Source of the DNA: an uncultured Hydrogenophaga sp.
GTDB taxonomy: Bacteria > Pseudomonadota > Gammaproteobacteria > Burkholderiales > Burkholderiaceae_C
DNA: 64,000 nucleotides
Assembly (NCBI GenBank): GCA_964650505.1
Contig: CAZYUD010000009.1
Coordinates: 10,335 to 74,334 of the forward strand
Direction of reading: 5' to 3'
Part shown: positions 1-64,000 of the stretch, in pieces
How the letters are laid out: each line of letters opens with the position of its first letter
Position numbering within the stretch: position 1 is the stretch's first letter
Program-made: the position numbers and the translations under genes
Notes under the pieces: model-generated
The model's database searches: none
What the model saw: only the letters and a program-made list of their open reading frames with translations
What the model was told of the DNA's origin: nothing

Positions 1-297
1 TTTTGCGCGCTGCAAAGCCCGTCGATGGACAAACTCTGGGCCCAGGTGCGCACCCAAGGGTGGCAAATGCTGGCGCTGTCTGTTGACCGACGCTCTGAGG
101 ATGCGGCCGCCTATATTCGCACCAAGCGTTACAGTTTTCCGGTGGCCTGGACCTCGCCGGCGTGGCGCAGCGCTTTTCCCAAGCCGCGTGGACTGCCCAT
201 TACCTTGTTGGCAGGGGCCGACGGGCGCCTCAAAGTGGCCGAGAAAGGCCAGTTGTTTGACGAGGATGTGATCGCCTTGCCCGACGCTTTGTTGTGA
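1..297 (+). CDS. Thioredoxin-fold thiol:disulfide oxidoreductase (TlpA/ResA-like), C-terminal fragment; 5' end lies outside the window
   Basis: In-frame ORF running from the window edge to a stop at 295-297. The C-terminal sequence resembles the tail of TlpA-family periplasmic thioredoxins. No start codon is visible. Confidence 0.35.
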   Translation, partial: FCALQSPSMDKLWAQVRTQGWQMLALSVDRRSEDAAAYIRTKRYSFPVAWTSPAWRSAFPKPRGLPITLLAGADGRLKVAEKGQLFDEDVIALPDALL

Positions 298-304
298 CAG
301 CGGC

Positions 305-330
305 GCTTTGTCACAAGCTTGTCACACAAG
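305..330 (+). promoter_or_regulatory. Pho box (PhoB binding site) upstream of pstS
   Basis: Direct repeats TGTCACA at 309-315 and 320-326 with 11-bp periodicity, plus a third TGTGACA at 293-299. They lie ~60 bp upstream of the pstS ATG and overlap the spurious 5' extension of ORF 319..1419. Confidence 0.6.
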
Positions 331-387
331 CTTTTTAGAGTCCCGGTTGTCAACACTGTTGCCAACCCTGAAACCAAGGACTCTGAC

Positions 388-1419
388 ATGACTTCCAAGC
401 GCATTTTCCTCAAATCGGTCGCCGCTGCCGCTTTCGCTTCTGTGGCCATGGGCTCTGCCATTGCTGCCGACATCACCGGCGCTGGCGCCACCTTCCCCTT
501 CCCGATTTATGCCAAGTGGGCCGAAGCTTACAAAGCCGCCACCGGCACGGGTCTGAACTATCAGTCGATCGGTTCGTCGGGTGGCATCCGCCAAATCCGT
601 GCCAAGACGGTCGCTTTTGGTGCCTCCGATGCTCCAGTGCCTGGTGCCGATCTGGACAAAGACGGCATGGTGCAGTTCCCCGCCATCATCGGCGGCACAG
701 TGCCCATTTTTAACCTCGAAGGCTTTGCCAAGGGCGAGCTGCGGGTGACCGGTCCGGTGCTGGCCGAAATGTTCTTGGGCAAGATCGCCAAGTGGAACGA
801 CCCCAAGCTGGTCGCGTTGAACCCGGGCAAAAAGCTGCCCGACATGCCCATCACCATCGTGCACCGCGCGGATGGTTCGGGCACCACCTTCAACTGGACA
901 GATTACCTCTCCAGCGTGAGCAAAGACTGGGAAACCACCGTGGGCAAGGGCGCTGCTGTCAAGTGGCCTGCCTCCACCTCGGTGGGCGGCAAGGGCAATG
1001 AGGGCGTCGCCGCCAACGTGGGCCGTGTCAAAGGTTCGCTGGGCTATGTCGAATACGCCTATGCCAAGAAGAACAACATCCCGGTGATGCAACTGCAAAA
1101 CCGCGATGGCAAGTTCATGATGCCCGATGACGCCACGTTTGCGGCTGCAGCTGCGGGTGCCGATTGGTCCGCGGCGCCCGGTATGGGCATTTCCCTGGTG
1201 AACCAGCCTGGCGCCAACGCTTATCCGGTGGTCACCGCATCGTTCATCCTGATGTACAAGGATCCCGCTGACAAGGCGCAATCGGCCGAAGTGCTCAAGT
1301 TTTTTGACTGGGCGTTCAAGAACGGCAAGCAGATGGCCATCGATCTGGATTACGTGCCGCTGCCCGACAGCCTGACCAACGAGATCCGCACCAAGGTGTG
1401 GTCGCAGATCAAGCGCTGA
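388..1419 (+). CDS. pstS: Phosphate ABC transporter substrate-binding protein PstS
   Basis: MTSKRIFLKSVAAAAFASVAMGSAIAADITGAGATFPFPIYAKW... A signal peptide followed by PstS-family motifs. The start was moved to the internal ATG at 388 because the Pho box overlaps the upstream extension. Confidence 0.9.
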   Translation: MTSKRIFLKSVAAAAFASVAMGSAIAADITGAGATFPFPIYAKWAEAYKAATGTGLNYQSIGSSGGIRQIRAKTVAFGASDAPVPGADLDKDGMVQFPAIIGGTVPIFNLEGFAKGELRVTGPVLAEMFLGKIAKWNDPKLVALNPGKKLPDMPITIVHRADGSGTTFNWTDYLSSVSKDWETTVGKGAAVKWPASTSVGGKGNEGVAANVGRVKGSLGYVEYAYAKKNNIPVMQLQNRDGKFMMPDDATFAAAAAGADWSAAPGMGISLVNQPGANAYPVVTASFILMYKDPADKAQSAEVLKFFDWAFKNGKQMAIDLDYVPLPDSLTNEIRTKVWSQIKR

Positions 1420-1437
1420 TATGGCTCAGCCTTGTTG

Positions 1438-1471
1438 ACACCTGAAAGGCCGTGCCTTTCAGGTGTTTTTT
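1438..1471 (+). terminator. Rho-independent terminator/attenuator between pstS and pstC
   Basis: Perfect 12-bp stem ACACCTGAAAGG / CCTTTCAGGTGT with loop CCGTG followed by TTTTTT. This is the classic device that lowers pstCAB relative to pstS. Confidence 0.7.
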
Positions 1472-1498
1472 GTAAGCTGTCACACATTCTTTTCGTCC

Positions 1499-2494
1499 AT
1501 GGAACGCACCATGTCTTTGCCATCTTCTGTGGCGCCTTTGCACGACGCGGCCAATATGCTCGCCGTGGCAAAGCGCCAACGTCTGCAAGATGCCGTGTTT
1601 CACCGGCTGACCCAGTTCTTTTCTTTGCTGGTGCTGGTGGCCTTGGTGGGCATCATCGTCTCCCTCTTTATCAACGCGTGGCCCACGTTGCAGAAATTTG
1701 GTGTCCGCTTCCTGTGGTACGTGGAGTGGGACATCATCAACGAAGAGTTTGGTGCGGCCATTGCCATTGTGGGCACCCTGATCAGCGCGGGCATTGCCAT
1801 GCTGATCGCGGTGCCCTTGGCATTTGGCATTGCGCTGTTTCTGACCGAGACCTGCCCGGTCTGGTTGCGGAGACCACTCGGCACCGCGATTGAGTTGTTG
1901 GCAGCTGTGCCGTCCATCATCTACGGCATGTTTGGTTTGTTTGTGTTTGCGCCCTTGTTTGCCGACTATGTGCAGGTGCCTGCGCAATCGCTGATCGGTG
2001 GCATGCCGCTGATTGGCTGGTTGGTGGGTGGCGCTCCCACCGGCTTGGGCATCATGGCGGCGGGCATCATTTTGTCGTTCATGGTGTTGCCGTTCATCGC
2101 GGCGGTGATGCGCGATGTATTTGAAATTGTGCCGCCCATTCTGCGCGAATCGGCCTATGGCTTGGGCTGCACCACCTGGGAAGTGGTGCGCAAGGTGGTG
2201 CTGCCCTACACCAACAAAGGTGTGATCGGCGGGGTGATGTTGGGTCTGGGCCGCGCGCTGGGTGAAACCATGGCGGTCACTTTTGTGATCGGCAACGCCA
2301 ACCGCCTGCCGACCTCGTTGTTCTCGCCGGGCACCTCTATCGCCTCCACCCTGGCCAACGAATTTGCCGAGGCCGCCGATTTCCATCTGTCCACCTTGTT
2401 TGCCCTGGGCTTGCTGCTGTTCCTCATCACCTTTGTGGTGCTGGCCTTGGCCAAGTGGATGATTGTGCGCAACGAAAAAGCCAAGGGAGCCTGA
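1499..2494 (+). CDS. pstC: Phosphate ABC transporter permease PstC
   Basis: Multi-TM permease with an ABC TMD signature. The sequence [43 protein letters not shown] is typical of PstC. It lies in the pstSCAB gene order. Confidence 0.9.
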
Positions 2495-2496
2495 CC

Positions 2497-3351
2497 ATGA
2501 CAATGAATAGCGCTTTGTACGCCCGGCGCCGCCGCGCCAACGCTGTGGGCTTGACCCTGTCCATGGGCGCCATGGCCTTGGGTTTGGCCGTGTTGCTGTG
2601 GATTTTGTACGTGTTGTTTTCGAATGGCGTGGCCGCCATCGACGGCAATTTGTTCACCCAAGACACGCCCGCACCGGGCACCGAAGGTGGAGGCTTGCGC
2701 AACGCCATTGTGGGCAGTCTGATGATGTTGGGTTTGACCGTGCTGGTGTCCACCCCCGTGGGCATTTTGGCGGGCATCTACTTGGCCGAATACGGTGATC
2801 AGAGCAAAACCGCAGGCTTCACCCGCTTTGTGACCGACATCATGTTGTCGGCGCCCTCGATTGTGCTGGGCCTGTTTGTCTACGCGATTGCGGTAGCCAC
2901 AGTAGGCAATTTCTCGGGGTACGCCGGGAGTTTGGCGCTGTCGCTGATCGCCATTCCGGTGGTGGTGCGCACCACCGAGAACATGCTGCGCTTGGTGCCT
3001 GGTAGCCTGCGCGAAGCGGCGTTTGCCCTGGGCGCTCCGCGCTGGAAGGTGGCGACGATGATCACCTTGCGCGCGGCCAAGAGCGGCGTGATCACCGGCT
3101 TGCTGTTGGCGGTCGCCCGCATCAGCGGCGAGACCGCTCCTTTGCTGTTCACCGCCTTGAACAACCAGTTTTTCAGCACCGACATGGGCAGTCCGATGGC
3201 CAATTTGCCGGTGGTGATTTTCCAGTTCGCCATGAGCCCTTACGACAACTGGATACGACTCGCTTGGGCGGGTGCGCTGATCATCACCTTGGCGGTGCTC
3301 TTGCTCAACGTGATCGCGCGTGTTTTCTTCCGTGACAAGGTGGCCGCTTAA
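2497..3351 (+). CDS. pstA: Phosphate ABC transporter permease PstA
   Basis: [38 protein letters not shown]... PstA-type N-terminus and permease TMD. It starts 3 nt after the pstC stop. Confidence 0.9.
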
Positions 3352-3389
3352 GGCGTGTGCACCGACCTAATTTATTGCAGGACAACCCC

Positions 3390-4166
3390 ATGACCGCTGT
3401 CGCCATTGACACCAAAAACGCGCTGGAAGTGCGTAACCTGAACTTCTTTTATGGCAAGTTTCAGGGGCTGAAAAACGTGTCGCTCAACATCGCCGAGCGC
3501 AAAGTCACCGCCTTTATTGGCCCCTCGGGCTGCGGCAAATCCACTTTGTTGCGCACGTTGAACCGCATGTACAGCCTTTATCCAGGCCAGCGTGCCGAGG
3601 GTGAAATCAACTTCTATGGCCAGAACATTTTGGCCGATGGCCAAGACTTGAACCTGCTGCGCGCGCGCATCGGCATGGTGTTCCAAAAGCCCACGCCGTT
3701 CCCGATGACCATTTACGACAACATTGCGTTTGGCGTGAAGCTCTACGAGAGCCTGAGCAAAAGCGAGATGGACGACAGGATCGAATGGGCGCTGACCAAA
3801 GCGGCTTTGTGGAGCGAGGTGAAAGACAAGCTGGGCCAAAGTGGCATGAGCCTCTCCGGTGGACAGCAGCAGCGCCTGTGCATCGCGCGCAGCGTGGCGG
3901 TCAAGCCGTCGGTGTTGTTGTTGGACGAGCCGACTTCAGCGCTCGATCCGATTTCCACGGGCAAGGTGGAAGAGCTGGTGCACGAACTCAAGCAGGACTA
4001 CACCATCGCCATCGTGACCCACAACATGCAGCAGGCGGCCCGCTGCAGCGACTACACCGCCTACATGTACCTGGGCGAGCTCATCGAATTTGGAGAGACG
4101 CAGCAGATCTTCTTCAAACCTCAGCGCACCGAGACCGAGGATTACATCACCGGTCGTTTTGGTTGA
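3390..4166 (+). CDS. pstB: Phosphate ABC transporter ATP-binding protein PstB
   Basis: Walker [13 protein letters not shown] signature [13 protein letters not shown] and Walker [12 protein letters not shown]. The sequence is PstB-like throughout. Confidence 0.95.
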
Positions 4167-4192
4167 TTCACACTTTTTCAAGGGGACTTTGC

Positions 4193-4894
4193 ATGGGCGA
4201 CAAACACATTTCCAGCCAGTTCGACGCCGAGCTCAATTCCATTTCCACCCACGTGCTGGAGATGGGCGGTTTGGTCGAGTCGCAACTGCACCAAGCGGTG
4301 TACGCGCTGATCCACTTGAGCACCGACTCGGCGCGTCAGGTGCTAGAGAACGAAACCCGTCTCAACCGCATGGAAGTGGATATTGATCACGAGATCATTT
4401 CCACCATCGGTCGGCGCCAGCCCACCGCGCGCGACCTGCGTTTTTTGATGGCCATTTCCAGCGCCACCAGCAATCTGGAGCGAGCGGGCGACGAGATCGC
4501 GCGCATGGCGCGCATGGTGCTGTCCATCATCGACGCCGGCACGCCGCGCAACCTGCCCAGTTCTGAGCTGCGCGTGGCCGCCGAGCTGGCCGCTGCCCAG
4601 CTGCGCAAGTCTCTGGACGCCTTTGCCCGCTTGGACACAGCGGTGGCGGTGGCCATCATGAAAGAAGACAATGCCATCGATGACGAGTACAACGGCTTTT
4701 TGCGCAAACTCATCACCTACATGATGGAAGACCCGCGCACCATTTCGCCCAGCTTGGACCTGCTGTTTTTGGCCAAGGCGATTGAGCGGGTGGGCGACCA
4801 CGCCAAAAATATCGCTGAGCAGATCATCTTTATCGTCAAAGGCGAAGATGTGCGACACAGCCCCATGGACAAGGTGGAGTCGGTGGCTCGATGA
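4193..4894 (+). CDS. phoU: Phosphate signalling complex protein PhoU
   Basis: MGDKHISSQFDAELNSISTHVLEMGGLVESQLHQAVYAL... Two PhoU repeats. The ORF 3785..4894 is an upstream out-of-context extension overlapping pstB. Confidence 0.9.
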   Translation: MGDKHISSQFDAELNSISTHVLEMGGLVESQLHQAVYALIHLSTDSARQVLENETRLNRMEVDIDHEIISTIGRRQPTARDLRFLMAISSATSNLERAGDEIARMARMVLSIIDAGTPRNLPSSELRVAAELAAAQLRKSLDAFARLDTAVAVAIMKEDNAIDDEYNGFLRKLITYMMEDPRTISPSLDLLFLAKAIERVGDHAKNIAEQIIFIVKGEDVRHSPMDKVESVAR

Positions 4895-5610
4895 GAAAAC
4901 TCCCTCGCGTGCTGGTGGTGGAGGATGAGCCCTCCATCGCCGAGCTGATCGCAGTCAACCTGCGGCACAACGGCTTTGCGCCCACCATCGTGTTCGACGG
5001 GGCAGGTGCCCACCGCGAGATCGATGCGGTCCTGCCCGATTTGATTCTGTTGGATTGGATGTTGCCGGGTGAGAGTGGAGCGGTGCTGGCGCGCCAGTGG
5101 CGCAAGCACGAGCGCACCAAGGGTGTGCCGATCATCATGATCACCGCCCGCAGCGACGAAAACGACAAGGTGCAGGGCTTGGACGCCGGTGCCGACGACT
5201 ACATCACCAAGCCGTTTTCCACCCAAGAGTTGTTGGCGCGCATCCGGGCGGTGCTGCGCCGCCGCGCGCCCGAGGTGGTGAGCGACTCGGTGCAGGTCGG
5301 CGATTTGTCCTTGGACGCCGCCACCTACCGCGTGAGCTTTCGCGGGCAGGAACTGAAGGTCGGGCCCACCGAATTCAAACTGCTCCATTACTTGATGAAA
5401 CACGCTGAACGTGTGCACACCCGAGCCACGCTGCTCGATAAGATATGGGGTGACCATGTTTTTATCGAGGAGAGAACAGTGGATGTGCACATCAAACGCT
5501 TGCGCGAGTCTTTGGGTGATGCCGCTGCTCTGATTGAGACGGTGCGCGGTGCGGGTTATCGCTTGTCGGTGCAGGCGATGGCCTCGACCAACGGCCAAGC
5601 GGGCGCATGA
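4891..5610 (+). CDS. phoB: Phosphate regulon response regulator PhoB
   Basis: A receiver domain (VLVVEDEP...LILLDWMLPGESG) plus an OmpR/PhoB winged-helix domain. It overlaps phoU by 4 nt. Confidence 0.95.
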   Translation: MRKLPRVLVVEDEPSIAELIAVNLRHNGFAPTIVFDGAGAHREIDAVLPDLILLDWMLPGESGAVLARQWRKHERTKGVPIIMITARSDENDKVQGLDAGADDYITKPFSTQELLARIRAVLRRRAPEVVSDSVQVGDLSLDAATYRVSFRGQELKVGPTEFKLLHYLMKHAERVHTRATLLDKIWGDHVFIEERTVDVHIKRLRESLGDAAALIETVRGAGYRLSVQAMASTNGQAGA

Positions 5611-6917
5611 CCCGCCGTGCGATCGAGCTGCTGCTCTTGGTGACCCTCGGGGCGGTCTGGGGGTTGGCGCACGATTCCGCTCCCTGGACACTGGCGGGCT
5701 CCGTGTTGGGTGCGGTGGTCTGGGGGGTGTTTGACGGCCTGCGCGCCTACCGTGTGTTGCACTGGCTCGGCTCGCTGGACATGGACGATGTGCCCAGGGT
5801 GTCGGGTTTGTGGGCCGAGGTTTTGGAGCGCAGCCGCAAGCTGGTGCGCAAATTCGAAAAAAAAATCGGCAATGCCGACGCCCGATTGGAGGACTTTTTG
5901 GCCGCCATTCAAGCCTCCCCAAATGGCGTGGTGCTTCTGGATGCACAGACCCGCATCGAGTGGTCCAACCTGACCGCAGCCGACCATCTGGGGTTTGATG
6001 CCCAGCGCGACTTGGGCAACTACATCCGCAATCTGGTGCGCCACCCCGGCTTCACCGCTTATTTGGCAGCGGGCGACTTTAGCCACGAGATCCAAATTGA
6101 GGCGCCACACACACCGCCCACCCAGTCGCGCCAAATCTCCCTACAAATCCACCCCTACGGCAAAAAACGCAAATTGCTGCTGTCGCGCGACGTGACCGCT
6201 GTGCAACTCGCTGAGGCGATGCGGCGCGATTTTGTGGCCAATGTATCGCACGAAATTCGCACACCCTTGACCGTGCTCAGTGGGTTTGTCGAAACCATGC
6301 AGAACCTGCCTTTGAGCGACACCGAGCGCCACCAGTACTTGGCCATGATGAGCCAACAAGCGCACCGCATGCAGACCCTGGTGAGCGACTTGTTGACGCT
6401 GTCTCGTTTGGAGGGCAGCCCCTCACCGGGCGTGGGTGACTGGATGGGTACCCAGGAATTGTTGGCCCATGTGCATCAGGAGGCCTTGGGCTTGTCACAG
6501 ACCTTGGGGACCGTGCTGCACCAGATTGATGTCCAAGAAGCGCCGTCGTTCTGGATTTCGGGCGCCAAGACCGAGGTGCTCAGCGCGATGTCCAATTTGC
6601 TCAGCAATGCCGTGCGTTACACACCGCCTGGTGGACGGATTCGCTTGGGTTGGCAGACCACGGAAGAAGGCTCTGCGGTGTTCTCCGTGAGCGATACCGG
6701 GCCCGGCATTGCCGCAGAGCACATTCCCAGACTGACTGAGCGCTTTTACCGGGTGGACCGCAGCCGCTCGCGCGAGTCGGGCGGCACCGGTTTGGGGCTG
6801 GCAATCGTCAAACATGTGACCCAGCGCCACGGAGGCCAGCTGCAGGTGAGCAGTGAGCTTGGAAAAGGCTCAACGTTCGCCATTGTGTGGCCTGCGGCCC
6901 GGGTCAAGCAGGCTTAA
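5607..6917 (+). CDS. phoR: Phosphate regulon sensor histidine kinase PhoR
   Basis: An N-terminal TM region and an H-box HEIRTPLTVLSGFVETM. The HATPase region (GTGLGLAIVKHV) is present. It overlaps phoB by 4 nt. Confidence 0.95.
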   Translation: MTRRAIELLLLVTLGAVWGLAHDSAPWTLAGSVLGAVVWGVFDGLRAYRVLHWLGSLDMDDVPRVSGLWAEVLERSRKLVRKFEKKIGNADARLEDFLAAIQASPNGVVLLDAQTRIEWSNLTAADHLGFDAQRDLGNYIRNLVRHPGFTAYLAAGDFSHEIQIEAPHTPPTQSRQISLQIHPYGKKRKLLLSRDVTAVQLAEAMRRDFVANVSHEIRTPLTVLSGFVETMQNLPLSDTERHQYLAMMSQQAHRMQTLVSDLLTLSRLEGSPSPGVGDWMGTQELLAHVHQEALGLSQTLGTVLHQIDVQEAPSFWISGAKTEVLSAMSNLLSNAVRYTPPGGRIRLGWQTTEEGSAVFSVSDTGPGIAAEHIPRLTERFYRVDRSRSRESGGTGLGLAIVKHVTQRHGGQLQVSSELGKGSTFAIVWPAARVKQA

Positions 6918-6948
6918 CAGCCGCGCCGGTGTGGGCGCGCGGCAACAC

Positions 6949-7392
6949 TTACCTCAAGACCAACACCGGGACATGGCAGTGGGTCAGCACCTGCTGGGTT
7001 TCGCTGCCCAAGAGCAGGCGTTTGATGCCCTTGCGCCCGTGTGAGGCCATGACCACCAGATCGCTCTTGCTGCGTTTGGCCGCTGCAATGATCGCCTCGG
7101 CCACCAAGTCGGAGCGCACCACACTGGGCTTGACCTTGACTTGCATCTTTTGTCCCAGGTCTTTGACGTGGTTGAGGTCGGCGGTGGCCTGCTCTATCCA
7201 GCCTTTCTCGATGCGCTGCGCCTCGTTGGCCTGCATGGCCACACCACCTTCAAAATAGGTCTGTGGGTAGCGGCTGACCACCCGAAGCGCCACCACCTCG
7301 GCTCCAGTGATATCGGCCAGACGCAGGGCGTGATCCACGGCTTTGGCCGAGAGTTTGCTGCCGTCGGTGGCGACCAGAATGCGCTTGTACAT
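6949..7392 (-). CDS. Universal stress protein (UspA family)
   Basis: MYKRILVATDGSKLSAKAVDHALRLA...VVMASHGRKGIKRLLLGSETQQVLTHCHVPVLVLR. This is the full Usp fold. It is divergent from ccoI with FNR boxes between them. Confidence 0.85.
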   Translation of the reverse strand: MYKRILVATDGSKLSAKAVDHALRLADITGAEVVALRVVSRYPQTYFEGGVAMQANEAQRIEKGWIEQATADLNHVKDLGQKMQVKVKPSVVRSDLVAEAIIAAAKRSKSDLVVMASHGRKGIKRLLLGSETQQVLTHCHVPVLVLR

Positions 7393-7455
7393 GGATGTCT
7401 CCTTGGGAAAAAGCTGGGGATGTGTCCATGCTATGACGCTGTGTGCGTCCCCCGT

Positions 7456-7469
7456 TTGACCGATGTCAA
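7456..7469. promoter_or_regulatory. FNR/Anr-type box TTGACCGATGTCAA in the usp-ccoI divergent region
   Basis: Perfect TTGAC-N4-GTCAA palindrome. Confidence 0.6.
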
Positions 7470-7490
7470 ACAAGCGCTTGGCTTGAGCGA

Positions 7491-7504
7491 TTGACACAAG
7501 TCAA
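7491..7504. promoter_or_regulatory. FNR/Anr-type box TTGACACAAGTCAA in the usp-ccoI divergent region
   Basis: Perfect TTGAC-N4-GTCAA palindrome, 35 bp from the first box and ~40 bp upstream of the ccoI ATG. Confidence 0.6.
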
Positions 7505-7539
7505 GCGCGCAGCATCTGGATTTGGTCTAATCGGCAGCC

Positions 7540-9909
7540 ATGTCAGCCCCGTCTGGCGGCGACACCGTCCCGCCCCGTTCCCCAGCCTTAGCGTTTGCCT
7601 CCGCCAGTGGCGCCTCTGCCACGGCGGATGGCTGGCTGGGCGATCACCGTGGTCCGTTGACGGTGACCGACAATTTTGGTGTGCTCGACGATCCCCAGGA
7701 GCAAGAGGCGTTCACCGAATACCGGGAAGAGGCGGGCGTTCGCTGTGCCCGCTCGGTGCTGTTGGTGCAGGGCATGTACTGTGCCGCTTGTGCCGACACG
7801 GTCGAATCTGCGCTGCAAGGGGTGCCGGGGGTGCGCCAAGTGCAGGTCCACGCCGCAACCCGGCGACTGACCATCGATTGGGAGCCCGCCCTCGCGCGCA
7901 TTTCCGATATGGCGCAGCGCGTGGGTGAGACGGGTTATCGCCTGCTGCCTTTGCACGAGGCGCTGTCGATTTCCGAGCGCATCGCGCAAACTCGGCAAGC
8001 GCTCTGGCGCCTGTTTCTGGCCGGCTTTTGCATGATGCAGGTGATGATGTACGCGTGGCCAGCGTATGTGGCAGGCCCAGGTGAGATGCCGCCCGACATC
8101 GATCAGCTGCTGCGCTGGGCCAGCTGGGTGATCAGCCTGCCGGTGGTGTTTTGGGCCAGTGGACCGTTTTTTTCACAGGCTTGGCGCGACCTGAAGCGGG
8201 GGCGCATTGGCATGGACACGCCGGTGTCGGTGGGTATTTTGGTGACCTTTGTGGCCAGTACCGCCGCCACGTTTGACCCCACCGGCCCTTGGGGTGCCGA
8301 GGTGTGGTTCGACTCACTCACCATGTTTGTGTTTTTCCTGCTCGGTGGGCGCTATCTGGAGTTCAAGGCGCGCGACCGCACCGCTGGCGCGCTCGACCAC
8401 TTGATGAACCGCCTGCCCGAGGTGTGTGAGCGCCTCAAACCCGATGGGCAATACGAAGTGGTGTCGGCGCGTCGGTTGCAATTGGGCGATCGGGTGCGCA
8501 TCCACGCCGGCCAAGCGGTGCCAGCCGATGGCGAATTGCTCAGCGACTCGGCCACGGTGGACGAGGCCTTGCTCACCGGTGAGTCGCGCCCGCTGACCCG
8601 GCAGCGTGGCGACGAGTTGATCGCTGGCAGCTACAACTTGGCGGGAGCGGTAGAGCTGCGCGTCGATCGGCTGGGAAAAGACACGCGGTTTGCCCAGATC
8701 GTGGGCCTGATGGAAAAAGCCAGCACCGACAAGCCGCGCCTGGCGCTGTTGGCCGATCGCATTGCCTCGCCGTTTTTGGTGCTGGTGATGTTGGCGGCGG
8801 CTGGCGCCGCATGGTACTGGTGGCAGATCGATCGGCAGCAGGCTTTGGCGGTGGCGGTGGCGGTATTGATCGTGACCTGCCCGTGTGCGTTGGCGCTGGC
8901 CACCCCGGCGGCGATGCTGGCATCGGCTGGCAACTTGGCGCGTGCGGGCATTTTGGTGCGGCGCTTGCAAGCTTTTGAGGCCATGGCCGAGGTGGACATG
9001 GTGGTATTCGACAAAACCGGCACCTTGACCGAAGACCGCTTGAGCTTGCACGCGGTGCATGTGCGCCCCGGCGCTGCGGCCGATGTGGCGCTGCAGCGGG
9101 CGGCGTTTGTGGGCGCGCGGTCTTTGCACCCCTTGTCGCGTGCGCTGGCGCAAGCCGCCGATGGCGCTGCACTGGACCTGCCTGAGCCGCACTGGCAGGA
9201 ACACGCAGGCCAAGGGGTGGAAGCGCGTTGGCCCGATGGGCGCGTTTGGCGTCTCGGTTCGGCCGGTTTTGTCGGGGTGTCGGCGCAAGAGCAGGGCGCT
9301 TTGCCCGACAGCGACCACGCCAGGGTCTGGCTGGCCGACGAGCAGGGCTGGCTGGCGCGTTTTGATCTGCGTGAGCAACTGCGCGAAGACGCGCGCGCGA
9401 CGGTGCAGCGCTTGCAGGCCTGGGGCTTGCGCACCGTGATGCTCTCGGGTGACCGGCAGCAGGCGGCACAACAGGTGGCCGATCAACTGGGCATCTCCGA
9501 AGTGCACGCGCTCACCACACCCCAAGACAAGCTGGCCCGGGTGGCCGAATGGCAGGCACAAGGCCTGAAAGTGGCGATGGTGGGCGACGGGCTCAACGAC
9601 GGTCCGGTGCTGGCGCTGGCGCACACCTCCTTTGCTCTGGGCAAGGCGGCAGGGCTGACCCAAGCGCAGTCGGATGTGGTGCTGCAAAGTGGCCACTTGT
9701 CGGATGTGACGCTGAGTCTGCAGCAAGCGCGCGACACTTTGCGGGTGGTGCGGCAAAATTTGGTGTGGGCCGCCGTCTACAACGTGGTGAGCGTGCCGCT
9801 GGCGGTGTTGGGGTTTATGCCGCCATGGTTGGCGGGTTTGGGCATGGCAGGCAGCTCGCTGCTGGTGATTGGCAATGCGCTGCGCTTGTCGCGGCGTTCA
9901 GAAAGCTGA
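7540..9909 (+). CDS. ccoI: Cu-translocating P1B-type ATPase CcoI/FixI for cbb3 oxidase maturation
   Basis: HMA motif GMYCAACADTVESAL, CPC motif VTCPCALALATP and DKTGTLTE phosphorylation site. MVGDGLNDGP is also present. It sits immediately upstream of ccoS-ccoNOQP. Confidence 0.9.
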   Translation: MSAPSGGDTVPPRSPALAFASASGASATADGWLGDHRGPLTVTDNFGVLDDPQEQEAFTEYREEAGVRCARSVLLVQGMYCAACADTVESALQGVPGVRQVQVHAATRRLTIDWEPALARISDMAQRVGETGYRLLPLHEALSISERIAQTRQALWRLFLAGFCMMQVMMYAWPAYVAGPGEMPPDIDQLLRWASWVISLPVVFWASGPFFSQAWRDLKRGRIGMDTPVSVGILVTFVASTAATFDPTGPWGAEVWFDSLTMFVFFLLGGRYLEFKARDRTAGALDHLMNRLPEVCERLKPDGQYEVVSARRLQLGDRVRIHAGQAVPADGELLSDSATVDEALLTGESRPLTRQRGDELIAGSYNLAGAVELRVDRLGKDTRFAQIVGLMEKASTDKPRLALLADRIASPFLVLVMLAAAGAAWYWWQIDRQQALAVAVAVLIVTCPCALALATPAAMLASAGNLARAGILVRRLQAFEAMAEVDMVVFDKTGTLTEDRLSLHAVHVRPGAAADVALQRAAFVGARSLHPLSRALAQAADGAALDLPEPHWQEHAGQGVEARWPDGRVWRLGSAGFVGVSAQEQGALPDSDHARVWLADEQGWLARFDLREQLREDARATVQRLQAWGLRTVMLSGDRQQAAQQVADQLGISEVHALTTPQDKLARVAEWQAQGLKVAMVGDGLNDGPVLALAHTSFALGKAAGLTQAQSDVVLQSGHLSDVTLSLQQARDTLRVVRQNLVWAAVYNVVSVPLAVLGFMPPWLAGLGMAGSSLLVIGNALRLSRRSES

Positions 9910-9969
9910 AGGCAAACTGACAGCTTGGACTCCAAAAGGCTGCCAGAGATCAAACAAAGAGGTGTTGTC

Positions 9970-10110
9970 ATGGACATTTTGTATTTGCTGGTGCCGCTTT
10001 CGGTGGTGTTGGTCTTTGTGGTCATTGGGGTGTTTTGGTGGGCGTTACAAAACGGCCAGTTCGACAGCGTCGAACGCGAGGGCGAACGCATCCTGCGCAA
10101 CGATGGCTGA
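9970..10110 (+). CDS. ccoS: cbb3-type cytochrome oxidase maturation protein CcoS/FixS
   Basis: MDILYLLVPLSVVLVFVVIGVFWWALQNGQFD... A ~46-aa single-TM CcoS signature. Confidence 0.85.
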   Translation: MDILYLLVPLSVVLVFVVIGVFWWALQNGQFDSVEREGERILRNDG

Positions 10111-10111
10111 G

Positions 10112-10125
10112 TTGACATAAGTCAA
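10112..10125. promoter_or_regulatory. FNR/Anr-type box TTGACATAAGTCAA upstream of ccoN
   Basis: Perfect palindrome centred ~70 bp upstream of the ccoN ATG. Confidence 0.65.
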
Positions 10126-10149
10126 GGCGGTTGCTCCGCCTCTCAGGGA

Positions 10150-10184
10150 AACTCCTCACCGGTCTCATCCTGAGGAGTTTTTTT
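10150..10184 (+). terminator. Hairpin plus U-tract: ccoS terminator that also sequesters the ccoN Shine-Dalgarno
   Basis: 9-bp stem AACTCCTCA / TGAGGAGTT with a 12-nt loop and a T7 run ending at the ccoN ATG. The 3' arm contains GAGGAG, the only SD candidate for ccoN. Confidence 0.55.
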
Positions 10185-11630
<1,446 letters not shown>

Positions 11631-11643
11631 GGAGAAGAACAAC

Positions 11644-12264
11644 ATGGCCAGCAATGAAAAGCCGACCGGTCACGCCCGGATCGAGACCAGCAACTTTCTG
11701 ATGATCGTCCTCATCACCCTGGTGGTGGCGGTGGGTGGTCTGGTGGAGATTGTTCCGCTGTTCTTCCAGAAGTCGACCACCCAACCGATCGAAGGACTGA
11801 AGCCCTACACCGCATTGCAGATCGCCGGTCGCGATGTGTATGTGAAAGAGGGTTGCTACAACTGCCACTCGCAGATGATTCGTCCCTTCCAGGCCGAAAC
11901 CCTGCGTTATGGCCCTTACTCGGTGGCCGGCGAATTTGTGTACGACCGTCCCTTCCAGTGGGGCTCTAAGCGCACCGGCCCCGACCTCCACCGCGTGGGC
12001 GGCCGCTACAGCGACGAATGGCACCGTGTTCACCTGATCAACCCGCGCGATCTGGTGCCCGAGTCGAACATGCCGGCCTACCCTTGGCTGGACAAGAAGA
12101 CCGTCGACGCTGCGAGCCTGCCCAAACGCATGGAAGTGCTGCGCACCCTGGGCGCACCCTATACCGACGAGGACATCGCCGGCTCGGTAGAAGCCGTGAA
12201 AGGCAAAACCGAGTTGGAAGCGGTGATCGCCTACCTGCAGGTGCTGGGCACCGCGCGCAAATAA
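11644..12264 (+). CDS. ccoO: cbb3-type cytochrome c oxidase subunit II CcoO (monohaem cyt c)
   Basis: An N-terminal TM anchor and a [12 protein letters not shown] haem-binding site. Confidence 0.95.
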
Positions 12265-12279
12265 ACACGGAGGCCAGTC

Positions 12280-12417
12280 ATGGATATCAACGACATGCGC
12301 AGCGCTTTTACGGTGCTGAGTCTGCTGAGCTTTGTAGGCATCGTGGTGTGGGCTTGGTCCAAGCGCAACAAAGAGCGCTTTGACGAAGCCGCCCATTTGC
12401 CGCTTCAAGACGACTGA
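12280..12417 (+). CDS. ccoQ: cbb3-type cytochrome c oxidase subunit CcoQ (45 aa; not in the ORF track because it is under 60 aa)
   Basis: MDINDMRSAFTVLSLLSFVGIVVWAWSKRNKERFDEAAHLPLQDD. A single TM helix. The position between ccoO and ccoP matches the canonical ccoNOQP order. Confidence 0.7.
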   Translation: MDINDMRSAFTVLSLLSFVGIVVWAWSKRNKERFDEAAHLPLQDD

Positions 12418-12438
12418 GCCCCCAACAAGAGAACCATC

Positions 12439-13347
12439 ATGAGTGACTTTACAAGCGACTTCTGGCACCTGTTTGTGGCGGTCGGCACCCTGGTCAGCAT
12501 CATCGCCTGCTTGGTGTTGCTGTGGATCAGTGGCACCACCAAGGCTGCGACCCACGAGGACAACACCACCGGCCACGTCTGGGACGAAGACCTCAAAGAA
12601 ATGAACAATCCACTGCCCAAGTGGTGGGTCTACCTGTTCATCATCACCTGCATTTTTGCGCTGGGCTACGGAGCTCTGTACCCCACATTCGGCAAGTTCC
12701 AGGGTGCACTGGGCTGGTCGTCTCAAGGGCAGCATGTCCTTGAGGTGCAGAAGATGGAGCAGAACATTGCCCCCATCTACGCCAAGTTCACCGCCATGCC
12801 CCCCGAGGATTTGACCAAAGACCCACAGGCCATGGCCATTGGTGAGCGCTTGTTCATGAACAACTGCGCCCAGTGCCACGGCTCGGACGCGCGTGGCGCA
12901 CGCAGCTTCCCCAACTTGGCCGATGGCGACTGGCTCTATGGCGGTGACGCTGTGGCCATCAAGACCACCATCACCCAAGGCCGCAACGGCATCATGCCCC
13001 CCATGGGCGAAGCGGTTGGTGGCGCGGAAGATGTGCGCAATCTGGCCCATTACGTGATGAGCCTGTCGAGCACCCCCCACGACAGCGTGCGCGCCACCCT
13101 GGGCAAATCCAAGTTTGGTGCCTGCGCCGCCTGCCATGGCATGGACGGCAAAGGCAACACCGCCATGGGCGCCCCCAACTTGACCGACGGTGTGTGGCTG
13201 CACGGCTGGGGCGAAGAGGCCATCATCAAAGCCATCACTGCTGGCTTTAACAACCAGATGCCTTCGCAGGCGAAACTGCTTAACGAAGCGCAAATCCATG
13301 TGTTGACGGGCTATGTCATGAGCTTGTCGAGCAAAACTGGCAACTGA
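12439..13347 (+). CDS. ccoP: cbb3-type cytochrome c oxidase subunit III CcoP (dihaem cyt c)
   Basis: An N-terminal TM region and two CxxCH sites (CAQCHG, CAACHG). Confidence 0.95.
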   Translation: MSDFTSDFWHLFVAVGTLVSIIACLVLLWISGTTKAATHEDNTTGHVWDEDLKEMNNPLPKWWVYLFIITCIFALGYGALYPTFGKFQGALGWSSQGQHVLEVQKMEQNIAPIYAKFTAMPPEDLTKDPQAMAIGERLFMNNCAQCHGSDARGARSFPNLADGDWLYGGDAVAIKTTITQGRNGIMPPMGEAVGGAEDVRNLAHYVMSLSSTPHDSVRATLGKSKFGACAACHGMDGKGNTAMGAPNLTDGVWLHGWGEEAIIKAITAGFNNQMPSQAKLLNEAQIHVLTGYVMSLSSKTGN

Positions 13348-13392
13348 TCGAAACCGCGCCAAGAGGGCTGCCCAAAGCCGCTCCTTGGCTTT

Positions 13393-14829
13393 TTGTTTGG
13401 AACCTGTGTGACCCAAGCCGCAGAAAAAGCCGACCGCTCCGCCACCGAAGAGGTGGTTGTGTCACTGTACCAGTCGCGGCAGAAGATTTACCCACGCGCG
13501 GTGGTGGGGTTGTTCTCCAAATGGCGCTGGATCACCGTCTGGCTGACCCAGCTGGTGTTCTACGGCTTGCCTTGGTTGGTATGGAACAACCGGCAAGCCG
13601 TGTTGTTCGATTTGGAAGCGCGCCGCTTCTACATATTTGGCCTGGTGCTGTATCCCCAGGACTTTATTTACTTGACCGGCTTGTTGGTCATCTCGGCTCT
13701 GGCGCTCTTTTTGTTCACCGCCATCGCTGGGCGTTTGTGGTGTGGTTACGCCTGCCCCCAAACCGTCTACACCGAAATTTTTCTTTGGATAGAAAAACAG
13801 GTCGAAGGCGACCGCTCGGCCCGCATGCGGCTGGACAAGTCCGATCTGTCGATGGGCAAGGTCGGCAAAAAGTGGCTCAAGCACACGCTGTGGATCGTGT
13901 TTTCGCTCTGGACCGGTTTGACCTTTGTGGGCTATTTCACACCGATTCGCGATCTCGCCGCACTCAGCTGGACGCTGGCACTGGGTCCCTGGCAGACCTT
14001 TTGGATCTTCTTCTACGGTTTTGCCACCTATGGCAATGCCGGCTTTATGCGCGAACAGGTGTGCAAGTACATGTGTCCGTACGCCCGCTTTCAAAGCGCG
14101 ATGTTCGACAAAGACACCATGATCGTCACCTACGACGAGGCCCGGGGCGAGCCGCGTGGCGCGCGCAAAAAAGGCACCGATCCAGCCAGCGTGGGCTTGG
14201 GTTCGTGTATCGACTGCACCTTGTGTGTGCAGGTCTGTCCCACCGGCATCGACATCCGCAAAGGCCTGCAATACGAATGCATCGGCTGCGGCGCTTGCGC
14301 CGACGTGTGCGACGAGGTGATGGACAAGGTCGGTTACCCGCGCGGTTTGGTGAAGTACTCGACCCAAAACGGCATGCAGCAGGGCTGGACCCGCGCCCAA
14401 ATGCTGCGCCGCGCTTTGCGCCCACGCGTCTTGGTCTATAGCGCCATTCTGTTGGCCATCACCGTGGCGGTGTTTGTCAGCCTGGCGCTGCGCACGCCGC
14501 TCAAAGTGGACGTCATCCGCGACCGTGGCGCGCTGGCGCGCATGGTGGAGCAGGGCCGCATTGAAAACGTGTTCCGCCTGCAGATCATGAACGCGACCGA
14601 GTCGACGCAGCGTTACAGCATCAGCGTCTCGGGTCTGCCAGGGATCACATTGGCCTCACCCGCCGAGGTTGAGGTCTTGCCCACCGAGGTACGCTCCGCC
14701 GCCGTGCGGGTGCAAATTCCCCCAGGTGCGGCAGCCAGCGGTTCGCATACCATTGTGTTTGACGTTCGTTCGCAGGGCGAGGACGTCTCTCAGGTCAGTG
14801 AAAAAGCGGCGTTTTTGGTGCCGCGTTGA
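13393..14829 (+). CDS. ccoG: Cytochrome oxidase accessory 4Fe-4S ferredoxin CcoG/FixG
   Basis: Two ferredoxin-type clusters CIDCTLCVQVCPTGID and CIGCGACADVC, plus an N-terminal TM region. The exact start is uncertain (TTG at 13393 or a later GTG). Confidence 0.85.
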   Translation: MFGTCVTQAAEKADRSATEEVVVSLYQSRQKIYPRAVVGLFSKWRWITVWLTQLVFYGLPWLVWNNRQAVLFDLEARRFYIFGLVLYPQDFIYLTGLLVISALALFLFTAIAGRLWCGYACPQTVYTEIFLWIEKQVEGDRSARMRLDKSDLSMGKVGKKWLKHTLWIVFSLWTGLTFVGYFTPIRDLAALSWTLALGPWQTFWIFFYGFATYGNAGFMREQVCKYMCPYARFQSAMFDKDTMIVTYDEARGEPRGARKKGTDPASVGLGSCIDCTLCVQVCPTGIDIRKGLQYECIGCGACADVCDEVMDKVGYPRGLVKYSTQNGMQQGWTRAQMLRRALRPRVLVYSAILLAITVAVFVSLALRTPLKVDVIRDRGALARMVEQGRIENVFRLQIMNATESTQRYSISVSGLPGITLASPAEVEVLPTEVRSAAVRVQIPPGAAASGSHTIVFDVRSQGEDVSQVSEKAAFLVPR

Positions 14830-14854
14830 GCCTTTTGCCATCAGGATTTTCCAC

Positions 14855-15142
14855 ATGAACAAGCCCCAGACCTCTGTGCCCGAGACAGCTGCAACCCCGA
14901 TGTGGAAAGTGCCGCAAGCGGTGCTGGTGCCCGGTTTGTTGCTGGTGGGGGTGATTGCCACCACGGTGATGGTGGTGGTGTCCTCCATGGGGCAAGACCC
15001 GGTGCTCGACAAGGACATGTATGAGCGTGAGCGACTGGCGGCCCAAGCGCTGCAAGGCGAAGAGCGGGCCAAGGCGCTGTTGGCGGCACAGCCTGCCAGC
15101 CAAGGCCGCAACCACGCCGCCTCGCCGGTGTTGCCCGATTGA
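14855..15142 (+). CDS. Small single-TM membrane protein, possibly a FixH/CcoH-like remnant
   Basis: MNKPQTSVPETAATPMWKVPQAVLVPGLLLVGVIATTVMVVVSSMGQDPVLDKDMYERERLAAQ... It occupies the ccoH position after ccoG but is only 95 aa. Confidence 0.4.
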   Translation: MNKPQTSVPETAATPMWKVPQAVLVPGLLLVGVIATTVMVVVSSMGQDPVLDKDMYERERLAAQALQGEERAKALLAAQPASQGRNHAASPVLPD

Positions 15143-15183
15143 GTGTTTCACCCCCCCCCCTTGATCCCAGCGGGAGACCGAAC

Positions 15184-15441
15184 ATGATCAAACCCCAGCG
15201 TTGGATGACTGTGCTGTGGCCGGCTTTTTTGATGGCCGCTGTGCTGGAGATGGTGGTGTTTGCGCTGATCGACCCGGCGGACCTGCACTGGCACGGTGCG
15301 GTGCTGGACTGGTCGCGGCCGGCGGTGTACACCGCCGCGTTTTTTGTGTTTTGGGCGGTGGTGGCCGGCGCCACGTTTTTGACCGCCTTGCTCAGCTGCT
15401 CGGCGCGCGAAATCAACGGCGGCGAGGCGAGCGCCGACTGA
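15184..15441 (+). CDS. Small 2-TM membrane protein of unknown function
   Basis: MIKPQRWMTVLWPAFLMAAVLEMVVFALIDPADLHWHGAVLDW... It lies between ccoG and fnr. There are no recognisable motifs. Confidence 0.4.
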   Translation: MIKPQRWMTVLWPAFLMAAVLEMVVFALIDPADLHWHGAVLDWSRPAVYTAAFFVFWAVVAGATFLTALLSCSAREINGGEASAD

Positions 15442-16161
15442 TCAGTCGTTGTGGCAGGGCGTGACGATGCGTTTGAGCGCGTCGGTGTCGAGGATGCGCA
15501 CGTAGCGCTGTTTGACCTCGATGATGCCTTCGTCGACAAACTTCGAGAAGGTGCGGCTCACGGTTTCGAGCTTCATGCCCAAGTAGCTGCCAATTTCCTC
15601 GCGCGTCATGCGCAGCACCAGTTCCGACTGCGAAAAGCCGCGCGCGTGCAGGCGCTGCACCAGGTTCAACAAAAACGCCGCCAGCCGTTCTTCGGCCCGC
15701 ATGCTGCCCAGCAGCAGCATCACGCTGTGGTCGCGCACGATCTCGCGGCTCATGATCTTGTGGACATGGCTTTGCAGCGTGGTGAATTCGCGCGACAAGG
15801 CCTCGACCTGGTCAAACGGCATCACACACACCTCGGCGTCTTCCAGCGCCACCGCATCGCAGGCGTGGCGTTCGTTGACGATGCCGTCGAGCCCGATGAT
15901 TTCGCCCGTCATCTGAAAGCCGGTGACTTGGTCGCGGCCGTCTGGTGTGGTCACGCAGGTTTTGAAAAAGCCCGAGCGCACCGCATAGAGCGAGGTGAAG
16001 GGGTCACCCACGCTGAACAGCGAAGTGCCGCGCTTGATGCGGCGGCGGGTGGAAACCAGGCGGTCGAGTTTGGTGATTTCGTCGCTGTTGAGGCCCATGG
16101 GCAGGCAGAGCTCGCGCAAATTGCAATTCGAGCAGGCGACTTTGATAGCGGGCATGTCCAT
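15442..16161 (-). CDS. fnr: FNR/Anr-family oxygen-sensing transcriptional regulator
   Basis: An N-terminal cysteine cluster CSNCNLRELC plus an internal Cys. The cNMP-binding fold and C-terminal HTH ETVSRTFSKF are present. It is located beside cco and hemN. Confidence 0.9.
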   Translation of the reverse strand: MDMPAIKVACSNCNLRELCLPMGLNSDEITKLDRLVSTRRRIKRGTSLFSVGDPFTSLYAVRSGFFKTCVTTPDGRDQVTGFQMTGEIIGLDGIVNERHACDAVALEDAEVCVMPFDQVEALSREFTTLQSHVHKIMSREIVRDHSVMLLLGSMRAEERLAAFLLNLVQRLHARGFSQSELVLRMTREEIGSYLGMKLETVSRTFSKFVDEGIIEVKQRYVRILDTDALKRIVTPCHND

Positions 16162-16264
16162 AAGTGCTTGAGCATACAGCAGGGTTTCCCCTTGTGTCGA
16201 GTCCGAAAAATGGGCGTGTCAGCGCAAAGTGTTCATGCCAAATCAAGTGCTTAGCTGTGTTCCC

Positions 16265-16278
16265 TTGATGCATGTCAA
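16265..16278. promoter_or_regulatory. FNR-type box TTGATGCATGTCAA between fnr and hemN
   Basis: TTGAT-N4-GTCAA sits 42 bp upstream of the hemN start codon in the divergent region shared with fnr. Confidence 0.5.
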
Positions 16279-16319
16279 GCCGATGAGGGGTCGTCTGGTG
16301 CACATTTGAATTCATCAGA

Positions 16320-17711
16320 TTGGAGCGCCCAGTGAGTACAGTGATTGATCCCGATTTGCTCAAACGGTTCGATGTCCCCGGGCCGCGATACACCTCTTAT
16401 CCCACAGCGGATCGTTTTGTAGAGGCTTTTCGCGAGCCGGAATACATCCAAGCCTTGGAGCAGCGCCGTGAATCGGCGCAGGCCGCGCCTTTGTCGCTGT
16501 ACGTGCATGTGCCGTTTTGTGAATCGGTGTGCTATTACTGCGCCTGCAACAAGGTCATCACCAAACACCACAACAAGGCCGCCGAGTACCTGCGCTACCT
16601 GGAGCGCGAAATGGAGCTGCAGGTGGCGCACTTTGGCAGCGGGCGCAAGGTGTCGCAGCTGCACTTGGGCGGCGGCACGCCGACGTTTTTGTCGGACGAA
16701 GAAATTGGCCAGTTGATGGTGGCGATCCGGCGCCATTTTGTCTTGGTGCCGGGCGGCGAATACTCGATTGAGGTCGACCCCCGCACCGTCTCTGAGCAGC
16801 GCCTGCAGACCCTGTCGCGCCTGGGCTTTAACCGCCTGAGTTTTGGCGTGCAAGACTTTGACGCGGCGGTACAAAAAGCGGTGCACCGGGTGCAACCGGC
16901 CGAGCAGGTGTTTCGCTTGGTGCAGGTGGCGCGCGAGATCGGTTTTGAGTCGGTCAACATCGACCTGATTTATGGCCTGCCGCTGCAAACCCCCAGCTCG
17001 TTTGCCCAGACCCTGGCCACGGTGTGTGAGCTGCGGCCCGACCGCATCGCGCTCTACGCCTACGCCCATTTGCCCGAGCGCTTTAAGCCGCAGCGGCGCA
17101 TCCACGCCATTGATCTGCCGTCGGGGGGCAACAAGCTCCACATGTTGTCGATGTCGCTGCAGTCCTTGCAGGACGCCGGTTATGTGTACGTGGGCATGGA
17201 CCACTTTGCGCTGCCCGACGACGCGCTGGCGGTGGCCAAACGCCAGGGGCGTTTGCACCGCAATTTCCAGGGCTACAGCACCCAACCCGATTGCGACCTG
17301 ATCGCATTGGGCGTGTCCTCGATTGGCCGCATCGGCGCCACCTACAGCCAAAACGCCAAGACGCTGGAAGAGTATTACGACGCCATCGACCAAGGGCATT
17401 TGCCCATCGTGCGCGGGCTTGCGCTCAGCCGAGACGACCTGCTGCGCCGCTCGGTCATCATGGCCATCATGTGCCAGGGCGAACTGATTTACGAGTCGAT
17501 CGAGCTGGGCCACCTGATCAACTTCAAAAGCTACTTCGCGCGCGAGCTGGAGCTGTTGGGCGATTTGGCGGGGCAGGGCTTGGTGGAGTTGGACGCCCAA
17601 GGCCTGCGGGTGACGCCCAACGGCTGGTACCTGGTGCGTGCGATTGCCATGGTGTTCGACAAATACCTGCAAAGCGACAAAGACCGGGCGCGTTTTTCGA
17701 AGATCATCTGA
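16320..17711 (+). CDS. hemN: Oxygen-independent coproporphyrinogen III oxidase HemN (radical SAM)
   Basis: CxxxCxxC radical-SAM motif VPFCESVCYYCAC. The HemN-length C-terminal domain is present. Confidence 0.95.
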   Translation: MERPVSTVIDPDLLKRFDVPGPRYTSYPTADRFVEAFREPEYIQALEQRRESAQAAPLSLYVHVPFCESVCYYCACNKVITKHHNKAAEYLRYLEREMELQVAHFGSGRKVSQLHLGGGTPTFLSDEEIGQLMVAIRRHFVLVPGGEYSIEVDPRTVSEQRLQTLSRLGFNRLSFGVQDFDAAVQKAVHRVQPAEQVFRLVQVAREIGFESVNIDLIYGLPLQTPSSFAQTLATVCELRPDRIALYAYAHLPERFKPQRRIHAIDLPSGGNKLHMLSMSLQSLQDAGYVYVGMDHFALPDDALAVAKRQGRLHRNFQGYSTQPDCDLIALGVSSIGRIGATYSQNAKTLEEYYDAIDQGHLPIVRGLALSRDDLLRRSVIMAIMCQGELIYESIELGHLINFKSYFARELELLGDLAGQGLVELDAQGLRVTPNGWYLVRAIAMVFDKYLQSDKDRARFSKII

Positions 17712-17716
17712 GGCCG

Positions 17717-18385
17717 ATGCAAACCTCTTTGATCCTCTCGGCTTTTTTGATGGGCTTGGTGGGTGGCCCACACTGTGTGGCCATGTGTGGGGCCGCTTGC
17801 ACCGGCATTGTGCGGCTGGCGGGCGACCGGCCGCGCCGCGCCTTGTCGGTGTTTCAGGTCAGCCGCGTCACCGGGTACGCGCTCTTGGGCGCTTTTGCGG
17901 CGGGCTCGGTGCAGGGCTTGGCCTGGCTCAGTGGCAATACCGCCGTGGTGCGGCCGGTGTGGGCCAGCTTTCATGTGGCGGCCTTGCTCTTGGGCATCAG
18001 CTTGGTGTGGCTGGCGCGCCAGCCGGCCTGGGTCGACGGCCTGTCACAAGGCTTGTGGCGGCGCTTCAAACCGACCCTGCAGCGCCTGGGGCCACGCGCC
18101 CCTTGGGCCCTGGGCACCGCCTGGGCCTTGATGCCGTGTGGCCTCTTGTACTCCGCGCTCATGGTGGCGGCCTTGTCGGCCTCGGCCTTGCAGGGCGCGC
18201 TGATCATGGCGGCCTTTGGTGTGGGCACCGCCATCACCTTGACGATTGCGCCATGGTTACTGCTGCGCTTGCGCGGCGGCGCCTCGGGCGCTTGGGGCAT
18301 TCGGCTGGCAGGTGTGGCCTTGATGGCCACCTCCGGCTGGGCGCTGTGGATGGGCATCACCCGGCCCAGCGGCTTGTGGTGTTGA
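17717..18385 (+). CDS. DsbD_2/COG2836-family membrane protein with a predicted metal-binding cysteine motif
   Basis: MQTSLILSAFLMGLVGGPHCVAMCGAACTG... A 6-TM protein with a HCxxMCG motif. It starts 6 nt after the hemN stop. Confidence 0.5.
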   Translation: MQTSLILSAFLMGLVGGPHCVAMCGAACTGIVRLAGDRPRRALSVFQVSRVTGYALLGAFAAGSVQGLAWLSGNTAVVRPVWASFHVAALLLGISLVWLARQPAWVDGLSQGLWRRFKPTLQRLGPRAPWALGTAWALMPCGLLYSALMVAALSASALQGALIMAAFGVGTAITLTIAPWLLLRLRGGASGAWGIRLAGVALMATSGWALWMGITRPSGLWC

Positions 18386-18388
18386 GCG

Positions 18389-19299
18389 TCACGCCGCTCG
18401 GGCGCGCGAGGGCAGGGTGGCGAGCAACACACCCAGCAAAGCAATGCCAAAGGCCAGCGCCTGCACCGGGCTGAGCCGTTCACCCAAGGCCAGTACCCCC
18501 ACCGCTGCGGCGCTCACCGGCAGCATGACGGTGAACACCCCGGCGCGCGACGCCGGCACCCAGCGCAGCCCGGTCATCCACAGCCAGACCGTCCACACAC
18601 TGGCGGCCAGGGCGTAAAACACCAGCAGCAGCCACAGGCCAGAGGGCACCGCCGCAAAGTCGAACGACCAGGCCCACCACAGGCCCAGCGGCGTCACCAG
18701 CGCAAACCCCCACAGGTTGATGATGGCCGAAATGCGCCGTGGGCCAATGGCGCCGCTCAGGTGTTTGCCGATCACCACATACGCGGCTTCACACACCACC
18801 GCTGCGAACACCAGCGCATTGCCCAGCCACACCTGGGCGCCTGCTGCGCCGCTGGCGCTGGACTTTTCCATCGAATACAGCCCAATGCCCAGGGCCGCCA
18901 GCCCAATCGCCAGCCAGGTGCGCCAGCCAATGCGCTCGCGCAAACACACCCAGCTCAGCACCGCCACCACCGCTGGGATGGTGGACATGATCACACCAGC
19001 GGCCACCGCGGTGGTCATGCTCACGCCATAGAGCATGCAGATGGAAAACAAGAAATTGCCCAGAAAGGACTCTAGGAACAGCAGGCCTTTGGTGCGTGGG
19101 CTCAGCGGCGCTTCGTCGGCCGGTTTTTTCAACCAGCGCCACATGGCGATGCCCCCAATGCCAAAACGCAGCCAGGCCAGCAAAAACACCGGGATGGCAG
19201 CCACCAGTGGTTTGGACAGCGCCACATAGCTGCCCACCAAGGCCATGCTGAGCGCCAGCGCGCCATAAGCCCACCAAGGTGTGTGAGAGGGTTGTGACA
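18389..19299 (-). CDS. DMT-superfamily (EamA-like) transporter
   Basis: A 10-TM protein with duplicated EamA domains (MSQPSHTPWWAYGALALSMALVGSYVALSKPLVAA...). The start was set at the internal ATG. Confidence 0.8.
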
Positions 19300-19421
19300 T
19301 ATCGGTGCGTTGCGCTGGGGTGGGGTGCACCACCGTGGTGAGCCCAATCCCCCTATGCGGGTGGTGGATTTTATGATGAGGAAATGCCTTTTCTTAATAT
19401 GAAAAACAGCCTTGTTGCAGC

Positions 19422-19458
19422 GCAAAATATTTTCTCAATACAAGAAAAAATATTTTGC
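19422..19458. promoter_or_regulatory. 12-bp inverted repeat GCAAAATATTTT-N13-AAAATATTTTGC in an AT-rich island upstream of aceA
   Basis: Perfect inverted repeat inside a ~220-bp region of ~28% GC (19340-19560). Further palindromes follow: TCTTATATAAGA at 19508-19519 and TATAAGAC direct repeats. Confidence 0.5.
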
Positions 19459-19625
19459 ATAGAGAAAATTACATGCAAGCCATTGATTTATATAAAAAAA
19501 TATTTACTCTTATATAAGACATAAGAGCCTTCAAAAGTCTTGTATAAGACTTAAACTCTGTCCATCGGCACTGCAATTGCATGCGTTGCCGAACCGATCA
19601 CTTTGTCAACCCACCGGAGTTTGTT

Positions 19626-20957
19626 ATGCCCCAGTCTCTCAAAGAGCAACTCAGCCGTCAGCAACAAATCGAAGCCCTGGAAAAAGACTGGGCCACCAAC
19701 CCCCGTTGGAAAGGCGTCAAGCGCGGCTACAGCGCCGCCGACGTGGTGCGTCTGCGTGGCAGCGTACAGCCCGACTACACCTTTGCCCAGCGCGGCGCTG
19801 AGAAGCTGTGGGACAAGGTCAACGGCGGTGCCAAAAAAGGCTATGTGAACGCCTTTGGCGCCATCACCGCTGGCCAGGCCATGCAGCAGGCCAAAGCCGG
19901 TCTGGAAGCCGTGTACCTGTCGGGCTGGCAAGTTGCCGCCGACGGCAACACCTCTGAAACCATGTACCCCGACCAGTCGCTCTACGCCTACGACTCGGTG
20001 CCGACCATGGTGCGCCGCATCAACAACACCTTCAAGCGCGCCGACGAAATCCAGTGGAGCCGTGGCATCGAGCCGGGTTCGGCCGAGTTCATCGACTACT
20101 TCCTGCCCATCGTGGCCGACGCTGAAGCCGGTTTTGGTGGCGTGCTTAACGCCTTCGAACTCATGAAGAACATGATCGCCGCCGGTGCGGCTGGCGTGCA
20201 CTTCGAAGACCAGCTCGCCGCTGTGAAGAAGTGCGGCCACATGGGTGGCAAGGTGCTGGTGCCCACCCAAGAAGCTTGCGAAAAGCTGATCGCCGCGCGT
20301 TTTGCCGCCGACACCATGGGCGTGCCCACCCTGATCCTGGCCCGCACCGACGCGGAAGCCGCCAACCTGATCACCAGCGACCACGACGCCAACGACAAGC
20401 CCTTCCTGACCGGTGAGCGCACCCAAGAAGGTTTCTACCGCGTCAAGAACGGTCTGGAGCAAGCCATCAGCCGTGGCGTGGCCTACGCCCCCTACGCCGA
20501 TCTGGTGTGGTGCGAGACCGGCACGCCCGACCTGGGCTTCGCCCGCGAATTCGCCCAAGCCGTGCACGCCGCCTGCCCGGGCAAGCTGCTGTCCTACAAC
20601 TGCTCGCCGTCCTTCAACTGGAAGAAGAACCTGGACGACGCCACCATCGCCAAGTTCCAAGACGAGCTGTCGGCGCTGGGCTATAAGTACCAGTTCATCA
20701 CCCTGGCCGGTATCCACATCAACTGGTTCAACACCTTCCAGTTTGCCCACGCTTACGCCCGCGGCGAAGGCATGAAGCACTACACGAATATGGTGCAAGA
20801 GCCCGAGTTCGCCGCCCGCGAAAAGGGCTACACCTTTGTGTCGCACCAGCAAGAAGTGGGCGCTGGTTACTTCGACGACGTGACCACCGTGATCCAAGGC
20901 GGTTCGTCCAGCGTCAAGGCCCTGACCGGCTCGACCGAAGAAGAGCAGTTCCACTGA
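19626..20957 (+). CDS. aceA: Isocitrate lyase
   Basis: [46 protein letters not shown]... ICL signature KKCGHMGGK. It is full length at 443 aa. Confidence 0.95.
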
Positions 20958-21012
20958 TCTTCACAGGCGCCTGAGCGGGCGCTTGTGTCCAAAAAAGCCG
21001 TCTGGCGCTTAG

Positions 21013-21603
21013 GTGCTAGGTGGCTTTTTTGTGCCGTTTTGGCGGGCCAGTGTTGACAACACAAGCCCGGTCTTCAGTACATTGGCATTTCTTTCGGACT
21101 TTGGCAAACAACTCGTGCGGGCTTTGAACCAGAAGGGCATCTTGGTGGACCTGGCGCACTCCAGTGCCTCTTCGGTCGACCAAGCGCTGGAGATTGCCAC
21201 CCAACCGCTGGTGTGGTCGCACAGTTTTTTGAGCGCCAGTGAGCAGACGTTCAAGTCGCGTGGTTACCAGGCGCGGGCACTGAGCGAACGACTGGCCCGA
21301 AAAATCGCCGCCAAGGGCGGGGCGGTGGGTTTGTGGTCTTTGGGGCCGTCGTTTGGTTCAGGCGGATTGGATGGCTACGCCAGGGAGATCATCCACATGA
21401 TCGACACATTGGGCCCTGAACACGTCATGTTCGGCACAGACGAAGACGGCCTGCCCGAAGGCTCTGTCATCGAAGAGCTGGCGCACATCCGGCAGGTGGT
21501 GGACATCTTGATCAAGCGCGGCGTGGACAAGTCCACGATCAAGGCTGTTGCTTTTGACAACTACGCGCGCTGTTTGCGCATGGCCATGCAGGTCGCGGCC
21601 TGA
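21013..21603 (+). pseudogene. C-terminal half of an M19 membrane dipeptidase (renal dipeptidase family); the N-terminal ~150 aa are missing
   Basis: ILVDLAHSSASSVDQALEIATQPLVWSHSFL...HVMFGTDEDGLPEG matches the C-terminal half of peptidase M19. The ORF begins at a TTG only 55 nt after the aceA stop. The His/Asp zinc-binding N-terminal half is absent. Confidence 0.5.
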
Positions 21604-21837
21604 GGCGCTCATGGCGAGTGCGCTGTTCCGCGCTCTGCCGAGCGCGTGGGCCGTTTTATGAGAAAATCAGATGCTGTATTGGCATTTGATAAGAGCGAGA
21701 AAGGCGACCGGTTATGACACCGCGAACTCCCCGGGTTTTCCTTTTGGCCTCCTGAGGTCTGCAGTTCGCGCCTGCCCGTTTCCTTCAACACCCCATCAGC
21801 GCGGCCCATGCCGCGCTGTTTTGTTTCTGGACCACCC

Positions 21838-23745
21838 ATGATTCACATCACGCTTCCCGACGGTTCTCAGCGCCAGTTTCCCGGCCCGGTCACGGTGGCC
21901 GACGTCGCCGCATCGATCGGCACCGGTTTGGCCAAAGCCGCCTTGGGCGGTAAGGTCAACGGCAAGCTGGTGGACACCAGTTACCAGATCACCGAAGACG
22001 CGTCGCTGGCCATCGTCACCGCCAAAGACGCCGACGGACTGGACATGATCCGCCACTCCACCGCCCACCTGCTGGCCTATGCCGTCAAAGAGCTGTTTCC
22101 CGACGCGCAGGTCACCATCGGGCCAGTGATTGAGCACGGCTTTTATTACGACTTCTCGTACAAGCGCCCCTTCACGCCTGAGGACTTGAGCGCCATCGAA
22201 AAAAAGATGGCCGAGCTGGCCGCCAAAGACGAAGCGGTGGTGCGCCGGGTCTTGCCACGCGATGAAGCGGTGGCGCATTTCAAAGGCATGGGCGAACACT
22301 ACAAGGCCGAAATCATCGCCAGCATCCCGGCCAACGAAGACGTGAGCCTCTACCGCGAAGGCGGTTTTGAAGACCTCTGCCGTGGCCCCCATGTGCCGAG
22401 CACCGGCAAGCTCAAACACTTCAAGTTGATGAAAGTGGCCGGTGCCTACTGGCGCGGCGACAGCAACAACGAAATGCTGCAGCGCATTTACGGCACCGCT
22501 TGGGCCAGCAAAGAAGAGCTGCAGCAGTACCTCACCATGCTGGAAGAGGCCGAAAAGCGCGACCACCGAAAACTCGGCCGCGAGCTCGACCTGTTCCACA
22601 TCGACGAATACTCGCCCGGCACCGTGTTCTGGCACCCCAAGGGCTGGACCGTGTGGCAAGAGGTGGAGCAGTACATGCGCCGCGTCTACCGCGACAACGG
22701 CTACCAAGAGGTCAAGGGCCCGCAGATCTTGGACAAGACCCTGTGGGAAAAAACCGGCCATTGGGACAAGTACCGCGAGAACATGTTCACCACCGAATCG
22801 GAAAAGCGCGATTACGCGTTGAAGCCGATGAACTGCCCGGGCCACATCCTGATTTACAAGCAGGGCATCAAGAGCTACCGCGATCTGCCGTTGCGCTACG
22901 GCGAGTTCGGCCAGTGCCACCGCAACGAGCCCAGTGGCGGCCTGCACGGCATCATGCGGGTGCGCGGCTTTGTGCAGGACGATGGTCACATTTTCTGCAC
23001 CGAAGACCAGATCCAGGCCGAGGTGCAGGCCTTCACCACGCTGCTGCAAAAGGTCTACAAAGACTTTGGCTTCACCGACATCATTTACAAGCTCTCGACC
23101 CGCCCCGAAAAACGCATCGGCACCGAAGAAAGCTGGGACAAGGCCGAGCACGCGCTGGCCGAAGGCTTGCGCGCCTCGGGTTGCGAATTTGAGTACCTGC
23201 CGGGCGAGGGCGCCTTCTACGGCCCCAAGATCGAATACACCCTTAAAGACGCGCTGGGCCGTCCTTGGCAGTGCGGCACCATCCAAGTCGACCCCAATCT
23301 GCCCGAGCGCCTGGACGCGGAATACGTGGGTGAGGACGGCAACCGCCACCGCCCCGTCATGCTGCACCGCGCCATCGTCGGCAGCTTGGAGCGTTTTATC
23401 GGCATTTTGATCGAGCAACACGCTGGCGCGCTGCCGGCTTGGCTGGCGCCGGTGCAGGTGTCGGTGCTCAATATCACCGACGCGCAGTCCGATTACTGTC
23501 GGGAAATCGCCAAAACGCTGAAAAATCAAGGGCTTAGGGTCGATCTGGATCTGCGCAACGAGAAAATCACGTATAAAATACGTGAGCATGCAATGCAAAA
23601 GCTGCCTTACATCCTGGTTGTGGGCGACAAGGAAAAGGCGGCTGGCGCGGTGGCGGTGCGTGCCCGGGGCAACAAAGACCTGGGCGTGATGCCACTGCAA
23701 GCCTTCCTCGATCAGGTGATGGCCGACGTGAACAACCGCGTCTGA
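21838..23745 (+). CDS. thrS: Threonine--tRNA ligase
   Basis: [28 protein letters not shown]... A TGS domain, the class II core ([18 protein letters not shown]) and an anticodon-binding domain. Confidence 0.95.
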
Positions 23746-23835
23746 GTCCCTGTTTGGTGTGACCGCTTTGCATGAAAACCCGGCTGTGGCCGGGTTTGTT
23801 TCATTTTGTTGTCCGCCCGCACAAAGGAAAGCACC

Positions 23836-24438
23836 ATCGCTACGAACTTTCGTGACCGTCGCCAACGCGAAGAGCGCGCGCACCGTCTGAACCGCGAAAT
23901 CATGGCCCCTGAGGTTCGCCTCAATGGTCCGGAAAACGAGCCGCTGGGCATCGTCAGCCTGCAGGAAGCCCTGCGCATGGCCGGCGATCTCGATGTGGAC
24001 TTGGTGGAAATTGCCGCCACCGCCAACCCGCCTGTGTGCCGGTTGATGGACTACGGCAAGTTCAAATACCAGGAACAGAAAAAAGCGGCCGAGGCCAAAG
24101 CCAAGCAGACGGTCATTGAGATCAAGGAAATCAAATTCCGTCCGGGCACGGACGAGGGCGATTACCAGATCAAGATGCGCAACATCCGCCGCTTTCTGGA
24201 AGACGGTGACAAGTGCAAGGTGACCTTGCGTTTCCGTGGGCGTGAGATCACGCACCAAGAGCTGGGTCTGGCGCTGCTCAACCGCATCCGCGACGACTTG
24301 GCCGACACGATTGTGGTGGAGCAGTTCCCCAAGCTCGAAGGCCGGCAAATGATCATGATGATCGCGCCGGGCCGCAAAAAGCCGGGGGCGGCACCCGCCA
24401 AACCGGCGGCTGATGCGGCCACCAGCTCCGCTGCCTGA
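23836..24438 (+). CDS. infC: Translation initiation factor IF-3, probable non-AUG (AUC) start
   Basis: [40 protein letters not shown]... aligns with E. coli IF3 from residue 11. No in-frame ATG precedes the conserved block. An ATC at 23836 lies 6 nt after GGAAAG. Confidence 0.8.
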
Positions 24439-24629
24439 TTGCAGGCGAGGGAGAAGAACCAGATGGTCGGGTTGGTCCCCGACCGTCGGGGGCACTTGAG
24501 AGGCTTCGGCTTGTCGGGTGTTCAGCGAGCGGGGCCCTTGTGGCGCCGTTCTAAAAAGTGGCTCGGGGCCAGCAAGTCCGCGGAAGGTTCGCGGCGCCTC
24601 ACGAGCACAAATGAAAAAGGAGCATGAGA

Positions 24630-24833
24630 ATGCCCAAAATGAAGACCAAGAGCAGCGCGAAAAAGCGTTTTCGCGTTCGTCCGGGTGGCACCGTCAAGCG
24701 CGGTCAAGCCTTCAAACGTCACATCCTGACCAAGAAGACCACCAAGAACAAGCGCCACCTGCGCGGTGCGGTGACTGTCCATGAGACCAATATGGGTCAC
24801 ATGGCTCAGATGCTGCCCATGGCTGGCCTGTAA
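24630..24833 (+). CDS. rpmI: 50S ribosomal protein L35
   Basis: [39 protein letters not shown]... Confidence 0.95.
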
Positions 24834-24858
24834 TCACCGACGAACAAGGAGAACACAC

Positions 24859-25218
24859 ATGCCTCGCGTCAAACGTGGTGTCACGGCTCGCGCCCGACAC
24901 AAAAAAGTTCTGGCTCTGGCCAAAGGTTTCCGCGGCCGCCGCGGCAACGTCTTCCGCATCGCCAAACAGGCGGTGATGAAGGCTGGTCAGTACGCTTACC
25001 GCGATCGCCGCACCAAGAAACGCGTGTTCCGCCAACTGTGGATCGCCCGTATCAACGCTGGTGCACGCGCTTGTGGCCTGACGTACAGCCAGTTCGCCAA
25101 CGGCCTGAAGAAAGCCCAGATCGCCATCGACCGCAAGGTCTTGGCCGATCTCGCCGTCCATGACGTCGCGGCTTTCAACAGCATCGTGGAACAAGTCAAA
25201 GCCAAGCTGGCCGCTTGA
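24859..25218 (+). CDS. rplT: 50S ribosomal protein L20
   Basis: [51 protein letters not shown]... Confidence 0.95.
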
Positions 25219-25272
25219 TTCACGGCGCCGTCCGGGTGACCTGGTGTCGCCCGGGCAGGTCGGTCGCTCTGA

Positions 25273-25319
25273 GGGGCTGAATGCAGGCGCGTAGCGCCCC
25301 GCCGTTCAGCCCTTTTTTT
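25273..25319 (+). terminator. rplT terminator / pheST leader attenuator hairpin
   Basis: Outer stem GGGGCTGAA / TTCAGCCC with an inner GGCGC-GTA-GCGCC hairpin, then a T7 run. It lies between rplT and pheS. Confidence 0.6.
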
Positions 25320-25340
25320 CTGCACACAACGCCACATTCC

Positions 25341-26393
25341 ATGAACGAGTTGGACACCCTGGTCAGCGGCGCACAAGCGGCGTTTGCCGCCGCCGCCACC
25401 CCCGCCGATCTTGAGAACGCCAAGGCCCAGTTTTTGGGCAAGTCCGGGCGCGTCACCGAGCTGATGAAGGGCATGGCCGCGCTCTCGGTGGACGAAAAAA
25501 AGACCCGGGGTGCGGCCATCAACGTCGCCAAACAAGCGATTGAGGCCGCGCTCACCGAACGCCGCCAAGCCCTGGCCGATGCCGAGTTGCAGGCCCAGCT
25601 CAAGGCCGAGGCGCTGGACGTGACCCTGCCAGGCCGCCAGCGCGGGCAGGGCGGTTTGCACCCGGTGAGCTTGACGCTCGAGCGCATCGAGGCGATTTTT
25701 GGCTCGATGGGTTTTGAGGTGGCTGAGGGCCCCGAGATCGAGTCCGACTGGTTCAACTTCACCGCACTGAACACGCCCGAGGACCACCCGGCGCGTTCGA
25801 TGCACGACACCTTTTATGTGGAAGGTGGCAGCGCCAAGCAGCCCAATCTGCTGCGCACCCATACCAGCCCAATGCAAATCCGCCATGCGGTGCAGCATGT
25901 CAAGCGCCACCGCGCCGCCATCGACAGTGGTGCCGGCATGCCGGAAATTCGGGTGATTGCGCCGGGCCGCACCTACCGGGTGGACAGCGACGCCACCCAC
26001 TCGCCCATGTTCCACCAGTGCGAAGGCCTGTGGATTGGCGAGAACGTGAGCTTCAAAGACTTGAAGGTCGTGTTCACCGATTTCTGCCGCACCTTCTTTG
26101 AGAGCGACGACTTGGTGCTGCGCTTTCGCCCGAGCTTTTTCCCCTTCACCGAGCCCAGCGCCGAGATCGACATCCAGTTCCAGAGCGGCCCGCTGGCGGG
26201 GCGTTGGCTGGAAGTCGCCGGCTCGGGGCAGGTGCATCCGAACGTGGTGTGCAACATGGGGCTGGACCCTGAGCGCTACATCGGTTTTGCCTTTGGCATG
26301 GGGCCGGACCGCCTGACCATGTTGCGTTATGGCGTGAACGACCTGCGCCTGTTCTTTGATGGCGATATCCGTTTCCTGAGTCAGTTCAAGTAA
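25341..26393 (+). CDS. pheS: Phenylalanine--tRNA ligase alpha subunit
   Basis: [38 protein letters not shown]... A class II core with [14 protein letters not shown]. Confidence 0.95.
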
Positions 26394-26414
26394 TCCCCCC
26401 GCACGGAATGAACA

Positions 26415-26488
26415 TCCCCCCGCGCCGCTTCGCGTCACCCCCCAGGGGGCAACACCTGCAGCCCGGCAAAGCCGGTTCTGCGGTGTTC
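26415..26488 (+). repeat. Structured intergenic repeat, copy 1 (GC-rich triple-hairpin element)
   Basis: CCCCCCGCGCCGCTTCGCGTCACCCCCCAGGGGGC...CCGGCAAAGCCGG...CTGCGGTG. It begins 22 nt after the pheS stop. It shares the core with copies at 40964, 43808 and 46208. Confidence 0.7.
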
Positions 26489-26528
26489 CGGACGAAAGCC
26501 ATTGTCGTGCCACGTACTGAGTCCTTAC

Positions 26529-28949
26529 ATGCAATTCCCTGAATCCTGGCTGCGCGCCTTTTGCAACCCACCCCTGAGCAGCCAACAGTTGGCCGACACC
26601 TTGACCATGGCGGGTCTGGAGGTGGAAGAGCTGCAGCCGGTGGCGCCCGCGTTCACCGGTGTGGTGGTGGGGCAGATCCTGAGTGCCGAACAGCACCCCA
26701 ACGCCGACCGCCTGCGCGTGTGCCAAGTGGACGTGGGGCAGGGCGCGCCCTTGAACATTGTGTGCGGCGCCCCGAACGCGCGCGCTGGCATCAAAGTGCC
26801 CTGCGCCACCGTGGGTGCCTTGTTGCCGCCGGGCGAGGACGGCAAGCCCTTTGCCATCAAGCTCGGCAAGCTGCGCGGCGTGGAGAGCCAGGGCATGTTG
26901 TGCTCGGCCAAAGAGCTGCAGGTGTCGGAAGAAGGCAGCGGTCTGCTGGAGCTGGCCGATGATGCGGTGGTCGGCCGCAACATCCGCGAGCAACTGGGCT
27001 TGGACGACATGCTGTTCACCTTGAAGCTCACGCCCAATTTGGCCCATTGCCTGAGCGTGTATGGCATTGCGCGCGAGGTGTCGGCGCTGACCGGTGCGCC
27101 GCTGCAGCAGCCCACTTTTGCAACGGTGCCAGTGGCGGTATCCGATCGGCTGGCGGTGGATGTGCAAGCGCCCGACCTGTGCGGCCGTTTCAGCGGCCGG
27201 GTGGTGCGTGGTGTGAACACCCAAGTCAAGACCCCGGCCTGGATGGTGGAGCGGCTGGCGCGCTGTGGCCAGCGCAGCGTCTCGCCGCTGGTGGACATTT
27301 CCAACTACGTGATGTTCGAGTTGGGCCGCCCATCGCACATTTTTGACCTCGACAAGATCCACGGCGGTCTGCAGGTGCGCTGGGGCCGCGCCGGTGAACA
27401 GCTCAAGCTGCTCAATGGCAACACCATTGCCGTGGACGCGGAGGTTGGCGTGATCGCCGATGACCATCAGGTCGAGTCGCTGGCCGGCATCATGGGCGGC
27501 GACGCCACCGCCGTGTCGGACGACACGCAGAACATCTTCATCGAAGCCGCTTTCTGGTGGCCCAAAGCCATTGCCGGCCGTTCGCGCCGCTACAACTTCA
27601 GCACCGACGCCGGTCACCGCTTCGAGCGTGGCGTGGACCCTGCCACCACAGTGGAACATGTGGAGCGCATCACCGCATTGGTGTTGGAGATTTGTGGTGG
27701 CCAGGCGGGCCCGATCGACGACCAAACCCTGGTCTTGCCCGACGGCAAACCGGTGAGCCTGCGGGTGGCGCGCGCGGCCAAGGTGATTGGCATGCCGCTG
27801 ACCCAAGCCCAGTGCGCCGACGCCCTGAAGCGCCTGGGCCTGAGCGTGACCGAAGGCGAAGGCACGGTGACGGTGGCGCCGCCAAGCTTCCGCTTTGACC
27901 TGCAGATCGAAGAAGACCTGATCGAAGAGGTGGCGCGGGTCATCGGTTACGAGCAGCTGCCGACCACACCGCCGTTGGCGCCGATCACGCCGAAGCTGCG
28001 CGCTGAGGCCAAGCGTGGTCCGTTTGCGGTGCGCCGGCAACTGGCGCAGCTGGGCTATCTGGAAACCATCAATTTCAGCTTTGTCGACGAACGCTGGGAG
28101 CGTGAGTTGGCGGGCAATGCCGACCCCATCAAACTGCTCAACCCCATCGCGAGCCAGATGAGCGTGATGCGCTCTTCGCTGCTGGGCAGCTTGGTGTCGG
28201 TGCTCAAGTTCAACATCGACCGCAAGGCGCCGCGTGTGCGCCTGTTCGAGCTGGGCCGGGTGTTCCACAAAGACGCCAGCGTGGTCGACAGCGACACCAG
28301 CGTGGCTGGCTTTGCCCAGCCCATGCGGGTGGCCGGTTTGGCCTGGGGCGGCGTGGACACGCTGCAGTGGTCGGGCGACAAGCGCAGCGCCGACTTCTTT
28401 GACATCAAAGGCGATGTGGAGGCCTTGCTGGCGCCCCGCCAAGCCCGTTTTGTAGCCGCCGAGCACCCCGCCATGCACCCGGGCCGCTGTGCCGCCGTGT
28501 GGCTCGACGAGGTGTGCATTGGCCACGTGGGCGAGCTGCACCCGCGCTGGCGCCAGGGCTACGAGCTGCCCAGCGCACCGGTGATGTTTGAGCTGTCGCT
28601 CGACGCGGTGCTGGCCAAAGGCCTACCGACTTTCAGTGGCGTGAGCCGCCACCAGCCGGTGGAGCGCGACCTGGCCGTGGTGGTGCAAGAGGCGGTGTCG
28701 CACGATGCCGTCATGCAAGCGGTGCGCGACGGTGCGGCCGCTTCGGGGCTGCTCAAAGACGTGGTGCTGTTTGACGTCTACCGCCCCAAGACCGACGGCA
28801 TGGGTGGCGTGGCCAGTGGTGAAAAAAGCCTGGCCATTCGCCTGCACTTGCACGCCGCCGACGCGACCTTGCAAGACGAACAGATTGACCAAGTGATACA
28901 CGCGGTGTTGGCCAGCTTGGCCGAACGCGTACAGGCCCGACTGCGCTAA
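26529..28949 (+). CDS. pheT: Phenylalanine--tRNA ligase beta subunit
   Basis: MQFPESWLRAFCNPPLSSQQLADTLTMAGLEVEE... tRNA-binding, B3/4, B5 and FDX-ACB domains. It is 806 aa. Confidence 0.95.
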   Translation: MQFPESWLRAFCNPPLSSQQLADTLTMAGLEVEELQPVAPAFTGVVVGQILSAEQHPNADRLRVCQVDVGQGAPLNIVCGAPNARAGIKVPCATVGALLPPGEDGKPFAIKLGKLRGVESQGMLCSAKELQVSEEGSGLLELADDAVVGRNIREQLGLDDMLFTLKLTPNLAHCLSVYGIAREVSALTGAPLQQPTFATVPVAVSDRLAVDVQAPDLCGRFSGRVVRGVNTQVKTPAWMVERLARCGQRSVSPLVDISNYVMFELGRPSHIFDLDKIHGGLQVRWGRAGEQLKLLNGNTIAVDAEVGVIADDHQVESLAGIMGGDATAVSDDTQNIFIEAAFWWPKAIAGRSRRYNFSTDAGHRFERGVDPATTVEHVERITALVLEICGGQAGPIDDQTLVLPDGKPVSLRVARAAKVIGMPLTQAQCADALKRLGLSVTEGEGTVTVAPPSFRFDLQIEEDLIEEVARVIGYEQLPTTPPLAPITPKLRAEAKRGPFAVRRQLAQLGYLETINFSFVDERWERELAGNADPIKLLNPIASQMSVMRSSLLGSLVSVLKFNIDRKAPRVRLFELGRVFHKDASVVDSDTSVAGFAQPMRVAGLAWGGVDTLQWSGDKRSADFFDIKGDVEALLAPRQARFVAAEHPAMHPGRCAAVWLDEVCIGHVGELHPRWRQGYELPSAPVMFELSLDAVLAKGLPTFSGVSRHQPVERDLAVVVQEAVSHDAVMQAVRDGAAASGLLKDVVLFDVYRPKTDGMGGVASGEKSLAIRLHLHAADATLQDEQIDQVIHAVLASLAERVQARLR

Positions 28950-28953
28950 GGAC

Positions 28954-29283
28954 ATGACCATGGATTTCGCCGTTGACAGCCTGGAAACCCCAGCGCTCAC
29001 CAAAGCCCAGCTCGCCGACATGCTGTTTGATCAGATTGGTCTGAACAAACGCGAGTCCAAAGACATGGTCGATGCGTTTTTTGATCTCATCACCCACAGC
29101 CTGGTCGAAGGCCAAGACGTCAAGATCTCGGGTTTTGGCAACTTTCAAATCCGCACCAAAGCGCCGCGCCCGGGCCGCAACCCCCGCACGGGTGAGCCGG
29201 TGGCGATTGAAGCGCGGCGGGTGGTGACTTTCCACGCCAGCCCCAAGCTCAAGGAGCAGGTGCAAAGTGGTGAGCTTGCTTAA
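28954..29283 (+). CDS. ihfA: Integration host factor alpha subunit
   Basis: LTKAQLADMLFDQIGLNKRESKDMVDAFFDLITHSLVEGQDVKISGFGNFQIRTKAPRPGRNPRTGEPVAIEARRVVTF... The position after pheT is canonical. Confidence 0.9.
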   Translation: MTMDFAVDSLETPALTKAQLADMLFDQIGLNKRESKDMVDAFFDLITHSLVEGQDVKISGFGNFQIRTKAPRPGRNPRTGEPVAIEARRVVTFHASPKLKEQVQSGELA

Positions 29284-29375
29284 GGGCGCCGAGTGAAACC
29301 CCGATGTGTCACTGCCTTTGCTGAAAAAGCCATTGTGCAGTAAAGTCTTAGGCTGTTCTTTTCACGTACGGTCAC

Positions 29376-29774
29376 ATGGACAATGGTCTGCCAAGCATCC
29401 CGGTCAAACGCTACTTCACCATCGGTGAGGTAGGCGACCTCTGTGGTGTCAAACCCCATGTGCTGCGTTACTGGGAGCAGGAGTTCACTCAGCTGCGCCC
29501 CATGAAACGGCGTGGCAATCGCCGCTATTACCAGCACCATGAGGTGTTGATGATCCGCCGCATCCGCGAGCTGCTGTACGAGCAGGGCTTCACCATCAGT
29601 GGCGCACGCAACAAGTTGCAGGAGATCGCTGCACACGAACGCGGGCAGCGCCGCGACGATGCGCCTGTGGCTGTGCCATCGACCGTGGCCTTGCCCCCGT
29701 TGTCACTGGCCGAGGGCGCTGCGGTGGACCTGCGCAGTGAGCTGGCCAAGATTCGCGAGCTGCTCGTTTTTTGA
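29376..29774 (+). CDS. MerR-family transcriptional regulator
   Basis: YFTIGEVGDLCGVKPHVLRYWEQEFTQLRPMKRRGNRRYY is a MerR HTH. A conserved MerR-like gene follows ihfA in Betaproteobacteria. Confidence 0.85.
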   Translation: MDNGLPSIPVKRYFTIGEVGDLCGVKPHVLRYWEQEFTQLRPMKRRGNRRYYQHHEVLMIRRIRELLYEQGFTISGARNKLQEIAAHERGQRRDDAPVAVPSTVALPPLSLAEGAAVDLRSELAKIRELLVF

Positions 29775-29805
29775 GACTCAAAAGCAGGCTATAATTGTGG
29801 TCTTG

Positions 29806-29883
29806 TCGGCGTGTAGCGCAGCCTGGTAGCGCACTTGCATGGGGTGCAAGGGGTCGCGAGTTCGAATCCCGCCACGCCGACCA
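29806..29883 (+). tRNA. tRNA-Pro (anticodon GGG)
   Basis: Acceptor stem CGGCGTG/CACGCCG. D-arm GCGC-AGCCTGGTA-GCGC. Anticodon stem CTTGC/GCAAG with loop ATGGGGT, giving anticodon GGG. T-loop TTCGAAT, and a 3' ACCA. TATAAT at 29790-29795 sits upstream. Confidence 0.85.
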
Positions 29884-29898
29884 TTTATACCGAACAAC

Positions 29899-29932
29899 GG
29901 CCCACAAACTCAGAGTTTGTGGGCCGTTTTTT
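29899..29932. terminator. Rho-independent terminator after tRNA-Pro, convergent with the minus-strand operon
   Basis: 12-bp stem GGCCCACAAACT / AGTTTGTGGGCC, loop CAG, then T7. Confidence 0.8.
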
Positions 29933-29948
29933 TATGGTGTTGTGCGAC

Positions 29949-31283
29949 TCAGCGCGCGTAGGGCGGCACCGCGGCAATGGCCGCCCAGTTCGCTTCAATC
30001 ACGCCACGCAGCGCAGCGCTGGGCACACGGGCGGGATCGCCCAAAAACTCCAGGGTGCGTTTTTGGTTGCGCGAGAAGTGCACCGCCAGCCGCAGCGACG
30101 CGGCGGCGGTGTTGGCCTCGTTGGTCTCGGCCATGAGTTCGGCGAGGTTGCTCCAGGCGTTGGTTCGGGTAGGGGCCATCAGCAAAGCGGTGACCAGGTT
30201 CTGCTGCGCGCTGTCGTGGCGGCCCAGGCGCAGCTCGGCAAAGCCCAGGTTGTTGCGGATTTCGGCGTCGTTGGCGTTGGACTGCACGCCCATCTCAAAC
30301 AGGCCGTGGGCCGCGACCCAGTCGCCTTGGTTGATGAGGTCGAGCCCGCCTTGGTTGAAGGCGCGGGCGGTGGCTTTGTCTTTCACCAAATGGGTTTGGG
30401 GCCGCTTCTCGCGCAGCAGGGCTCGCACGCCGGCCCAGTCGTCGGTGGCGGCCATGCGCAGCAGGGCGTTGAGATCGTCGGTGTTGAGCACCACGGCCGA
30501 GGTGGTCTGGCTGTCGCTGATGGGCGGAGGTGCTTGCAGCTGCGCCACACCCGAGCGGGTGAGCGCGCTGGCGGTGTCGCTGGACAGGCTCGGTGTGTCG
30601 AGGGCTTGCACCAACAGATAGCCACCCAAGCCGAGCGCCGCGCCCACCAGCCACCAAGCCCAGGAAGAAGAGGCTTTGGGGGAGGGCTCTGCGGCTGCTG
30701 TGTGGGCTTGTTCTAAGGGCGGCTCGTCGGCGCTGGGCTCGGGCAGCTGGCGCACGCCCCAGATTTCGGCCAAGGGCTGACCACGGTGCACGGTGTCGCC
30801 CACCTTGACCAGCAGGGCGCGGACCTGGCCGTCGCAGTCGCTGGGTATCTCAAAAATGAAGTCGTCGGTCTCTAAACACACCACGGCTTGGTCTGCCGTG
30901 ACGGAGTCGCCCACTTGCACCATCACTGCGGAGACCAGCGCTTCGGTGGCGTCACCAAAATCGGACAGGGCAACGGTGTGCAGGGCGGCGCTGGGCGCTG
31001 GTGCCGCTGGGTCTGCCGCGCCCAGTGCCGGCGCGGCCTCGTATACGGGGGTGACAGGGGCGTCCGCTGCTGCGGGTGAGGCCACAGCGGCCACTGGCTC
31101 TATGGGGACGGGTGCCGGTGCAGGTGCGTGTGCGGCGGCCTCAGGCACGAGCGCGGGTGTGGGTGCGGGGGGCGCAATGGGGCTGGCCTCGGCGGTGTCT
31201 CCAGAGTTGGGCACCACTGTGCCGCATTGGATGCACACCCGTGCGGTGTGGCGCAGCGTGGCGCCGCAATGGCTGCAAAGCAT
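29949..31283 (-). CDS. Gene F of the novel operon: zinc-ribbon / lipoyl-like barrel / TM / TPR protein (444 aa)
   Basis: An N-terminal CxxC-x11-CxxC zinc ribbon (CSHCGATLRHTARVCIQCG) and a Pro/Ala-rich linker. A biotinyl/lipoyl-like segment follows (VMVQVGDSVTADQAVVCLETDDFIFEIPSDCDGQVRALLVKVGDTVHRGQPLAEI). One TM helix (WAWWLVGAALGLGGYLLV) precedes C-terminal TPR-like repeats. It starts 18 nt after the gene E stop. Confidence 0.6.
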   Translation of the reverse strand: MLCSHCGATLRHTARVCIQCGTVVPNSGDTAEASPIAPPAPTPALVPEAAAHAPAPAPVPIEPVAAVASPAAADAPVTPVYEAAPALGAADPAAPAPSAALHTVALSDFGDATEALVSAVMVQVGDSVTADQAVVCLETDDFIFEIPSDCDGQVRALLVKVGDTVHRGQPLAEIWGVRQLPEPSADEPPLEQAHTAAAEPSPKASSSWAWWLVGAALGLGGYLLVQALDTPSLSSDTASALTRSGVAQLQAPPPISDSQTTSAVVLNTDDLNALLRMAATDDWAGVRALLREKRPQTHLVKDKATARAFNQGGLDLINQGDWVAAHGLFEMGVQSNANDAEIRNNLGFAELRLGRHDSAQQNLVTALLMAPTRTNAWSNLAELMAETNEANTAAASLRLAVHFSRNQKRTLEFLGDPARVPSAALRGVIEANWAAIAAVPPYAR

Positions 31284-31301
31284 GTGGGGGTTCCGGGTGG
31301 C

Positions 31302-32699
31302 TCAGACGGTGATGGTCACGCCGCGCAGTTGCGCGAGCTGGCGGATGAAGGCTTCGGCCGCGACCGGGGTGGGTGCCAAGCCGAAGGTCACAGCGAGGTG
31401 GATGAGGGTGGCCAGTTCGCTGGCATCAATTTCACCGTTGCTGGCGGCGCCGTCAAAGGCCAGGTTGAACGCCTGTTGCGCGCCAGCGGGTGGGGCGGCT
31501 GGGGCTGGAGCTGCCGCCGGCGCGGCGGCTGGGCTGTTGACCGGGGGCTGTGAGCCCGGTGGCAGGCGGCGCTGGTATTCGCTGAGGATCTGCGGTTCGG
31601 CGTCGGCGGGGAAGGACACGCCTTCGGCGTCGTCGGTGCTGCGGATCAGCAGCTGGCCCAGGGCTTGGCCTTTGGAAATGGCGGTGAGTGCCACTTGGCG
31701 GGCGGAGTAGGGGCCTTGTTCGCCGCGTTCGGTGACCACAAAAAACGCCACTTGGCTGCTGAGCACACCGGCCGGGCGCGCGGGCGGGGCGCTGCGCTGC
31801 GGGGGGCGGCTGATGCCGGTGAGATTACCGCCCAAGTTCATGCCGCCCAAGATGAGCGGGCCGTTGCCCGATTCGAGGCCTTTGCCCAGGCCTTCGAGCG
31901 CGGAGCGCTGGGCCTGGATCATGTTGAATTCGGCAAAACCGTCGTTGGTGGCAAGCTGCATGCCTTTGGCTTGCAGCGCGAGTTGGGCTTCTTGTTTGCC
32001 GAATTCGCGCAGCAGGGCAAAGCTGGCCTCGTCCAGCGCCAGCGCCATGTCGAACACACGACCGATGTCGATGCCCAGCGGCACAAATTCGCTGCGGGCG
32101 AGGGTTTTGACGTCTTCGCTCAGTGCCTCGGCGTCGACGTTGGACACCACGTTGAGGATGGGCATGCGCTGGGCGCGCTGGCCCACAGCGGCGCGCAGCT
32201 GATTGAACATGCGGCCGTTGAAGGCGGTTTCGATGTTCGACTCCGACCCCGCATGTTGGCCGCCCAGTTCAATGACCAGGCGCGCCGGGTCGGTCACCTT
32301 GACGGTGTACGACAAGCTGCCGCGCATGGCGACCACGTTGGCGGAGTTCAGGTCTTTGTATTGCCCCAGTTCGGTGCGCGGGGCGTCGAAGCGCTTTTCG
32401 CTGAGCCGAACAAAAAACACCTCACAAATGAAGTGGTTGGCGTCGGTGAACTTGTCGATCAGCAGGTGACCGAGGAAGGGAATGTTGGCGGTGTCGAGCT
32501 GGACGGTGGTGCCCGGGTTGATCTTGCCGATGTACTTGCCTTCGCGAAAGAAAAGCACACATTCGTCGCTGCGTACAGTGAGTTTGGTGCCGCGCGGAAT
32601 CGATTTGTCGGGATGCAAGTAGATGAGGTCGTCCGCCCGATCGGCCGGACGGGCCACGTACATCGATTTTGTTTCTTTGCTGAACCAGCCTAAAACCAT
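31302..32699 (-). CDS. Gene E: YdjI/COG4260-like SPFH (band-7) family protein with C-terminal extensions (465 aa)
   Basis: The N-terminal ~260 aa align with B. subtilis YdjI (DDLIYLHPDKSIPRGTKLTVRSDECVLFFREGKY...ANIPFL). A GYF/DUF4339-like block then follows (FFVVTERGEQGPYSARQVALTAISKGQALGQLLIRS). A Pro/Ala linker and a small C-terminal helical domain complete the protein. An SD GAGGA lies upstream. Confidence 0.6.
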   Translation of the reverse strand: MVLGWFSKETKSMYVARPADRADDLIYLHPDKSIPRGTKLTVRSDECVLFFREGKYIGKINPGTTVQLDTANIPFLGHLLIDKFTDANHFICEVFFVRLSEKRFDAPRTELGQYKDLNSANVVAMRGSLSYTVKVTDPARLVIELGGQHAGSESNIETAFNGRMFNQLRAAVGQRAQRMPILNVVSNVDAEALSEDVKTLARSEFVPLGIDIGRVFDMALALDEASFALLREFGKQEAQLALQAKGMQLATNDGFAEFNMIQAQRSALEGLGKGLESGNGPLILGGMNLGGNLTGISRPPQRSAPPARPAGVLSSQVAFFVVTERGEQGPYSARQVALTAISKGQALGQLLIRSTDDAEGVSFPADAEPQILSEYQRRLPPGSQPPVNSPAAAPAAAPAPAAPPAGAQQAFNLAFDGAASNGEIDASELATLIHLAVTFGLAPTPVAAEAFIRQLAQLRGVTITV

Positions 32700-32714
32700 G
32701 GTGTCCTCAGTGGG

Positions 32715-33140
32715 TCATTGCCCGTTGGTGGGATCTTCGTAGGTGCGGCGGTCGCTGGCTTTGGGCAAGGGCGCGGCGCTGCGCCCGGCCAACAGCGGCA
32801 GGGCGACGGTGAGCAGCAGCGACAGGCCAACGACACCCCACACTGGTGTGGGCACGTCGTTGACCTGGGCGATGTCGCCGCCATAGACCACAAACATGCC
32901 GATGGTGGTGACGACCGTGACCAGCAAGGACACGATGTTGAGCCCCAGAGTGACGGCGCCATAGGTGAAATCGTCGGCGCGCAGGAGCTGGAACAGCGGG
33001 CCTTGCCAAACCACCACATACACATGCGCCAGCATCACGCCGAGCAGCGCCAAGTTGCCCGGCAGCTGCAGCGACGGCCAACCACACAGCAGCCACAGCA
33101 GCGGTGGCAGCACCAGGGTGAAGATCAGTCGGGTCATCAT
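32715..33140 (-). CDS. Gene D: small 4-TM membrane protein (141 aa)
   Basis: Four hydrophobic helices with no motifs. It overlaps the gene C stop by 4 nt (ATGA), indicating translational coupling. Confidence 0.55.
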   Translation of the reverse strand: MMTRLIFTLVLPPLLWLLCGWPSLQLPGNLALLGVMLAHVYVVVWQGPLFQLLRADDFTYGAVTLGLNIVSLLVTVVTTIGMFVVYGGDIAQVNDVPTPVWGVVGLSLLLTVALPLLAGRSAAPLPKASDRRTYEDPTNGQ

Positions 33141-34132
33141 GCGGTGTGGCAGACGGTTTGCAGAATCCAGCGCTCTTCGTCGGTGAGCGGCGCCAGGGCC
33201 TTGTCGAGCTGCTGGCGGCGGATGTTGGGCGCGTAGTGTTCAAACTCGAAGCCACATTTGAGCATTTGGGTCAGGCTGTTGACCGCTTCGCTGATTTTGG
33301 AAATGTCGCTGATGCGCCCGCCAATCGACAGCACCCATTTCTGCACCTGGCCTTGGTGCTCTTCGTCGAGCGCGGGGTTGGCCAAGGTGGTGGCGCGTAC
33401 CCAGTCGGTTTGCGGGTAGAGGCGGGCGTAGGCGGGGTACTTCACATCGGGTTGTTGCAGCCGGTTCATCAGCCCCCGGCCGTGGCGGATGGCGGGGTAA
33501 TACCGCACATCGGCATCCAACACGGTGCTTGGCGCGGTTTCCATGGGCGCAAACACTGGGGCGTTGAGGCTTTCACCCAGGCTGTGCAGCATGACGCAGT
33601 GGCCCTCAAAGGTGACGTCTCGGCTGGCGTAGCCGCCAATCGTGCTCATGCGCACCTTGAGGCTTTCGTCGACCAAGCAGGTGCCCAGCACCAGCGAGTT
33701 TTCCAGCACACAGTGGGTAGCGCGGATGCTGCCAAACACGATGGCGTTGCGCAGGTAGACGCCTTGGTTGACGGCGATGTCGCCTTTGACAATCACACGC
33801 GCGGCGTCCATGCCGTCTTGCAGACCGGGCAGGGGTTGCAGCGGGTCGTAGCGGCAGTTGAGAGAGCCGTTGATGGTGATGCCCGAGTCGAGCTGGATGC
33901 GGTGGGCGCCGGGGTTGAGCACTGTGTCGCCGCGCGAGACCACCGGGCCTTGCACATGCACATTGCCACGCAGCTCCAACGAGCGGCCATAGACCGAGCC
34001 GCCAATGCGCACCGCTTGTTCGCTGCCGTCGATGAGCACCGGAAACACCAGCTCGCGTTCGCTGGTGGGGAACACACTGCCGGCCACCGATCGGTTGACC
34101 ACCACGTTGCTGCCTTCTTGTTGCACGGCCAT
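33137..34132 (-). CDS. Gene C: bactofilin-like beta-helix repeat protein (331 aa)
   Basis: Residues ~10-190 show beta-helix periodicity rich in G/V/I/S (VVVNRSVAGSVF...VRIGGSVYGRSLELRGNVHVQGPVVSRGDTVLNPGAHRIQLDSGITINGSL). This resembles bactofilin/DUF583 or Toastrack-type folds. The C-terminal 140 aa are unassigned. Confidence 0.5.
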   Translation of the reverse strand: MAVQQEGSNVVVNRSVAGSVFPTSERELVFPVLIDGSEQAVRIGGSVYGRSLELRGNVHVQGPVVSRGDTVLNPGAHRIQLDSGITINGSLNCRYDPLQPLPGLQDGMDAARVIVKGDIAVNQGVYLRNAIVFGSIRATHCVLENSLVLGTCLVDESLKVRMSTIGGYASRDVTFEGHCVMLHSLGESLNAPVFAPMETAPSTVLDADVRYYPAIRHGRGLMNRLQQPDVKYPAYARLYPQTDWVRATTLANPALDEEHQGQVQKWVLSIGGRISDISKISEAVNSLTQMLKCGFEFEHYAPNIRRQQLDKALAPLTDEERWILQTVCHTA

Positions 34133-34134
34133 GC

Positions 34135-35241
34135 TTATTTCTCCAGAACGCTGAGCTTGCCCGAGCCCAGGAAGTCTTCAAACAGTGCGCGGGCGTCGGA
34201 CGAGATGAGGTTTTTTTGCAGCAGCGATGCGGCCGCTTTGCCCAAGCGCACCACCTCGTCGGGCTTGAGCGCACGGTGGCTGTGCTTGGGCACCTGTTGG
34301 GCGACGCGCTGCTGCGCCGCCTTGCCGTGAAAGACGGCCAAGCTGTTGTCGGCCACCTGCAGCGACACCGGCTGATCGCCCTGCACCCGCAGCGCAGCGT
34401 GGCCACTGAGCACGGTCAGGTCTTTGCCAGACGACACCGCCAGGCCTTGCACACACAGTGTGTCGGCGCTGCGCCGGCGCGCCAGGCCAGAATCCTTGTA
34501 CGCCTTGAGGGTCTGGTCGAGTGCGTCGAGCGAGTGGACCACCTCGTCGAGCCGGCTGGTTTTGAGCAGCTTGAGGGTTTCGTCGAGGTTGGCCGAGCGC
34601 GCAGAGAGGCGCTTGAGGTCCATTTCAATCGGCAGGCTGTGCGCGTCTTCGTAGGGCACACGCGCGGCCTTGAAGGCGGGAGCGTTGTCTTCGAGCTTGA
34701 TGCGGAAGATGTGCTCGCCAATCGTGCGCAGCTTGTTTTGGTAGTCGTCGGTGATTTTCTGGAAGTTCTGGTTGTACAGCTCGTAGTTCAGCCCCACGCC
34801 CACCAGCGAGCGGTCGTAGCGGCTTCGAATGTCTTGGAAAAACGCTTCGAGCTTGCCTTTGAGGCCAGTGGCATCGGCCACTTTTTTGCCCACTTCAATT
34901 TGCAGGCTCGATTCGGTTTGCACCTCAATGCGTCCACGGGTGGCCTGAAAGTCTGCCTCGATTTGCTGTTTGGTGCGTTCCAGCATGGCGGTGGTGGCCG
35001 CCACCCCGCCAACAACTGCCACCGTCTGTTTGTTGATGGCGCCGACGATCATTTCACCGACTTCTCTCATTTCGTCCTCCAATCTCTGGATTTCGCTTTC
35101 GACCCAGCGCCGCAGGTCGCGGATTTCACCGCGCATTTCGCTGCGCACGCTGTTGATTTCGCCCCGCATTTCCGAGCGCAGGGAGCTAATGGCGCTGTTG
35201 AGTTCCGCGTACGAGATGCCTGATGGGGCCTGTGTGGACAT
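34135..35241 (-). CDS. Gene B: helical/coiled-coil protein with an N-terminal tandem repeat (368 aa)
   Basis: SLRSEMRGEINSVRSEMRGEIRDLRRW is a near-exact 10-aa tandem repeat (SEMRGEIxxx). A heptad-like charge pattern runs throughout. It stops 2 nt before the gene C start. An SD GAGGAG lies upstream. Confidence 0.55.
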   Translation of the reverse strand: MSTQAPSGISYAELNSAISSLRSEMRGEINSVRSEMRGEIRDLRRWVESEIQRLEDEMREVGEMIVGAINKQTVAVVGGVAATTAMLERTKQQIEADFQATRGRIEVQTESSLQIEVGKKVADATGLKGKLEAFFQDIRSRYDRSLVGVGLNYELYNQNFQKITDDYQNKLRTIGEHIFRIKLEDNAPAFKAARVPYEDAHSLPIEMDLKRLSARSANLDETLKLLKTSRLDEVVHSLDALDQTLKAYKDSGLARRRSADTLCVQGLAVSSGKDLTVLSGHAALRVQGDQPVSLQVADNSLAVFHGKAAQQRVAQQVPKHSHRALKPDEVVRLGKAAASLLQKNLISSDARALFEDFLGSGKLSVLEK

Positions 35242-35254
35242 GGCGGCTCCTCGG

Positions 35255-37348
35255 TCACTGGTTGAGCAGGCGCGGCTGCTGGGCGCCAGCGTAGGGCAGC
35301 AGCGCGTCGGGCTCGCGAATCAGGTCAATCGGGTCGTGCACCGAGCCCCGGTTGGCGGCCTGTGTTTGCGGCATGCCGCTGAGCAGGGTTTCAAATTTCT
35401 CTGCCGTGGTGAGGGTGGAGTCGCCCATCACCAGTTTTTGCAGTTTGTCGTCCGACACGGCCTCGGCGGCGCGCTCGGACATCAAGCCCAGCGCGCTCAT
35501 GCTGTCGCGGAAAGACAGGATTTCGGCGTATTTGGACTTGAGGTCGGATTCGAGCAGGTAGACGTTTTCACGCACCGCCCGCATGTCGGCGCGGAACTGG
35601 TTGGCGATGTCGATGAGCTTTTCCGATTCCTTCTCGGTCATGCGGCGCATTTCCTCGTTGGTGCGGAACAGCTCGGATTTGCGGAAATCGGCCTTCTCGG
35701 TCCACAGGTGTTCCCACAGCGGGATCATGAGATCGGAATAGGCCTTGACCACGCTGCCAAAGCGGATGGCGTCGGCGGTGCTGTAGACATAAGGCGTGGT
35801 GTTGGACGACCACTCTTGGTTGTCCGGGTCGTAATAGAGCTGGGCTTCGGTGGAGAAGTTGAGCACCGGATAGGCCGAGCCGGTCATCACCTTTTGCAGC
35901 ACATGGCCAAAGTGTTTCACCGCTTCGTCGAACTGCGATTCGATGTGGCGCGGGCGTTGGCCCACGTCCAGGCGGCGGCCTTCGGCGTCGAACTGAGCGC
36001 CTTCCATGAACTGCTGCACCGCGTCGTAGCTCTGGGCCAGCTGCTCTTCCAAATCGGGTTTGGACTGCAGGCGTTTGTGGATTTCCACATCGTCGTGCAA
36101 TCGGGTGATGAGGTCGTCAAACGACAGCAAATAGGCTTTGGAAGCCTTGATGCCCAGCAGTTCTTCAATGTAGGCACTCGATTGGATGGTGCGCGGGCAA
36201 TACACCCGGCGGCTGCACCAGGCGGCGCTGCCCAGCACATCGAGCAGGTTGGTGTGCAGGGTGTTGACCGAGGCCACCCGGGCTTGGGCGTAGAGCGCAC
36301 ACACCCGGTCGAGGTTGTTGAACACCTCGTTGAGTTCGGCAAAGATGGCCAGCCCGCGTTCGCGGTTGCTGTTGACCCGGTCGACAAACGCCGAGATCGC
36401 CTTGGGGTCGAGCTGGCTGCTCATGTGCACACGCGGACCGGCGTCGGCGCTGGGCAGCGACGCGCTCGCAGCGCGCTCCACCAGCAGGCTGTTTTTGGGC
36501 ACCAAGGGCAGGGTGAGGTCGATGTCGCGCAGCTTGCCCAGGCTCAAGGTGAATTGGCCCACCAGTTGCTGCAAATCGCTTTCTTCGCCAAACAGTTCGT
36601 GCACCGGGTCGTCGCTGTGTGCGTGCTCCTCGGGCGTGAGCAGCGGCGGCACCTGCAGCAGCGCCTGCACCTTGTCGGAGATGTGGGACAGGCCTTCTTC
36701 CATGGCCGACACATCGATGGCCTTGAGCTTGACCGGGGCGTGCGACTCTGAGAGGTCGAGCAGCACCTGGTGGCCCGACACCTCGGCGCTGCGCAAAGCA
36801 AAGTCGATGGGCGTGACCTTGGTGTCGGGGAAACCCACCGCGCGGCTTTTTAACTCGGTCTTGAGTTCCTCGATGCGGCGGCTGTTGTGTTGGCAGGCGC
36901 TGTCGGCGCTGGCCAGCGCAGCGTCGGCCTGGGCCAAGGCTTGTGAGAGCTCGGCCTTGATGGCGTTGGCGGCTTTTTTGGCGGTGCTGAAAGCCCAAGC
37001 AACCAGCACCGCCAGCACCACCACAGCGGTGATGGCGCCCATGAACCACCAGCCCAGCAGCGCGCCGGTCACGGCGGCCACCGCTTGGCCGATGGCCGCG
37101 CCGTTGAACACACGGTCTTGTGCGGTGGCCAGCGCTTCGCTGGCGGTTTTTTGCGCCTTGCGGGCTTGATCGAGTGTGGACTGCAAGCCGGGTTGCTGGC
37201 GCTCGGCGGCCTCGATGTCGCCGCGCAAGTCTTCGCCGCGCCGCCATGCGGCCAGCATAGGCATCAGGTGGTGAATCACGCCAAGCACCACCGTCTCATC
37301 TGCGCTGTCGACGTTTTCAATGGGTTTGGCCAAGGCCAATTGGGACAT
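35255..37348 (-). CDS. Gene A: large single-TM protein of unknown function (698 aa)
   Basis: The start was set at the ATG preceded by GGAGG. One TM helix (LLGWWFMGAITAVVVLAVLVAWAF) follows at ~aa 100-125. A ~570-aa soluble domain follows with no P-loop or known catalytic motif. It is the first gene of the operon. Confidence 0.55.
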   Translation of the reverse strand: MSQLALAKPIENVDSADETVVLGVIHHLMPMLAAWRRGEDLRGDIEAAERQQPGLQSTLDQARKAQKTASEALATAQDRVFNGAAIGQAVAAVTGALLGWWFMGAITAVVVLAVLVAWAFSTAKKAANAIKAELSQALAQADAALASADSACQHNSRRIEELKTELKSRAVGFPDTKVTPIDFALRSAEVSGHQVLLDLSESHAPVKLKAIDVSAMEEGLSHISDKVQALLQVPPLLTPEEHAHSDDPVHELFGEESDLQQLVGQFTLSLGKLRDIDLTLPLVPKNSLLVERAASASLPSADAGPRVHMSSQLDPKAISAFVDRVNSNRERGLAIFAELNEVFNNLDRVCALYAQARVASVNTLHTNLLDVLGSAAWCSRRVYCPRTIQSSAYIEELLGIKASKAYLLSFDDLITRLHDDVEIHKRLQSKPDLEEQLAQSYDAVQQFMEGAQFDAEGRRLDVGQRPRHIESQFDEAVKHFGHVLQKVMTGSAYPVLNFSTEAQLYYDPDNQEWSSNTTPYVYSTADAIRFGSVVKAYSDLMIPLWEHLWTEKADFRKSELFRTNEEMRRMTEKESEKLIDIANQFRADMRAVRENVYLLESDLKSKYAEILSFRDSMSALGLMSERAAEAVSDDKLQKLVMGDSTLTTAEKFETLLSGMPQTQAANRGSVHDPIDLIREPDALLPYAGAQQPRLLNQ

Positions 37349-37360
37349 GTGGGGACCTCC

Positions 37361-37440
37361 TAAAGCGGTCAAAAATCCAATGAAATCTATCAATTGTTAT
37401 TTTTTATTGTCAAAAATTCCAATAAACCCAGGCAGACCAT
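37361..37440 (-). promoter_or_regulatory. AT-rich promoter region of the six-gene operon with a direct repeat
   Basis: ~30% GC. GTCAAAAATCCAAT at 37368-37381 is repeated as GTCAAAAATTCCAAT at 37410-37424. It lies immediately upstream of gene A. Confidence 0.45.
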
Positions 37441-37645
37441 CAAGAATGTCAGTCGTAGGTGCTGCAAAGCGCTGCATTCGGCAGGCACAACTCATGCCAT
37501 AGCGTTCCTTGTGTGCGGCGCTTGGTGAAAACCCCAGACATGCGGGCGACAGCGGCGTATTGGCGCGGCCCACAAACTTCCTAGAATGGCTTTTGAAAAC
37601 GAACGACCGTTCTTTTATCTGGCAACCGCATTCAAGGAGAGTGGA

Positions 37646-39754
37646 ATGACCGCGACTTACCAGGCGCACGGCGATGTGGCCGTGATCACGCTGGACAACC
37701 CGCCCGTCAACGGTTTGGGTTACGACACCCGGCGCGCGCTGACCGATGGGTTGGCGCGTGCGCAGGCCGATGCGGCCATCCGCGCGGTGGTGATCACCGG
37801 CGCTGGCAAGGCGTTTTCGGGTGGCGCGGACATCCGCGAATTTGGCACCCCGAAAGCGCTGCAAGAGCCCAATTTGTTGTCGGTGATCTTGGCGGTGGAG
37901 CATTGCAGCAAGCCGGTGGTGGCCGCCATGCACACGGTGTGTATGGGCGGTGGGCTGGAGCTGGCGCTGGGCGCGCATTACCGCATCGCCGCTCCTGGCT
38001 GCAAGGTGGCGCTGCCGGAAGTGAAGCTCGGCTTGATTCCCGGCGCCGGCGGCACGCAGCGTTTGCCGCGTGTGCTGGGGGTGGAGGCGGCGCTGAACAT
38101 GATTGTCAGCGGCGAGCCGGTCAACAGCGAGATGTTGGCCCAGCTGCCGGGGCAAAAGCTGTTCGACAAGCTGGCCGCATCGGCCGAGTCGCTGGCCGAC
38201 GAAGCCTTGGCCTTGGCGCGCGAGGTGGCCGCCAAGCACGCCGACGGCAGCGCCTTGCCGCTGGTGCGTCACCTGCCGTGCAAGCACCCGCAGGGCGACG
38301 CCTATTTCCAGTTTGCGCGCAACATGGTCAAAGGCATGGCCAAACACTTTCCAGCGCCGGCCAAGTGTGTGGACGCGGTGGAAGCGGCCACCAAAAAGAA
38401 GTTCGCCGACGGCATGCTGTTGGAGCGCGAGATCTTCATCAACCTGATGTGGACACCCGAGTGCCGTTCGCTGCGCCACCTGTTCACGGCAGAGCGCGCC
38501 GCCAGCAAAATCCCGGACGTGCCGGAAGGCACCGTGCAGCGCCCCATCGCCAAGGTGGCGGTGATTGGCGCGGGCACCATGGGCGGCGGCATCAGCATGA
38601 ATTTCTTGAACGCGGGCATTCCGGTGACGATTCTGGAAACCAGCCAAGAGGCACTGGACCGTGGCATCGGCGTGATGCGCAAGAACTACGAAGCGCAGGT
38701 GAAAAAAGGCAAGCTCAAGCAAGACAAGTACGAGCAGCGCATGGCCTTGCTGAGCACCACGCTGAGCTACGAAGGCATTGCCGACGCCGACTTGGTGATT
38801 GAGGCGGTGTTTGAAGAAATTGGCGTGAAAGAAAAGGTGTTTCGCCAGCTCGACGCGGTGATGAAGCCCGGCGCGATTTTGGCGAGCAACACCTCCACGC
38901 TCGACCTCAACACCATCGCCAGCTTCACCCAGCGCCCGCAAGACGTGGTGGGCCTGCACTTTTTCAGCCCAGCCAATGTGATGAAGCTGCTGGAGGTGGT
39001 GCGCGGTGCCCACACCGCCAAGGACGTGATGGCCACGGTGATGACCGTGGCCAAGAAGATCAAAAAGGTCGCGGTGGTCTCGGGCGTGTGCGACGGCTTT
39101 ATTGGCAACCGCATGATCGAGCAGTACGCGCGCCAAGCGGGCTTTTTGCTCGACGAGGGCTGCACCCCTGAGCAGGTGGACAAAGCGATTGAAAAGTTTG
39201 GTTTTGCCATGGGGCCGTTCCGCATGGGCGACTTGGCGGGCAACGACATTGGCTGGGCCATCCGCAAGCGCCGTTATCAGGAATACCCCGACATGCGTTA
39301 CAGCAAAACCGCCGACCTGCTGTGCGAACAAGGCCGCTTCGGCCAAAAGGTGGGCAAAGGCTGGTATGACTATGTGGCCGGCAAGCGCGACCCAGTGCCC
39401 AACGCCGAGGTGGTGCAGATGATCGAGGCCAACCGCAAGGCCTTGGGCATCACGCCACGCAAGATCGCCGACGAAGAGATCGTGCAGCGCTTGGTGTTCA
39501 GCCTGGTCAACGAGGCGGCGCACATTTTGGAAGAGGGCATTGCCAACAAGGCCAGCGACATCGACGGGGTCTACATCTTTGGCTACGGCTTCCCGGTGCA
39601 CCGTGGCGGCCCACTGAACTACGCCAACGAGCTGGGCTTGTTCAATGTGGTGCAGGCGATGAAACGCTTTGCCCAGAACCCGCTGGACGACGCCAAGTTC
39701 TGGCAGCCGGCGCCACTGCTGGCCCGCCTGGTGGCGGACGGAAAAACATTTTGA
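37646..39754 (+). CDS. Bifunctional enoyl-CoA hydratase / 3-hydroxyacyl-CoA dehydrogenase (FadB/FadJ-like)
   Basis: An N-terminal crotonase fold (AVITLDNPPVNGL...AFSGGADIREF). A C-terminal NAD-binding 3HCDH domain follows (VAVIGAGTMGGGIS). The SD is AAGGAGAG. Confidence 0.9.
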   Translation: MTATYQAHGDVAVITLDNPPVNGLGYDTRRALTDGLARAQADAAIRAVVITGAGKAFSGGADIREFGTPKALQEPNLLSVILAVEHCSKPVVAAMHTVCMGGGLELALGAHYRIAAPGCKVALPEVKLGLIPGAGGTQRLPRVLGVEAALNMIVSGEPVNSEMLAQLPGQKLFDKLAASAESLADEALALAREVAAKHADGSALPLVRHLPCKHPQGDAYFQFARNMVKGMAKHFPAPAKCVDAVEAATKKKFADGMLLEREIFINLMWTPECRSLRHLFTAERAASKIPDVPEGTVQRPIAKVAVIGAGTMGGGISMNFLNAGIPVTILETSQEALDRGIGVMRKNYEAQVKKGKLKQDKYEQRMALLSTTLSYEGIADADLVIEAVFEEIGVKEKVFRQLDAVMKPGAILASNTSTLDLNTIASFTQRPQDVVGLHFFSPANVMKLLEVVRGAHTAKDVMATVMTVAKKIKKVAVVSGVCDGFIGNRMIEQYARQAGFLLDEGCTPEQVDKAIEKFGFAMGPFRMGDLAGNDIGWAIRKRRYQEYPDMRYSKTADLLCEQGRFGQKVGKGWYDYVAGKRDPVPNAEVVQMIEANRKALGITPRKIADEEIVQRLVFSLVNEAAHILEEGIANKASDIDGVYIFGYGFPVHRGGPLNYANELGLFNVVQAMKRFAQNPLDDAKFWQPAPLLARLVADGKTF

Positions 39755-39787
39755 TGACCGCTTGCACAACGATTTAAGGACACCATC

Positions 39788-40963
39788 ATGACCAACGCTG
39801 TCATCGTTTCCACCGCCCGCACGCCCCTGACCAAAAGCTGGAAGGGCGCCTTCAACATGACCCACGGTGCCACGCTCGGTGGCCATGCGGTGCAGCACGC
39901 TGTTGAGCGCGCCGGCATCGACGCCGCCGAGGTCGAAGACGTGATCATGGGCTGCGCCAACCCCGAGGGCGCGACCGGTGCCAACATCGCGCGCCAGATC
40001 GCGCTCAAGGCCGGCCTGCCGATCACCGTGTCGGGCATGACCGTCAACCGCTTTTGTTCCTCGGGTTTGCAGACCATCGCCCTGGCCGCGCAACGCATCA
40101 TCGCCGGCGAAGGCTCGGTGTATGTGGCCGGTGGGGTGGAGAGCATTTCTTGTGTGCAGCAAGAGATGAACCAGCACATGCTCAAGGACTTGGCGCTCGA
40201 AAAACAAAAGCCCGAGATCTACTGGAACATGCTGCAGACCGCCGAACAAGTGGCCAAGCGCTACGGCATTGGCCGCGACGCCATGGACGAATACGGCGCC
40301 GCCAGCCAACAGAAGGCGGCGGCTGCGCTGGAAGCCGGCCTGTTCAAGGCCGAGATCGCGCCCATCACCGTGACCGCTGGCGTGGCCGACAAAGTGATGG
40401 GCTTGATGACCAAACAAGTGACGGTGGAGCACGACGAAGGCATTCGCCCTGGCACCACCTTTGACGCCATCCACGGCCTGCGCTCGGCGCTGCCCGGTGG
40501 CTTGGTGTCGGCCGGCAACGCCAGCCAGTTCAGCGACGGCGCGGGCGCTTGTGTGGTGATGGACGAGGCGCTGGCCGAGAAAAAAGGCTTGAAGCCGCTC
40601 GGGCGCTTCTTGGGTTTTGCGGTGGCCGGTTGCGAACCCGACGAAATGGGCATTGGCCCGGTGTTTGCGGTGCCCAAGGTGCTGTCGCGCCTGGGCCTGA
40701 AGGTCGGCGACATCGACCTCTGGGAACTCAACGAGGCGTTTGCGGTGCAGGTGCTGTATTGCCGCGACAAGCTGGGCATTCCGGCCGACCGGCTCAATGT
40801 GAACGGCGGCGCGATTGCGGTGGGCCACCCTTATGGCGTGTCGGGCCAGCGCCTGACCGGCCACGCCCTGATCGAAGGCAAGCGCCGGGGCGCCAAGCGC
40901 GTGTGCGTGACCATGTGCATTGGCGGGGGCATGGGCGCGGCCGGGGTGTTTGAGGTGTTGTAA
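39788..40963 (+). CDS. Acetyl-CoA C-acyltransferase (thiolase II)
   Basis: The active-site Cys context [10 protein letters not shown] and the C-terminal catalytic motifs [15 protein letters not shown] and CIGGGMGAA. Confidence 0.9.
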
Positions 40964-41062
40964 CGCCGCGCGCTGCGCGGACGTACAACACCCCCCCCGC
41001 GCCGCTGCGCGGCACCCCCCAGAGGGGGGCGATGCCTGTGGGCCGGCGGAGCCGGACCCACG
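40964..41062 (+). repeat. Structured intergenic repeat, copy 2
   Basis: CCCCCCCCGCGCCGCTGCGCGGCACCCCCCAGAGGGGGGCG...GGCCGGCGGAGCCGGACCCACGG begins 1 nt after the thiolase stop. Confidence 0.7.
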
Positions 41063-41123
41063 GCATCCTGGAGTTGGGGCACGCGCTCCGGACATTGTTG
41101 TTTGGCTTGACACTTCTTTGACC

Positions 41124-42962
41124 ATGGCTGTTCGACCTACCCTGGATTTTTTGTTGTACGACTGGTTGGGGGCGGCGGGTCTGAGCGAGCGGCCGCGTTT
41201 TGCCGACCACTCGCGCGAGACCTTTGGCGCGGTGTTGGACACCTGCGAGCGCATCGCGCGCGAGAAGTACGCGCCATTCAACCGGCTGGTCGACACCCAA
41301 GAGCCGCGCACCGAGCCCGATGGTGCGGGCGGCTTGCGGGTGGTGTTGCCGCAGGCCACCCACGACGCACACCGTGCCTATGTCGAGAGCGGCATGCTGA
41401 GCGCCGCGCAAGACTACAAGGTGGGCGGCATGCAATTGCCCTACACGGTGGAGGCCGCGGCCAATGCGTTGTTTGCCTGTGCGTCGGTGAGCATCGGCGC
41501 CGGCATGTTGACCACCGGCAACGCCAATTTGCTGATGGCGCACGGCAGCGAGGCGCAACAGCGGGTGTTTGCACTCAACGAGTTTGCCGGCCGCTGGTCG
41601 GGCACCATGTGCTTGAGTGAGCCGCAGGCCGGATCATCGCTCAGCGATGTGGCCACCCGCGCGCTGTCCGACGGCGACCAATTTGCCGCCGATCCACTGG
41701 GCCCGCGCTACCGGCTCAGGGGCAGCAAGATGTGGATTTCGGCCGGCGAACACGAGTTGACCGAGAACATCGTGCACCTGGTGTTGGCCAAGATCCCGGG
41801 GCCAGACGGCCAGTTGGTGCCCGGTGTCAAAGGCATATCGCTGTTCATCGTGCCCAAGCGGCTGGTGGACGTCGACGGCCAACTCACCGGCGAGCGCAAC
41901 GACGTGGCGCTGGCGGGCCTGAATCACAAATGTGGTTGGCGCGGCACCACCAACACGCTGCTCAATTTTGGCGAGGGCACCTACCCGGTGCGCGGCGCTC
42001 CAGGGGCCATTGGCTATTTGGTGGGGCAGCCCGGCGAAGGCCTGAAGTGCATGTTCCACATGATGAACGAGGCGCGCATCGGCGTGGGCATGGCCGCGAC
42101 CATGTTGGGCATGGCGGGCTACCTCGCGTCCTTGGAGTACGCCAAAAACCGGCCGCAGGGCAGGGCGATGGGGCCGGCCGGAAAAGACCCGGCCCAGCCG
42201 CAGGTGCGCATCATCGAACACGCCGATGTCAAGCGCATGTTGCTCGCACAAAAGAGCTACGCCGAAGGCGCGCTGGCGCTGGAGCTGTATTGCGCCCGCT
42301 TGGTGGATGAGCAGCACACTGGCTCTCCCGAGGCGACCAACGAGGCGCGCCTGTTGCTGGAGGTGCTGACGCCGATTGCCAAAAGCTGGCCCAGCGAATG
42401 GTGTCTGGAGGCCAATTCGCTCGCCATCCAGGTGCTCGGCGGCTATGGCTACACCCGCGACTTTCCGGTGGAGCAGTACTGGCGCGACAACCGCCTGAAC
42501 ATGATCCATGAGGGCACCCACGGCATCCAGGCCATGGACCTGTTGGGCCGCAAGGTGCTGATGGAAGGCGGGCAGGGTCTGCAGCTGCTGGCCGGGCGCG
42601 TCAACGCCACCATCGAGCGCGCGATTCAGGTGCCCGCCTTGGCCGAGCACGCCAACGCGCTGGGCAAAGCCTTGCAAGACGTGGACGCGGCCACCAAATC
42701 CGCCTGGGCCACGGGCGAACCGGTGCCCGCCCTGGCCAATGCGGTGCCCTACATGCAGGCCTTTGGCCACACCGTGTTGGCCTGGATCTGGCTGGACGTG
42801 GCGCTGGTGGCCCAAGCCGCGCCCGAGAGCCCTGCGCGCACCGGTCGGCTGGCCGCGGCGCGCTATTTTTTCCATTACGAGCTGCCCAAAATCGGCGCTT
42901 GGCTGCAGGTGGTGCGCACACGCGACACCACTTGCGCCGACATGCCCGAAGATGCGTTTTGA
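41124..42962 (+). CDS. Acyl-CoA dehydrogenase (long-form, ~612 aa)
   Basis: ACAD N-terminal, middle and C-terminal domains (GSKMWISAGEHELTENIVHLVLAK; EYRITDK-type C-terminal extension). The start was set at ATG 41124. The ORF-track start at 40920 lies in the repeat. Confidence 0.85.
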   Translation: MAVRPTLDFLLYDWLGAAGLSERPRFADHSRETFGAVLDTCERIAREKYAPFNRLVDTQEPRTEPDGAGGLRVVLPQATHDAHRAYVESGMLSAAQDYKVGGMQLPYTVEAAANALFACASVSIGAGMLTTGNANLLMAHGSEAQQRVFALNEFAGRWSGTMCLSEPQAGSSLSDVATRALSDGDQFAADPLGPRYRLRGSKMWISAGEHELTENIVHLVLAKIPGPDGQLVPGVKGISLFIVPKRLVDVDGQLTGERNDVALAGLNHKCGWRGTTNTLLNFGEGTYPVRGAPGAIGYLVGQPGEGLKCMFHMMNEARIGVGMAATMLGMAGYLASLEYAKNRPQGRAMGPAGKDPAQPQVRIIEHADVKRMLLAQKSYAEGALALELYCARLVDEQHTGSPEATNEARLLLEVLTPIAKSWPSEWCLEANSLAIQVLGGYGYTRDFPVEQYWRDNRLNMIHEGTHGIQAMDLLGRKVLMEGGQGLQLLAGRVNATIERAIQVPALAEHANALGKALQDVDAATKSAWATGEPVPALANAVPYMQAFGHTVLAWIWLDVALVAQAAPESPARTGRLAAARYFFHYELPKIGAWLQVVRTRDTTCADMPEDAF

Positions 42963-43005
42963 CGCAGGAAAAAACGAACCTGACCCCATTAAAAGGAGAC
43001 ACAGC

Positions 43006-43800
43006 ATGACAGAACGGCACGTGCACCAATTGCTGAATTTGACGGGCAAGACCGCGCTGATCACCGGCGGCTCGCGCGGGCTGGGGCTGCAAATGGCCCG
43101 GGCGCTGGGCGAGGCCGGCGCGCGGGTGCTGATCAGCTCGCGCAAGGCGGATGACTTGGAAGAGGCCACCGCCGAACTGCAGGCCGCCGGCATCGACACC
43201 CGGTGGACGGCGGCCGATTGCCAAAAGGAAGACGACATTCGCCGCTTGGCCAGCGACGCGTTGGAGCGCTTGGGCCGGGTCGATATTTTGGTCAACAACG
43301 CCGGCGCCGCTTGGGGCGCACCGGCCGAAGACCACCCGCTCGACGCCTGGGACAAGGTGATGAACCTGAACGTGCGCAGCTATTTCCTGCTGAGCCAGCT
43401 GATCGCCAAACTCAGCATGATTCCGCACAAAGGCGGCAGCATCATCAACACCGCCAGCATCGCTGGCTTGGGCGGCAACCCGCCCGAGATGAAGACGATT
43501 GCCTACAACACCTCCAAAGGCGCGGTGATCAACTTCACCCGCGCACTGGCGGCCGAGTGGGGCCACTACGGCATCCGCGTCAACGCGATTTGCCCAGGCT
43601 TTTTCCCGAGCAAGATGACCCAAGGCACCTTAAAAGCGATGGGTGAAGACAAACTCGCCGCCCACGCGCCGCTGCGCCGCCTGGGCGACGACGAAGACCT
43701 CAAAGGCATCACGCTGCTGTACGCCAGTGATGCGGGCAAGCACGTCACGGGGCAATGGCTGGCGGTCGATGGGGGTGTGTCGATCATCACTGGAGGCTAG
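43006..43800 (+). CDS. SDR-family oxidoreductase
   Basis: TGGSRGLG is a Rossmann motif. The YxxxK active site and a NAG-type motif are present. Confidence 0.85.
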   Translation: MTERHVHQLLNLTGKTALITGGSRGLGLQMARALGEAGARVLISSRKADDLEEATAELQAAGIDTRWTAADCQKEDDIRRLASDALERLGRVDILVNNAGAAWGAPAEDHPLDAWDKVMNLNVRSYFLLSQLIAKLSMIPHKGGSIINTASIAGLGGNPPEMKTIAYNTSKGAVINFTRALAAEWGHYGIRVNAICPGFFPSKMTQGTLKAMGEDKLAAHAPLRRLGDDEDLKGITLLYASDAGKHVTGQWLAVDGGVSIITGG

Positions 43801-43807
43801 GTGGTCC

Positions 43808-43885
43808 ACCCCCGCGCCGCGCCTTCGGCGCGTCACCCCCTCCAGGGGGCGGCACCGGCAGACCGGCGAAGCCGGATCTGCGGTG
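43808..43885 (+). repeat. Structured intergenic repeat, copy 3
   Basis: ACCCCCGCGCCGCGCCTTCGGCGCGTCACCCCCTCCAGGGGGCGGCACCGGCAGACCGGCGAAGCCGGATCTGCGGTG begins 8 nt after the SDR stop. Confidence 0.7.
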
Positions 43886-43931
43886 CCCTTGATTGAGTTC
43901 CCCCTCATTCGTGGCTCTGTATCCTTCCTGC

Positions 43932-44360
43932 ATGACCTTTCCTGTTTCGATTCCTTTTGTTGAGCACCTGGGTTTTGAGCTGCTGCACTTTGCGGACGGC
44001 CAGGCGCGCATTGCGTTCACGCCCCGGGCGGAGCACCTCAACTCGTTCAACGTGACCCACGGCGGCGCCAGCATGACGCTGCTCGATGTGGTGATGGCGC
44101 ACGCCGCCCGCTCGGTAGAGCCGGGTGTGGGCGCGGTCACGATTGAAATGAAGACCAGCTTTATGGCGGCCGCCACCGGGCCCCTGGTGGCGCACGGCAC
44201 GCTGCTGCAGCGCACCGCCACGCTGGCCTTTACCGAAGGCCGCATTGTGGACGCCGAGGGCAAGCTCTGTGCCCACGCCACCGGCACCTTCAAATACGTG
44301 CGGCGTTTGCCGGTGTCGGCCAGCAGCAGCCACGCCCTCAACAGCCCCGCCACCGATTGA
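43932..44360 (+). CDS. PaaI-family (hotdog-fold) thioesterase
   Basis: FNVTHGGASMTLLDVVMAHAA is the PaaI/YbdB core. The start was set at the internal ATG because the TTG at 43893 lies in the repeat. Confidence 0.75.
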   Translation: MTFPVSIPFVEHLGFELLHFADGQARIAFTPRAEHLNSFNVTHGGASMTLLDVVMAHAARSVEPGVGAVTIEMKTSFMAAATGPLVAHGTLLQRTATLAFTEGRIVDAEGKLCAHATGTFKYVRRLPVSASSSHALNSPATD

Positions 44361-44369
44361 ACACCCCCT

Positions 44370-45191
44370 ATGGACACTGCACACACAGACGCGCCGGTGG
44401 CGCTGGTCACGGGCGCGGCCCGGGGCATTGGGCTGGCCATCGCAGGCTGGTTTTTGCGGCAGGGCCACCGGGTGGCCATGCTCGACATCGACGCCCACAC
44501 ACTGGCCACCAGCCACGCGGCCTGGGTGGCCGAGAACGGCGCTGAGCGCCTGTTGGCGCTGCCGGCCGATGTGTCGAACGCGGCCCAGGTGGCCGATGCG
44601 GTGGCCGCCATTGAGGCCCGCTGGGGCCGGCTTGACGCGCTGGTGAACAACGCCGGTGTCGCGGTCTTCAAGCCCATTGGCCAGACCACGCTGGACGACT
44701 GGCGCTGGGTCATGGCCAGCAACCTCGATGGCCCGTTCATCTGCACCCAAGCCTGCGCGCCCCTGATGCTCCAACACGGTGGCGGCGCGGTGGTCAACAT
44801 CGCCTCCATCTCGGGCCTGCGCGCCAGCACCTTGCGCGTGGCCTATGGCACGTCCAAAGCGGCGTTGATTCACCTCACCAAACAGCAGGCGGTGGAATAC
44901 GGCAACGCGGGCATCCGCGTCAACGCGATTGCGCCCGGCCCGGTGGAAACCGAGATGGCCAAACAAGTGCACACACCCGCCATCCGCGCCGACTACCACG
45001 ACACCATTCCGCTGGCGCGTTACGGCTCGCTCGACGAAATCGCCAACGCGGTCGGCTTTTTGTGCAGCCCGCAGGCCAGTTATGTGAACGGCCAGGTGTT
45101 GGCGGTAGACGGTGGCTTTGACGCCGCCGGCGTGGGTCTGCCCACCTTGCGCCGCCCCCCCCGTTTGAACACATTTCACAGGAGACTTTGT
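44370..45191 (+). CDS. SDR-family oxidoreductase, read through into the next gene with no in-frame stop
   Basis: TGAARGIGLAIA...NNAGVAVFKP...YGTSKAA...VDGG covers the whole SDR fold by ~aa 250. A C8 tract at 45155-45162 sits 3 nt before an out-of-frame TGA, with a C7 tract the ORF would terminate at that TGA (45166-45168). Confidence 0.7.
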
Positions 45192-46208
45192 ATGCCCCAG
45201 AACCGCCAAATCGTGCTCGACAACCGCCCGCAAGGCGAGGCCACGGTGTCGAACTTCAAACTCGTCACCACCGACACGCCCGCGCTGCAAGACGGGCAGG
45301 TGCTGGTGCGCCACCACTACCTGAGCCTAGACCCCTATATGCGCGGTCGCATGAACGAGAGCAAGAGCTACGCCCAGCCCCAGCCCCTGGGCGAGGTGAT
45401 GATCGGCGGCACCGTGGGCGAGGTGGTGGAGTCGCGCCACCCCAAATTCAAAGCCGGTGACCCAGTGGTGGGCATGGGCGGCTGGCAGGAGTACAGCGTG
45501 GTTGACGCCAACGTGCCCGGCAACTTGCGCCGGGTCGACACCACCCATGTGCCGCTGTCGCATTACCTGGGCGCGGTGGGCATGCCGGGTGTGACCGCTT
45601 GGTACGGGCTGGTCAAAATCATCGAACCCAAGGCCGGAGAGACGGTGACGGTGAGCGCGGCCAGCGGCGCGGTGGGCAGCGCTTACGGCGCACTGGCCAA
45701 GGCGCGCGGTTGCCGCGTGGTCGGCATTGCCGGGGGCAAAGACAAGTGCGACTACGTGGTGAATGAACTCGGCTTCGACGCCTGTGTGGACTACAAAGAA
45801 CACGCCGATTACCTGAGCTTGTCCAAGGCCTTGAAGGCGGCCTGCCCGAACGGCATCGACGGCCATTTTGAGAACGTGGGCGGCATGGTGCTGGACGCGG
45901 TGATGCTGCGCACCAACGCCTTCGCGCGTGTGGCGGTGTGCGGCATGATCGCCGGCTACGACGGCGCGCCCCTGCCCATGGCCAACCCGGCGCTGATTCT
46001 GGTGAACCGCATGAAGGTGCAGGGCTTTATCGTCAGCGAGCACATGGAGGTCTGGCCCGAGGCGCTGTCCGAGCTGGGCCAGTTGGTGGGCTGCGGCCAG
46101 CTGCGCCCGCGCGAGACCGTGGCGCAGGGTATTGAGAGCGCGCCCGAGGCGTTTTTGGGGCTGCTCAAGGGCAAGAACTTTGGCAAGCAGCTGGTGAAAC
46201 TGGTGTAA
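45192..46208 (+). CDS. NADP-dependent oxidoreductase (MDR superfamily, CurA/YncB-like)
   Basis: It has its own SD AGGAGA and ATG. MPQNRQIVLDNRPQGEATVSNFKLVTTDTPALQDGQVLVRHHYLSLDPYMRGRM is the characteristic N-terminus. GAVGSAYGALAK is the nucleotide-binding motif. Confidence 0.85.
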   Translation: MPQNRQIVLDNRPQGEATVSNFKLVTTDTPALQDGQVLVRHHYLSLDPYMRGRMNESKSYAQPQPLGEVMIGGTVGEVVESRHPKFKAGDPVVGMGGWQEYSVVDANVPGNLRRVDTTHVPLSHYLGAVGMPGVTAWYGLVKIIEPKAGETVTVSAASGAVGSAYGALAKARGCRVVGIAGGKDKCDYVVNELGFDACVDYKEHADYLSLSKALKAACPNGIDGHFENVGGMVLDAVMLRTNAFARVAVCGMIAGYDGAPLPMANPALILVNRMKVQGFIVSEHMEVWPEALSELGQLVGCGQLRPRETVAQGIESAPEAFLGLLKGKNFGKQLVKLV

Positions 46209-46282
46209 CCCCCCGCGCCGCCTGCGGCGTCACCCCCCCAGGGGGCGCCACCTGCGGACCGGCGGAGCCGGATCCGCAGTGG
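46208..46282 (+). repeat. Structured intergenic repeat, copy 4
   Basis: ACCCCCCGCGCCGCCTGCGGCGTCACCCCCCCAGGGGGCGCCACCTGCGGACCGGCGGAGCCGGATCCGCAG overlaps the stop codon of the upstream gene. Confidence 0.7.
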
Positions 46283-46318
46283 CCTTGCTTGAGGCCTTGG
46301 CGCTCGAAAGGAGTTTGC

Positions 46319-48085
46319 ATGAACGCAACCCATGAGGTTTTTAACCAGGCTCCGTCTTTTGTCGATGTGAACCTGTTCGCCGGCAATCTGGCGATGCAAG
46401 ACGCTTTGCGTTGGCATGCGCCGGGCTTGGACACCGCGCCGCTGCACGCGCTGGGCGCATTGGCGGGCAGCGCCGAGATGCAGCAGCACGCGCGGCTGGC
46501 CAATGTGTTCACGCCGCAGCTCAAAAGCCACAGCCGCTTCGGCCACCGCATTGATCAGGTGGAGTTTCACCCGAGCTACCACGCGCTGATGGCGGCGGCC
46601 ACGGCGTATGGGCTGCACGGCACGCCTTGGGGGAGCCCTCACCCCAACCCTCTCCCGCCAGCGGGAGAGGGGGCAAGACAGGGGCTCTCCTCAGCGGAAG
46701 ATGTGGCAAGGCGAGACGTTTCACTCCCTCTCCCGCTAGCGGGAGAGGGCGGGGGTGAGGGTGGACCGCATCCACACCTACAGCGGGCGGCCGCCTTCCA
46801 GCTCTTCACCGAGCTGGAGCCGTCCATCCTGTGCCCCATCTCCATGACCTACGCGGTCACGCCTGCGCTCAAAGACAACCCCGCCATTTACCGCGACCTC
46901 GCGCCCGGCCTGACCGCCCGCGCCTACGACCCCGCGCTCAAGCCCTGGCACCAAAAAGCCGGCTTGACCATGGGCATGGGCATGACCGAAAAGCAGGGCG
47001 GATCGGACGTGCGCGCCAACACCACCCAAGCCGTGCCGGATGGCAGCGACGGCTGGGGCCAGCGCTACCGCGTCACCGGCCACAAATGGTTTTTCTCGGC
47101 GCCGATGTGCGACGCGTTTTTGATCTTGGCGCAAACCGCCGGCGGGCTGAGCTGTTTGTTTTTGCCGCGTGTGTTGCCCGACGGCTCGCTGAACACCGTG
47201 TTCATCCAGCGCCTCAAAGACAAACTCGGCAACAAAGCCAACGCCAGTTCCGAGGTCGAGTTTGTCGGCGCCAGCGCCTGGCTGGTGGGCGAGGAGGGAC
47301 GCGGTGTGCCACAAATTTTGGCCATGGGCACGATGACGCGGCTCGACTGCGCCCTGGGCACCAGCGCGCTGATGCGCCACGCTCTGTCCATCGCGCTGCA
47401 CCACACGCGCCAGCGCAAGGCCTTCGGCAAGACCTTGATCGAACAGCCCTTGATGCAAAACGTGTTGGCCGATCTGGCACTGGAAAGCGAAGTCGCCACC
47501 GCGCTCGCGCTGCGCCTGGCGCACAGCTTTGACCACGCGGCGCAGAGCGAACACGAGCGGGTCATGCAGCGCCTGCTCACGCCCGTGGCCAAGTTCTGGA
47601 TTTGCAAACGCGGCAGCCACTTTGCGCAAGAGGCCATGGAATGCCTGGGCGGCAACGGTTATGTGGAGGAGGGCGGCGAAGGCGTGATGGCGCGCATCTA
47701 CCGCGAAATGCCGGTCAACAGCATTTGGGAAGGCGCGGGCAACATCATGGCGCTGGACTTGCTGCGCGCCCTGCGCAAGGCCGACGCCGCCGCCGCGCTG
47801 GCGCAAGAGCTGGCCCCCGCCAAAGGCATGCACCGCGCCTTGGACCACCTGGCCGCGACCTTGCCCACACGGGTGGAAGAAATGGCCACCGAGGTCGAAG
47901 CCCGGCGCTTGGCGCAAGACGTGGCACTGGCCGTGCAGGCCGCGTTGCTCGCGCAAACCGCGCCGTCGGCGGTGTTCTCGGCCTTTTGCGACAGCCGCAT
48001 CGCCGGCCATTGGGGTCACAGCTTTGGCTGCCTCGGCGCCTCGGCGGATATGCCCGCCATCATCCAACGCGCCTTGCCCCAGTAA
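46319..48085 (+). CDS. aidB: AidB-like acyl-CoA dehydrogenase family protein carrying a 42-aa in-frame insertion
   Basis: It is colinear with E. coli AidB (LGMGMTEKQGGSDV, GHKWFFSAP, LAQTAGGLSC, RLKDKLGN, YREMPVNSIWEGAGNIM). An extra PLPPAGEG...LPLPLAGEGGGEG segment lies between the conserved LHG and SILCP blocks. Confidence 0.85.
   Translation: MNATHEVFNQAPSFVDVNLFAGNLAMQDALRWHAPGLDTAPLHALGALAGSAEMQQHARLANVFTPQLKSHSRFGHRIDQVEFHPSYHALMAAATAYGLHGTPWGSPHPNPLPPAGEGARQGLSSAEDVARRDVSLPLPLAGEGGGEGGPHPHLQRAAAFQLFTELEPSILCPISMTYAVTPALKDNPAIYRDLAPGLTARAYDPALKPWHQKAGLTMGMGMTEKQGGSDVRANTTQAVPDGSDGWGQRYRVTGHKWFFSAPMCDAFLILAQTAGGLSCLFLPRVLPDGSLNTVFIQRLKDKLGNKANASSEVEFVGASAWLVGEEGRGVPQILAMGTMTRLDCALGTSALMRHALSIALHHTRQRKAFGKTLIEQPLMQNVLADLALESEVATALALRLAHSFDHAAQSEHERVMQRLLTPVAKFWICKRGSHFAQEAMECLGGNGYVEEGGEGVMARIYREMPVNSIWEGAGNIMALDLLRALRKADAAAALAQELAPAKGMHRALDHLAATLPTRVEEMATEVEARRLAQDVALAVQAALLAQTAPSAVFSAFCDSRIAGHWGHSFGCLGASADMPAIIQRALPQ
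46636..46761 (+). mobile_element. 126-bp MITE-like palindromic element inserted in frame in the aidB-like gene
   Basis: ~36-bp terminal inverted repeats CCCTCACCCCAACCCTCTCCCGCCAGCGGGAGAGGG and CCCTCTCCCGCTAGCGGGAGAGGGCGGGGGTGAGGG. Each holds an internal CTCTCCCGC-NAGC-GGGAGAG hairpin. The length is a multiple of 3. Confidence 0.55.
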
Positions 48086-48556
48086 ATGCACTCTGACCCC
48101 ATTTTCGGATTTCGCTGTTTGCCGTTTGGCGCGCTGTTGCCGCACACCTTGTACGCGCTGCTGCGCTTGCGCTCAGAGGTGTTTGTGGTGGAGCAGCGCT
48201 GTGTGTTCCAAGACATGGACGGCGCCGACGCCGATTGTTTGCACCTGCTGTGTGAAGGGCCAGACGGGCGCCTTTTGGCCAGCGCGCGGCTGGTGCCGGC
48301 GGGGCTGAAATACGCCGAGGCCAGCATCGGCCGGGTGGTCAGCGACCCCGCCGCCCGGCATTTGAAGCTGGGCCACACGCTCATGGCCGAGGCGGTGCGC
48401 CAGCTGCTGCACCTGTGGGGGCCGCAGCCGATCCGCATTGGCGCGCAGGCGCATTTGCAGCACTTTTACCAGCGCCACGGTTTTGTGACTGCGAGCGCGC
48501 CCTACGACGAAGACGGCATCCAGCATGTGGAAATGCTGCGCGTCCCTGCGCGCTGA
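48086..48556 (+). CDS. GNAT-family N-acetyltransferase (ElaA-like)
   Basis: Acetyl-CoA binding region RIGAQAHLQHFYQRHGF. Its start overlaps the aidB stop (TAAATG). Confidence 0.8.
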   Translation: MHSDPIFGFRCLPFGALLPHTLYALLRLRSEVFVVEQRCVFQDMDGADADCLHLLCEGPDGRLLASARLVPAGLKYAEASIGRVVSDPAARHLKLGHTLMAEAVRQLLHLWGPQPIRIGAQAHLQHFYQRHGFVTASAPYDEDGIQHVEMLRVPAR

Positions 48557-49312
48557 TCAGTCGCGCAACAGACGCTCCAGCGTGCGCTGGCGGTCGTTCA
48601 AAAAACGGCGGCTGATCTGTACATGCTCGGTGTCTTCGTAGTCGACACGTTGCAGCCCCCGGGCAGAGCACTCATAAATCCAAGCCTCCGGATAGCCCAT
48701 CAAGATGGGCGAATGGGTGGCGATGATGAACTGTGCTCCCTCGGTCACCAAGTCGTGCATACGCTTGAGTGCCGCGAGTTGGCGTTGCGGCGACAAGGCC
48801 GCCTCGGGTTCGTCCAGGATGTACAGCCCTTGCCCGGAGAAACGGTGTAACAGCAAAGCCATAAAAGACTCGCCGTGCGACTGTTCGTGCAGCGACACGC
48901 CGCCATACGAATCGATGATCGGTGGCGAGGGCGCCGGCTCGGCGTCAAGGGCCTCGATGTGGGTCGCCACGTTAAAGAAACTCTCGGCCCGCAAAAAATA
49001 GCCAGTCTTGGGGCGGCGCATGCCCTTGGCCACCCGAATGTGCTCGTGCAACACCGAATGCGACGCCCGGGTGTTGAACGCCATATGGCGCGAACCGCCC
49101 TCGGCGTTAAAACCCAGCGCGATGGCCAAGGCTTCCAGGATGGTGGATTTGCCCGCACCGTTTTCGCCGATCAAGAACGTCACGCCCGGGTGAAAGTCCA
49201 GCCCATCGAGCGCCTGTACAGCGGGCAGCGTGAAGGGAAACACCCCCGGATCGCCCGGTCGGTCGGTCCGCAAGCGCGCCCGGATCACAAATTGTTGCGA
49301 CAACACCGACAT
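48557..49312 (-). CDS. AAA/ABC-like ATPase of the COG3910 type (predicted ATPase, no partner gene)
   Basis: Walker A GENGAGKST and Walker B ILDEPEAALSP with a downstream H-loop (IIATHSP). The start was set at the internal ATG 49312. Confidence 0.65.
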   Translation of the reverse strand: MSVLSQQFVIRARLRTDRPGDPGVFPFTLPAVQALDGLDFHPGVTFLIGENGAGKSTILEALAIALGFNAEGGSRHMAFNTRASHSVLHEHIRVAKGMRRPKTGYFLRAESFFNVATHIEALDAEPAPSPPIIDSYGGVSLHEQSHGESFMALLLHRFSGQGLYILDEPEAALSPQRQLAALKRMHDLVTEGAQFIIATHSPILMGYPEAWIYECSARGLQRVDYEDTEHVQISRRFLNDRQRTLERLLRD

Positions 49313-49482
49313 CAACCCTTTCTGTCCTGCCTGCCCAACGCGAGACCGCGCGGCACCGGTTTCACACCGCACCGATTGTCCGCTGTCGGCGCCGCTTGGG
49401 GGCGGCGACTGTCTCGCATTTGCTTGGGGCGGCGTCGCGCTAAATTTACAAACGGGTGGTTCGTTACCACACAAGGTCCTCC

Positions 49483-50385
49483 ATGATCGAACGGTTTTCA
49501 GGCACCACCGCCGTCATCACCGGCGCCGGCTCGGGCTTTGGCCTAGAGCTGGCCCGTTTGTGCGCCCAGCGCGGCATGCGCCTGGCGTTGGTCGATGTGC
49601 AAGCCGACGCGCTGGCCGCCGCCACCGATGAGCTGACAGGGCAGGGCGCCGAGGTGTTGGCGCAGCGGGTGGACGTGGCCAGCGCCAGCGAGATGCAGGC
49701 CCTGGCCGACGCGGTGGTGGCGCGTTTTGGTGCACCCCACCTGGTGTTCAACAACGCCGGTGTAGGTTCGGGCGGGCTGATTTGGGAAAACTCGGTCGCC
49801 GACTGGGAATGGGTGCTGGGCGTGAACCTGTGGGGCGTGATCCACGGGGTGCGCTTGTTCACCCCGCTGATGCTCGCCGCCGCGCAAGCCGACCCCAGCT
49901 ACCGCGGGCACATCGTCAACACCGCCAGCATGGCGGGCTTGCTGACGCCACCCAATATGGGGGTGTACAACGTCAGCAAACACGCGGTGGTCAGCCTCAC
50001 CGAGACGCTGTACCAAGACCTGAAGTTGGTGAGCGACCAGGTGAGTGCCAGCGTGTTGTGTCCCTACTTTGTGCCCACCGGCATCGCCAAGAGCCACCGC
50101 AACCGCCCGGTGGCCTTGCGATCTGAAGCGCCGACGCAGAGCCAATTGATCGGCCAGGCCATGACCGCCAAAGCGGTGGACTCTGGCAAGGTCAGCGCGG
50201 CCGATGTGGCGGCGCTGGTGCTCGACGCGGTACAGCACGACCGCTTCTACATCTACAGCCACCCGCAGGCCTTGGGCAACGCCCGCACGCGTTTTGACGC
50301 GGTGGTGGCTGGCGCCAACCCGCCCGACCCGTTTGCCGAGCGGCCCGACATTGGGCGGGCGTTGCGCCAAGCGCTGCGCGGCTGA
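49483..50385 (+). CDS. SDR-family oxidoreductase
   Basis: TGAGSGFGLELARL, NNAGVGS and YNVSKHAV motifs. Confidence 0.85.
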   Translation: MIERFSGTTAVITGAGSGFGLELARLCAQRGMRLALVDVQADALAAATDELTGQGAEVLAQRVDVASASEMQALADAVVARFGAPHLVFNNAGVGSGGLIWENSVADWEWVLGVNLWGVIHGVRLFTPLMLAAAQADPSYRGHIVNTASMAGLLTPPNMGVYNVSKHAVVSLTETLYQDLKLVSDQVSASVLCPYFVPTGIAKSHRNRPVALRSEAPTQSQLIGQAMTAKAVDSGKVSAADVAALVLDAVQHDRFYIYSHPQALGNARTRFDAVVAGANPPDPFAERPDIGRALRQALRG

Positions 50386-50393
50386 GCGCTGCC

Positions 50394-51503
50394 TTAGGCG
50401 CGCTCGCTTGAGGCAGCGGCCAAGCCCTGTGCCAGCGCCAAAGCCGACAGCGGCGCGCAGCCCTCGGCCTTGTTGCTGATGGTCACATAGGCGTTTTGGC
50501 CCGCGCCTGTCACGCCACGCACCGTGCGCACCAGCAGGGCGCGGGTGTCGTCGTCCACATCGTGGATGCGGTCATACGGTTCATAAGACCGTTGCGCGTC
50601 TTCATACCCATAAGCGCCGTGCAGCGGGTTCAGGTTCCAGCGGCAGACCATGGGCCCGGGCCACAGGGCGCGCAGCAGCGGCAGTTGTTCGGCCAAACGC
50701 GGCATCTTGGCGTGCAGGCCCAGGCAATAGGTGGCCCCGCTGTCTTTGAGCACCGCCGCCAGCTGCGGCGCCACCGTGGGCGACAGCCACTCGGGGTCGC
50801 GCACCTCCACCGCCACCACACCGTCGCGGGTGGCGCTCCGCACATCGGGCAGGGCTTGCAGCATGGCGCGCAGGCGCTCCAGCAGCCAGGGCAGGCGCTG
50901 CAATAGCGAAAACGGCAGGGGGCTGAGCTGAAACACCAGCGCGCCCACCTTGTCGCCCAGACCGGTGAGCGCGGGGGTGATGAACTCCTGCGTCGCCAGC
51001 ACCGGATCCAGAAACGCGGTGTTCGGCTGGCGACCCTGGCCGTGTTCGCCGCGCACCAGGGCGTCCGTCACCAAGGCCGGTGCTTTCACCACAAAACGGA
51101 AGTCGTCCGGCACCTGGGCGGCAAAGCGTGCGTACTGGGTGTCGGTCAGCGGGCGGTAAAACGAGCGGTCGATGCACACGCAGCGCATCAGCGGGTGTTG
51201 GGTGTAGGCGCTCAGCCCGTTCTTGGCCAGCACCGCTTCGGAATAAGGCCCTTCGTCCCAGACGATGCCGGCCCAACCGGGATAGCTCCAAGTGGACGCA
51301 CCCAGGCGCGCGCGCGGGTTCAGGCGCTGCGCCAGCGCTTGGGTGTCGGCGCTGTGCTCCAGCGCGCGCACCTCGCCAGCGCGGCGGCGTGCGGCCGCCG
51401 ACAGTGTGGCTGGTGTGGAAAGACCATGGGGCTCGGGCGGTGCGGGTGGTGCACCAAACAAATCATCCTGCATGGGGTGATGCGGTAGCTGCTTGTGCCA
51501 CAT
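50394..51503 (-). CDS. DUF72 (UPF0759) family protein with a ~60-aa N-terminal extension
   Basis: LGASTWSYPGWAGIVWDE...LMRCVCIDRSFYRP is the DUF72 N-terminal signature. The true start is possibly at 51473. Confidence 0.7.
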   Translation of the reverse strand: MWHKQLPHHPMQDDLFGAPPAPPEPHGLSTPATLSAAARRRAGEVRALEHSADTQALAQRLNPRARLGASTWSYPGWAGIVWDEGPYSEAVLAKNGLSAYTQHPLMRCVCIDRSFYRPLTDTQYARFAAQVPDDFRFVVKAPALVTDALVRGEHGQGRQPNTAFLDPVLATQEFITPALTGLGDKVGALVFQLSPLPFSLLQRLPWLLERLRAMLQALPDVRSATRDGVVAVEVRDPEWLSPTVAPQLAAVLKDSGATYCLGLHAKMPRLAEQLPLLRALWPGPMVCRWNLNPLHGAYGYEDAQRSYEPYDRIHDVDDDTRALLVRTVRGVTGAGQNAYVTISNKAEGCAPLSALALAQGLAAASSERA

Positions 51504-51704
51504 GGTAGCCCCAGCGGTTGCCCAAGCGCTCCGGGCCTGTGTCAGTGACAGAGTTCACGAAAATAATGCTTTAGAACCCATGTGGCACTTTGTTTTTAAT
51601 ATTTAACGGTTTAGCATGCATCAAAAATAATAAAAAGTTACCTTAAAAGCACTTGACTGAGTTTGTCATTTTTGCAGAGGTGACCAGACCACAGGGCTTG
51701 TTTT

Positions 51705-52322
51705 ATGTTCCAACACCAGGAGAACGCCGTGCTGCACTACACCAATCTGATCTGGCAAGTGGTCGGTTTGCTGATGCTGTTTTGCATCTTGTTGGACGCG
51801 TTGGCGTGTGAGATTCGCCAACGCCAAGTGCCGGTGATCCACGTTGTGTTGCTGTTGGTGGTGGGCCTGTTGTGGCACGGGGTGGACATGGCCCAGCCGG
51901 GCGAAGGCTTTTTCAGCAGCCAGATGGGGCCGGCCGGCATGGTGTTTGCCGCCCTGGGCGCGGTCACCGCAGGGCTTCTGTGTTTGCCCTTGCTCTTGGT
52001 GGGTCGCTTGCGCTTTTCACAGGTTTGTTTGGCCGCTGGGGTGGGGGCATTTGCGGGGTTCCAGGCGGTGATCGATGTGGTGCTGTTTGGAGCGGTCGCC
52101 TACTTGGTGCTGTATGTGGTGGCGGCATGGTCGGGGCCGGGGTATCTGGCGTTCTTGCGCCAACTGGCACACGCGCTGGAGCATTGGGTGCCCGGATCGC
52201 GGGGGGTGGTCTACCGTGGCCGCGGCACACCCGCCATGCCCGCGTCCTTGGTGATGGCTGGCGCTCTGTGCCTGTATGGGCTGTGGATTGCGCTGGGCCT
52301 GTCGCCCATTGTGCGGCTCTAA
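51705..52322 (+). CDS. Polytopic membrane protein, possibly an A24-family prepilin peptidase (CpaA/TadV-like)
   Basis: Five or six TM helices. ILLDALACEIRQRQVP resembles the first catalytic-Asp motif (D..R.IP) of A24 peptidases. It is preceded by a 150-bp AT-rich region. Confidence 0.35.
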   Translation: MFQHQENAVLHYTNLIWQVVGLLMLFCILLDALACEIRQRQVPVIHVVLLLVVGLLWHGVDMAQPGEGFFSSQMGPAGMVFAALGAVTAGLLCLPLLLVGRLRFSQVCLAAGVGAFAGFQAVIDVVLFGAVAYLVLYVVAAWSGPGYLAFLRQLAHALEHWVPGSRGVVYRGRGTPAMPASLVMAGALCLYGLWIALGLSPIVRL

Positions 52323-52415
52323 AACGGCAGCGTACCGAGCGCCCCCAGGGGCTGTGGCACACTCTGCCGCTTCGTTCGGTACCCGGGCGCCTGATGGGCG
52401 CCTTTTTCTTGCCCC

Positions 52416-54782
52416 ATGCAAAAAATCCTTTCGCAGATCGCCCAAGAAATCAAGGTCAACCTGGCCCAGGTCAAAGCGGCGGTTGATTTGCTCGACGGTG
52501 GCGCCACCGTCCCCTTTATTGCCCGTTACCGCAAAGAGGCCACTGGCGGCCTCGACGACATCCAGCTGCGCGAGTTGGAATACCGCCTGGGCTATTTGCG
52601 CGAACTGGAAGACCGGCGCGCCGCGGTCATCAAAAGCATCCAGGAGCAGGGCAAGCTCACGCCTGAGCTGCTGGCCGCCATTGAGGCCGCCCCCACCAAA
52701 CAAGAACTCGAAGACTTGTATTTGCCCTACAAGCCCAAGCGCCGCACCAAGGGCATGATCGCCCGCGAGGGGGGCATTGAGCCGCTGGCCGACAAGCTGC
52801 TGGCCGACCCGACGCTGGACCCGGCCGCCGAGGCCCAAGCCTTCACCAGCCCGGTGGGCACGGTGGAAGGCGCCGATTTCAGCACCGTGCCCGCCGTGCT
52901 CGACGGCGTGCGCGACATCCTCTCCGAGCGCTGGGCAGAAGACGCGGCGCTGGTGCAAGGCCTGCGCGAATGGCTGTGGACCGAGGGCCTGCTGCAAAGC
53001 AAGCTGGTGGCCGGCAAGGACGAAAACCACCCCGATGTGGCCAAGTTCCGCGATTACTTTGATTACGACGAGCCGATTGGCCGTGTGCCCAGCCACCGCG
53101 CACTGGCGGTGTTTCGCGGCCGTGCGCTGGAGATCTTGGACGCCAAGCTGGTGTTGCCCGAGATGCCCGAGCCAGGGCAACCGAGCTTGGCCGAAGGCCG
53201 CATTGCGCTGCACCTGGGCTGGAGCCACGCCGGCCGCAAGGCCGACGACCTGCTGCGCAAATGTGTGGCCTGGACTTGGCGTGTGAAGCTGAGCCTGAGC
53301 ACCGAGCGCGATCTGTTTGCCCGCCTGCGCGACAACGCCGAGGCGGTGGCGATCAAGGTGTTTGCCGACAACCTGCGCGACCTGCTGCTGGCCGCGCCCG
53401 CCGGGCCGAAGGCGGTGATGGGTCTGGACCCCGGCATCCGCACTGGCGTGAAAGTGGCCGTGGTGGACGCCACTGGCAAGCTGGTGGACACCGCCACCGT
53501 CTATCCCCACGAACCGCGCCGCGATTGGGACGGTTCGTTGTTTACGCTCGCCAAGCTGTGTGAGAAACACGGCGTCGACCTGATCGCCATTGGCAACGGC
53601 ACCGCCAGCCGCGAAACCGACAAGCTCGCCGGCGACCTGATCAAACAACTGGCCAAGCTGCACCCGGACCACGCCATCACCAAGGTGGTGGTGAGCGAGG
53701 CCGGCGCGTCGGTGTATTCCGCCAGCGAATTCGCCAGCCAGGAAATGCCCGATGTGGACGTGAGCCTGCGCGGCGCCGCGTCCATCGCCCGCCGCTTGCA
53801 AGACCCGCTGGCCGAGCTGGTCAAGATCGACCCCAAATCGATTGGCGTGGGCCAGTACCAGCACGACGTGAACCAGAGTGAACTCGCCCGCACGCTGGAC
53901 GCGGTGGTGGAAGACTGCGTGAACTCGGTCGGGGTGGACCTGAACACCGCGAGCGTGCCGCTGCTGTCCCGCGTGTCGGGCCTGTCGGCGTCTGTCGCCA
54001 AAGCGGTGGTGCGCTGGCGCGAAGCCAACGGCGCGTTCAAAAGCCGACAAGAGCTGCTCAAGGTCACTGGCCTGGGCCCCAAGTCGTTTGAACAAAGCGC
54101 GGGCTTTTTGCGCATCCGCGCCGGCGACAACCCGCTGGACATGACCGGTGTGCACCCCGAGGCCTATCCGGTGGTCGAAGCGATTGTTGAAAAATCGGGC
54201 AAACCGGTGGCCGAATTGATGGGCCGCGCCGACATGCTCAAAACCCTGCGGCCCGAGCTGTTTGCCAACGAGCGTTTTGGGGTCATCACCGTCAAAGACA
54301 TTTTGGGTGAGCTGGAGAAACCCGGCCGCGACCCGCGCCCCGACTTCCAGGTGGCGCGCTTCAACGAGGGGGTCGAAGACATCGCCGACCTCAAAGAAGG
54401 CATGGTGCTCGAAGGCACGGTCAGCAACGTGGCGCAGTTTGGCGCCTTTGTGGACCTGGGTGTGCACCAAGACGGCTTGGTGCATGTGAGCCAGCTCAGC
54501 AACAAGTTTGTCAACGACGCGCGCGAAGTGGTCAAGACCGGCGACATCGTCAAGGTCAAGGTGCTTGAGGTCGATGCTGCCCGCAAGCGCATCAGCCTGA
54601 CCATGAAGCTCGACGCCGCGCCGGCCCGCAAAGACGGCCCGCGCGACAACCGCTTTGAACACGCGCCGCGCGGCCACAGCCCACGCGGTGGCGGTGGCTA
54701 CAGCGGCGGTCGCCAAGACAGCAACGCGGGCGCGGGTGCCATGGCCTCGGCCTTTGCCAAGCTGCAAGGCTTGAAGCGCTGA
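52416..54782 (+). CDS. tex: Transcription accessory protein Tex (S1 RNA-binding)
   Basis: MQKILSQIAQEIKVNLAQVKAAVDLLDGGATVPFIARYRKE, then a YqgF/HhH region and a C-terminal S1 domain (GMVLEGTVSNVAQFGAFVDLGVHQDGLVHVS). Confidence 0.95.
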   Translation: MQKILSQIAQEIKVNLAQVKAAVDLLDGGATVPFIARYRKEATGGLDDIQLRELEYRLGYLRELEDRRAAVIKSIQEQGKLTPELLAAIEAAPTKQELEDLYLPYKPKRRTKGMIAREGGIEPLADKLLADPTLDPAAEAQAFTSPVGTVEGADFSTVPAVLDGVRDILSERWAEDAALVQGLREWLWTEGLLQSKLVAGKDENHPDVAKFRDYFDYDEPIGRVPSHRALAVFRGRALEILDAKLVLPEMPEPGQPSLAEGRIALHLGWSHAGRKADDLLRKCVAWTWRVKLSLSTERDLFARLRDNAEAVAIKVFADNLRDLLLAAPAGPKAVMGLDPGIRTGVKVAVVDATGKLVDTATVYPHEPRRDWDGSLFTLAKLCEKHGVDLIAIGNGTASRETDKLAGDLIKQLAKLHPDHAITKVVVSEAGASVYSASEFASQEMPDVDVSLRGAASIARRLQDPLAELVKIDPKSIGVGQYQHDVNQSELARTLDAVVEDCVNSVGVDLNTASVPLLSRVSGLSASVAKAVVRWREANGAFKSRQELLKVTGLGPKSFEQSAGFLRIRAGDNPLDMTGVHPEAYPVVEAIVEKSGKPVAELMGRADMLKTLRPELFANERFGVITVKDILGELEKPGRDPRPDFQVARFNEGVEDIADLKEGMVLEGTVSNVAQFGAFVDLGVHQDGLVHVSQLSNKFVNDAREVVKTGDIVKVKVLEVDAARKRISLTMKLDAAPARKDGPRDNRFEHAPRGHSPRGGGGYSGGRQDSNAGAGAMASAFAKLQGLKR

Positions 54783-54793
54783 AGGGCGGATCG

Positions 54794-55891
54794 GTGGCCC
54801 AGCGCGCGCTCCGCCTGTACGCCGGACCAGCGGCGCTGGCGCACATCCGCACCCACGGCCTGCGGCCCGAACACATTGGTGCCATCCCGGGCGCGGCCGG
54901 TGGGCCGAAAGGGCTCATCCTGGGTCCGCTCGACCGCTTTATTTTTGGCGACTGGCTCACGCAGGGCATTCAGCCGGTGCACCTGATCGGCGCGTCCATT
55001 GGCGCTTGGCGCATGGCCACCGCCGCGTTGACCGACCCAGTGCCGGCTTTTGAGCGGCTGCAGCGCGACTACATCGCCCAGCACTACGAGCTGCCCGTCG
55101 GACAAAAGCGGCCCAGCGCCGAGCAAGTGAGCCGCGAGTTTGGCCACAACCTGCAGGCCTTTTACGGCGGGCGCATCGGCGAGGTGCTGAGCCACCCGCG
55201 CTACCACCTGCATGTGATCGCCTCGCGCGGCAAAGGTGTGTTGCGGCGCGAACACCGGCTGCTCACCCCGCTGGGCTACGGCGCGGCTTTTGTGGCCAAC
55301 GCGCTGCAGCGCCGCGCGCTCGGGGGCTTGTTGGAGCGGGTGGTGTTTTCCAGCCCGGGGCAGGGCGGGGCGTCGGCCGCCGCACCGTTTGCCTTGGACG
55401 ACTTTCCGAGCCGCCAGTTGCCGCTGACGGCCACCAACTTCATGCCGGCGGTGCAGGCCAGTTGCTCGATCCCGTTTGCGCTGCAAGCGGTGCACGACAT
55501 TCCGGGGGCGCCGCCCGGTGCGTATTGGGACGGCGGCATCACCGATTACCACCTGCACCTGCGCTATCAGCCGCCGGCGGGCAGCCCCATCGTGCTGTAC
55601 CCGCATTTCCAGCGCCAAGTGGTGCCCGGCTGGCTCGACAAGGCCTTGAAGCACCGCCACCGCGCCACAGCGGCGCTCGACCACATGCTGCTGCTCGCGC
55701 CCGACCCGCAGTGGGTGGCGGGTTTGCCCAATGGCAAGCTGCCCGACCGGCACGACTTTATGACCTACGCCAATGACCTGCCCGGCCGCATGCGGGTGTG
55801 GACCGGGGCCGCGCAGGCGGCGCAACAGCTGGCCGACGAGTTCGCCGACTGGCTGCGGCAGCCCGAGGTGCGGTGCGTCGAAACCCTGTGA
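54794..55891 (+). CDS. Patatin-like phospholipase family protein
   Basis: A Gly-rich oxyanion region AAGGPKGL. The nucleophile elbow GASIGA is a GxSxG motif. A DGG catalytic Asp (YWDGGITDY) is present. It starts 12 nt after tex. Confidence 0.7.
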   Translation: MAQRALRLYAGPAALAHIRTHGLRPEHIGAIPGAAGGPKGLILGPLDRFIFGDWLTQGIQPVHLIGASIGAWRMATAALTDPVPAFERLQRDYIAQHYELPVGQKRPSAEQVSREFGHNLQAFYGGRIGEVLSHPRYHLHVIASRGKGVLRREHRLLTPLGYGAAFVANALQRRALGGLLERVVFSSPGQGGASAAAPFALDDFPSRQLPLTATNFMPAVQASCSIPFALQAVHDIPGAPPGAYWDGGITDYHLHLRYQPPAGSPIVLYPHFQRQVVPGWLDKALKHRHRATAALDHMLLLAPDPQWVAGLPNGKLPDRHDFMTYANDLPGRMRVWTGAAQAAQQLADEFADWLRQPEVRCVETL

Positions 55892-56078
55892 GTTGGCGCG
55901 ATCGGTGTGAAGTCCTGAAGACTGTGGCGTTTTGCCCGCGCAGCAGGGATTCACAAATGGCAAAAGCCGCCAAAGCGCCGCACAAACCCGCATAATTGCC
56001 GCCAGCGGACGATGGCGTATTTACCTATTTTGATGGAAAATACGCGGTTTGCCATATTTTCCAATTCAGGGTGCCAAC

Positions 56079-56777
56079 ATGTCGGTGATTGCGTACAAGT
56101 TGTCCTTCGACAATGGGGAGGCGGTGGAGTTTTCGGTGGACACGGAACGCCAGTCACCCACCGAGGGCATCGGGCTCAAGCCATTCTGGACCCGCTTGGG
56201 CCACCACCAGTGCCCGAATTGCCCACTGGCTGCGCGCCCGGGGCGCTACTGCCCGGCAGCGCTCGACATCGAGCACATTGTCGACAGCTTTGCGCATGTG
56301 GAGTCGCACGCGCAGGTCCAGGTAGAGGTGCGCATTGGCGAGCGCACCCACAACAAACGCACCGACGTGCAGTCCGCTCTGCGTTCCCTCCTGGGCTTGA
56401 GTCTGGCCACCAGCTCTTGTCCGGTGCTGTCGCAAATGAAGGGGCCCGGGCGTTTGCACATGCCCTTTGCTACGGTCGAGGAAACCCTGTTTCGCATGGT
56501 TGGCGCCTATTTTGTGGGGCAGTATTTGAAAGCCCGCAAAGGCAAATTGCCCGATTTCAGTCTCGACAGCCTCAGCCGCATGTACGAAGAGGTGCAAACC
56601 GTCAACCAGCACCTGAAAAAGCGCTTGGACGACGCGGTGCTGCGCGACGCCAACGTCAACGCGGTGGTGTCGCTGATGTCGGTGGCGATGTTGGTGTCGT
56701 TTTCGCTCGACCAGCAGCTCGAAGAGCTGGAGCCGTTTGCCATCCACACCGGTTTTGGCGCTCCTGGCGCCTTGTGA
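56079..56777 (+). CDS. Hypothetical protein with a CPNCP...C cysteine motif
   Basis: MSVIAYKLSFDNGEAVEFSVDTERQSP...HHQCPNCPLAARPGRYCPAALD. No known domain was recognised. It is preceded by an AT-rich palindrome GGAAAATA-N12-TATTTTCC. Confidence 0.5.
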   Translation: MSVIAYKLSFDNGEAVEFSVDTERQSPTEGIGLKPFWTRLGHHQCPNCPLAARPGRYCPAALDIEHIVDSFAHVESHAQVQVEVRIGERTHNKRTDVQSALRSLLGLSLATSSCPVLSQMKGPGRLHMPFATVEETLFRMVGAYFVGQYLKARKGKLPDFSLDSLSRMYEEVQTVNQHLKKRLDDAVLRDANVNAVVSLMSVAMLVSFSLDQQLEELEPFAIHTGFGAPGAL

Positions 56778-56795
56778 GCGCCACGGGGTGTGGGC

Positions 56796-57932
56796 TCACA
56801 GGCTGGTGCTGAGCATGGTGCGGTAATCGTCCGCGCTGGCCAAGCGCGGGTTGGTTTTGTGGCAATGGTCGGCCAAGGCGCCGTCCACCACCCGCACAAA
56901 CAGGTCTTCGCCCACGCCCAAAGCGCCCAAGCCAGCGGGCAATCCCAGGCGCGCGTTCATGTCGCGGATCGCCGGCCCCACATCGGTGCCAGACGCCAAG
57001 CCCATGGCCTGCGCCATGCGCGTCAGGCGGTCTTCGCGGCGCACCGATTCGGCCTCGGCGTTGAAGGCCAACACCGACGGCAAAAACAGCGCATTCAACG
57101 TGCCGTGGTGCAGGCGCGGGTTGACGCCGCCCAAGCTGTGGCTGAGCGAATGCACACAGCCCAGGCCTTTTTGAAACGCCATGGCGCCGTGCATGCTGGC
57201 GCACATCATTTCGCGCCGGGCGTCGCGGTCGGTGCCATTGCGGGTGGCGCGCTCAATGTGCGCCCAGCCCCGGCGCAGGCCTTCGAGTGCAATGCCATCG
57301 GCCGGCGGGTTAAAGGCCGGCGCCAAAAAAGTCTCCATGCAGTGCGCAATCGCGTCCATGCCGGTGGCGGCCGTCAGTAGGGGTGGCAGGCCCAGGGTGA
57401 GTTCGGGATCGAGCAGGGCGGTTTTGGGCACCAGGTGCCAGCTGTGAAAACCCAGCTTGCGCCCGTCGTCCACGATCAAAATGGCGCCGCGCGCCACCTC
57501 GCTGCCGGTGCCGGCGGTGGTGGGCACCGCTATCAAGGGTGGCACGCTGTCGGTGATCTTGGGCGAGCCGCCTTCGATGGTGGCGTAGGTCTTGAGCGGC
57601 CCGGGGTGCGCCACGGCAATCGCCACCCCCTTGGCGCAGTCGATGGCGCTGCCACCGCCCAGGGCGATCAGTCCGTCGCAACTCTCGGCCACAAACACCG
57701 CCGCCGCCGCGCGCACCGCCGCTTCGGTCGGGTTGGCGGGGGTTTGGTCAAACACCGCCGCCATGCCAGCGGGCAGCTGGGCCAACACCTTGTCCAGCAA
57801 GCCCGCAGCGCGGATGCCGGGGTCGGTCACGATCAGCGGGCGGGCCATGCCCACGCGCTCGCATTCGTCTCGCAGGCGCTGCACCACGCCAAAGTCGAGC
57901 AAGATGTTGGTGATGTACAAAATCTGGGACAT
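56796..57932 (-). CDS. Iron-containing (group III) alcohol dehydrogenase
   Basis: GGGSAIDCAKG glycine-rich NAD motif. His-rich iron-binding region HCMETF...HSLSH. The ORF-track entry 56796..58961 over-extends in the wrong context. Confidence 0.85.
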   Translation of the reverse strand: MSQILYITNILLDFGVVQRLRDECERVGMARPLIVTDPGIRAAGLLDKVLAQLPAGMAAVFDQTPANPTEAAVRAAAAVFVAESCDGLIALGGGSAIDCAKGVAIAVAHPGPLKTYATIEGGSPKITDSVPPLIAVPTTAGTGSEVARGAILIVDDGRKLGFHSWHLVPKTALLDPELTLGLPPLLTAATGMDAIAHCMETFLAPAFNPPADGIALEGLRRGWAHIERATRNGTDRDARREMMCASMHGAMAFQKGLGCVHSLSHSLGGVNPRLHHGTLNALFLPSVLAFNAEAESVRREDRLTRMAQAMGLASGTDVGPAIRDMNARLGLPAGLGALGVGEDLFVRVVDGALADHCHKTNPRLASADDYRTMLSTSL

Positions 57933-58001
57933 GCGCGGTTCCGGTAAGGTTGAGGGTGTCGCCAAAACTATCACCGCCGCCGTGGCGGTGCTGTCGCCCG
58001 C

Positions 58002-59003
58002 ATGTCGCTGCACCAAAGCCCCCGCCATTTGCTCACCCCCGCCATGCGCGGGGTGATCGACCGCATCCACCGCGCCGGCCATCCGCCGATGCATGCCATG
58101 AGCCCGCAGCAAGCCCGCGCGTTTTACGAAGCCGGCGCCGGCGTGCTCGACATACCGCCGCACAAGATGGCGCGCGATGAGGCGCAGCACATTCCCACCC
58201 GCGACGGCCACACCCTGGCCGCGCGGCTGTGGGTGCCGCACAGCGCCGAGCCGGCCGCCAATGCCCATGGGCAACTGCCGGTGCTGCTGTACCTGCACGG
58301 CGGCGGCTTCACCGTGGGCAGCGTGGCCACCCACGCGGCCCTGTGCCGCCACCTGGCCCACCTGGCCCACTGCGCGGTGCTGTCGGTGGACTACCGGCTG
58401 GCGCCCGAGCACAAGTTCCCCACCGCCGTGTTTGACGCTTGGGACAGCCTGGCCTGGCTGCGCGAACAGGCCGCCGCCCTGGGCTTGGACGCGACCCGCA
58501 TCGCGGTGGGCGGCGACAGCGCGGGCGGCACCCTGGCGATTGCCACCGCCTTGCACGCGCGCGACCAAGGCTGGCCGTTGCGCCTGCAGCTGTTGTTTTA
58601 CCCCGGCTGTGTGGGCTACCAAGACACACCAAGCCACCGGCAATTTGCCCAAGGCTTCATATTGGAAGAGCCCCACATCCGCTACTTTTTTAGCCACTAT
58701 CTGCGCAACGACGCCGATCGGGACGACTGGCGTTTTGCGCCGCTCGACGGTGTGGACGAACAGGGCCAACAGACCGACCCCAGCGGCATGGCCCCGGCTT
58801 GGATTGGCCTGGCCGAATGCGACCCCCTGGTGGACGAGGGCGTGGCCTGGGGCGACCACCTGCGCCTGCACGGTGTGCCGGTGGATATCGAGATTTACCG
58901 GGGCGTGGTGCACGGCTTCATCCAGTTTGGCCGCGCCATTCCCGAGGCCTTGCAGGCCCACAACGACGCGGGCAGGGCGCTGCGGCAGGCCTTCGAGAAC
59001 TAA
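58002..59003 (+). CDS. Alpha/beta hydrolase (esterase/lipase, HSL-like fold-3)
   Basis: HGGGF oxyanion motif and GDSAGG nucleophile elbow. The catalytic His context VHGF is present. An alternative start exists at ~58044. Confidence 0.8.
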   Translation: MSLHQSPRHLLTPAMRGVIDRIHRAGHPPMHAMSPQQARAFYEAGAGVLDIPPHKMARDEAQHIPTRDGHTLAARLWVPHSAEPAANAHGQLPVLLYLHGGGFTVGSVATHAALCRHLAHLAHCAVLSVDYRLAPEHKFPTAVFDAWDSLAWLREQAAALGLDATRIAVGGDSAGGTLAIATALHARDQGWPLRLQLLFYPGCVGYQDTPSHRQFAQGFILEEPHIRYFFSHYLRNDADRDDWRFAPLDGVDEQGQQTDPSGMAPAWIGLAECDPLVDEGVAWGDHLRLHGVPVDIEIYRGVVHGFIQFGRAIPEALQAHNDAGRALRQAFEN

Positions 59004-59078
59004 TTTCTATCTGGCAATTTCTTTCATTGTTTGCAAAAATGTCAACATTGTTTGTCTTAGACATTTTTGGAGATTTGA

Positions 59079-61061
59079 ATGAGCCGAAGCCGGAATCGGA
59101 TGGTGTGTGTGGTGGCAGCGCTGGCGGCCTGGGGCGGAAGCGCCCGGGCACAGGAGGGTGCGGTCGGCATCACGGCGGGCGCGCAGCCGCGCGACGTGGT
59201 GGTGTCGGTGCAAAACGGCGCCAACAACTGCGGCATGCAAATCCGCTTCGGTGACGGCCGGGAAGAGAAAAAGCGCCTCGAAGCCGGCGAAGTCTGGACC
59301 GTCAACCACAGCTACGCCGCCGACGGCAATTTTGGTATCCAGGCCGAAGGTGTGCTGGTGGTGCGCGGCTTGCGCACCGTGGGGCCCTGCAATTTTGGCA
59401 ACCAAGCGCTGTTGGCTGTGGCCGGTGGCAACGCCAGCCTGCAAGTGGCCGCTGCCGCCCCTGCCCCAGCGGCAGGTGGCGCACAGGCCGCTGCGCCTGC
59501 GGCCCCCGCAGCGGCCCAGGGCGCGCACCAAGACATGGTGCTCATGGTGCGCAAAAGCGGCAGCGCCCTGAAGTTTGTCAACACACTCGACGGTGGCAAA
59601 CGGTTGAACAACGCCGATGAGCTGGCGCGCAGCGGCAGCACCTTGTGCATCGTCAAGTTTCCCAACGCGTATGGCAGCTTGCCCGACGCGTCGGTGGACG
59701 TGGTGGCGCGGGCCGAACTGCGGCGCTATTTCCGCGAGCTCACCAACGGCAAAGACGTGAACCTGCGCAACACCGAGTGCATCGTCAACGACGGCGCCAA
59801 CGCCAGCTTCCGGGCCTCGTCCGACCTGGTGCTGGTGCAGCGCCAGGCGCTGCCCATTCTGGCCAACGGCTCGCCGGAATTTGCCCAAGGCTACGAGGCG
59901 CTCAACGAGATCAGCCACACCAGCCTTTTTGCGATGGCCGATCAAATGCGGCAGGCCGAGGCGCGCCGCCAACAAGCTCTGGCCAACCGGGCGCAAGAGC
60001 TCGACGCGCTGGCCCAGGCCAACTCGGCCGACAAAGTGGGCTCCATCGCGTTTGGTGTGCCCCGCGGCTCGGGTGCGGTGGCGTTCTGCACCTTGTCGTA
60101 CGACGGGGATCAGGGTGCGGCCATTCTGGGCTATGCCTACCGGGGCTTTGCCACCCAGAGTGACGCCTTCCGTGCCCAAGCCGAGCGCTCACGCGCCACA
60201 CTCGACAGCAACCGCCCCTACGCCAAGGCTTACACCAGTGTGGAGGCCTTGTACGAAGCCCGGCAGACCCAGCCCGACGAGTGCCTGGTGTATGTGGACT
60301 TCCCCGCCAACCTGAAAAAAATCACCGCAGCCCTGCAGCGTGACGGCAAACCCGCGCCGGTGATCAACGAACTGGTGGCCACCGCCGACCTGCGCGACGA
60401 CTGGGCCAAAAAAACCGGCTACCGCCAATACGCCGAATACCAATCCGCGCGCGACATGAAGGTCAACGCCCAGCAATACAAACAATTGGGTGAATACCGC
60501 ATCACCGACAAAGCGGGCCTCGACACCGTGGTGCGTGAGATGCAAAACAGCCGCTACGCCAGCGGCAGCGATGTGGGCGACGTGCTCAACTTCCTGAAAG
60601 ACAAGGCCGAAGCGGCCGGCAAACCCGGTGCGACCGCCGTCAGCGTGCGCGACGCCCGCCAAAAAGCCGCCCGCCAAGCCGCCGAGGCCAACGCCGCCGC
60701 CGAGCGCCGCCGCCGCGAGGAATACGCCAAGGAATACCCCTACATCGCGGTGCTGACCTGCGGCATGCCCGGGCACATCAACATCATGGCTTGCTTTGCC
60801 GGTGGCAGCCGGGGCGTGGACACCGAACTCAAGCTGCGCAATGGCAGCAGCAGCGCCATGTACAAGGTCTACAACCTGCAGCAAGCCGGCCAAGAGCGCC
60901 GCGACGGCTTCTACATCGACCTGCGCCGCAACTTCGACCTGCGCGCCCAAAACGCCGACGACACCCTGATCCTCAGCCTCAAGATCATCGACCGCGTCAG
61001 CGGCCGTGTGGTGCACGAAGACCAAGCCTCGCGCTTTGAGGTGGTGTCCGCCCGCAAGTGA
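59079..61061 (+). CDS. Secreted hypothetical protein (660 aa) with a Sec signal peptide and no recognised domain
   Basis: MSRSRNRMVCVVAALAAWGGSARAQE is the signal. Low-complexity Ala/Pro linkers are present. An AT-rich upstream region carries CATTGTTTG direct repeats. Confidence 0.6.
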   Translation: MSRSRNRMVCVVAALAAWGGSARAQEGAVGITAGAQPRDVVVSVQNGANNCGMQIRFGDGREEKKRLEAGEVWTVNHSYAADGNFGIQAEGVLVVRGLRTVGPCNFGNQALLAVAGGNASLQVAAAAPAPAAGGAQAAAPAAPAAAQGAHQDMVLMVRKSGSALKFVNTLDGGKRLNNADELARSGSTLCIVKFPNAYGSLPDASVDVVARAELRRYFRELTNGKDVNLRNTECIVNDGANASFRASSDLVLVQRQALPILANGSPEFAQGYEALNEISHTSLFAMADQMRQAEARRQQALANRAQELDALAQANSADKVGSIAFGVPRGSGAVAFCTLSYDGDQGAAILGYAYRGFATQSDAFRAQAERSRATLDSNRPYAKAYTSVEALYEARQTQPDECLVYVDFPANLKKITAALQRDGKPAPVINELVATADLRDDWAKKTGYRQYAEYQSARDMKVNAQQYKQLGEYRITDKAGLDTVVREMQNSRYASGSDVGDVLNFLKDKAEAAGKPGATAVSVRDARQKAARQAAEANAAAERRRREEYAKEYPYIAVLTCGMPGHINIMACFAGGSRGVDTELKLRNGSSSAMYKVYNLQQAGQERRDGFYIDLRRNFDLRAQNADDTLILSLKIIDRVSGRVVHEDQASRFEVVSARK

Positions 61062-61080
61062 CCCCTGCGCTTTGGCGCTA

Positions 61081-61114
61081 TCCTCCGGCCACACCCGTGA
61101 CCGGAGGATTTTTT
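61081..61114 (+). terminator. Rho-independent terminator
   Basis: TCCTCCGG-N12-CCGGAGGA followed by TTTTTT. It sits just after the 59079-61061 gene and ends at the start codon of the next CDS. Confidence 0.75.
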
Positions 61115-61978
61115 ATGCCCGCCCACCGCGACGAATTTCGCCTCTTTCACCGCCTGCGCGTGCGCTGGGCCGAAGTCGATATGCAAAAAATCGTCTTCAA
61201 CGCCCACTACCTGATGTACTTCGACACCGCCATCACCGACTACTGGCGGGCCTTGGCTATGCCCTATGCCGAAGGCATGGAACTGCTGCAAGGCGATCTG
61301 TACGTGGTCAAAGCCACGGTCGAATTCCACGCCTCGGCGCACATGGACGACATGGTCGACGTCGCCCTGCGCTGCGAACACATCGGCAAGTCGTCCATGC
61401 GCTTCAAGGGCGCCATCTTCCGGGGCGAAGACCACCTCATCAGTGCCGAGCTGGTCTATGTGTTTGCCGACCCCGCCACCCAAACGTCTCGCCCGGTGCC
61501 CGATGCCTTGCGCGCCATGCTGCTGGGTTACGAGGCTGGCGAGGCCATGCTCGATGTGCGCGTGGGCACCTGGGCCGATCTGCGCGAGGGCGCCCGCACC
61601 TTACGCGACCAGGTGTTTGTGCAAGAACAGCGCATCCCGCTGAGTGTGGAATGGGACGACGCCGACGACAGCGCGGTACACGCCGTGGCCTTTAACCGCC
61701 TGGGCCAAGCCGTGGCCACCGGCCGCCTGCTGGCGCCCGAACCCGGTGTGGCCAAGATTGGCCGCATGGCGGTGCACCGCTTTTTGCGCGGCAGCGGCGC
61801 CGGCCGCGCGGTGCTGCTGGCCCTGATGCAAGCCTCCCGCGCACGCGGCGACCGCGCCGTGACGCTCAGCGCCCAACGCACCGCCGTGGGCTTTTATGAA
61901 CGCCTGGGCTTTGTGGCCGACGGCGCGCCGTTTATTGAGGCGGGCATACCGCATCAGGCGATGCGCTGTTCCTTGTAA
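61115..61978 (+). CDS. Acyl-CoA thioesterase (YbgC/4HBT hotdog) fused to a GNAT acetyltransferase domain
   Basis: The N-terminal 140 aa (FRLFHRLRVRWAEVDMQKIVFNAHYLMYFD) match a YbgC-type hotdog. The C-terminal ~140 aa (VHAVAFNRLGQAVATGRLL...IGRMAVHRFLRGSGAGRAVL) match a GNAT. Confidence 0.75.
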   Translation: MPAHRDEFRLFHRLRVRWAEVDMQKIVFNAHYLMYFDTAITDYWRALAMPYAEGMELLQGDLYVVKATVEFHASAHMDDMVDVALRCEHIGKSSMRFKGAIFRGEDHLISAELVYVFADPATQTSRPVPDALRAMLLGYEAGEAMLDVRVGTWADLREGARTLRDQVFVQEQRIPLSVEWDDADDSAVHAVAFNRLGQAVATGRLLAPEPGVAKIGRMAVHRFLRGSGAGRAVLLALMQASRARGDRAVTLSAQRTAVGFYERLGFVADGAPFIEAGIPHQAMRCSL

Positions 61979-62787
61979 GCCAGCGAACCCCATACCGGCT
62001 CCACACCGTCCACCCGGTGTGTCCACTCCTGCAACACCAGTTCCCACCCACTGCCACGCCGCTGCACCGCCGCGATGAGCGAGCTGCGGGTGCCGTAGCG
62101 CCGCTCGGGCCAATGCACAAAGGCGCTGGAGAGTTGGTTTTCGGCCTCGGGCGGCAGGCCGGTGTCGGGCCAGATGGGGCTGGTGCCGCGGTTGGCCAGG
62201 GCGTGGGTGAGGTCGGGCGAATCGTGCGGCGTGGGCTGGGCCAACGCCTGTTGCACGGCGGCGGCCAAGTGCTGGCTTTTGGGCCAAGGGGTGTTGAGGC
62301 TGGCGTTGCTGACGTGGCCCAGACCTGGAGCGATGGGCTGGCTGTGCCAGCGCACCGGAGCGTTCGCGCTGTGGCGGCGGTGCGGATCGGCGGGGTCGCG
62401 GTTGCTGCACCAGTGCCAGGGGCCGCCGCGCCAGTCGCCCAGCACCAGGTTAAAGCCGCCGTAGTCGGCGGGGCGCAGCTCGGCTTGCAGCTGCTGCACT
62501 GAGATGTCGCTGGCCAGCCAACGGGTGACGAGTTCGCCCCGGCTGCGCGCGGCCGGCGGCATGTGGGCTTCGCGCACATTGGTGAGGAAGGCCAGGCGTC
62601 CGCCTTCGCCAAAGCCCATCCAGCTGCCACCGTCGCGCGCGTCTTGTCCGGCCCAGAACGGGGTGCCGCCGTGTTCGGTCCAGCGCCGCAGGGGCAGGGT
62701 GGGGCGGTCCCAGGCTTCGTCGCGGTTGGCGGCGATCAGCAGGGGCAGGTCGTCGCGCGCCTGCAGCGCCCAGGCGATCAGGCACAT
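61954..62787 (-). CDS. NRDE-family (DUF833) protein
   Basis: MCLIAWALQARDDLPLLIAANRDE is the hallmark N-terminus. It overlaps the 3' end of the preceding gene on the opposite strand by 25 nt. Confidence 0.8.
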   Translation of the reverse strand: MCLIAWALQARDDLPLLIAANRDEAWDRPTLPLRRWTEHGGTPFWAGQDARDGGSWMGFGEGGRLAFLTNVREAHMPPAARSRGELVTRWLASDISVQQLQAELRPADYGGFNLVLGDWRGGPWHWCSNRDPADPHRRHSANAPVRWHSQPIAPGLGHVSNASLNTPWPKSQHLAAAVQQALAQPTPHDSPDLTHALANRGTSPIWPDTGLPPEAENQLSSAFVHWPERRYGTRSSLIAAVQRRGSGWELVLQEWTHRVDGVEPVWGSLAYKEQRIA

Positions 62788-62805
62788 GGGCGGCTCAGGC
62801 GGTGC

Positions 62806-63732
62806 TCAAATGTCATCGAGCAGGGCATAGGGCAGGGTGCCCAGGCGCAGCGCCGGGCCGCTGGCCGCGCCGGCGTGCAGGCTGCCGCTCTGGGTGCTGG
62901 CGATGGTGAGCGAGGCCAGCGCGTCCCAACCGCCGGTGGGCGCGGGGGCGGCCAGAGCAACCGTGCCGCAGGCTTGTTCGGCGTCGCCGCTGTGAAACAC
63001 CTCTTGGCCAGCGGCCAGCGGCTCGGCGCTGTGCAGCACAAAGGCGCGGCGTTTTAAGGTGCCGCGAAACTGGCTGCGCGCCACCACTTCTTGCCCGGGG
63101 TAGCAGCCTTTTTTGAAGTTGACGCCGCCCACCGATTCGTAATTGAGCATTTGGGGCACAAAGGCGTCGGTGGTGGCGGCCAGCACCGGCGCAATGCCAG
63201 ATTGCACCTCCAGCCAGCGCCAGGTGTCGGCGTTCAGCGCTGCGCCCGCTGGGGCGGCGGTGCCGGCCGGGGCCAGCCACAGTGCCCGGGCCACGCCCGC
63301 GCCGGGATACAGGCGCAGCACCTGCGCGTCGCCTTGGCGCACTTGTTGCCAGGGTTGGGCGGGCAGCTCGGCTGGGATGGCCGCACCGCACAGGCCGTGC
63401 AGCGCGAATTCATCGCTGGCGTCGCTGAGCTTGGCTTTGGCGCGCAGCACAAACATCTGCAGGCGCTTCAAGGTGGCGGGCAACAACTCGCGCTCCAGCA
63501 CCAGCAGCACCTCGTCGTGGCTGCGTTTGCAGCCCACAAAGCTGGCCAGCAGCCGGCCTTTGGCCGAGCAAAAGCCGGCCAGCCGGGCTTCGGACAAGCC
63601 GAGCAGCGAAAAATCCTGCGTCAACTGGCCGTGCAAAAACTTGGCGGCTTCTTCGCCACGGGCGGCGATCACGCCCAAATGGGGCAGGGGGCAAACGCCG
63701 TCAAAGGCCTGGGGGGCGGGGGTCTGGGTCAT
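62806..63732 (-). CDS. ygfZ: Folate-binding tRNA-modification/Fe-S repair protein YgfZ (GcvT-like)
   Basis: The conserved YgfZ C-terminal motif KGCYPGQE is present. It has the aminomethyltransferase-like fold length. Confidence 0.8.
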   Translation of the reverse strand: MTQTPAPQAFDGVCPLPHLGVIAARGEEAAKFLHGQLTQDFSLLGLSEARLAGFCSAKGRLLASFVGCKRSHDEVLLVLERELLPATLKRLQMFVLRAKAKLSDASDEFALHGLCGAAIPAELPAQPWQQVRQGDAQVLRLYPGAGVARALWLAPAGTAAPAGAALNADTWRWLEVQSGIAPVLAATTDAFVPQMLNYESVGGVNFKKGCYPGQEVVARSQFRGTLKRRAFVLHSAEPLAAGQEVFHSGDAEQACGTVALAAPAPTGGWDALASLTIASTQSGSLHAGAASGPALRLGTLPYALLDDI

Positions 63733-63850
63733 GGGCTGAATTATGATGCCCGGTCGCTGTGCGCACCGGGTGTGCGCCGCTGGCAACCCTGATGCGGCGG
63801 GGCTTTTTGGGGCCTTGTTGGTGGTCGTTTGATGTTCTGTGTGGTTCGCT

Positions 63851-64000
63851 CATGCGCTGGTTGATCCGACTGTTTGTGTTGGCGCTGCTGCTGTCTCTGA
63901 TGGCGGCGGTGGCCGCTGGCGTGTGGTGGTGGCGTTGGCCGCAGCAACCGGTGGCTTTGCAGGCGGGCACGGTGGCGTTTGAGGTCAAGCCCGGCGCTTC
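63851..64000 (+). CDS. mltG: Endolytic murein transglycosylase MltG/YceG, 5' fragment that continues beyond the window
   Basis: MRWLIRLFVLALLLSLMAAVAAGVWWWRWPQQP...VAFEVKPGA is an MltG-type N-terminal TM anchor and start of the YceG domain. Confidence 0.6.

Follow-up and report, generated by a model that had tools for sequence, protein, structure and literature searches.

Stop-adjacent three-hairpin repeats in Hydrogenophaga and other Burkholderiales: candidate mobile-origin elements carried in mRNA

Four GC-rich repeats in a 64,000-nucleotide (nt) stretch of DNA from an uncultured Hydrogenophaga sp., referred to here as the window, belong to an apparently undescribed family of three-hairpin elements of about 85 to 135 nt in Burkholderiales. 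On sequence evidence, we give about an even chance to the reading that these are structured elements of mobile origin, co-transcribed with and constrained by their hosts, which probably act as a 3' RNA barrier or insulator; this function is one that we infer. Their sense position beside stop codons, combined with gain, loss, and conservation, makes them look like mobile-origin elements that act on mRNA, rather than junk or terminators.

All four copies (c1 to c4) lie on the + strand, as the sequence-only reading of this DNA had described, and were recovered by direct-repeat, motif, and covariance-model searches. The direct-repeat search of the window grouped them as family D1, and exact matches to CCGGCRRAGCCGG were located at the four copy sites only; when up to 1 mismatch was allowed, 5 matches were obtained versus 1.59 expected. 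A covariance model was built on hairpins 2 and 3 and run against the window with filters off, where the copies scored 72.6, 72.5, 64.8, and 60.9 bits (E values of 6e-11 to 7e-9) and the next-best match scored 17.9 bits (E value of 0.23). The gap between 60.9 and 17.9 bits indicates that the window contains these four copies and no others, not even degenerate ones. An Rfam search of the window at gathering thresholds returned a tRNA as the sole match, and the best match of a permissive Rfam scan around c4 had an E value of 4. The copies, their parts, and the flanking genes are positioned as follows.

26391-26488, +, c1, stop-to-tail extent, between pheS and pheT
26391-26393, +, pheS stop TAA, upstream of c1
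26395-26400, +, c1 leader, first C-run
26416-26421, +, c1 C-run 1
26422-26436, +, c1 hairpin 1
26438-26443, +, c1 C-run 2
26445-26449, +, c1 G-run
26451-26487, +, c1 hairpin 3
26434-26488, +, c1 covariance-model match, 72.6 bits
26529, +, pheT ATG, downstream of c1
40961-41092, +, c2, stop-to-tail extent, between thiolase and acyl-CoA dehydrogenase
40961-40963, +, thiolase stop TAA, upstream of c2
40964-40983, +, c2 extra 5' hairpin, filling the gap between the stop and the first C-run
40991-40998, +, c2 C-run 1
40999-41013, +, c2 hairpin 1
41015-41020, +, c2 C-run 2
41024-41029, +, c2 G-run
41031-41067, +, c2 hairpin 3
41014-41068, +, c2 covariance-model match, 64.8 bits
41092, +, end of the c2 conserved tail, which ends with GGCACGCGCTCCGGA
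about 41115, +, acyl-CoA dehydrogenase start, downstream of c2
43798-43897, +, c3, stop-to-tail extent, between SDR and hotdog thioesterase
43798-43800, +, SDR stop TAG, upstream of c3
43809-43813, +, c3 C-run 1
43814-43834, +, c3 hairpin 1, cUUCGg loop
43836-43840, +, c3 C-run 2
43845-43849, +, c3 G-run
43851-43887, +, c3 hairpin 3
43888-43897, +, c3 tail, CTTGATTGAG
43834-43888, +, c3 covariance-model match, 72.5 bits
43932, +, hotdog thioesterase ATG, downstream of c3
46206-46293, +, c4, stop-to-tail extent, between the SDR-CurA fusion ORF and AidB-like acyl-CoA dehydrogenase
46206-46208, +, SDR-CurA fusion ORF stop TAA, upstream of c4
46209-46214, +, c4 C-run 1
46215-46231, +, c4 hairpin 1
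46233-46239, +, c4 C-run 2
46241-46245, +, c4 G-run
46247-46283, +, c4 hairpin 3
46284-46293, +, c4 tail, CTTGCTTGAG
46230-46284, +, c4 covariance-model match, 60.9 bits
46319, +, AidB-like acyl-CoA dehydrogenase ATG, downstream of c4

The genes flanking c1, c2, and c3 are those named previously (pheS/pheT, thiolase/acyl-CoA dehydrogenase, and SDR/hotdog thioesterase), and the "MDR oxidoreductase" placed upstream of c4 is actually one 612-amino-acid ORF in which an SDR is fused with a CurA-like domain. An element start 0 to 22 nt past the stop codon had been proposed, and this holds roughly for three copies, with the first C-run located 0 nt (c4), 1 nt (c1), and 8 nt (c3) past the stop, but not for c2, where the distance is 27 nt; the start of 40964 previously assigned to c2 includes its extra upstream hairpin. 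Three hairpins per copy were likewise only partly recovered by folding: c3 and c4 form all three, c2 forms hairpins 2 and 3 only, and hairpin 1 of c1 is weak. In the minimum-energy fold of c2, the hairpin-1 region pairs with the extra upstream hairpin. Fold z-scores were -1.1 for c1, -4.7 for c2, -2.9 for c3, and -3.0 for c4, and c1 additionally carries a 10-nt direct repeat, ATCCCCCCGC, at 26393-26402 and 26414-26423.

A pattern scan of the genome collection identified at least 120 loci, and among the matches listed almost all came from Burkholderiales genera, the hosts being Comamonadaceae, Sphaerotilaceae, and some Alcaligenaceae. From 5' to 3', the order is upstream stop codon, 0- to 12-nt spacer, unpaired C-run, hairpins 1 to 3, and a short conserved tail. 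Hairpin 1 differs in sequence by subfamily and commonly bears a UUCG-type loop, hairpin 2 consists of the second C-run paired with the G-run, and hairpin 3 combines a freely varying outer stem, a bulge, GCGG/CCGC, an internal loop, and CCGGC-RRA-GCCGG. Compensatory substitutions, on which the sequence-only reading had staked the family, are numerous in the stems. In hairpin 3, 97.9% of 1920 cells are paired versus 27 to 47% in slid controls, and six pairs, including every pair left free by the search pattern, occur as 3 to 5 pair types; its covariation score was 0.314 compared to 0.100 in shuffles (0 of 500). Hairpin 1 of the long subfamily covaries as well (GCG..CGC, GCT..AGC, and GCC..GGC). 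Hairpin 3 showed as many G.U as A.C combinations (15 versus 15); a strand-specific RNA signature is therefore absent, and the same covariation would be expected of DNA hairpins. Copies are as sparse as a few per Mb on Variovorax chromids and as dense as 6 in 8 kb in Hydrogenophaga palleronii, and the genes upstream of copies span 169 Pfam families without a functional theme.

Using a home-made GC3/ORF caller for the collected loci, a long high-GC3 sense ORF was found to end just upstream of 125 of the 152 testable copies, and an antisense gene end alone lay nearby in 8, which bears out the anticipated enrichment at gene 3' ends. Orientation relative to the upstream gene is sense in about 94%, and the roughly 5% of copies that are antisense to their neighbors (for example, at L107) survive. 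The first C-run begins 0 to 12 nt past the stop in 112 of the 125 copies, with a variable spacing of about 5 to 20 nt between the stop and hairpin 1, and on a PGAP-annotated plasmid the element begins on the last base of a same-strand coding sequence. Where non-coding DNA extends for 150 nt or more downstream, 10 of 15 copies still adjoin the stop codon. Most classified copies (82 of about 112) lie between co-directional genes, including genes that are co-transcribed, such as pheS-pheT and etfB-etfA. Usage of TGA, TAA, and TAG upstream of copies (66, 17, and 18%) is near background with a shift toward TAA/TAG, and A or T is the final base of the last sense codon for 49.6% of copies versus 26.8% of background genes (P = 1.6e-8).

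Gain, loss, and conservation were compared across 80 orthologous operons at three junctions. These junctions are mostly empty, with c3 junction spacers of 0 to 25 nt, and the 15 matches recovered are all on the operon's strand (15 of 15). Different subfamilies occupy the same junctions in different lineages, and a sister family with the same 5' module (C-run, hairpin, C-run/G-run) and a different 3' hairpin fills the same junction elsewhere. The c3 site is empty in its closest relatives (L122, L126, L129, and L135), which share the C terminus ...ITGG and read TGA, 0 to 7 nt, and then the start codon; the c4 site is empty in L125, L126, and L135, where spacers of 8 to 19 nt hold an RBS only. 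Where orthologous copies exist, c2 is 85% identical over 133 nt to those in L122, L127, and L129, and c4 is 89% identical to that in L122, with the first 46 nt identical. The core of c1 is about 91% identical to that at the pheS-pheT junction of a Curvibacter metagenome-assembled genome (MAG) (L077), with stem 3b altered in situ from A-U to G-C, a compensatory substitution. Vertically inherited copies retain copy-specific stems at 85 to 91% identity, versus 62 to 69% at fourfold sites of the flanking genes; the remaining spacer cannot be aligned.

A perfect 10-bp repeat, TGAAATGACC, brackets the L157 insert and duplicates the stop/start junction, in agreement with the empty site of relatives, which reads TGAaATGACCgat. 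Candidate duplications of 7 to 8 bp occur at L109, L033, and L014; the distribution of longest common substrings in the flanks equals a mismatched-pair null. Neither a terminal inverted repeat nor a general target-site duplication was detected family-wide, and no transposase was noticed beside the copies inspected. Tight anchoring to the stop codon, spread across genera, presence or absence at orthologous sites, and in situ purifying selection are observations that go beyond the sequence-only reading.

In the reading that we favor, the elements would have arisen as non-autonomous mobile insertions placed on stop codons or immediately past them, in some cases with duplication of the junction between the stop and start of coupled genes, and with patchy spread among lineages. 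Each would then be transcribed within the mRNA of the upstream gene without terminating transcription and be held by the host under purifying selection for an action at the RNA level, which we infer from orientation, position, and conservation. Most likely, a compact and very stable structure flush with the end of the translated region would block 3'-to-5' exonucleases, leave no naked RNA past the stop, and break the physical coupling of the terminating ribosome to the next cistron, and the outcome would be a modest tuning of upstream message stability and translational coupling. A passage in PMC12306157, citing Liang et al. 2015, describes effects on upstream-gene translation for REP hairpins within 15 nt of the stop codon; in the present family, the variable spacing between stop and hairpin 1 argues against a precise ribosome-structure mechanism. 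The earlier suggestion that the element may set differential expression within the fatty-acid operon and between pheS and pheT is a hypothesis, and for pheS and pheT it is doubtful: the two products are required at a 1:1 ratio, and the Curvibacter MAG retains an orthologous copy. Persistence of the element between genes for such paired subunits points to at most a small effect on their relative expression.

A possible, if rather unlikely, alternative is that these are purely selfish REP/MITE-like DNA elements without host function. Their hairpins would be recognized by a putative transposase, such as an HUH/Y1 enzyme that works on single-stranded DNA, and stop position and orientation would reflect how targets are chosen together with the loss of harmful insertions. 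Such an origin is consistent with the patchy presence and the different subfamilies at orthologous junctions, the 10-bp duplication at L157, copy numbers that differ greatly among genomes, upstream genes without functional bias, and a lack of G.U excess over A.C. The apical loops C-GAA-G and C-GGA-G also fit GNA triloops, which form very stable DNA mini-hairpins, and the A/T-ending last codons and the TAA/TAG shift point to a target rich in A and T or to a stop codon contributed by the element. Neutral decay would be expected, however, yet orthologous copies keep their stems at identities of 85 to 91% versus 62 to 69% at fourfold sites, and the sense bias of about 94% is far above replication-strand bias. 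Terminal inverted repeats and target-site duplications are not seen in general, a GTAG head is absent, and the near-background stop usage is not specific for one codon.

Comparison with described mobile repeats indicates that the elements are REP/MITE-like in behavior but members of neither family. The likeness to REP/BIME or intercistronic elements put forward earlier stands insofar as these are GC-rich hairpin repeats in sense orientation at 3' ends within operons. REP/BIME elements (Enterobacteria, Pseudomonas, and Stenotrophomonas; RAYT transposases) are also GC-rich, multi-copy, and extragenic, with covarying stems, are co-transcribed in operons and 3' untranslated regions, and are known mRNA 3' barriers. 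Membership is ruled out, however, by a GT[AG]G frequency at chance level, by three hairpins, and by single-orientation copies. GT[AG]G occurs without fixed position in the 5' 40 nt of 43 of 155 copies, about the chance level as estimated rather than derived from a shuffled control, and its antisense equivalent in 22 of 155, so that the conserved REP head is missing from this family. Whereas a REP is a single palindrome of 20 to 35 nt and BIME/REPIN form alternating inverted pairs, the present elements comprise three distinct hairpins plus C- and G-runs over 85 to 135 nt, occur as single co-oriented copies, and share a core common to many genera. RAYTs are reported to be essentially absent from betaproteobacteria (PMC2817692).

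Like MITEs, the elements are small, non-coding, and multi-copy, and orthologous sites are occupied in some genomes and empty in others. Duplex energy between the 5' end and the 30-nt tail nonetheless equaled that of shuffled tails (mean z of +0.13, 110 copies), providing no sign of a MITE-type terminal inverted repeat; 5'/tail complementarity was seen only in a few copies (L168, L045, L099, and L119). Correia/NEMIS (Neisseria) and ERIC/IRU (enterobacteria) share a small, non-coding mobile origin and presence/absence at orthologous sites and are transcribed with their neighbors, their RNA hairpins altering mRNA processing or stability, but their terminal inverted repeats are clear, their target duplications are defined (TA for Correia), and they are found in both orientations, unlike the present family, which is about 94% sense and has no general inverted repeat or duplication. 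PATEs, derived from IS200/IS605, lack terminal inverted repeats and have subterminal hairpins and strand-specific insertion beside a short target, and the tail motif here (CTTGA/CTGGA) resembles the 5' junction (YTGA), as in PATEs. A cognate TnpA was not found, however, the observed mix of stop codons misfits a single tetranucleotide target, and the duplication at L157 is unlike IS200/IS605 insertion, which leaves none.

Less probable still is a brake on translation termination, in which the structure, lying inside a ribosome footprint of the stop codon, would stall the terminating ribosome and lower upstream output through mRNA cleavage and tmRNA tagging. A C-run no more than 12 nt past the stop codon (112 of 125 copies) and hairpins that fold stably are compatible with this, and a summary in PMC12306157 offers a precedent, reporting such braking for Escherichia coli REPs no more than 15 nt from the stop. 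Against it, hairpin 1 starts about 5 to 20 nt past the stop without a preferred spacing, the unpaired C-run fills most of the ribosome footprint, and the upstream genes include housekeeping ones (pheS and etfB), where braking seems costly.

An intrinsic terminator or attenuator separating transcription units is very improbable and close to refuted. Although the hairpins are GC-rich and follow genes, and one terminator-like match lies in the c2 tail (41074-41091), a T-run (T4 or longer) within 15 nt past hairpin 3 occurs in 1 of 155 copies and at least 5 T within a 12-nt tail in 12 of 155, and terminator-like sites in the region number 11 versus 11.9 in shuffles. Moreover, copies lie between genes needing co-expression (pheS-pheT and etfB-etfA) and, in 82 of about 112 cases, between co-directional genes.

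That the element codes, either for a read-through C-terminal extension or for a small coupling ORF from a 5'-edge ATG to the tail TGA, is equally hard to sustain. Both codons are frequent (ATGA or TGATG at the edge, GCTTGA in the tail), and some copies (L022 and L054) contain an in-frame 29-codon ORF from edge to tail. Such an ORF would recall the mycobacterial interspersed repetitive units (MIRU), reportedly described by Supply et al. in 1997 as tandem direct repeats with small coupling ORFs, which are likewise intercistronic in operons, in single orientation, with ends that overlap or adjoin flanking stop and start codons. MIRU lack a conserved multi-hairpin fold, however, whereas copies of the present family are single, structure-constrained, and frame-independent. 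A MIRU-like ORF does not hold for the family: the frame of the upstream gene is random relative to the core (stop-to-anchor phases of 34, 32, and 24), hairpin 3 is crossed in two different frames among copies, loop lengths vary, the ATG is missing in many copies, c2 and c4 among them, and variation tracks base-pairing rather than codons. A more fitting source of the ATG is the start codon of the downstream gene, in duplicated or vestigial form (L157 and L109).

Weakest of all, and close to refuted, is an integron-type attC or other site-specific recombination substrate: the strand-specific fold flush with an ORF 3' end, the bulged bases, and the conservation of structure above sequence resemble attC, but the R/L boxes were not found as a family trait (R' box GTTRRRY in 8 of 155 copies and R'' box RYYYAAC in 4 of 155), the copies inspected showed no cassette context and no integrase nearby, and the neighboring genes belong to core operons whose synteny is conserved.

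Returning to a mobile-origin element constrained by its host, a bolder and quite tentative version is that the family constitutes a new class of 3'-flanking RNA module, a stop-anchored conserved fold read by a conserved host factor and spread by stop-directed, strand-specific insertion. The fold may comprise the unpaired C-run, three hairpins, and the invariant CCGGC-RRA-GCCGG apex, and the host factor may be an RNA-binding protein, an RNase, Rho, or the terminating or recycling ribosome. The sister family, with its shared 5' module and different 3' hairpin, would make this a modular superfamily. If this is true, hosts would repeatedly gain a ready-made post-termination control element.

The four repeats of the window share a common architecture, as established by direct reading and alignment, in which an unpaired C-run is followed by a short GC hairpin, a stem formed by a second C-run and a G-run, and finally a long hairpin. 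When the four sites were aligned, the apex of the long hairpin read CCGGC-RRA-GCCGG. The copies and their neighbors, the latter assigned with NCBIfam, are as follows:

26391-26488, + strand: copy c1, between pheS and pheT
40961-41092, + strand: copy c2, between a thiolase gene, itself preceded by a gene for a FadB-like protein, and a gene for an acyl-CoA dehydrogenase
43798-43897, + strand: copy c3, between an SDR gene and a hotdog thioesterase gene
46206-46293, + strand: copy c4, between a 612-amino-acid (aa) ORF with SDR and CurA-like domains and an AidB-like dehydrogenase gene

A repeat search of the window recovered c1 to c4 as a single family (D1). The apex motif occurred at exactly four sites, and 5 matches were found when one mismatch was allowed, compared to 1.59 expected. 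A covariance model of hairpins 2 and 3 (R1), built from 63 family members, was then run across the whole window with filters off; it scored the four copies at 72.6, 72.5, 64.8, and 60.9 bits and the next match at 17.9 bits, a gap indicating that the window holds exactly four copies. Neither degenerate nor antisense copies were returned by this search. Together, the model, the repeat search, and the motif count confirm the four members of a triple-hairpin family that had been proposed from the sequence alone. A partial match at 6653-6683 (family D8) was rejected as a further copy, as it gave no R1 match. The proposal of three hairpins in every copy held for c3 and c4, where single-sequence folds contained all three. 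In c2, hairpins 2 and 3 formed, and in the minimum-energy fold the hairpin-1 region was paired to an additional hairpin upstream; hairpin 1 of c1 was weak. Fold z-scores ranged from −1.1 (c1) to −4.7 (c2). Copy c1 also contains a 10-nucleotide (nt) direct repeat, ATCCCCCCGC, at 26393-26402 and 26414-26423, in a layout of stop codon, first C-run, 15 nt, and core C-run; it may have arisen by partial duplication or be what is left of an earlier copy.

One genome per species was scanned with the fixed-length pattern GGGGGCNNNNCCNGNNGNCCGGCRRAGCCGG, which matched at least 120 loci; nearly all of the matches listed were from Burkholderiales. Host genera among these were Variovorax, Hydrogenophaga, Acidovorax, Curvibacter, Ramlibacter, Xylophilus, Rubrivivax, Piscinibacter, Aquabacterium, Roseateles, Rhizobacter, Pigmentiphaga, and others, and R1 detected approximately 16 additional copies in the listed loci that the strict pattern had missed. 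Copy density was a few per Mb on Variovorax chromids, 4 per 64-kb window here, and 6 per 8 kb in Hydrogenophaga palleronii (NZ_JAVDWU010000005.1, locus L095), by far the highest local density seen; five of the latter copies occupy one strand, and one is convergent, approximately 120 nt from another. The viral collection yielded four matches only, three of them on the same strand of one 41-kb contig (IMGVR_UViG_3300047678_000835, loci L206 to L208), which may derive from a prophage or from Burkholderiales DNA wrongly classified as viral. A blastn search of plasmids with a window-type copy gave two matches only, the query being too short and divergent for blastn. Genes upstream of the repeats showed no functional theme (169 Pfam families in 109 proteins). 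The window is from a genome of the Comamonadaceae, with a GC content of 63.3%, and its rplT-pheS-pheT region is syntenic with that of a Curvibacter metagenome-assembled genome (MAG), with PheS 88.6% identical. No Rfam family was found for the repeat at gathering or permissive thresholds, a full-text literature search for the core sequence returned no relevant paper, and literature searches on REP, stop-codon, Burkholderiales, and Variovorax repeats returned general REP papers only. The family appears to be undescribed.

The structure of the element is under selection. In a gap-free alignment of the 3′ half of 128 distinct copies among the matches listed (A2), 97.9% of 1920 cells of hairpin 3 were paired, compared to 27-47% with slid partners. 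Substitutions that compensate within the hairpins, as expected if the proposed hairpins are real, were present at six pairs (217 cells), and the covariation score was 0.314 versus 0.100 in shuffles (0/500). All six pairs left unconstrained on both sides by the search pattern carried 3-5 pair types; therefore, the covariation was not produced by the search. Hairpin 1 varies by subfamily, reading GCGCCGC...GCGGCG in the window type and GAAGCGCC-UUCG-GGCGCUUC in another, and the long Variovorax-type hairpin 1 shows internal covariation as well. Manual tabulation revealed no consistent covariation of the hairpin-2 loop (UCAA/CCAG) with the tail (UUGA/CUGG), and a pseudoknot joining the two was therefore rejected. 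Five loci (L001, L083, L086, L087, and L105) carry the same extra module, C(C)TGGCATGGCCTGCTCCGCGGCC, after hairpin 3, and the tail of the window-type subfamily is CTGGA-N-GGCACGCGCTCCGG (c2, L095, L122, L127, and L129); such differences indicate that subfamily-specific 3′ modules exist. A sister repeat family occupies the SDR-thioesterase junction in other lineages (L133, L137, L158, L173, and L200). Its 5′ module is that of the main family (stop, C-run, hairpin, C-run, an inserted TCTCGGCTTCGCCGGGA hairpin, and G-run), its 3′ hairpin differs (GCAGCC...GGGGCGGCCCTTGC...GGCTGCC), and the inserted TCTCGGCTTCGCCGGGA hairpin is also found inside the main family at L074 and L083. The two families suggest a modular superfamily.

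The relation of the repeat family to stop codons is unusual and sharply defined. Genes in the loci were called with a simple caller (long ORF with GC3 > GC1 > GC2) that reproduced the window genes. Among the matches listed, a sense ORF ended just upstream of 125 of the 152 testable copies, 16 of these 125 also having a convergent downstream gene, and an antisense gene end alone was seen at only 8 of the 152; the placement after stop codons noted for the window thus holds as an enrichment at gene 3′ ends in sense orientation. For the same listed matches, 112 of 125 copies had 0-12 nt between the stop and the start of the first C-run, frequently 0 nt (TGAcccccccg, TAGcccaccccc), and neighbor classes were 82 (+,+), 16 (+,−), 8 (−,+), and 6 (−,−). 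All 15 R1 matches in 80 orthologous fatty-acid operons were on the operon's strand, and on a PGAP-annotated Variovorax plasmid the element begins at the final base of a same-strand CDS. One orientation exception, at L107 (2583-2637, − strand), is antisense to both of its neighbors, etfA and the + strand gene that follows; approximately 1 kb upstream of it, a sense copy lies between etfB and etfA.

Stop adjacency is not a mere product of short spacers: of the 15 listed copies followed by ≥150 nt of apparently non-coding DNA, 10 still abut a stop. Upstream genes were distributed randomly over the three frames relative to the core among the matches listed (34/32/24), so the element is neither a read-through extension nor a conserved small ORF, and both coding explanations were rejected. 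Stop usage (TGA/TAA/TAG) was 66/17/18% at the listed copies versus 76/11/13% in the background (P = 0.045), near enough to background that a TGA-specific target was rejected. A or T was the third base of the last sense codon at 49.6% of the copies compared to 26.8% of 1200 background genes (P = 1.6e-8). Many copies have a vestigial TGA or ATG in the stretch from the real stop to the C-run; where the real stop lay a few nucleotides upstream, a second TGA abutted the C-run approximately 4-fold above estimated chance in a by-eye tally.

Junctions c2, c3, and c4 were compared across 80 metagenomic loci carrying an ortholog of the window's acyl-CoA dehydrogenase (74-86% identity). They were empty in most of these relatives, with c3 spacers of 0-25 nt. 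At the empty c3 site of L122 (...ggaggcTGAGTG), the stop abuts the start, and the C terminus reads ...ITGG as in the window. Filled junctions were distributed as follows:

c2, window-like copy-specific stems: L122, L127, L129
c2, Variovorax-type copy: L168, L187
c3: window, L130, L143, L160, L157, L138, L193
c4: L122, L130, L138

The c2 copies of L122, L127, and L129 are assigned to vertical inheritance and those of L168 and L187 to independent insertion. The L157 insert is bounded by a perfect 10-bp direct repeat, TGAAATGACC, and the empty site in relatives L171 and L177 reads TGAaATGACCgat, indicating duplication of a stop/start junction between coupled genes, with both ORFs left intact. Candidate duplications of 7-8 bp were seen at L109, L033, and L014. 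A longest-common-substring test for target site duplications over all copies listed gave the same distribution as a mismatched-pair null.

Vertically inherited copies are far better conserved than neutral sites. The c2 window copy was 85% identical over 133 nt to those of L122, L127, and L129, and the c4 copy was 89% identical to that of L122, with the first 46 nt identical. The c1 core was approximately 91% identical, by a by-eye count from the alignment, to the copy at the same pheS-pheT junction of the Curvibacter MAG (locus L077). Fourfold-degenerate sites of the flanking genes were 62-69% identical, and the remaining spacer was unalignable. Changes among orthologous copies cluster in loops, bulges, and the internal loop, and comparison of c1 with L077 revealed an in-situ compensatory change from A-U to G-C in stem 3b. 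As a purely selfish insert should decay neutrally, this conservation points to host-level selection on individual copies. It is also what the main rival explanation, a selfish DNA element whose hairpins serve a putative transposase, does not accommodate; nor does that explanation fit the 94% sense bias, although it does fit the patchy presence and the lack of an RNA-strand signature, as G.U and A.C mismatches, counted to assign the structured strand, were 15 versus 15.

The likeness to REP/BIME elements drawn in the sequence-only reading stands as to general kind, that of REP-like intercistronic hairpin repeats, and fails as to membership. Canonical REP/BIME elements consist of one palindrome with GT[AG]G, in inverted pairs, whereas here there are three hairpins without inverted pairs, and a GT[AG]G head was not above estimated chance among the copies listed. 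RAYTs are reported to be essentially lacking in betaproteobacteria (PMC2817692). An intrinsic terminator was rejected, as a T-run followed hairpin 3 in 1/155 copies among the matches listed, terminator-like matches in the region did not exceed the shuffle level, and copies lie between the co-expressed pairs pheS-pheT and etfB-etfA. Also rejected were a TIR-type MITE (no general 5′/3′ complementarity across copies), a TIR or closing stem of C-run 1 with a tail G-run (few copies only; G-run in 18/110 tails), an integron attC site (R″ box in 4/155 and R′ box in 8/155 of the listed copies), and a hybrid promoter using the outward −35-like TTGA of the tail (no well-spaced −10 in c3 or c4 by manual inspection, and no promoter matches there).

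Structured, sense oriented, anchored to stops, non-terminating, patchily acquired, and kept in place, the repeat is, we infer, an element of mobile origin that is co-transcribed with the upstream gene and acts in RNA. In its simplest action, a very stable structure would directly border the 3′ end of the translated region, where it could halt 3′-5′ exonucleases, leave no naked RNA 3′ of the stop, and part the terminating ribosome from the next cistron. REP stabilizers are one known precedent, and another is a reported effect of REPs ≤15 nt from a stop on upstream translation (PMC12306157). The variable spacing between stop and hairpin and the retention of a copy between pheS and pheT speak for a modest effect at most, and for one that tolerates changes in geometry.

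Several other features were noted. On Methylibium petroleiphilum plasmid RPME01 (L202 2449-3468), the similarity of an annotated 339-aa "transposase" CDS to a transposase HTH domain is confined to residues 12-61. The remainder of this CDS crosses an element copy (3020-3074) in antisense, and the annotation is probably too long. At 46636-46761 of the window, the AidB-like ORF (46319-48085) contains a 126-bp element whose 36-nt inverted arms (CCCTCACCCCAACCCTCTCCCGCCAGCGGGAGAGGG...) show 92% complementarity. The reading frame stays open across it, and the family match of the protein is split into two segments. The element, unrelated to the triple-hairpin family, thus looks like a MITE-like sequence inserted in frame into a gene. 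The uninterrupted 612-aa ORF at 44370-46208 combines an SDR domain (residues 10-250) with a CurA-like NADPH-dependent reductase domain (279-611) and is either a true fusion or the product of a lost stop between two genes. The sole Rfam match in the window was a tRNA gene at 29807-29880.

For annotation, these elements mislead ORF callers; they also bear on operon models in host genomes, and the covariance model can be used to map the whole family. If our reading is true, a large set of Betaproteobacteria, environmental and plant-associated (Variovorax, Hydrogenophaga, Acidovorax, relatives of Rubrivivax/Leptothrix, and Pigmentiphaga), carries a repeat distinct from terminators and from classical REPs and MITEs, one that is welded to stop codons in sense orientation and kept by selection. 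It would offer a testable system for the effect of post-stop RNA structure on termination, ribosome recycling, translational coupling, and mRNA decay, and for the strand-specific targeting of the 3′ edge of ORFs by a non-autonomous element.

What the first reader, a model, noticed from the sequence alone, without database searches (positions are those of the whole stretch)
29949..37440. Tightly coupled six-gene operon without enzymes built around a YdjI-type SPFH protein: candidate novel membrane-scaffold or envelope-stress system
Seen in the sequence: six co-directional minus-strand genes sit next to a tRNA-Pro gene, which is often an integration or hot-spot site. Spacings are 13, 2, -4, 15 and 18 nt, and each gene has its own SD. 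An AT-rich promoter with a 14-bp direct repeat precedes the first gene. Products are A (698 aa, one TM plus a 570-aa orphan domain), B (368 aa coiled coil with SEMRGEI tandem repeat), C (331 aa bactofilin/beta-helix-like), D (141 aa, 4 TM), E (465 aa: SPFH/COG4260 YdjI-like N-domain, then GYF-like and C-terminal modules) and F (444 aa: zinc ribbon, lipoyl-like barrel, TM, TPR). Established: YdjI homologues in Firmicutes sit in pspA-ydjGHI, where they partner a zinc-ribbon membrane protein and PspA (ESCRT-III-like membrane repair). Here the zinc-ribbon membrane partner is retained, but PspA is replaced by a bactofilin-like polymer plus a repeat coiled-coil and a large orphan TM protein. Inference: the proteins combine a polymer-forming beta-helix, SPFH microdomain organiser, coiled coil and TPR/zinc-ribbon adaptors. 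All are membrane-associated and none is an enzyme. This fits a self-assembling membrane remodelling or envelope-stress or defence scaffold not matching any named system I know. GC content matches the host and no att duplication was found, so it is probably vertically inherited.
Basis: partly seen in the sequence, partly recalled or inferred. Interest (0 to 1): 0.85.

Follow-up and report, generated by a model that had tools for sequence, protein, structure and literature searches.

The report
Mobile five-gene SPFH membrane module
This is a real, tightly packed operon whose five core genes (an orphan membrane protein, a helical protein, a beta-helix protein, a small four-helix membrane protein and a YdjI/SamI-type SPFH scaffold) move as one block between distantly related Proteobacteria; no description of it turned up, and its probable job of watching over or remodelling the cell membrane is untested.

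Summary
The six minus-strand genes exist as described, with gaps of 13, 2, -4, 15 and 18 nt, a sigma-70-like promoter and a terminator shared with tRNA-Pro. E is a Band_7_1 SPFH protein. C is a right-handed beta-helix (AF2 pLDDT 90; bactofilin 6RIA superposes at 1.8 Å). F has a zinc ribbon, a pseudo-lipoyl domain, a TM helix and TPR repeats. A, B and D are orphans.

The conserved unit is five genes, A-B-C-D-E. They are colinear in every sufficiently long locus of about 30 examined, down to 37% C identity. They are under purifying selection (dN/dS 0.07-0.23). F is a swappable accessory: only its zinc ribbon is constant, and that ribbon is instead fused to E where F is missing.

The cassette is rare (18 loci in 185,579 species genomes) and patchy across Beta-, Alpha- and Gammaproteobacteria. 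It sits at a different site in nearly every genome, sometimes with integrases, IS21, toxin-antitoxin genes or deviant GC3. It is therefore horizontally mobile, not vertically inherited.

It matches no PADLOC, NCBIfam or PHROG family, was found on no phage or plasmid, and appears in no paper I could find.

Best reading: a SamGHI-like SPFH recruitment platform coupled to a new A/B/C assembly in place of PspA. The function is inferred, not shown.

The parts
37368..37422 (-). Promoter region: -35 TTGACA (37413-37408), -10 TAGATT (37389-37384), and two copies of (T)TGGA(A)TTTTTGAC (37422-37409 and 37380-37368)
   Evidence: The repeat core is conserved in the 91% relative L028 but not in L027.
35255..37348 (-). 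Gene A, 697 aa. Orphan protein with an N-terminal helix, a hydrophobic helical hairpin or TM segment (about aa 85-121) and a 570-aa, mostly helical, highly conserved C-terminal region
   Evidence: ORF. AGGAGG lies 7 nt upstream of the ATG. Hydropathy. Family of about 32 clusters of roughly 690-705 aa, all unnamed. No family match in the six-protein Pfam, NCBIfam or PHROG scans or in a Pfam scan of 27 A-family members. AF2 pLDDT 70.5, with no fold match. Only a weak PADLOC LeoBC hit, 2.4e-5.
34135..35241 (-). Gene B, 368 aa. Helical or coiled-coil orphan with a lineage-specific RSEMRGEI duplication and a conserved small-residue patch AVVGGVAATT
   Evidence: No PspA_IM30 or Snf7 hit in 17 orthologues. 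No PDB sequence match.
33137..34132 (-). Gene C, 331 aa. Right-handed beta-helix (aa about 3-211) plus a C-terminal mixed/helical domain. About 50 invariant residues, including the GES, DW, LSIGGR and KCGFEFEHY motifs
32715..33140 (-). Gene D, 141 aa. Four-TM protein with an invariant GDxFTYG loop motif and a conserved C-terminal LPxKxxRR tail. Its start overlaps the C stop (ATGA)
   Evidence: No family match.
31302..32699 (-). Gene E, 465 aa. Soluble SPFH protein (Band_7_1, aa 31-220), then a Gly-rich low-complexity linker, a small conserved middle domain (aa about 315-380) and a C-terminal DGxI...LGL module (TerB/DUF533-like, weak)
   Evidence: All 16 orthologues hit Band_7_1. Alignment. No TM segment.
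29949..31283 (-). Gene F, 444 aa. Variable accessory: N-terminal zinc ribbon, Ala/Pro linkers, pseudo-lipoyl domain (aa 103-174, ETDD instead of ETDK), TM helix (about aa 218-238) and TPR repeats (aa about 310-410)
   Evidence: Counterparts in other loci keep only the zinc ribbon. F is absent in L010, L012 and L021.
29896..29928 (+). G+C-rich hairpin between the tRNA-Pro 3' end and the F stop codon. The scan reports it on the plus strand (T-run downstream of tRNA-Pro); reading it as a shared or bidirectional terminator for the operon is my inference
   Evidence: sequence.
29807..29883 (+). tRNA-Pro(GGG), the neighbour at the F end of the cassette. No att-like duplication of it was found

Best explanation
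The locus is a self-contained, horizontally mobile membrane module with a five-gene core (A-B-C-D-E) and a swappable zinc-ribbon adaptor (F).

Its D-E-F half is built like the Bacillus subtilis SamG/SamH/SamI (YdjGHI) platform. A soluble Band_7_1 SPFH protein without a membrane anchor (E) is brought to the membrane by an adjacent polytopic protein (D) and by a bitopic zinc-ribbon protein (F). F's outward-facing domain varies and probably samples the envelope.

In Bacillus that platform recruits the ESCRT-III protein PspA. Here it is coupled to three proteins of new families: a hairpin-anchored helical protein (A), a helical protein (B) and a beta-helix protein (C).

The most likely mechanism is as follows. 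Envelope perturbation is sensed through F and D. The E oligomer then concentrates A, B and C at that membrane patch. The A/B/C assembly stabilises, remodels or seals the membrane, protecting the cell against envelope insults, which may include phage attack.

Shown: gene content, folds, co-conservation, mobility and purifying selection. Inferred: all interactions, the trigger and the outcome.
For: - Co-inheritance. A-B-C-D-E are colinear in every locus long enough to show it, from 97% down to 37% C identity.
- Block transfer. In L027, homology to the window spans exactly from the A start to the E stop.
- Purifying selection. dN/dS is 0.07-0.23.
- Translational coupling. Gaps run from -4 to 18 nt.
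- E resembles SamI. It is Band_7_1, has no TM segment and carries a low-complexity linker. Three orthologues (L016, L020, L021) end in a zinc ribbon. This is the SamI/YdjI architecture described in PMC8581546 and bioRxiv 10.64898/2026.02.06.704340.
- E and F are linked by a Rosetta-stone argument. F-type proteins always begin with a zinc ribbon and then differ. The ribbon sits on E exactly where F is missing.
- The same adaptor domains (GYF_2, zinc ribbons) are fused to C-family proteins elsewhere.
- Membrane association. A has a hydrophobic hairpin, D has four TM segments and F has a TM helix.
- No recognisable nuclease, NTPase, protease or other classical effector or enzyme domain appears in any protein.
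Against: - No experiment exists, and no protein-protein interaction was tested.
- B and A are not detectably PspA/ESCRT-III-like. There is no PF04012 hit, and Foldseek matches to Vipp1/PspA have E of about 1-2.
- D is not detectably SamH- or NfeD-like.
- A housekeeping-type stress response would not be expected to be this rare (18 of 185,579 species genomes) or this mobile.
- C's many invariant polar and Cys/His residues hint at a catalytic or ligand-binding role that a pure scaffold model ignores.
- In L026, A-B-C occur without any SPFH gene, so the SPFH platform is not indispensable.
Confidence: 0.4

Rival explanations
1. It is an abortive-infection or anti-phage (or other inter-genomic conflict) system. 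The SPFH/zinc-ribbon part senses phage-induced envelope or membrane changes. A, with its hydrophobic helical hairpin, is then released as a membrane-disrupting effector, with B and C as regulators or an assembly platform. The infected cell dies or arrests.
For: - Rare, patchy distribution across three proteobacterial classes.
- Block transfer and different insertion sites.
- Cargo of integrase/IS21/Prim-Pol elements and tRNA-linked islands.
- Neighbouring toxin-antitoxin pairs, type IIG restriction-modification genes and a PDC-S11 candidate in some flanks.
- GC3 deviation in L021.
- A swappable, diversifying outward-facing domain in F.
- An FHA/Ser-Thr-kinase-linked variant.
- Weak resemblance of A's hairpin region to alpha-pore-forming toxins and to the dynamin-like LeoBC.
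Against: - No protein matches any of the 5027 PADLOC models convincingly.
- Most flanks in 12 genome loci are ordinary housekeeping genes, not defence islands.
- It was not found in IMG/VR viral contigs, PLSDB plasmids or PHROGs.
- The pore-former resemblance is statistically insignificant.
- No recognisable toxin domain is present.
Confidence: 0.3
2. It is a cytoskeletal or positioning scaffold. C polymerises like a bactofilin on the membrane with A and B. E organises a microdomain that localises some other cellular machinery, for example for cell shape, division or envelope synthesis.
Against: - The Pfam bactofilin model does not match C.
- The helix is about twice the bactofilin core and is followed by a C-terminal helical domain. 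This domain may cap the helix end and hinder the end-to-end polymerisation typical of bactofilins; the capping is my reading of the secondary-structure order, and the model coordinates were not inspected.
- Core cytoskeletal functions are not usually this rare and mobile.
- No client enzyme is encoded nearby.
Confidence: 0.12
3. One reading: a vertically inherited six-gene envelope-stress operon of the host lineage, built around the SPFH protein.
For: The window cassette has the same GC and GC3 as its flanks. No att duplication is present. The nearest relative, L028, has it at the same fadB-linked site.
Against: Only 18 loci occur in 185,579 species genomes, in three classes. Flanks are unrelated at 76% nt identity. 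F is not part of the conserved block. A-B-C exist without SPFH in L026.
Confidence: 0.05

Closest known systems
Bacillus subtilis pspA-samGHI (pspA-ydjGHI) membrane-stress module (PMC8581546; bioRxiv 10.64898/2026.02.06.704340)
   Same: Both have a soluble Band_7_1 SPFH protein without a membrane anchor, carrying a low-complexity linker and, in some orthologues, a C-terminal zinc finger. It is encoded next to a polytopic membrane protein and a zinc-ribbon membrane protein. All genes lie in one tightly packed operon, and none has a recognisable enzyme domain.
   Different: No PspA/ESCRT-III gene is present; three orphan families (A, B, C) take its place. D and F show no detectable sequence homology to SamH or SamG beyond the zinc ribbon. 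E carries an extra middle domain and, in the window, a TerB-like tail instead of the zinc finger. The module is proteobacterial, rare and horizontally mobile rather than a sigma-W regulon member.
NfeD-SPFH gene pairs and SPFH cages (YbbJ-QmcA, YqiJK, HflK/C-FtsH); from established knowledge
   Same: A small multi-TM protein gene (D) lies immediately upstream of, and is translationally close to, an SPFH gene. SPFH proteins oligomerise into membrane-attached cages that enclose client proteins.
   Different: D has no NfeD (PF01957) match. E lacks the N-terminal TM anchor of QmcA and HflK/C. No protease client is encoded.
Bactofilins (BacA/CcmA; Thermus bactofilin, PDB 6RIA)
Membrane-anchored anti-phage sensors such as Zorya (ZorAB) or Kiwa (KwaAB); resemblance recalled from own knowledge, not tested
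   Same: Both are mobile multi-gene cassettes with membrane-embedded components thought to sense envelope perturbation, and both show a patchy distribution.
   Different: No homology to any Zorya or Kiwa component (the PADLOC ZorA hit to B has E = 0.024 and is coiled-coil noise). No nuclease or other effector domain is present. There is no consistent defence-island context.

Membership tests
SPFH / Band_7_1 (PF13421, the YdjI/SamI family) | Match to the Pfam Band_7_1 model above the gathering score | tested here: met
   E scores 48.1 bits against a cutoff of 24, E = 1.5e-12, aa 31-220. All 16 orthologues match.
SamI/YdjI-type architecture | No intrinsic membrane anchor, and a low-complexity region after the SPFH domain | tested here: met
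   No hydrophobic segment in E. A Gly-rich linker, GLGKGLxxGNGPxxLGGxxLGG, follows the SPFH domain. The feature definition comes from PMC8581546 and the 2026 bioRxiv paper.
SamI/YdjI-type architecture | C-terminal zinc-finger motif | tested here: not met
   The window E ends in a DGxI...LGL module with no Cys pairs. The zinc ribbon CPFCGE...C..C is present in the orthologues of L016, L020 and L021 only. In the window the ribbon is on F.
pspA-samGHI (Psp-type) operon | A PspA/IM30 (ESCRT-III) gene in the operon | tested here: not met
   No PF04012 or Snf7 hit at E <= 0.1 in any of the six proteins, nor at E <= 0.05 in 17 B or 27 A orthologues. Foldseek matches of A to Vipp1/PspA have E of about 1-2.
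pspA-samGHI (Psp-type) operon | A zinc-ribbon membrane protein partner (SamG-like) | tested here: met
   F has Zn_Ribbon_1 at aa 3-22 (21 bits, cutoff 25, E = 2.9e-4) with CxxC...CxxC, plus a TM helix. All five F counterparts scanned (L001, L002, L017, L019; L004) start with the same ribbon. Homology to SamG itself was not tested because no SamG sequence was available.
pspA-samGHI (Psp-type) operon | Induction by membrane or alkaline stress, and SPFH-dependent recruitment of the effector to the membrane | not testable with these tools
   Needs expression and localisation experiments.
Bactofilin (PF04519) | Match to the Pfam bactofilin/DUF583 model | tested here: not met
   No hit for C at E <= 0.1. 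The only hit is a sub-threshold one (20.8 bits against 27.9) in the distant relative P0230.
Bactofilin (PF04519) | Right-handed three-sided beta-helix core | tested here: met
Bactofilin (PF04519) | Nucleotide-independent polymerisation into filaments | not testable with these tools
   Needs purified protein or imaging.
NfeD-SPFH pair | The upstream membrane protein carries an NfeD domain (PF01957) | tested here: not met
   D has no Pfam, NCBIfam or PADLOC match.
Known or candidate anti-phage defence systems (PADLOC-DB 2.0.0) | Significant match of the component proteins to a defence-system model | tested here: not met
   C, D and E have no hits. A hits LeoBC at 2.4e-5 and B hits LmuB at 5e-4; both cover coiled-coil or TM regions only. 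F has an E = 0.03 hit.
Lipoyl/biotinyl carrier domain (PF00364) | Domain match plus the modifiable lysine in the E(T/G)DKA hairpin | tested here: not met
   The domain matches at 57 bits, but the sequence reads LETDDFIFEIPS, with Lys replaced by Asp. It is therefore a pseudo-lipoyl domain. The motif definition comes from established knowledge.
GYF_2 domain (PF14237) in E | Match to the GYF_2 model or to bona fide GYF_2 domains | tested here: inconclusive
   No Pfam hit in 16 E orthologues. An HMM of E aa 308-385 finds nothing among the GYF_2-bearing C fusions. hhalign aligns it in register with a GYF-like repeat of the L026 291-aa protein, but at E = 0.015 and 3% probability.

The most novel reading that the evidence does not exclude
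A-B-C, usually with D and the SPFH protein E, may be the core of a previously unrecognised class of horizontally mobile, membrane-acting conflict or defence machine. In this reading an SPFH cage and zinc-ribbon/GYF adaptors gate an orphan hairpin-anchored protein (A) and a beta-helix protein with a conserved Cys/His/Glu site (C). The mechanism would be unrelated to PspA/ESCRT-III, to bactofilin cytoskeletons and to any catalogued defence system.
Probability: 0.3. Interest if true: 0.85.

Novelty: new variant of a known kind. Interest (0 to 1): 0.62.

Why it matters
SPFH proteins are universal, yet what they organise is known in only a few bacterial cases: HflK/C with FtsH, the flotillins, and SamI with PspA. 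Here a SamI-type SPFH protein is locked by co-inheritance to three protein families with no known relatives. That gives a clean, genetically compact case (about 7 kb, five genes) in which to ask what an SPFH platform recruits and why.

The cassette's mobility and its swappable sensor-like adaptor make it a credible candidate for a new membrane-based defence or stress-protection system.

One cultured carrier exists (Novosphingobium sp. NPDC080210), and the cassette is small enough to move into a model host. The question is therefore directly testable.

Tried and rejected
- Sequence-profile searches of the C, B and E families against PDB sequences found nothing.
- The afdb50 library was unavailable.
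- An att-site search found no duplication of the tRNA-Pro 3' end.
- The empty-site test failed. The exact IhfA protein is not on record. The three contigs carrying the exact MerR protein are 100% identical to the window and all stop inside tRNA-Pro, which is uninformative.
- The defence-island hypothesis was tested by tallying 99 flanking ORFs from 12 genome loci. These are mostly housekeeping, with only sporadic restriction-modification or candidate defence genes, so a consistent defence-island context is rejected.
- A phage or plasmid origin is not supported. Searches with the C protein found no relatives in IMG/VR or PLSDB, and none of the six proteins matched a PHROG family.
A narrower alignment worked.
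- 'B is a PspA substitute by homology' is rejected: there is no IM30 or Snf7 signal.
- The 'GYF-like domain in E' could not be substantiated.
- Literature searches for SPFH with bactofilin, with anti-phage, for COG4260/PF13421 and for GYF_2 found no description of this gene set.


Full report
**Observation**

The region holds six co-directional minus-strand ORFs: A 35255-37348, B 34135-35241, C 33137-34132, D 32715-33140, E 31302-32699 and F 29949-31283. The gaps are 13, 2, -4, 15 and 18 nt. This matches the 697-aa length of its closest homologues.

A sigma-70-like TTGACA-18-TAGATT site lies at 37413..37384. Two imperfect copies of TTGGA(A)TTTTTGAC lie at 37422-37409 and 37380-37368. Their core is kept in a 91%-identical relative but not in a 76%-identical one.

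tRNA-Pro(GGG) is at 29807-29883. A strong hairpin terminator at 29896-29928 sits between it and the F stop codon. Shine-Dalgarno motifs are clear for A, B, C and E. D starts within an ATGA overlap, and F's motif is weak. GC and GC3 of the six genes equal those of the flanking pheT, fadB-like and thiolase genes. No att-like repeat of the tRNA was found.

**What the proteins are**

- E is a Band_7_1 SPFH protein (48 bits against a cutoff of 24) with no hydrophobic segment. After the SPFH domain come a Gly-rich linker, a conserved roughly 70-residue middle domain and a C-terminal DGxI...LGL module. One orthologue weakly matches the TerB-like DUF533.
- The 'GYF-like' label for the middle domain could not be substantiated. 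Only a weak in-register hhalign match exists.
- F has an N-terminal zinc ribbon, a Biotin_lipoyl domain (57 bits) flanked by E2-like Ala/Pro linkers, a TM helix and TPR repeats. The lipoyl-lysine position reads ETDD rather than ETDK, so this is a pseudo-lipoyl domain.
- D has four hydrophobic helices, an invariant GDxFTYG loop motif and a conserved basic C-terminal tail.
- A and B match nothing. Neither gave a family hit in the six-protein scans of Pfam, NCBIfam and PHROGs or in Pfam scans of 27 A and 17 B family members. The B profile has no PDB sequence match.
- The A model (pLDDT 70.5, pTM 0.32) has no fold match. Weak hits to LeoBC, alpha-pore-forming toxins and Vipp1 are at noise level.

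**Conservation**

C belongs to a compact family of 131 clusters, all about 330 aa and nearly all unnamed. A belongs to a similar family. An exhaustive profile search over 1.84 billion representatives found only 219 C relatives.

In every locus long enough to judge, A, B, C, D and E are colinear. This holds in the main clade at 47-97% C identity. It also holds in divergent clades at 37-38% C identity, L029/L030 and L031. In L032, L033, L034 and L038, A/B/C/E persist but D is absent or undetectable. One variant, L026, has FHA-A-B-C followed by a 291-aa protein with GYF-like repeats. It has no SPFH gene and lies next to a Ser/Thr kinase.

dN/dS for A-E is 0.07-0.11 against the 91% relative and 0.11-0.23 against the 76% relative. 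These are real genes under selection.

**F is an accessory**

Genes downstream of E all start with a zinc ribbon and then differ:
- TPR in the window, L004, L006 and, on the opposite strand, L031.
- SH3 in L001.
- LprI in L002 and L019.
- No recognisable domain in L017.

In L010, L012 and L021 no F follows E. In L016, L020 and L021, E itself ends in a zinc ribbon. This complementary pattern is a Rosetta-stone argument that the ribbon works with E. The same small adaptors recur on C relatives: GYF_2 on P0183, P0181 and P0167, and double zinc ribbons on P0265, P0282 and P0300.

**Mobility**

A scan of one genome per species (185,579 species) found 18 loci:
- Betaproteobacteria: Comamonadaceae, Polaromonas, Ramlibacter, Rhodoferax, Polynucleobacter, Oxalobacteraceae and Sulfuritalea.
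- Gammaproteobacteria: Acidibacter.
- Alphaproteobacteria: Novosphingobium, Erythrobacter and Sphingomonadales.

Nearly all are freshwater or groundwater MAGs. Flanks differ from locus to locus.

The nearest relative, L028 (91% nt), shares the fadB flank. In L027 (76% nt), homology to the window runs exactly from the A start to the E stop (window 37342-31311), with unrelated flanks and a different downstream gene. Further signs of mobility:
- L001 carries the cassette beside an integrase, Prim-Pol/DUF3987 genes and between two 99%-identical IS21 copies.
- L002/L003 carry it beside an integrase and tRNA-Val.
- L016 has tRNA-Ser about 500 nt upstream of A.
- L004 is surrounded by PIN/PhdYeFM pairs.
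- In L021 the cassette GC3 is 0.44-0.46 against 0.63-0.73 in its flanks.

This contradicts 'vertically inherited', although in the window itself the cassette is compositionally ameliorated.

A tally of 99 flanking ORFs from 12 genome loci is dominated by housekeeping genes, with only two type IIG RM genes and a few candidate defence hits. The only cultured carrier has the cassette next to tamA/tamB-like genes. No relatives of C were found in IMG/VR or PLSDB, and none of the six proteins matched a PHROG family.

**Comparison with known systems**

The D-E-F half resembles the Bacillus subtilis SamG/SamH/SamI (YdjGHI) platform. [quoted passage not shown]

The membership test for a Psp-type operon fails on its defining component. 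No PspA/IM30 is present, and B is not detectably related to it. C is bactofilin-like in fold only. No PADLOC model matches. Six literature searches found no description of this gene combination.

**Interpretation**

Shown: a five-gene, co-inherited, selected and horizontally mobile membrane-associated cassette, containing a SamI-type SPFH protein and three orphan families.

Inferred: D and the zinc-ribbon protein recruit E to the membrane. E concentrates A, B and C there. The assembly protects or remodels the membrane after envelope insult (confidence about 0.4). An abortive-infection or defence role, with A as a membrane-disrupting effector, is the main rival (about 0.3). A cytoskeletal scaffold is possible (about 0.12).

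I rate it a new variant of a known kind: an SPFH/zinc-ribbon platform with a new payload. There is a substantial chance that the A-B-C core represents something categorically new.

Noticed in passing
window 30762-30977 (minus strand; F aa 103-174): F carries a Pfam-significant lipoyl/biotinyl domain with E2-like Ala/Pro linkers, but the modifiable lysine is replaced (LETDDFIFEIPS instead of E-T/G-D-K-A). It looks like a captured and inactivated piece of a 2-oxoacid dehydrogenase E2/E3. It was not detected (tblastn with window F) in the F counterparts of the other loci.
   Followed up: partly
L031 435-2264 and 2402-8109: In this divergent locus the A-E cassette lies directly downstream of a dihydrolipoamide dehydrogenase gene that has an N-terminal lipoyl domain. 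This is a possible source context for the pseudo-lipoyl domain seen in the window's F. It could also be coincidence.
   Followed up: no
L001 2397-4827 and 17314-19744: Two 99%-identical IS21 copies (istA/istB) in the same orientation, 14.9 kb apart, bracket a tyrosine integrase, the cassette and two further genes. The arrangement resembles a composite transposon.
   Followed up: partly
L026 8337-16728: A variant system reads FHA protein, then A', B', C', then a 291-aa protein with two GYF-like repeats. It has no SPFH gene. A Ser/Thr protein kinase and an RDD-domain protein are adjacent, which suggests phospho-signalling control in that clade.
   Followed up: partly
P0183, P0181, P0167; P0265, P0282, P0300 (C-superfamily proteins): C-like beta-helix proteins occur fused to a long Pro/Ala-rich linker plus a GYF_2 domain, or to C-terminal double zinc ribbons. 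These are the same adaptor modules that appear on E and F in the window system.
   Followed up: partly
window 29840-29845 (inside tRNA-Pro); L042-L044: Three independent metagenome assemblies that are 100% identical to the window upstream (pheT-ihfA-merR) all terminate inside the tRNA-Pro gene. This could reflect a repeated tRNA sequence or a strain-variable junction at the cassette border. It was not resolved.
   Followed up: partly
window 37368-37422; L028 about 1130-1190: The core GAATTTTTGAC of the two upstream repeats is conserved in both copies in the 91%-identical relative. The second copy lies downstream of the predicted -10 box, as an operator or a second promoter might.
   Followed up: partly
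L021 6799-12742: In a Rhodoferax MAG the cassette has GC3 of 0.44-0.46 while its flanking genes have 0.63-0.73. This is a clear compositional signature of recent acquisition.
   Followed up: yes
window 32715-33140 (D) and alignment A9: Despite only 25-49% identity, the small 4-TM protein keeps an invariant GDxFTYG loop motif and a C-terminal LPxKxxRRE.E.P tail. These are candidate docking peptides for a soluble partner.
   Followed up: no
window 35118-35190 (B aa about 18-41): The RSEMRGEI duplication in B is an 11-residue tandem insertion absent from the 16 other B sequences aligned. It is therefore a recent slippage event rather than a family feature.
   Followed up: yes
L018 2474-2572: ARAGORN calls a 'tRNA-SeC' inside the C gene of this Erythrobacter MAG. 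It is almost certainly a false positive, since it lies within a conserved coding sequence.
   Followed up: no

What the first reader, a model, noticed from the sequence alone, without database searches (positions are those of the whole stretch)
31302..32699. Gene E: YdjI-like SPFH domain fused to a GYF/DUF4339-like block and a C-terminal helical module
The N-terminal 260 aa align motif-for-motif with B. subtilis YdjI (IYLHPDKSIPRGTKLTVRSDECVLFFREGKY / NIPFL / tandem beta strands). The Bacillus C-terminal zinc ribbon is absent here. In its place the protein has FFVVTERGEQGPYSARQV...LLIRS (GYF_2-like), then a Pro/Ala-rich linker and a ~55-aa helical tail (EIDASELATLIHLAVTFGLAPTPVAAEAFIRQL). In this operon the zinc ribbon seems to have moved to a separate protein (gene F). 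This looks like a domain-shuffled variant of the Psp-associated YdjI family.
Basis: partly seen in the sequence, partly recalled or inferred. Interest (0 to 1): 0.6.

Follow-up and report, generated by a model that had tools for sequence, protein, structure and literature searches.

The report
SPFH scaffold with GYF-like and TerB-like modules
This gene encodes a soluble membrane-scaffold protein of the stomatin/flotillin (SPFH) kind carrying two small adaptor domains on flexible linkers; the protein itself is a modest variant of a known family, but it is the fifth gene of a conserved operon whose other four proteins match no described family.

Summary
The ORF is real: 31302..32699 on the minus strand, 465 aa.

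- **SPFH domain (aa 14-276):** Pfam Band_7_1, E 1.5e-12. The AlphaFold model matches stomatin, HflK/C and flotillin structures.
- **GYF_2-like domain (aa 319-378):** a divergent fold. A distant orthologue's aligned block hits Pfam GYF_2, and the top PDB fold matches are GYF domains.
- **Helical tail (aa 405-459):** a single TerB-like unit. Its profile finds tandem TerB/DUF533/Tic110-type repeat proteins in a 1.8-billion-protein library.
- **Zinc ribbon:** absent; the only Cys residues are 47 and 92.

Two parts of the interpretation fail. The zinc ribbon did not move to gene F. Sister proteins carry a C-terminal zinc ribbon where this protein has the tail, and at least one is still followed by a gene-F-like zinc-ribbon protein. 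The operon also shows no Psp link: no PspA or TPM domain was detected.

Gene E is the last gene of a conserved five-gene cassette, A-B-C-D-E, found in all 8 loci with enough upstream flank. The cassette is largely confined to Betaproteobacteria, sometimes beside integrases or defence genes.

The most likely role is a membrane-recruited oligomeric scaffold. Function remains inferred. Verdict: new variant of a known kind; moderate interest.

The parts
31302..32699 (-). Gene E, 465 aa: soluble SPFH protein with no predicted TM segment
   Evidence: ORF; Pfam Band_7_1; 123 homologues; no hydrophobic 19-mer above threshold
31872..32660 (-). SPFH (Band_7_1) domain with its two long C-terminal helices, aa 14-276
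   Evidence: Pfam PF13421 E 1.5e-12 and PF01145 E 8e-7; AF2 pLDDT mostly above 90; Foldseek against PDB finds stomatin, HflK/C, erlin, prohibitin and flotillin, E 3e-9 to 1e-5 over about 250 columns
31746..31871 (-). Gly-rich then Pro/Arg-rich disordered linker, aa 277-318
   Evidence: pLDDT below 50 for aa 279-313; sequence NGPLILGGMNLGGNLTGISRPPQRSAPPARPAG
31566..31745 (-). Divergent GYF_2-like domain (beta-beta-alpha-beta-beta-alpha), aa 319-378. G329, P330, R353, E374 and R378 are invariant in 85 homologues.
31488..31565 (-). Pro/Ala-rich linker, aa 379-404
   Evidence: Sequence LPPGSQPPVNSPAAAPAAAPAPAAPP; low pLDDT for aa 386-400
31305..31487 (-). Three-helix C-terminal tail forming a single TerB-like unit, aa 405-465
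35255..37348 (-). Gene A, 697 aa: TM hairpin, coiled coil and a large conserved cytoplasmic region; orphan family. The start is probably the ATG at 37348, not the TTG at 37393.
   Evidence: Alignment of 6 orthologues; relatives called at 697 aa; TM at aa 102-126; no Pfam hit
34135..35241 (-). Gene B, 368 aa: soluble protein with an amphipathic-helix / coiled-coil N-terminal half; no PspA or Snf7 signal
33137..34132 (-). Gene C, 331 aa: bactofilin-like beta-helix in the N-terminal half, unknown C-terminal half
   Evidence: 3 of 7 orthologues hit Pfam Bactofilin, best E 7e-4; two JGI names read 'CcmA (bactofilin family)'
32715..33140 (-). Gene D, 141 aa: small membrane protein with four hydrophobic segments; its start overlaps the stop of gene C by 4 nt
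29949..31283 (-). Gene F, 444 aa: N-terminal zinc ribbon, Pro/Ala-rich segment, lipoyl-like domain lacking the modifiable Lys, probable TM, TPR. This is an accessory partner, present in 5 of 8 loci with flank.
   Evidence: Pfam; homologues in L005, L006 and L007, L010 and L014
37384..37413 (-). Sigma-70-like promoter candidate upstream of gene A (TTGACA-18-TAGATT, 10 of 12 matches)
   Evidence: a consensus match only
29807..29883 (+). tRNA-Pro(GGG) bordering the cassette, with its terminator hairpin at 29896-29928

Best explanation
Gene E encodes a cytoplasmic SPFH scaffold protein of the YdjI/SamI class (Pfam Band_7_1) with no transmembrane segment.

**Shown computationally:** the architecture is SPFH domain plus long helices, disordered Gly/Pro linker, divergent GYF_2-like domain, Pro/Ala linker, then one TerB-like three-helix unit. 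The gene is the last member of a tightly packed, conserved operon A-B-C-D-E, with F accessory.

**Inferred:**
- Like other SPFH proteins, E assembles into a ring or cage on the cytoplasmic face of the inner membrane.
- Having no anchor of its own, it is recruited there by co-encoded membrane proteins: D (4 TM), A (TM hairpin) and, where present, F (zinc ribbon-TM-TPR). B. subtilis YdjI/SamI is recruited in this way by YdjG/YdjH.
- The GYF-like domain and the TerB-like unit hang from the assembly on flexible tethers and act as docking modules. The GYF-like domain probably binds a proline-rich segment; candidates are the Pro/Ala tract of gene F or E's own linkers. The TerB-like unit is probably a membrane-proximal or ligand-sensing contact.
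- In sister lineages the TerB-like unit is exchanged for a zinc ribbon or dropped.
- The whole cassette is most likely an envelope-associated stress-sensing or surveillance module. It is not part of a Psp operon.
For: - **SPFH fold:** Band_7_1 and Band_7 hits; structural matches covering the SPFH core and the helices that build the cage wall in HflK/C, stomatin, prohibitin and flotillin.
- **Soluble protein:** no TM segment in E, whereas D and A have them.
- **TerB-like tail:** the profile search reaches TerB, DUF533 and Tic110-repeat proteins at E 5e-10 to 1e-3 in 1.84e9 sequences, as 3-8 tandem units each.
- **Interchangeable C-terminus:** 61 tail, 27 none, 23-24 zinc ribbon.
- **Conserved cassette:** A-B-C-D-E synteny in L002, L003, L005, L006, L007, L009, L010 and L014, with partial synteny in L001 and L008. 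Intergenic gaps are at most 18 nt or the genes overlap.
- **Literature analogies:** YdjI is soluble and needs YdjG/YdjH for membrane foci (PMC8581546). SamI restrains SamGH signalling (bioRxiv 10.64898/2026.02.06.704340). The bacterial GYF domain of GltJ binds a proline-rich sequence, and about 44% of bacterial GYF proteins pair it with a zinc ribbon through a flexible linker (PMC11135422). TerB domains have been proposed to be amphitropic and involved in membrane surveillance (bioRxiv 10.1101/2025.09.30.679545).
Against: - Nothing here demonstrates oligomerisation, membrane recruitment or any binding partner.
- The window sequence itself gives no Pfam GYF_2 or TerB hit even at E<=10.
- The aromatic residues that line the proline-binding pocket of canonical GYF domains are mostly replaced (W to F/R), so proline-rich binding is uncertain.
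- Genes A-D have no recognisable catalytic or signalling domain, so the output of the system is unknown.
- Gene F is missing from some loci, so it cannot be an obligatory anchor.
Confidence: 0.6

Rival explanations
1. One reading: a domain-shuffled member of the Psp-associated YdjI family. On this view the C-terminal zinc ribbon was replaced by the GYF and helical modules and relocated to gene F, and the operon works as a PspA-recruiting envelope-stress module.
For: Same Pfam family as YdjI and no TM segment, like YdjI. A neighbouring protein has a zinc ribbon and a TM segment, loosely like YdjG.
Against: No PspA_IM30, Snf7 or TPM_phosphatase hit in any operon protein. Only about 20% identity to the recalled YdjI sequence. 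Sister proteins combine the GYF-like block with their own C-terminal ribbon, and one is still followed by a gene-F homologue bearing the N-terminal ribbon (L007). Gene F is absent from several loci.
Confidence: 0.1
2. The A-E(F) cassette is a mobile anti-phage or abortive-infection system. E is a membrane-surveillance scaffold, and its TerB-like unit senses phage-induced membrane perturbation.
For: The cassette sits in different genomic neighbourhoods. It lies next to integrases or IS elements in L005 and L009, in an ICE-like region in L008, and beside ZorA/ZorB-like, IetA-like and PDC-M72B genes in L010. In the window it abuts a tRNA-Pro, and three metagenome contigs break at that spot. TerB domains occur in the defence systems Bunzi, Shango and Dionysus.
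Against: No significant PADLOC hit for any of the six proteins; the best is LeoBC at E 3.5e-5 over a coiled-coil/TM stretch. No PHROG hits. No nuclease, protease, pore-forming or NTPase effector is recognisable. In L006, L007 and the window the flanks are housekeeping genes. No integrase was found among the window flanks examined. No relative was found in viral contigs.
Confidence: 0.17
3. The cassette builds a membrane-attached cytoskeletal or polar scaffold. It would combine a bactofilin-like polymer (C), a coiled-coil protein (B) and the SPFH ring (E), and would position another machine. The GYF-like domain would act as in the GltJ focal-adhesion switch.
For: Gene C orthologues give sub-threshold Bactofilin hits, and two carry CcmA names. 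B and A are coiled-coil rich. The nearest bacterial structural match of the GYF-like domain is GltJ. GYF-linker-ZnR switch modules have been described.
Against: The Bactofilin hits are weak (best E 7e-4, 3 of 7 orthologues). No motility, division or cell-wall gene is linked to the cassette. The patchy, island-like distribution is unusual for a core cytoskeletal element.
Confidence: 0.1
4. E is a classical SPFH regulator of a membrane protease or of an NfeD partner, of the HflK/C-FtsH or QmcA-YbbJ type.
For: The SPFH fold matches HflK/C and stomatin.
Against: No protease, FtsH or NfeD domain is present in the operon. E lacks the N-terminal TM anchor that those SPFH proteins have.
Confidence: 0.03

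Closest known systems
B. subtilis YdjI / SamI (Band_7_1 SPFH protein of the pspA-ydjGHI operon)
   Same: Same Pfam family, PF13421. Both are soluble with no TM segment. In both, the SPFH domain is followed by a low-complexity linker and a small C-terminal module. Both are encoded last in an operon with membrane proteins, one of which has an N-terminal zinc ribbon.
   Different: Only about 20% identity to the recalled sequence. This protein has no C-terminal zinc ribbon. It has an extra GYF_2-like domain and a TerB-like tail. The operon has no pspA and no TPM-domain YdjH. Partners A-D belong to unrelated, undescribed families.
Bacterial GYF / Pfam GYF_2 (DUF4339) domains, e.g. M. xanthus GltJ (PDB 7z3c)
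   Same: Same small beta-beta-alpha-beta-beta fold. The GP[YF] turn is conserved. The domain is flanked by flexible linkers. Sister proteins pair it with a zinc ribbon, as about 44% of bacterial GYF proteins do.
   Different: It is too divergent for the Pfam model (no hit at E<=10). Trp positions are replaced by Phe or Arg. It sits in the C-terminal half of a soluble SPFH protein, not at the N-terminus of a membrane receptor. No ligand is known.
TerB / DUF533 / Tic110-type helical units (Pfam PF05099 clan)
   Same: Shares the A-DG-x-(I/L)-(T/S)-x2-E-x3-L-x2-L-A-x2-LGL signature and the helix-turn-helix-helix length. The profile of the tail retrieves such repeat proteins.
   Different: There is a single unit, corresponding to roughly positions 70-114 of the 118-position TerB model. 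It is neither a full TerB domain nor a tandem array. In the window protein the Asp of 'DG' is Asn (SNGEI). No ter genes are linked.
Cage-forming SPFH assemblies (HflK/C, stomatin, flotillin, prohibitin, erlin)
   Same: The SPFH core plus the long helices superpose on these structures.
   Different: E lacks their membrane anchor and client proteins. Oligomeric state was not tested.

Membership tests
SPFH / Pfam Band_7_1 (PF13421) | Sequence match to the family model above the curated cut-off | tested here: met
   48.1 bits against a cut-off of 24, E 1.5e-12, aa 31-220. All 26 scanned homologues also match.
SPFH / Pfam Band_7_1 (PF13421) | SPFH alpha/beta fold followed by long helices | tested here: met
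   AF2 model at high pLDDT. Foldseek E 3e-9 to stomatin, HflK/C and others over about 250-260 columns.
SPFH / Pfam Band_7_1 (PF13421) | Formation of large ring or cage oligomers at a membrane | not testable with these tools
   No multimer prediction or experiment was available.
YdjI/SamI-type Psp-associated module | Soluble Band_7_1 protein without a TM anchor | tested here: met
   No hydrophobic segment.
YdjI/SamI-type Psp-associated module | C-terminal zinc ribbon after a low-complexity linker | tested here: not met
   Only Cys47 and Cys92 are present. The feature is met in 23-24 sister clusters.
YdjI/SamI-type Psp-associated module | Operon contains pspA (PspA_IM30 / ESCRT-III) | tested here: not met
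   No PspA_IM30 or Snf7 hit for any of the 6 proteins at E<=1, nor for 6 gene-B orthologues at E<=10. The PDB profile search was negative. Fold-level similarity of gene B was not tested.
YdjI/SamI-type Psp-associated module | Partner YdjG (two zinc ribbons + NTF2-like + TM) and partner YdjH (TPM domain) | tested here: not met
   Gene F shares only an N-terminal zinc ribbon and a TM segment; the rest is lipoyl-like plus TPR. There is no TPM hit. YdjG and YdjH are described in PMC11237479.
GYF_2 (PF14237) | Match to the Pfam model | tested here: inconclusive
   The window block gives no hit at E<=10. The aligned block of orthologue P0118 scores 22.5 bits alone (cut-off 25.8) and 34.3 bits for the whole protein, with the best stretch at 333-379. 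Homology of the two blocks: E 1.6e-20.
GYF_2 (PF14237) | GYF fold (beta-beta-alpha-beta-beta) | tested here: met
GYF_2 (PF14237) | Binding of proline-rich sequences | not testable with these tools
   Pocket aromatics are only partly conserved; this is an inference from the alignment.
TerB (PF05099) clan | Match to the Pfam model | tested here: not met
   No TerB or DUF533 hit for the tail, or for any of 26 full-length homologues, at E<=10.
TerB (PF05099) clan | Profile-level relationship to TerB-type units | tested here: met
   The profile of aa 314-465 retrieves 25 or more proteins whose matching stretches (profile positions of about 71-141, 3-8 per protein) are the units that Pfam calls TerB, DUF533 or Tic110. 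The match covers only the C-terminal half of the TerB model.

The most novel reading that the evidence does not exclude
The conserved A-B-C-D-E cassette would be a previously undescribed membrane-surveillance system, possibly anti-phage. Its parts are an orphan TM/coiled-coil protein, an amphipathic-helix protein, a bactofilin-like protein, a 4-TM protein and this SPFH-GYF-TerB scaffold. The SPFH cage would use interchangeable C-terminal plugs (TerB-like unit, zinc ribbon or none) to couple to different sensors. The cassette is largely confined to Betaproteobacteria and often sits on mobile or defence islands.
Probability: 0.2. Interest if true: 0.65.

Novelty: new variant of a known kind. Interest (0 to 1): 0.4.

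Why it matters
SPFH proteins organise membrane microdomains and cage client proteins. How the soluble Band_7_1 class (YdjI/SamI) is wired to its partners is barely known.

This family offers a natural experiment. The same SPFH-GYF core carries three alternative C-terminal modules, and it sits in a compact operon of four uncharacterised partner proteins. That makes the adaptor logic directly testable through module swaps, two-hybrid assays and co-folding.

If the cassette proves to be a stress or defence system, it would add a new SPFH-centred type. It would also give a function to a divergent bacterial GYF domain and to a minimal TerB unit. If not, gene E remains a correctly annotated 'SPFH domain-containing protein' with a more detailed domain map.

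Tried and rejected
- **Direct Pfam detection of GYF_2, TerB or SHOCT** in the window protein, its isolated blocks and 26 homologues at E<=10: negative except for P0118.
- **NCBIfam, PADLOC and PHROGs for gene E:** no hits.
- **PDB sequence-profile searches** for gene E, gene B and gene C: nothing meaningful.
- **'Zinc ribbon relocated to gene F':** rejected, because L007 has both ribbons.
- **PspA-like gene B:** no sequence support.
- **NfeD- or protease-linked SPFH:** no such domains.
- **Prophage origin:** no relatives found in IMG/VR with two conserved peptide patterns.
- **Weak PADLOC hits of genes A and B** (LeoBC, LmuB, ZorA): judged to be coiled-coil/TM composition matches.
- **afdb50 fold library:** unavailable.
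- **Finding the same chromosomal site without the cassette:** the MerR look-up gave only contigs that end at the tRNA, and the FadB-like look-up had no exact record.
- **Homologue search for gene A:** found only close 'hypothetical' relatives.
Full report
**1. Observation**

The interval 31302..32699 holds a single ATG-to-stop ORF of 465 aa on the minus strand. The plus-strand translation is full of stops.

The gene is real:
- Pfam Band_7_1 scores 48.1 bits (cut-off 24, E 1.5e-12, aa 31-220), and Band_7 scores E 8e-7.
- A search of 5.8 billion clustered proteins returns 123 relatives, with E down to 6e-288. Most come from metagenomes. The few that are named are Betaproteobacteria, Limnohabitans or 'SPFH domain-containing protein'.
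- A close relative has the same six genes called in the same order (L014).

The nearest genome match is a Burkholderiaceae MAG at 98% identity. More distant matches (about 60%) lie in Polaromonas, Comamonadaceae and Betaproteobacteria MAGs.

**2. Anatomy of the protein**

An AlphaFold2 model built on 85 homologues (mean pLDDT 84.6) shows five segments:
- a well-folded SPFH domain with two long helices, aa 14-276;
- a disordered Gly-rich then Pro/Arg-rich linker, aa 279-313;
- a compact beta-beta-alpha-beta-beta-alpha domain, aa 319-378, pLDDT about 95;
- a disordered Pro/Ala linker, aa 386-400;
- a three-helix bundle, aa 405-459, pLDDT about 97.

A second model of aa 314-465 alone reproduces the last two domains (pLDDT 89.8).

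Foldseek against the PDB aligns about 250-260 columns of the N-terminal part with human stomatin, HflK/C, erlin, prohibitin and flotillin, at E 3e-9 to 1e-5. The matched region therefore includes both the SPFH core and the helices that build the wall of the cage assemblies.

The protein has no hydrophobic segment. Its only Cys residues are 47 and 92, so there is no zinc ribbon.

**3. The middle domain is GYF_2-like**

The window sequence gives no Pfam GYF_2 hit, even at E<=10. Three other lines point to GYF:
- The block is homologous to the equivalent block of the distant orthologue P0118: an HMM of the block hits P0118 aa 331-392 at E 1.6e-20. That P0118 block (aa 333-379, MKWYLESSGGSEGPYNVRHL...EWFPAAQEEVLL) is the best-scoring stretch of a Pfam GYF_2 match, 2e-8 for the whole protein and 9.7e-5 for the isolated block.
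- In Foldseek against the PDB, the six best hits of the C-terminal model are GYF domains: yeast Smy2, human GIGYF2 and the bacterial GltJ GYF domain 7z3c. GIGYF1, an Arabidopsis GYF domain and CD2BP2 follow. Probabilities are 0.8-0.97, but E is only about 0.1.

The GP[YF] turn is invariant in the family (G329, P330). The Trp positions of the GYF_2 consensus are replaced by Phe or Arg (alignment). Published work shows that bacterial GYF domains generally lack the eponymous G-Y-F residues yet can still bind proline-rich sequences (PMC11135422).

I call this a divergent GYF_2-like domain. The fold is supported; formal Pfam membership is inconclusive.

**4. The tail is a single TerB-like unit**

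I searched a profile of aa 314-465 (19 diverse family members) with HMMER against 1.84 billion representative proteins. Only 71 hits reached E<=1e-3.

Roughly the better-scoring two-thirds are the same SPFH family, full-length proteins and fragments. They include a subgroup of 510-580 aa that adds a second, canonical GYF_2 at the extreme C-terminus (P0151 aa 519-554, 26.1 bits).

The other hits match only the tail part of the profile (positions of about 71-141), and they match it 3-8 times in tandem. Pfam labels these proteins TerB, DUF533 and Tic110 repeats. Some carry a C-terminal HNH nuclease (P0180, P0183). Others carry an N-terminal winged HTH (P0187-P0189, P0194).

A tail-only HMM recovers the individual units, all with the signature A-DG-x-[IVL]-[TS]-x2-E-x3-L-x2-L-x3-LG[LI]. 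In P0180 the first unit (aa 86-115) lies inside Pfam's TerB match (aa 29-118, model positions 29-116 of 118). The tail therefore corresponds to the C-terminal half of a TerB domain.

**5. C-terminal modularity and the 'moved zinc ribbon'**

Of the 120 listed cluster representatives, 61 have the helical tail, 27 end shortly after the GYF-like domain, and 23-24 end in a CPFCGExIKAxAIKCR[FY]CxS zinc ribbon. The rest are fragments. All keep the GYF-like block. The block is therefore a clade-specific insertion between SPFH and a variable terminal module. It is not a replacement for the ribbon.

Gene F is ZnR, Pro/Ala tract, lipoyl-like domain, probable TM and TPR. It has homologues next to the SPFH gene in four loci:
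- L005, a tail-type locus;
- L006, a no-tail locus, where it lies on the opposite strand;
- L007, a ribbon-type locus;
- L010.

In L005, L006 and L007 the same N-terminal M-x-C-x2-C...LR-x-TA-x2-CI-x-CG ribbon aligns. In L010 only the C-terminal TPR region aligns.

Because L007 has both ribbons, the idea that the ribbon migrated from E to F is not supported. The Bacillus operon likewise has a separate zinc-ribbon membrane protein, YdjG.

**6. Context**

Gene E is the fifth gene of a compact minus-strand operon:
- A, 35255-37348;
- B, 34135-35241;
- C, 33137-34132;
- D, 32715-33140;
- E;
- F, 29949-31283.

Intergenic gaps are at most 18 nt, and C and D overlap by 4 nt. A sigma-70-like promoter candidate lies at 37413-37384. 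Gene A most likely starts at the ATG at 37348, because orthologues are 697 aa.

tblastn of the six proteins against the fetched loci shows A-B-C-D-E in the same order in L002, L003, L005, L006, L007, L009 and L010. L014 shows the same order, as does the P0072 locus for which no DNA could be fetched. L001 and L008 show partial synteny.

The partners:
- **A** has a TM hairpin, coiled coil and a strongly conserved C-terminal region. It has no Pfam, NCBIfam or PDB relative, and only about 21 clusters were found.
- **B** is soluble, with apolipoprotein-like amphipathic helices. No PspA_IM30 or Snf7 hit appears in six orthologues.
- **C** has a beta-helical N-terminal half. Three of 7 orthologues give sub-threshold Bactofilin hits, and two carry JGI 'CcmA' names.
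- **D** is a 141-aa protein with four hydrophobic segments.

So this is not a Psp operon.

The cassette's neighbourhood varies from locus to locus:
- In the window it lies between tRNA-Pro (29807-29883) and fatty-acid beta-oxidation genes.
- Elsewhere it lies beside integrases or IS21 elements (L005, L009), in an ICE-like region (L008), or beside ZorA/ZorB-like, IetA-like and PDC-M72B genes (L010).
- It is also found among housekeeping genes (L006, L007).
- Three metagenome contigs carrying the identical MerR gene all end at the tRNA. This hints at strain variation at the cassette boundary.
- No relative was found in viral contigs.

**7. Mechanism**

Shown here: the fold and domain order, the absence of a TM segment, the flexible linkers, the interchangeable C-terminus and the operon conservation.

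Inferred by analogy:
- SPFH proteins form membrane-attached rings or cages (the structures matched).
- The soluble Band_7_1 protein YdjI/SamI is brought to the membrane by YdjG/YdjH and restrains their signalling (PMC8581546; bioRxiv 2026.02.06.704340).
- The GltJ GYF domain docks a proline-rich partner, and GYF-linker-ZnR pairs act as switch modules (PMC11135422).
- TerB domains have been proposed to be amphitropic membrane-surveillance modules.

I therefore propose that E oligomerises under the inner membrane and is held there by D and A, or by F where it is present. It would use the tethered GYF-like and TerB-like modules to capture partners. Candidate ligands are the Pro/Ala tract of F or E's own linkers. 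The biological output is unknown: envelope-stress handling, anti-phage surveillance or cytoskeletal scaffolding are all possible. I rank stress or surveillance scaffolding first.

**8. Comparison, novelty and verdict**

The protein is a member of Pfam Band_7_1 and resembles YdjI/SamI in being soluble and operon-terminal. It fails three defining features of the Psp-associated YdjI module: the C-terminal ribbon, pspA, and the TPM/YdjG-type partners.

Databases already hold it as 'SPFH domain-containing protein', and the Band_7_1 + GYF_2 combination is recorded for P0118. The new points are the recognition of the divergent GYF-like block throughout the clade, the minimal TerB-like tail, the three-way C-terminal modularity and the conserved orphan partners.

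Verdict: new variant of a known kind, interest about 0.4.

Noticed in passing
window 29949-31283 (-), gene F aa 103-174: A lipoyl/biotinyl-like domain (Pfam Biotin_lipoyl, E 1.7e-15) sits inside a zinc ribbon - Pro/Ala tract - TM - TPR protein. The modifiable lysine position reads ETDD instead of E[ST]DKA, so the domain cannot be lipoylated. The same architecture occurs in close relative L014, but the domain is absent from the shorter gene-F homologue in L007.
   Followed up: partly
window 33137-34132 (-), gene C: The N-terminal half looks like a bactofilin-type beta-helix: 3 of 7 orthologues hit PF04519 at best E 7e-4, and two carry JGI 'CcmA' names. The conserved C-terminal half (CGFEYEHY motif) has no known relative. 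The family has 179 clusters and no Pfam domain.
   Followed up: partly
window 35255-37348 (-), gene A: An orphan 697-aa protein with a TM hairpin and a very strongly conserved block, DLMIPLWEHLWTEKADFRKSELFRTNE...EKESEKLI...FRADMRxVRENV. It has no Pfam, NCBIfam, PADLOC or PDB relative. The ORF list starts it at the TTG at 37393, but orthologues and a promoter-like site indicate the ATG at 37348.
   Followed up: partly
L010 13185-19938: In one metagenome locus the cassette lies next to ZorA/ZorB-like genes, an IetA-like AAA ATPase and a PDC-M72B HEPN protein. This is a defence-island setting.
   Followed up: partly
L011-L013, corresponding to window ~29376-29850: Three independent metagenome contigs carrying the identical MerR gene all end about 70 nt downstream of it, at the tRNA-Pro. 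This suggests assembly-graph branching, and hence strain variation, exactly at the cassette boundary.
   Followed up: no
P0180, P0183, P0187-P0208: These proteins are built of 3-8 tandem TerB-like units. Some are fused to a C-terminal HNH nuclease and others to an N-terminal winged HTH. Both are uncharacterised architectures that share the tail's signature.
   Followed up: partly
P0118, P0151, P0153-P0164 and others (510-580 aa): A distant subgroup of the same SPFH family keeps the GYF-like block and the TerB-like unit. After a poly-Pro stretch it adds a second, canonical GYF_2 domain at the extreme C-terminus. In L008 this subgroup still has C- and D-like genes upstream, plus a fragment of a B-like gene at the contig edge.
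   Followed up: partly
window 29896-29928 (+): A strong 15-bp hairpin followed by a T-run lies directly after tRNA-Pro, about 20 nt beyond gene F's stop codon on the opposite strand. It has a T-run only on the plus strand, so it probably terminates the tRNA transcript and not the cassette.
   Followed up: no
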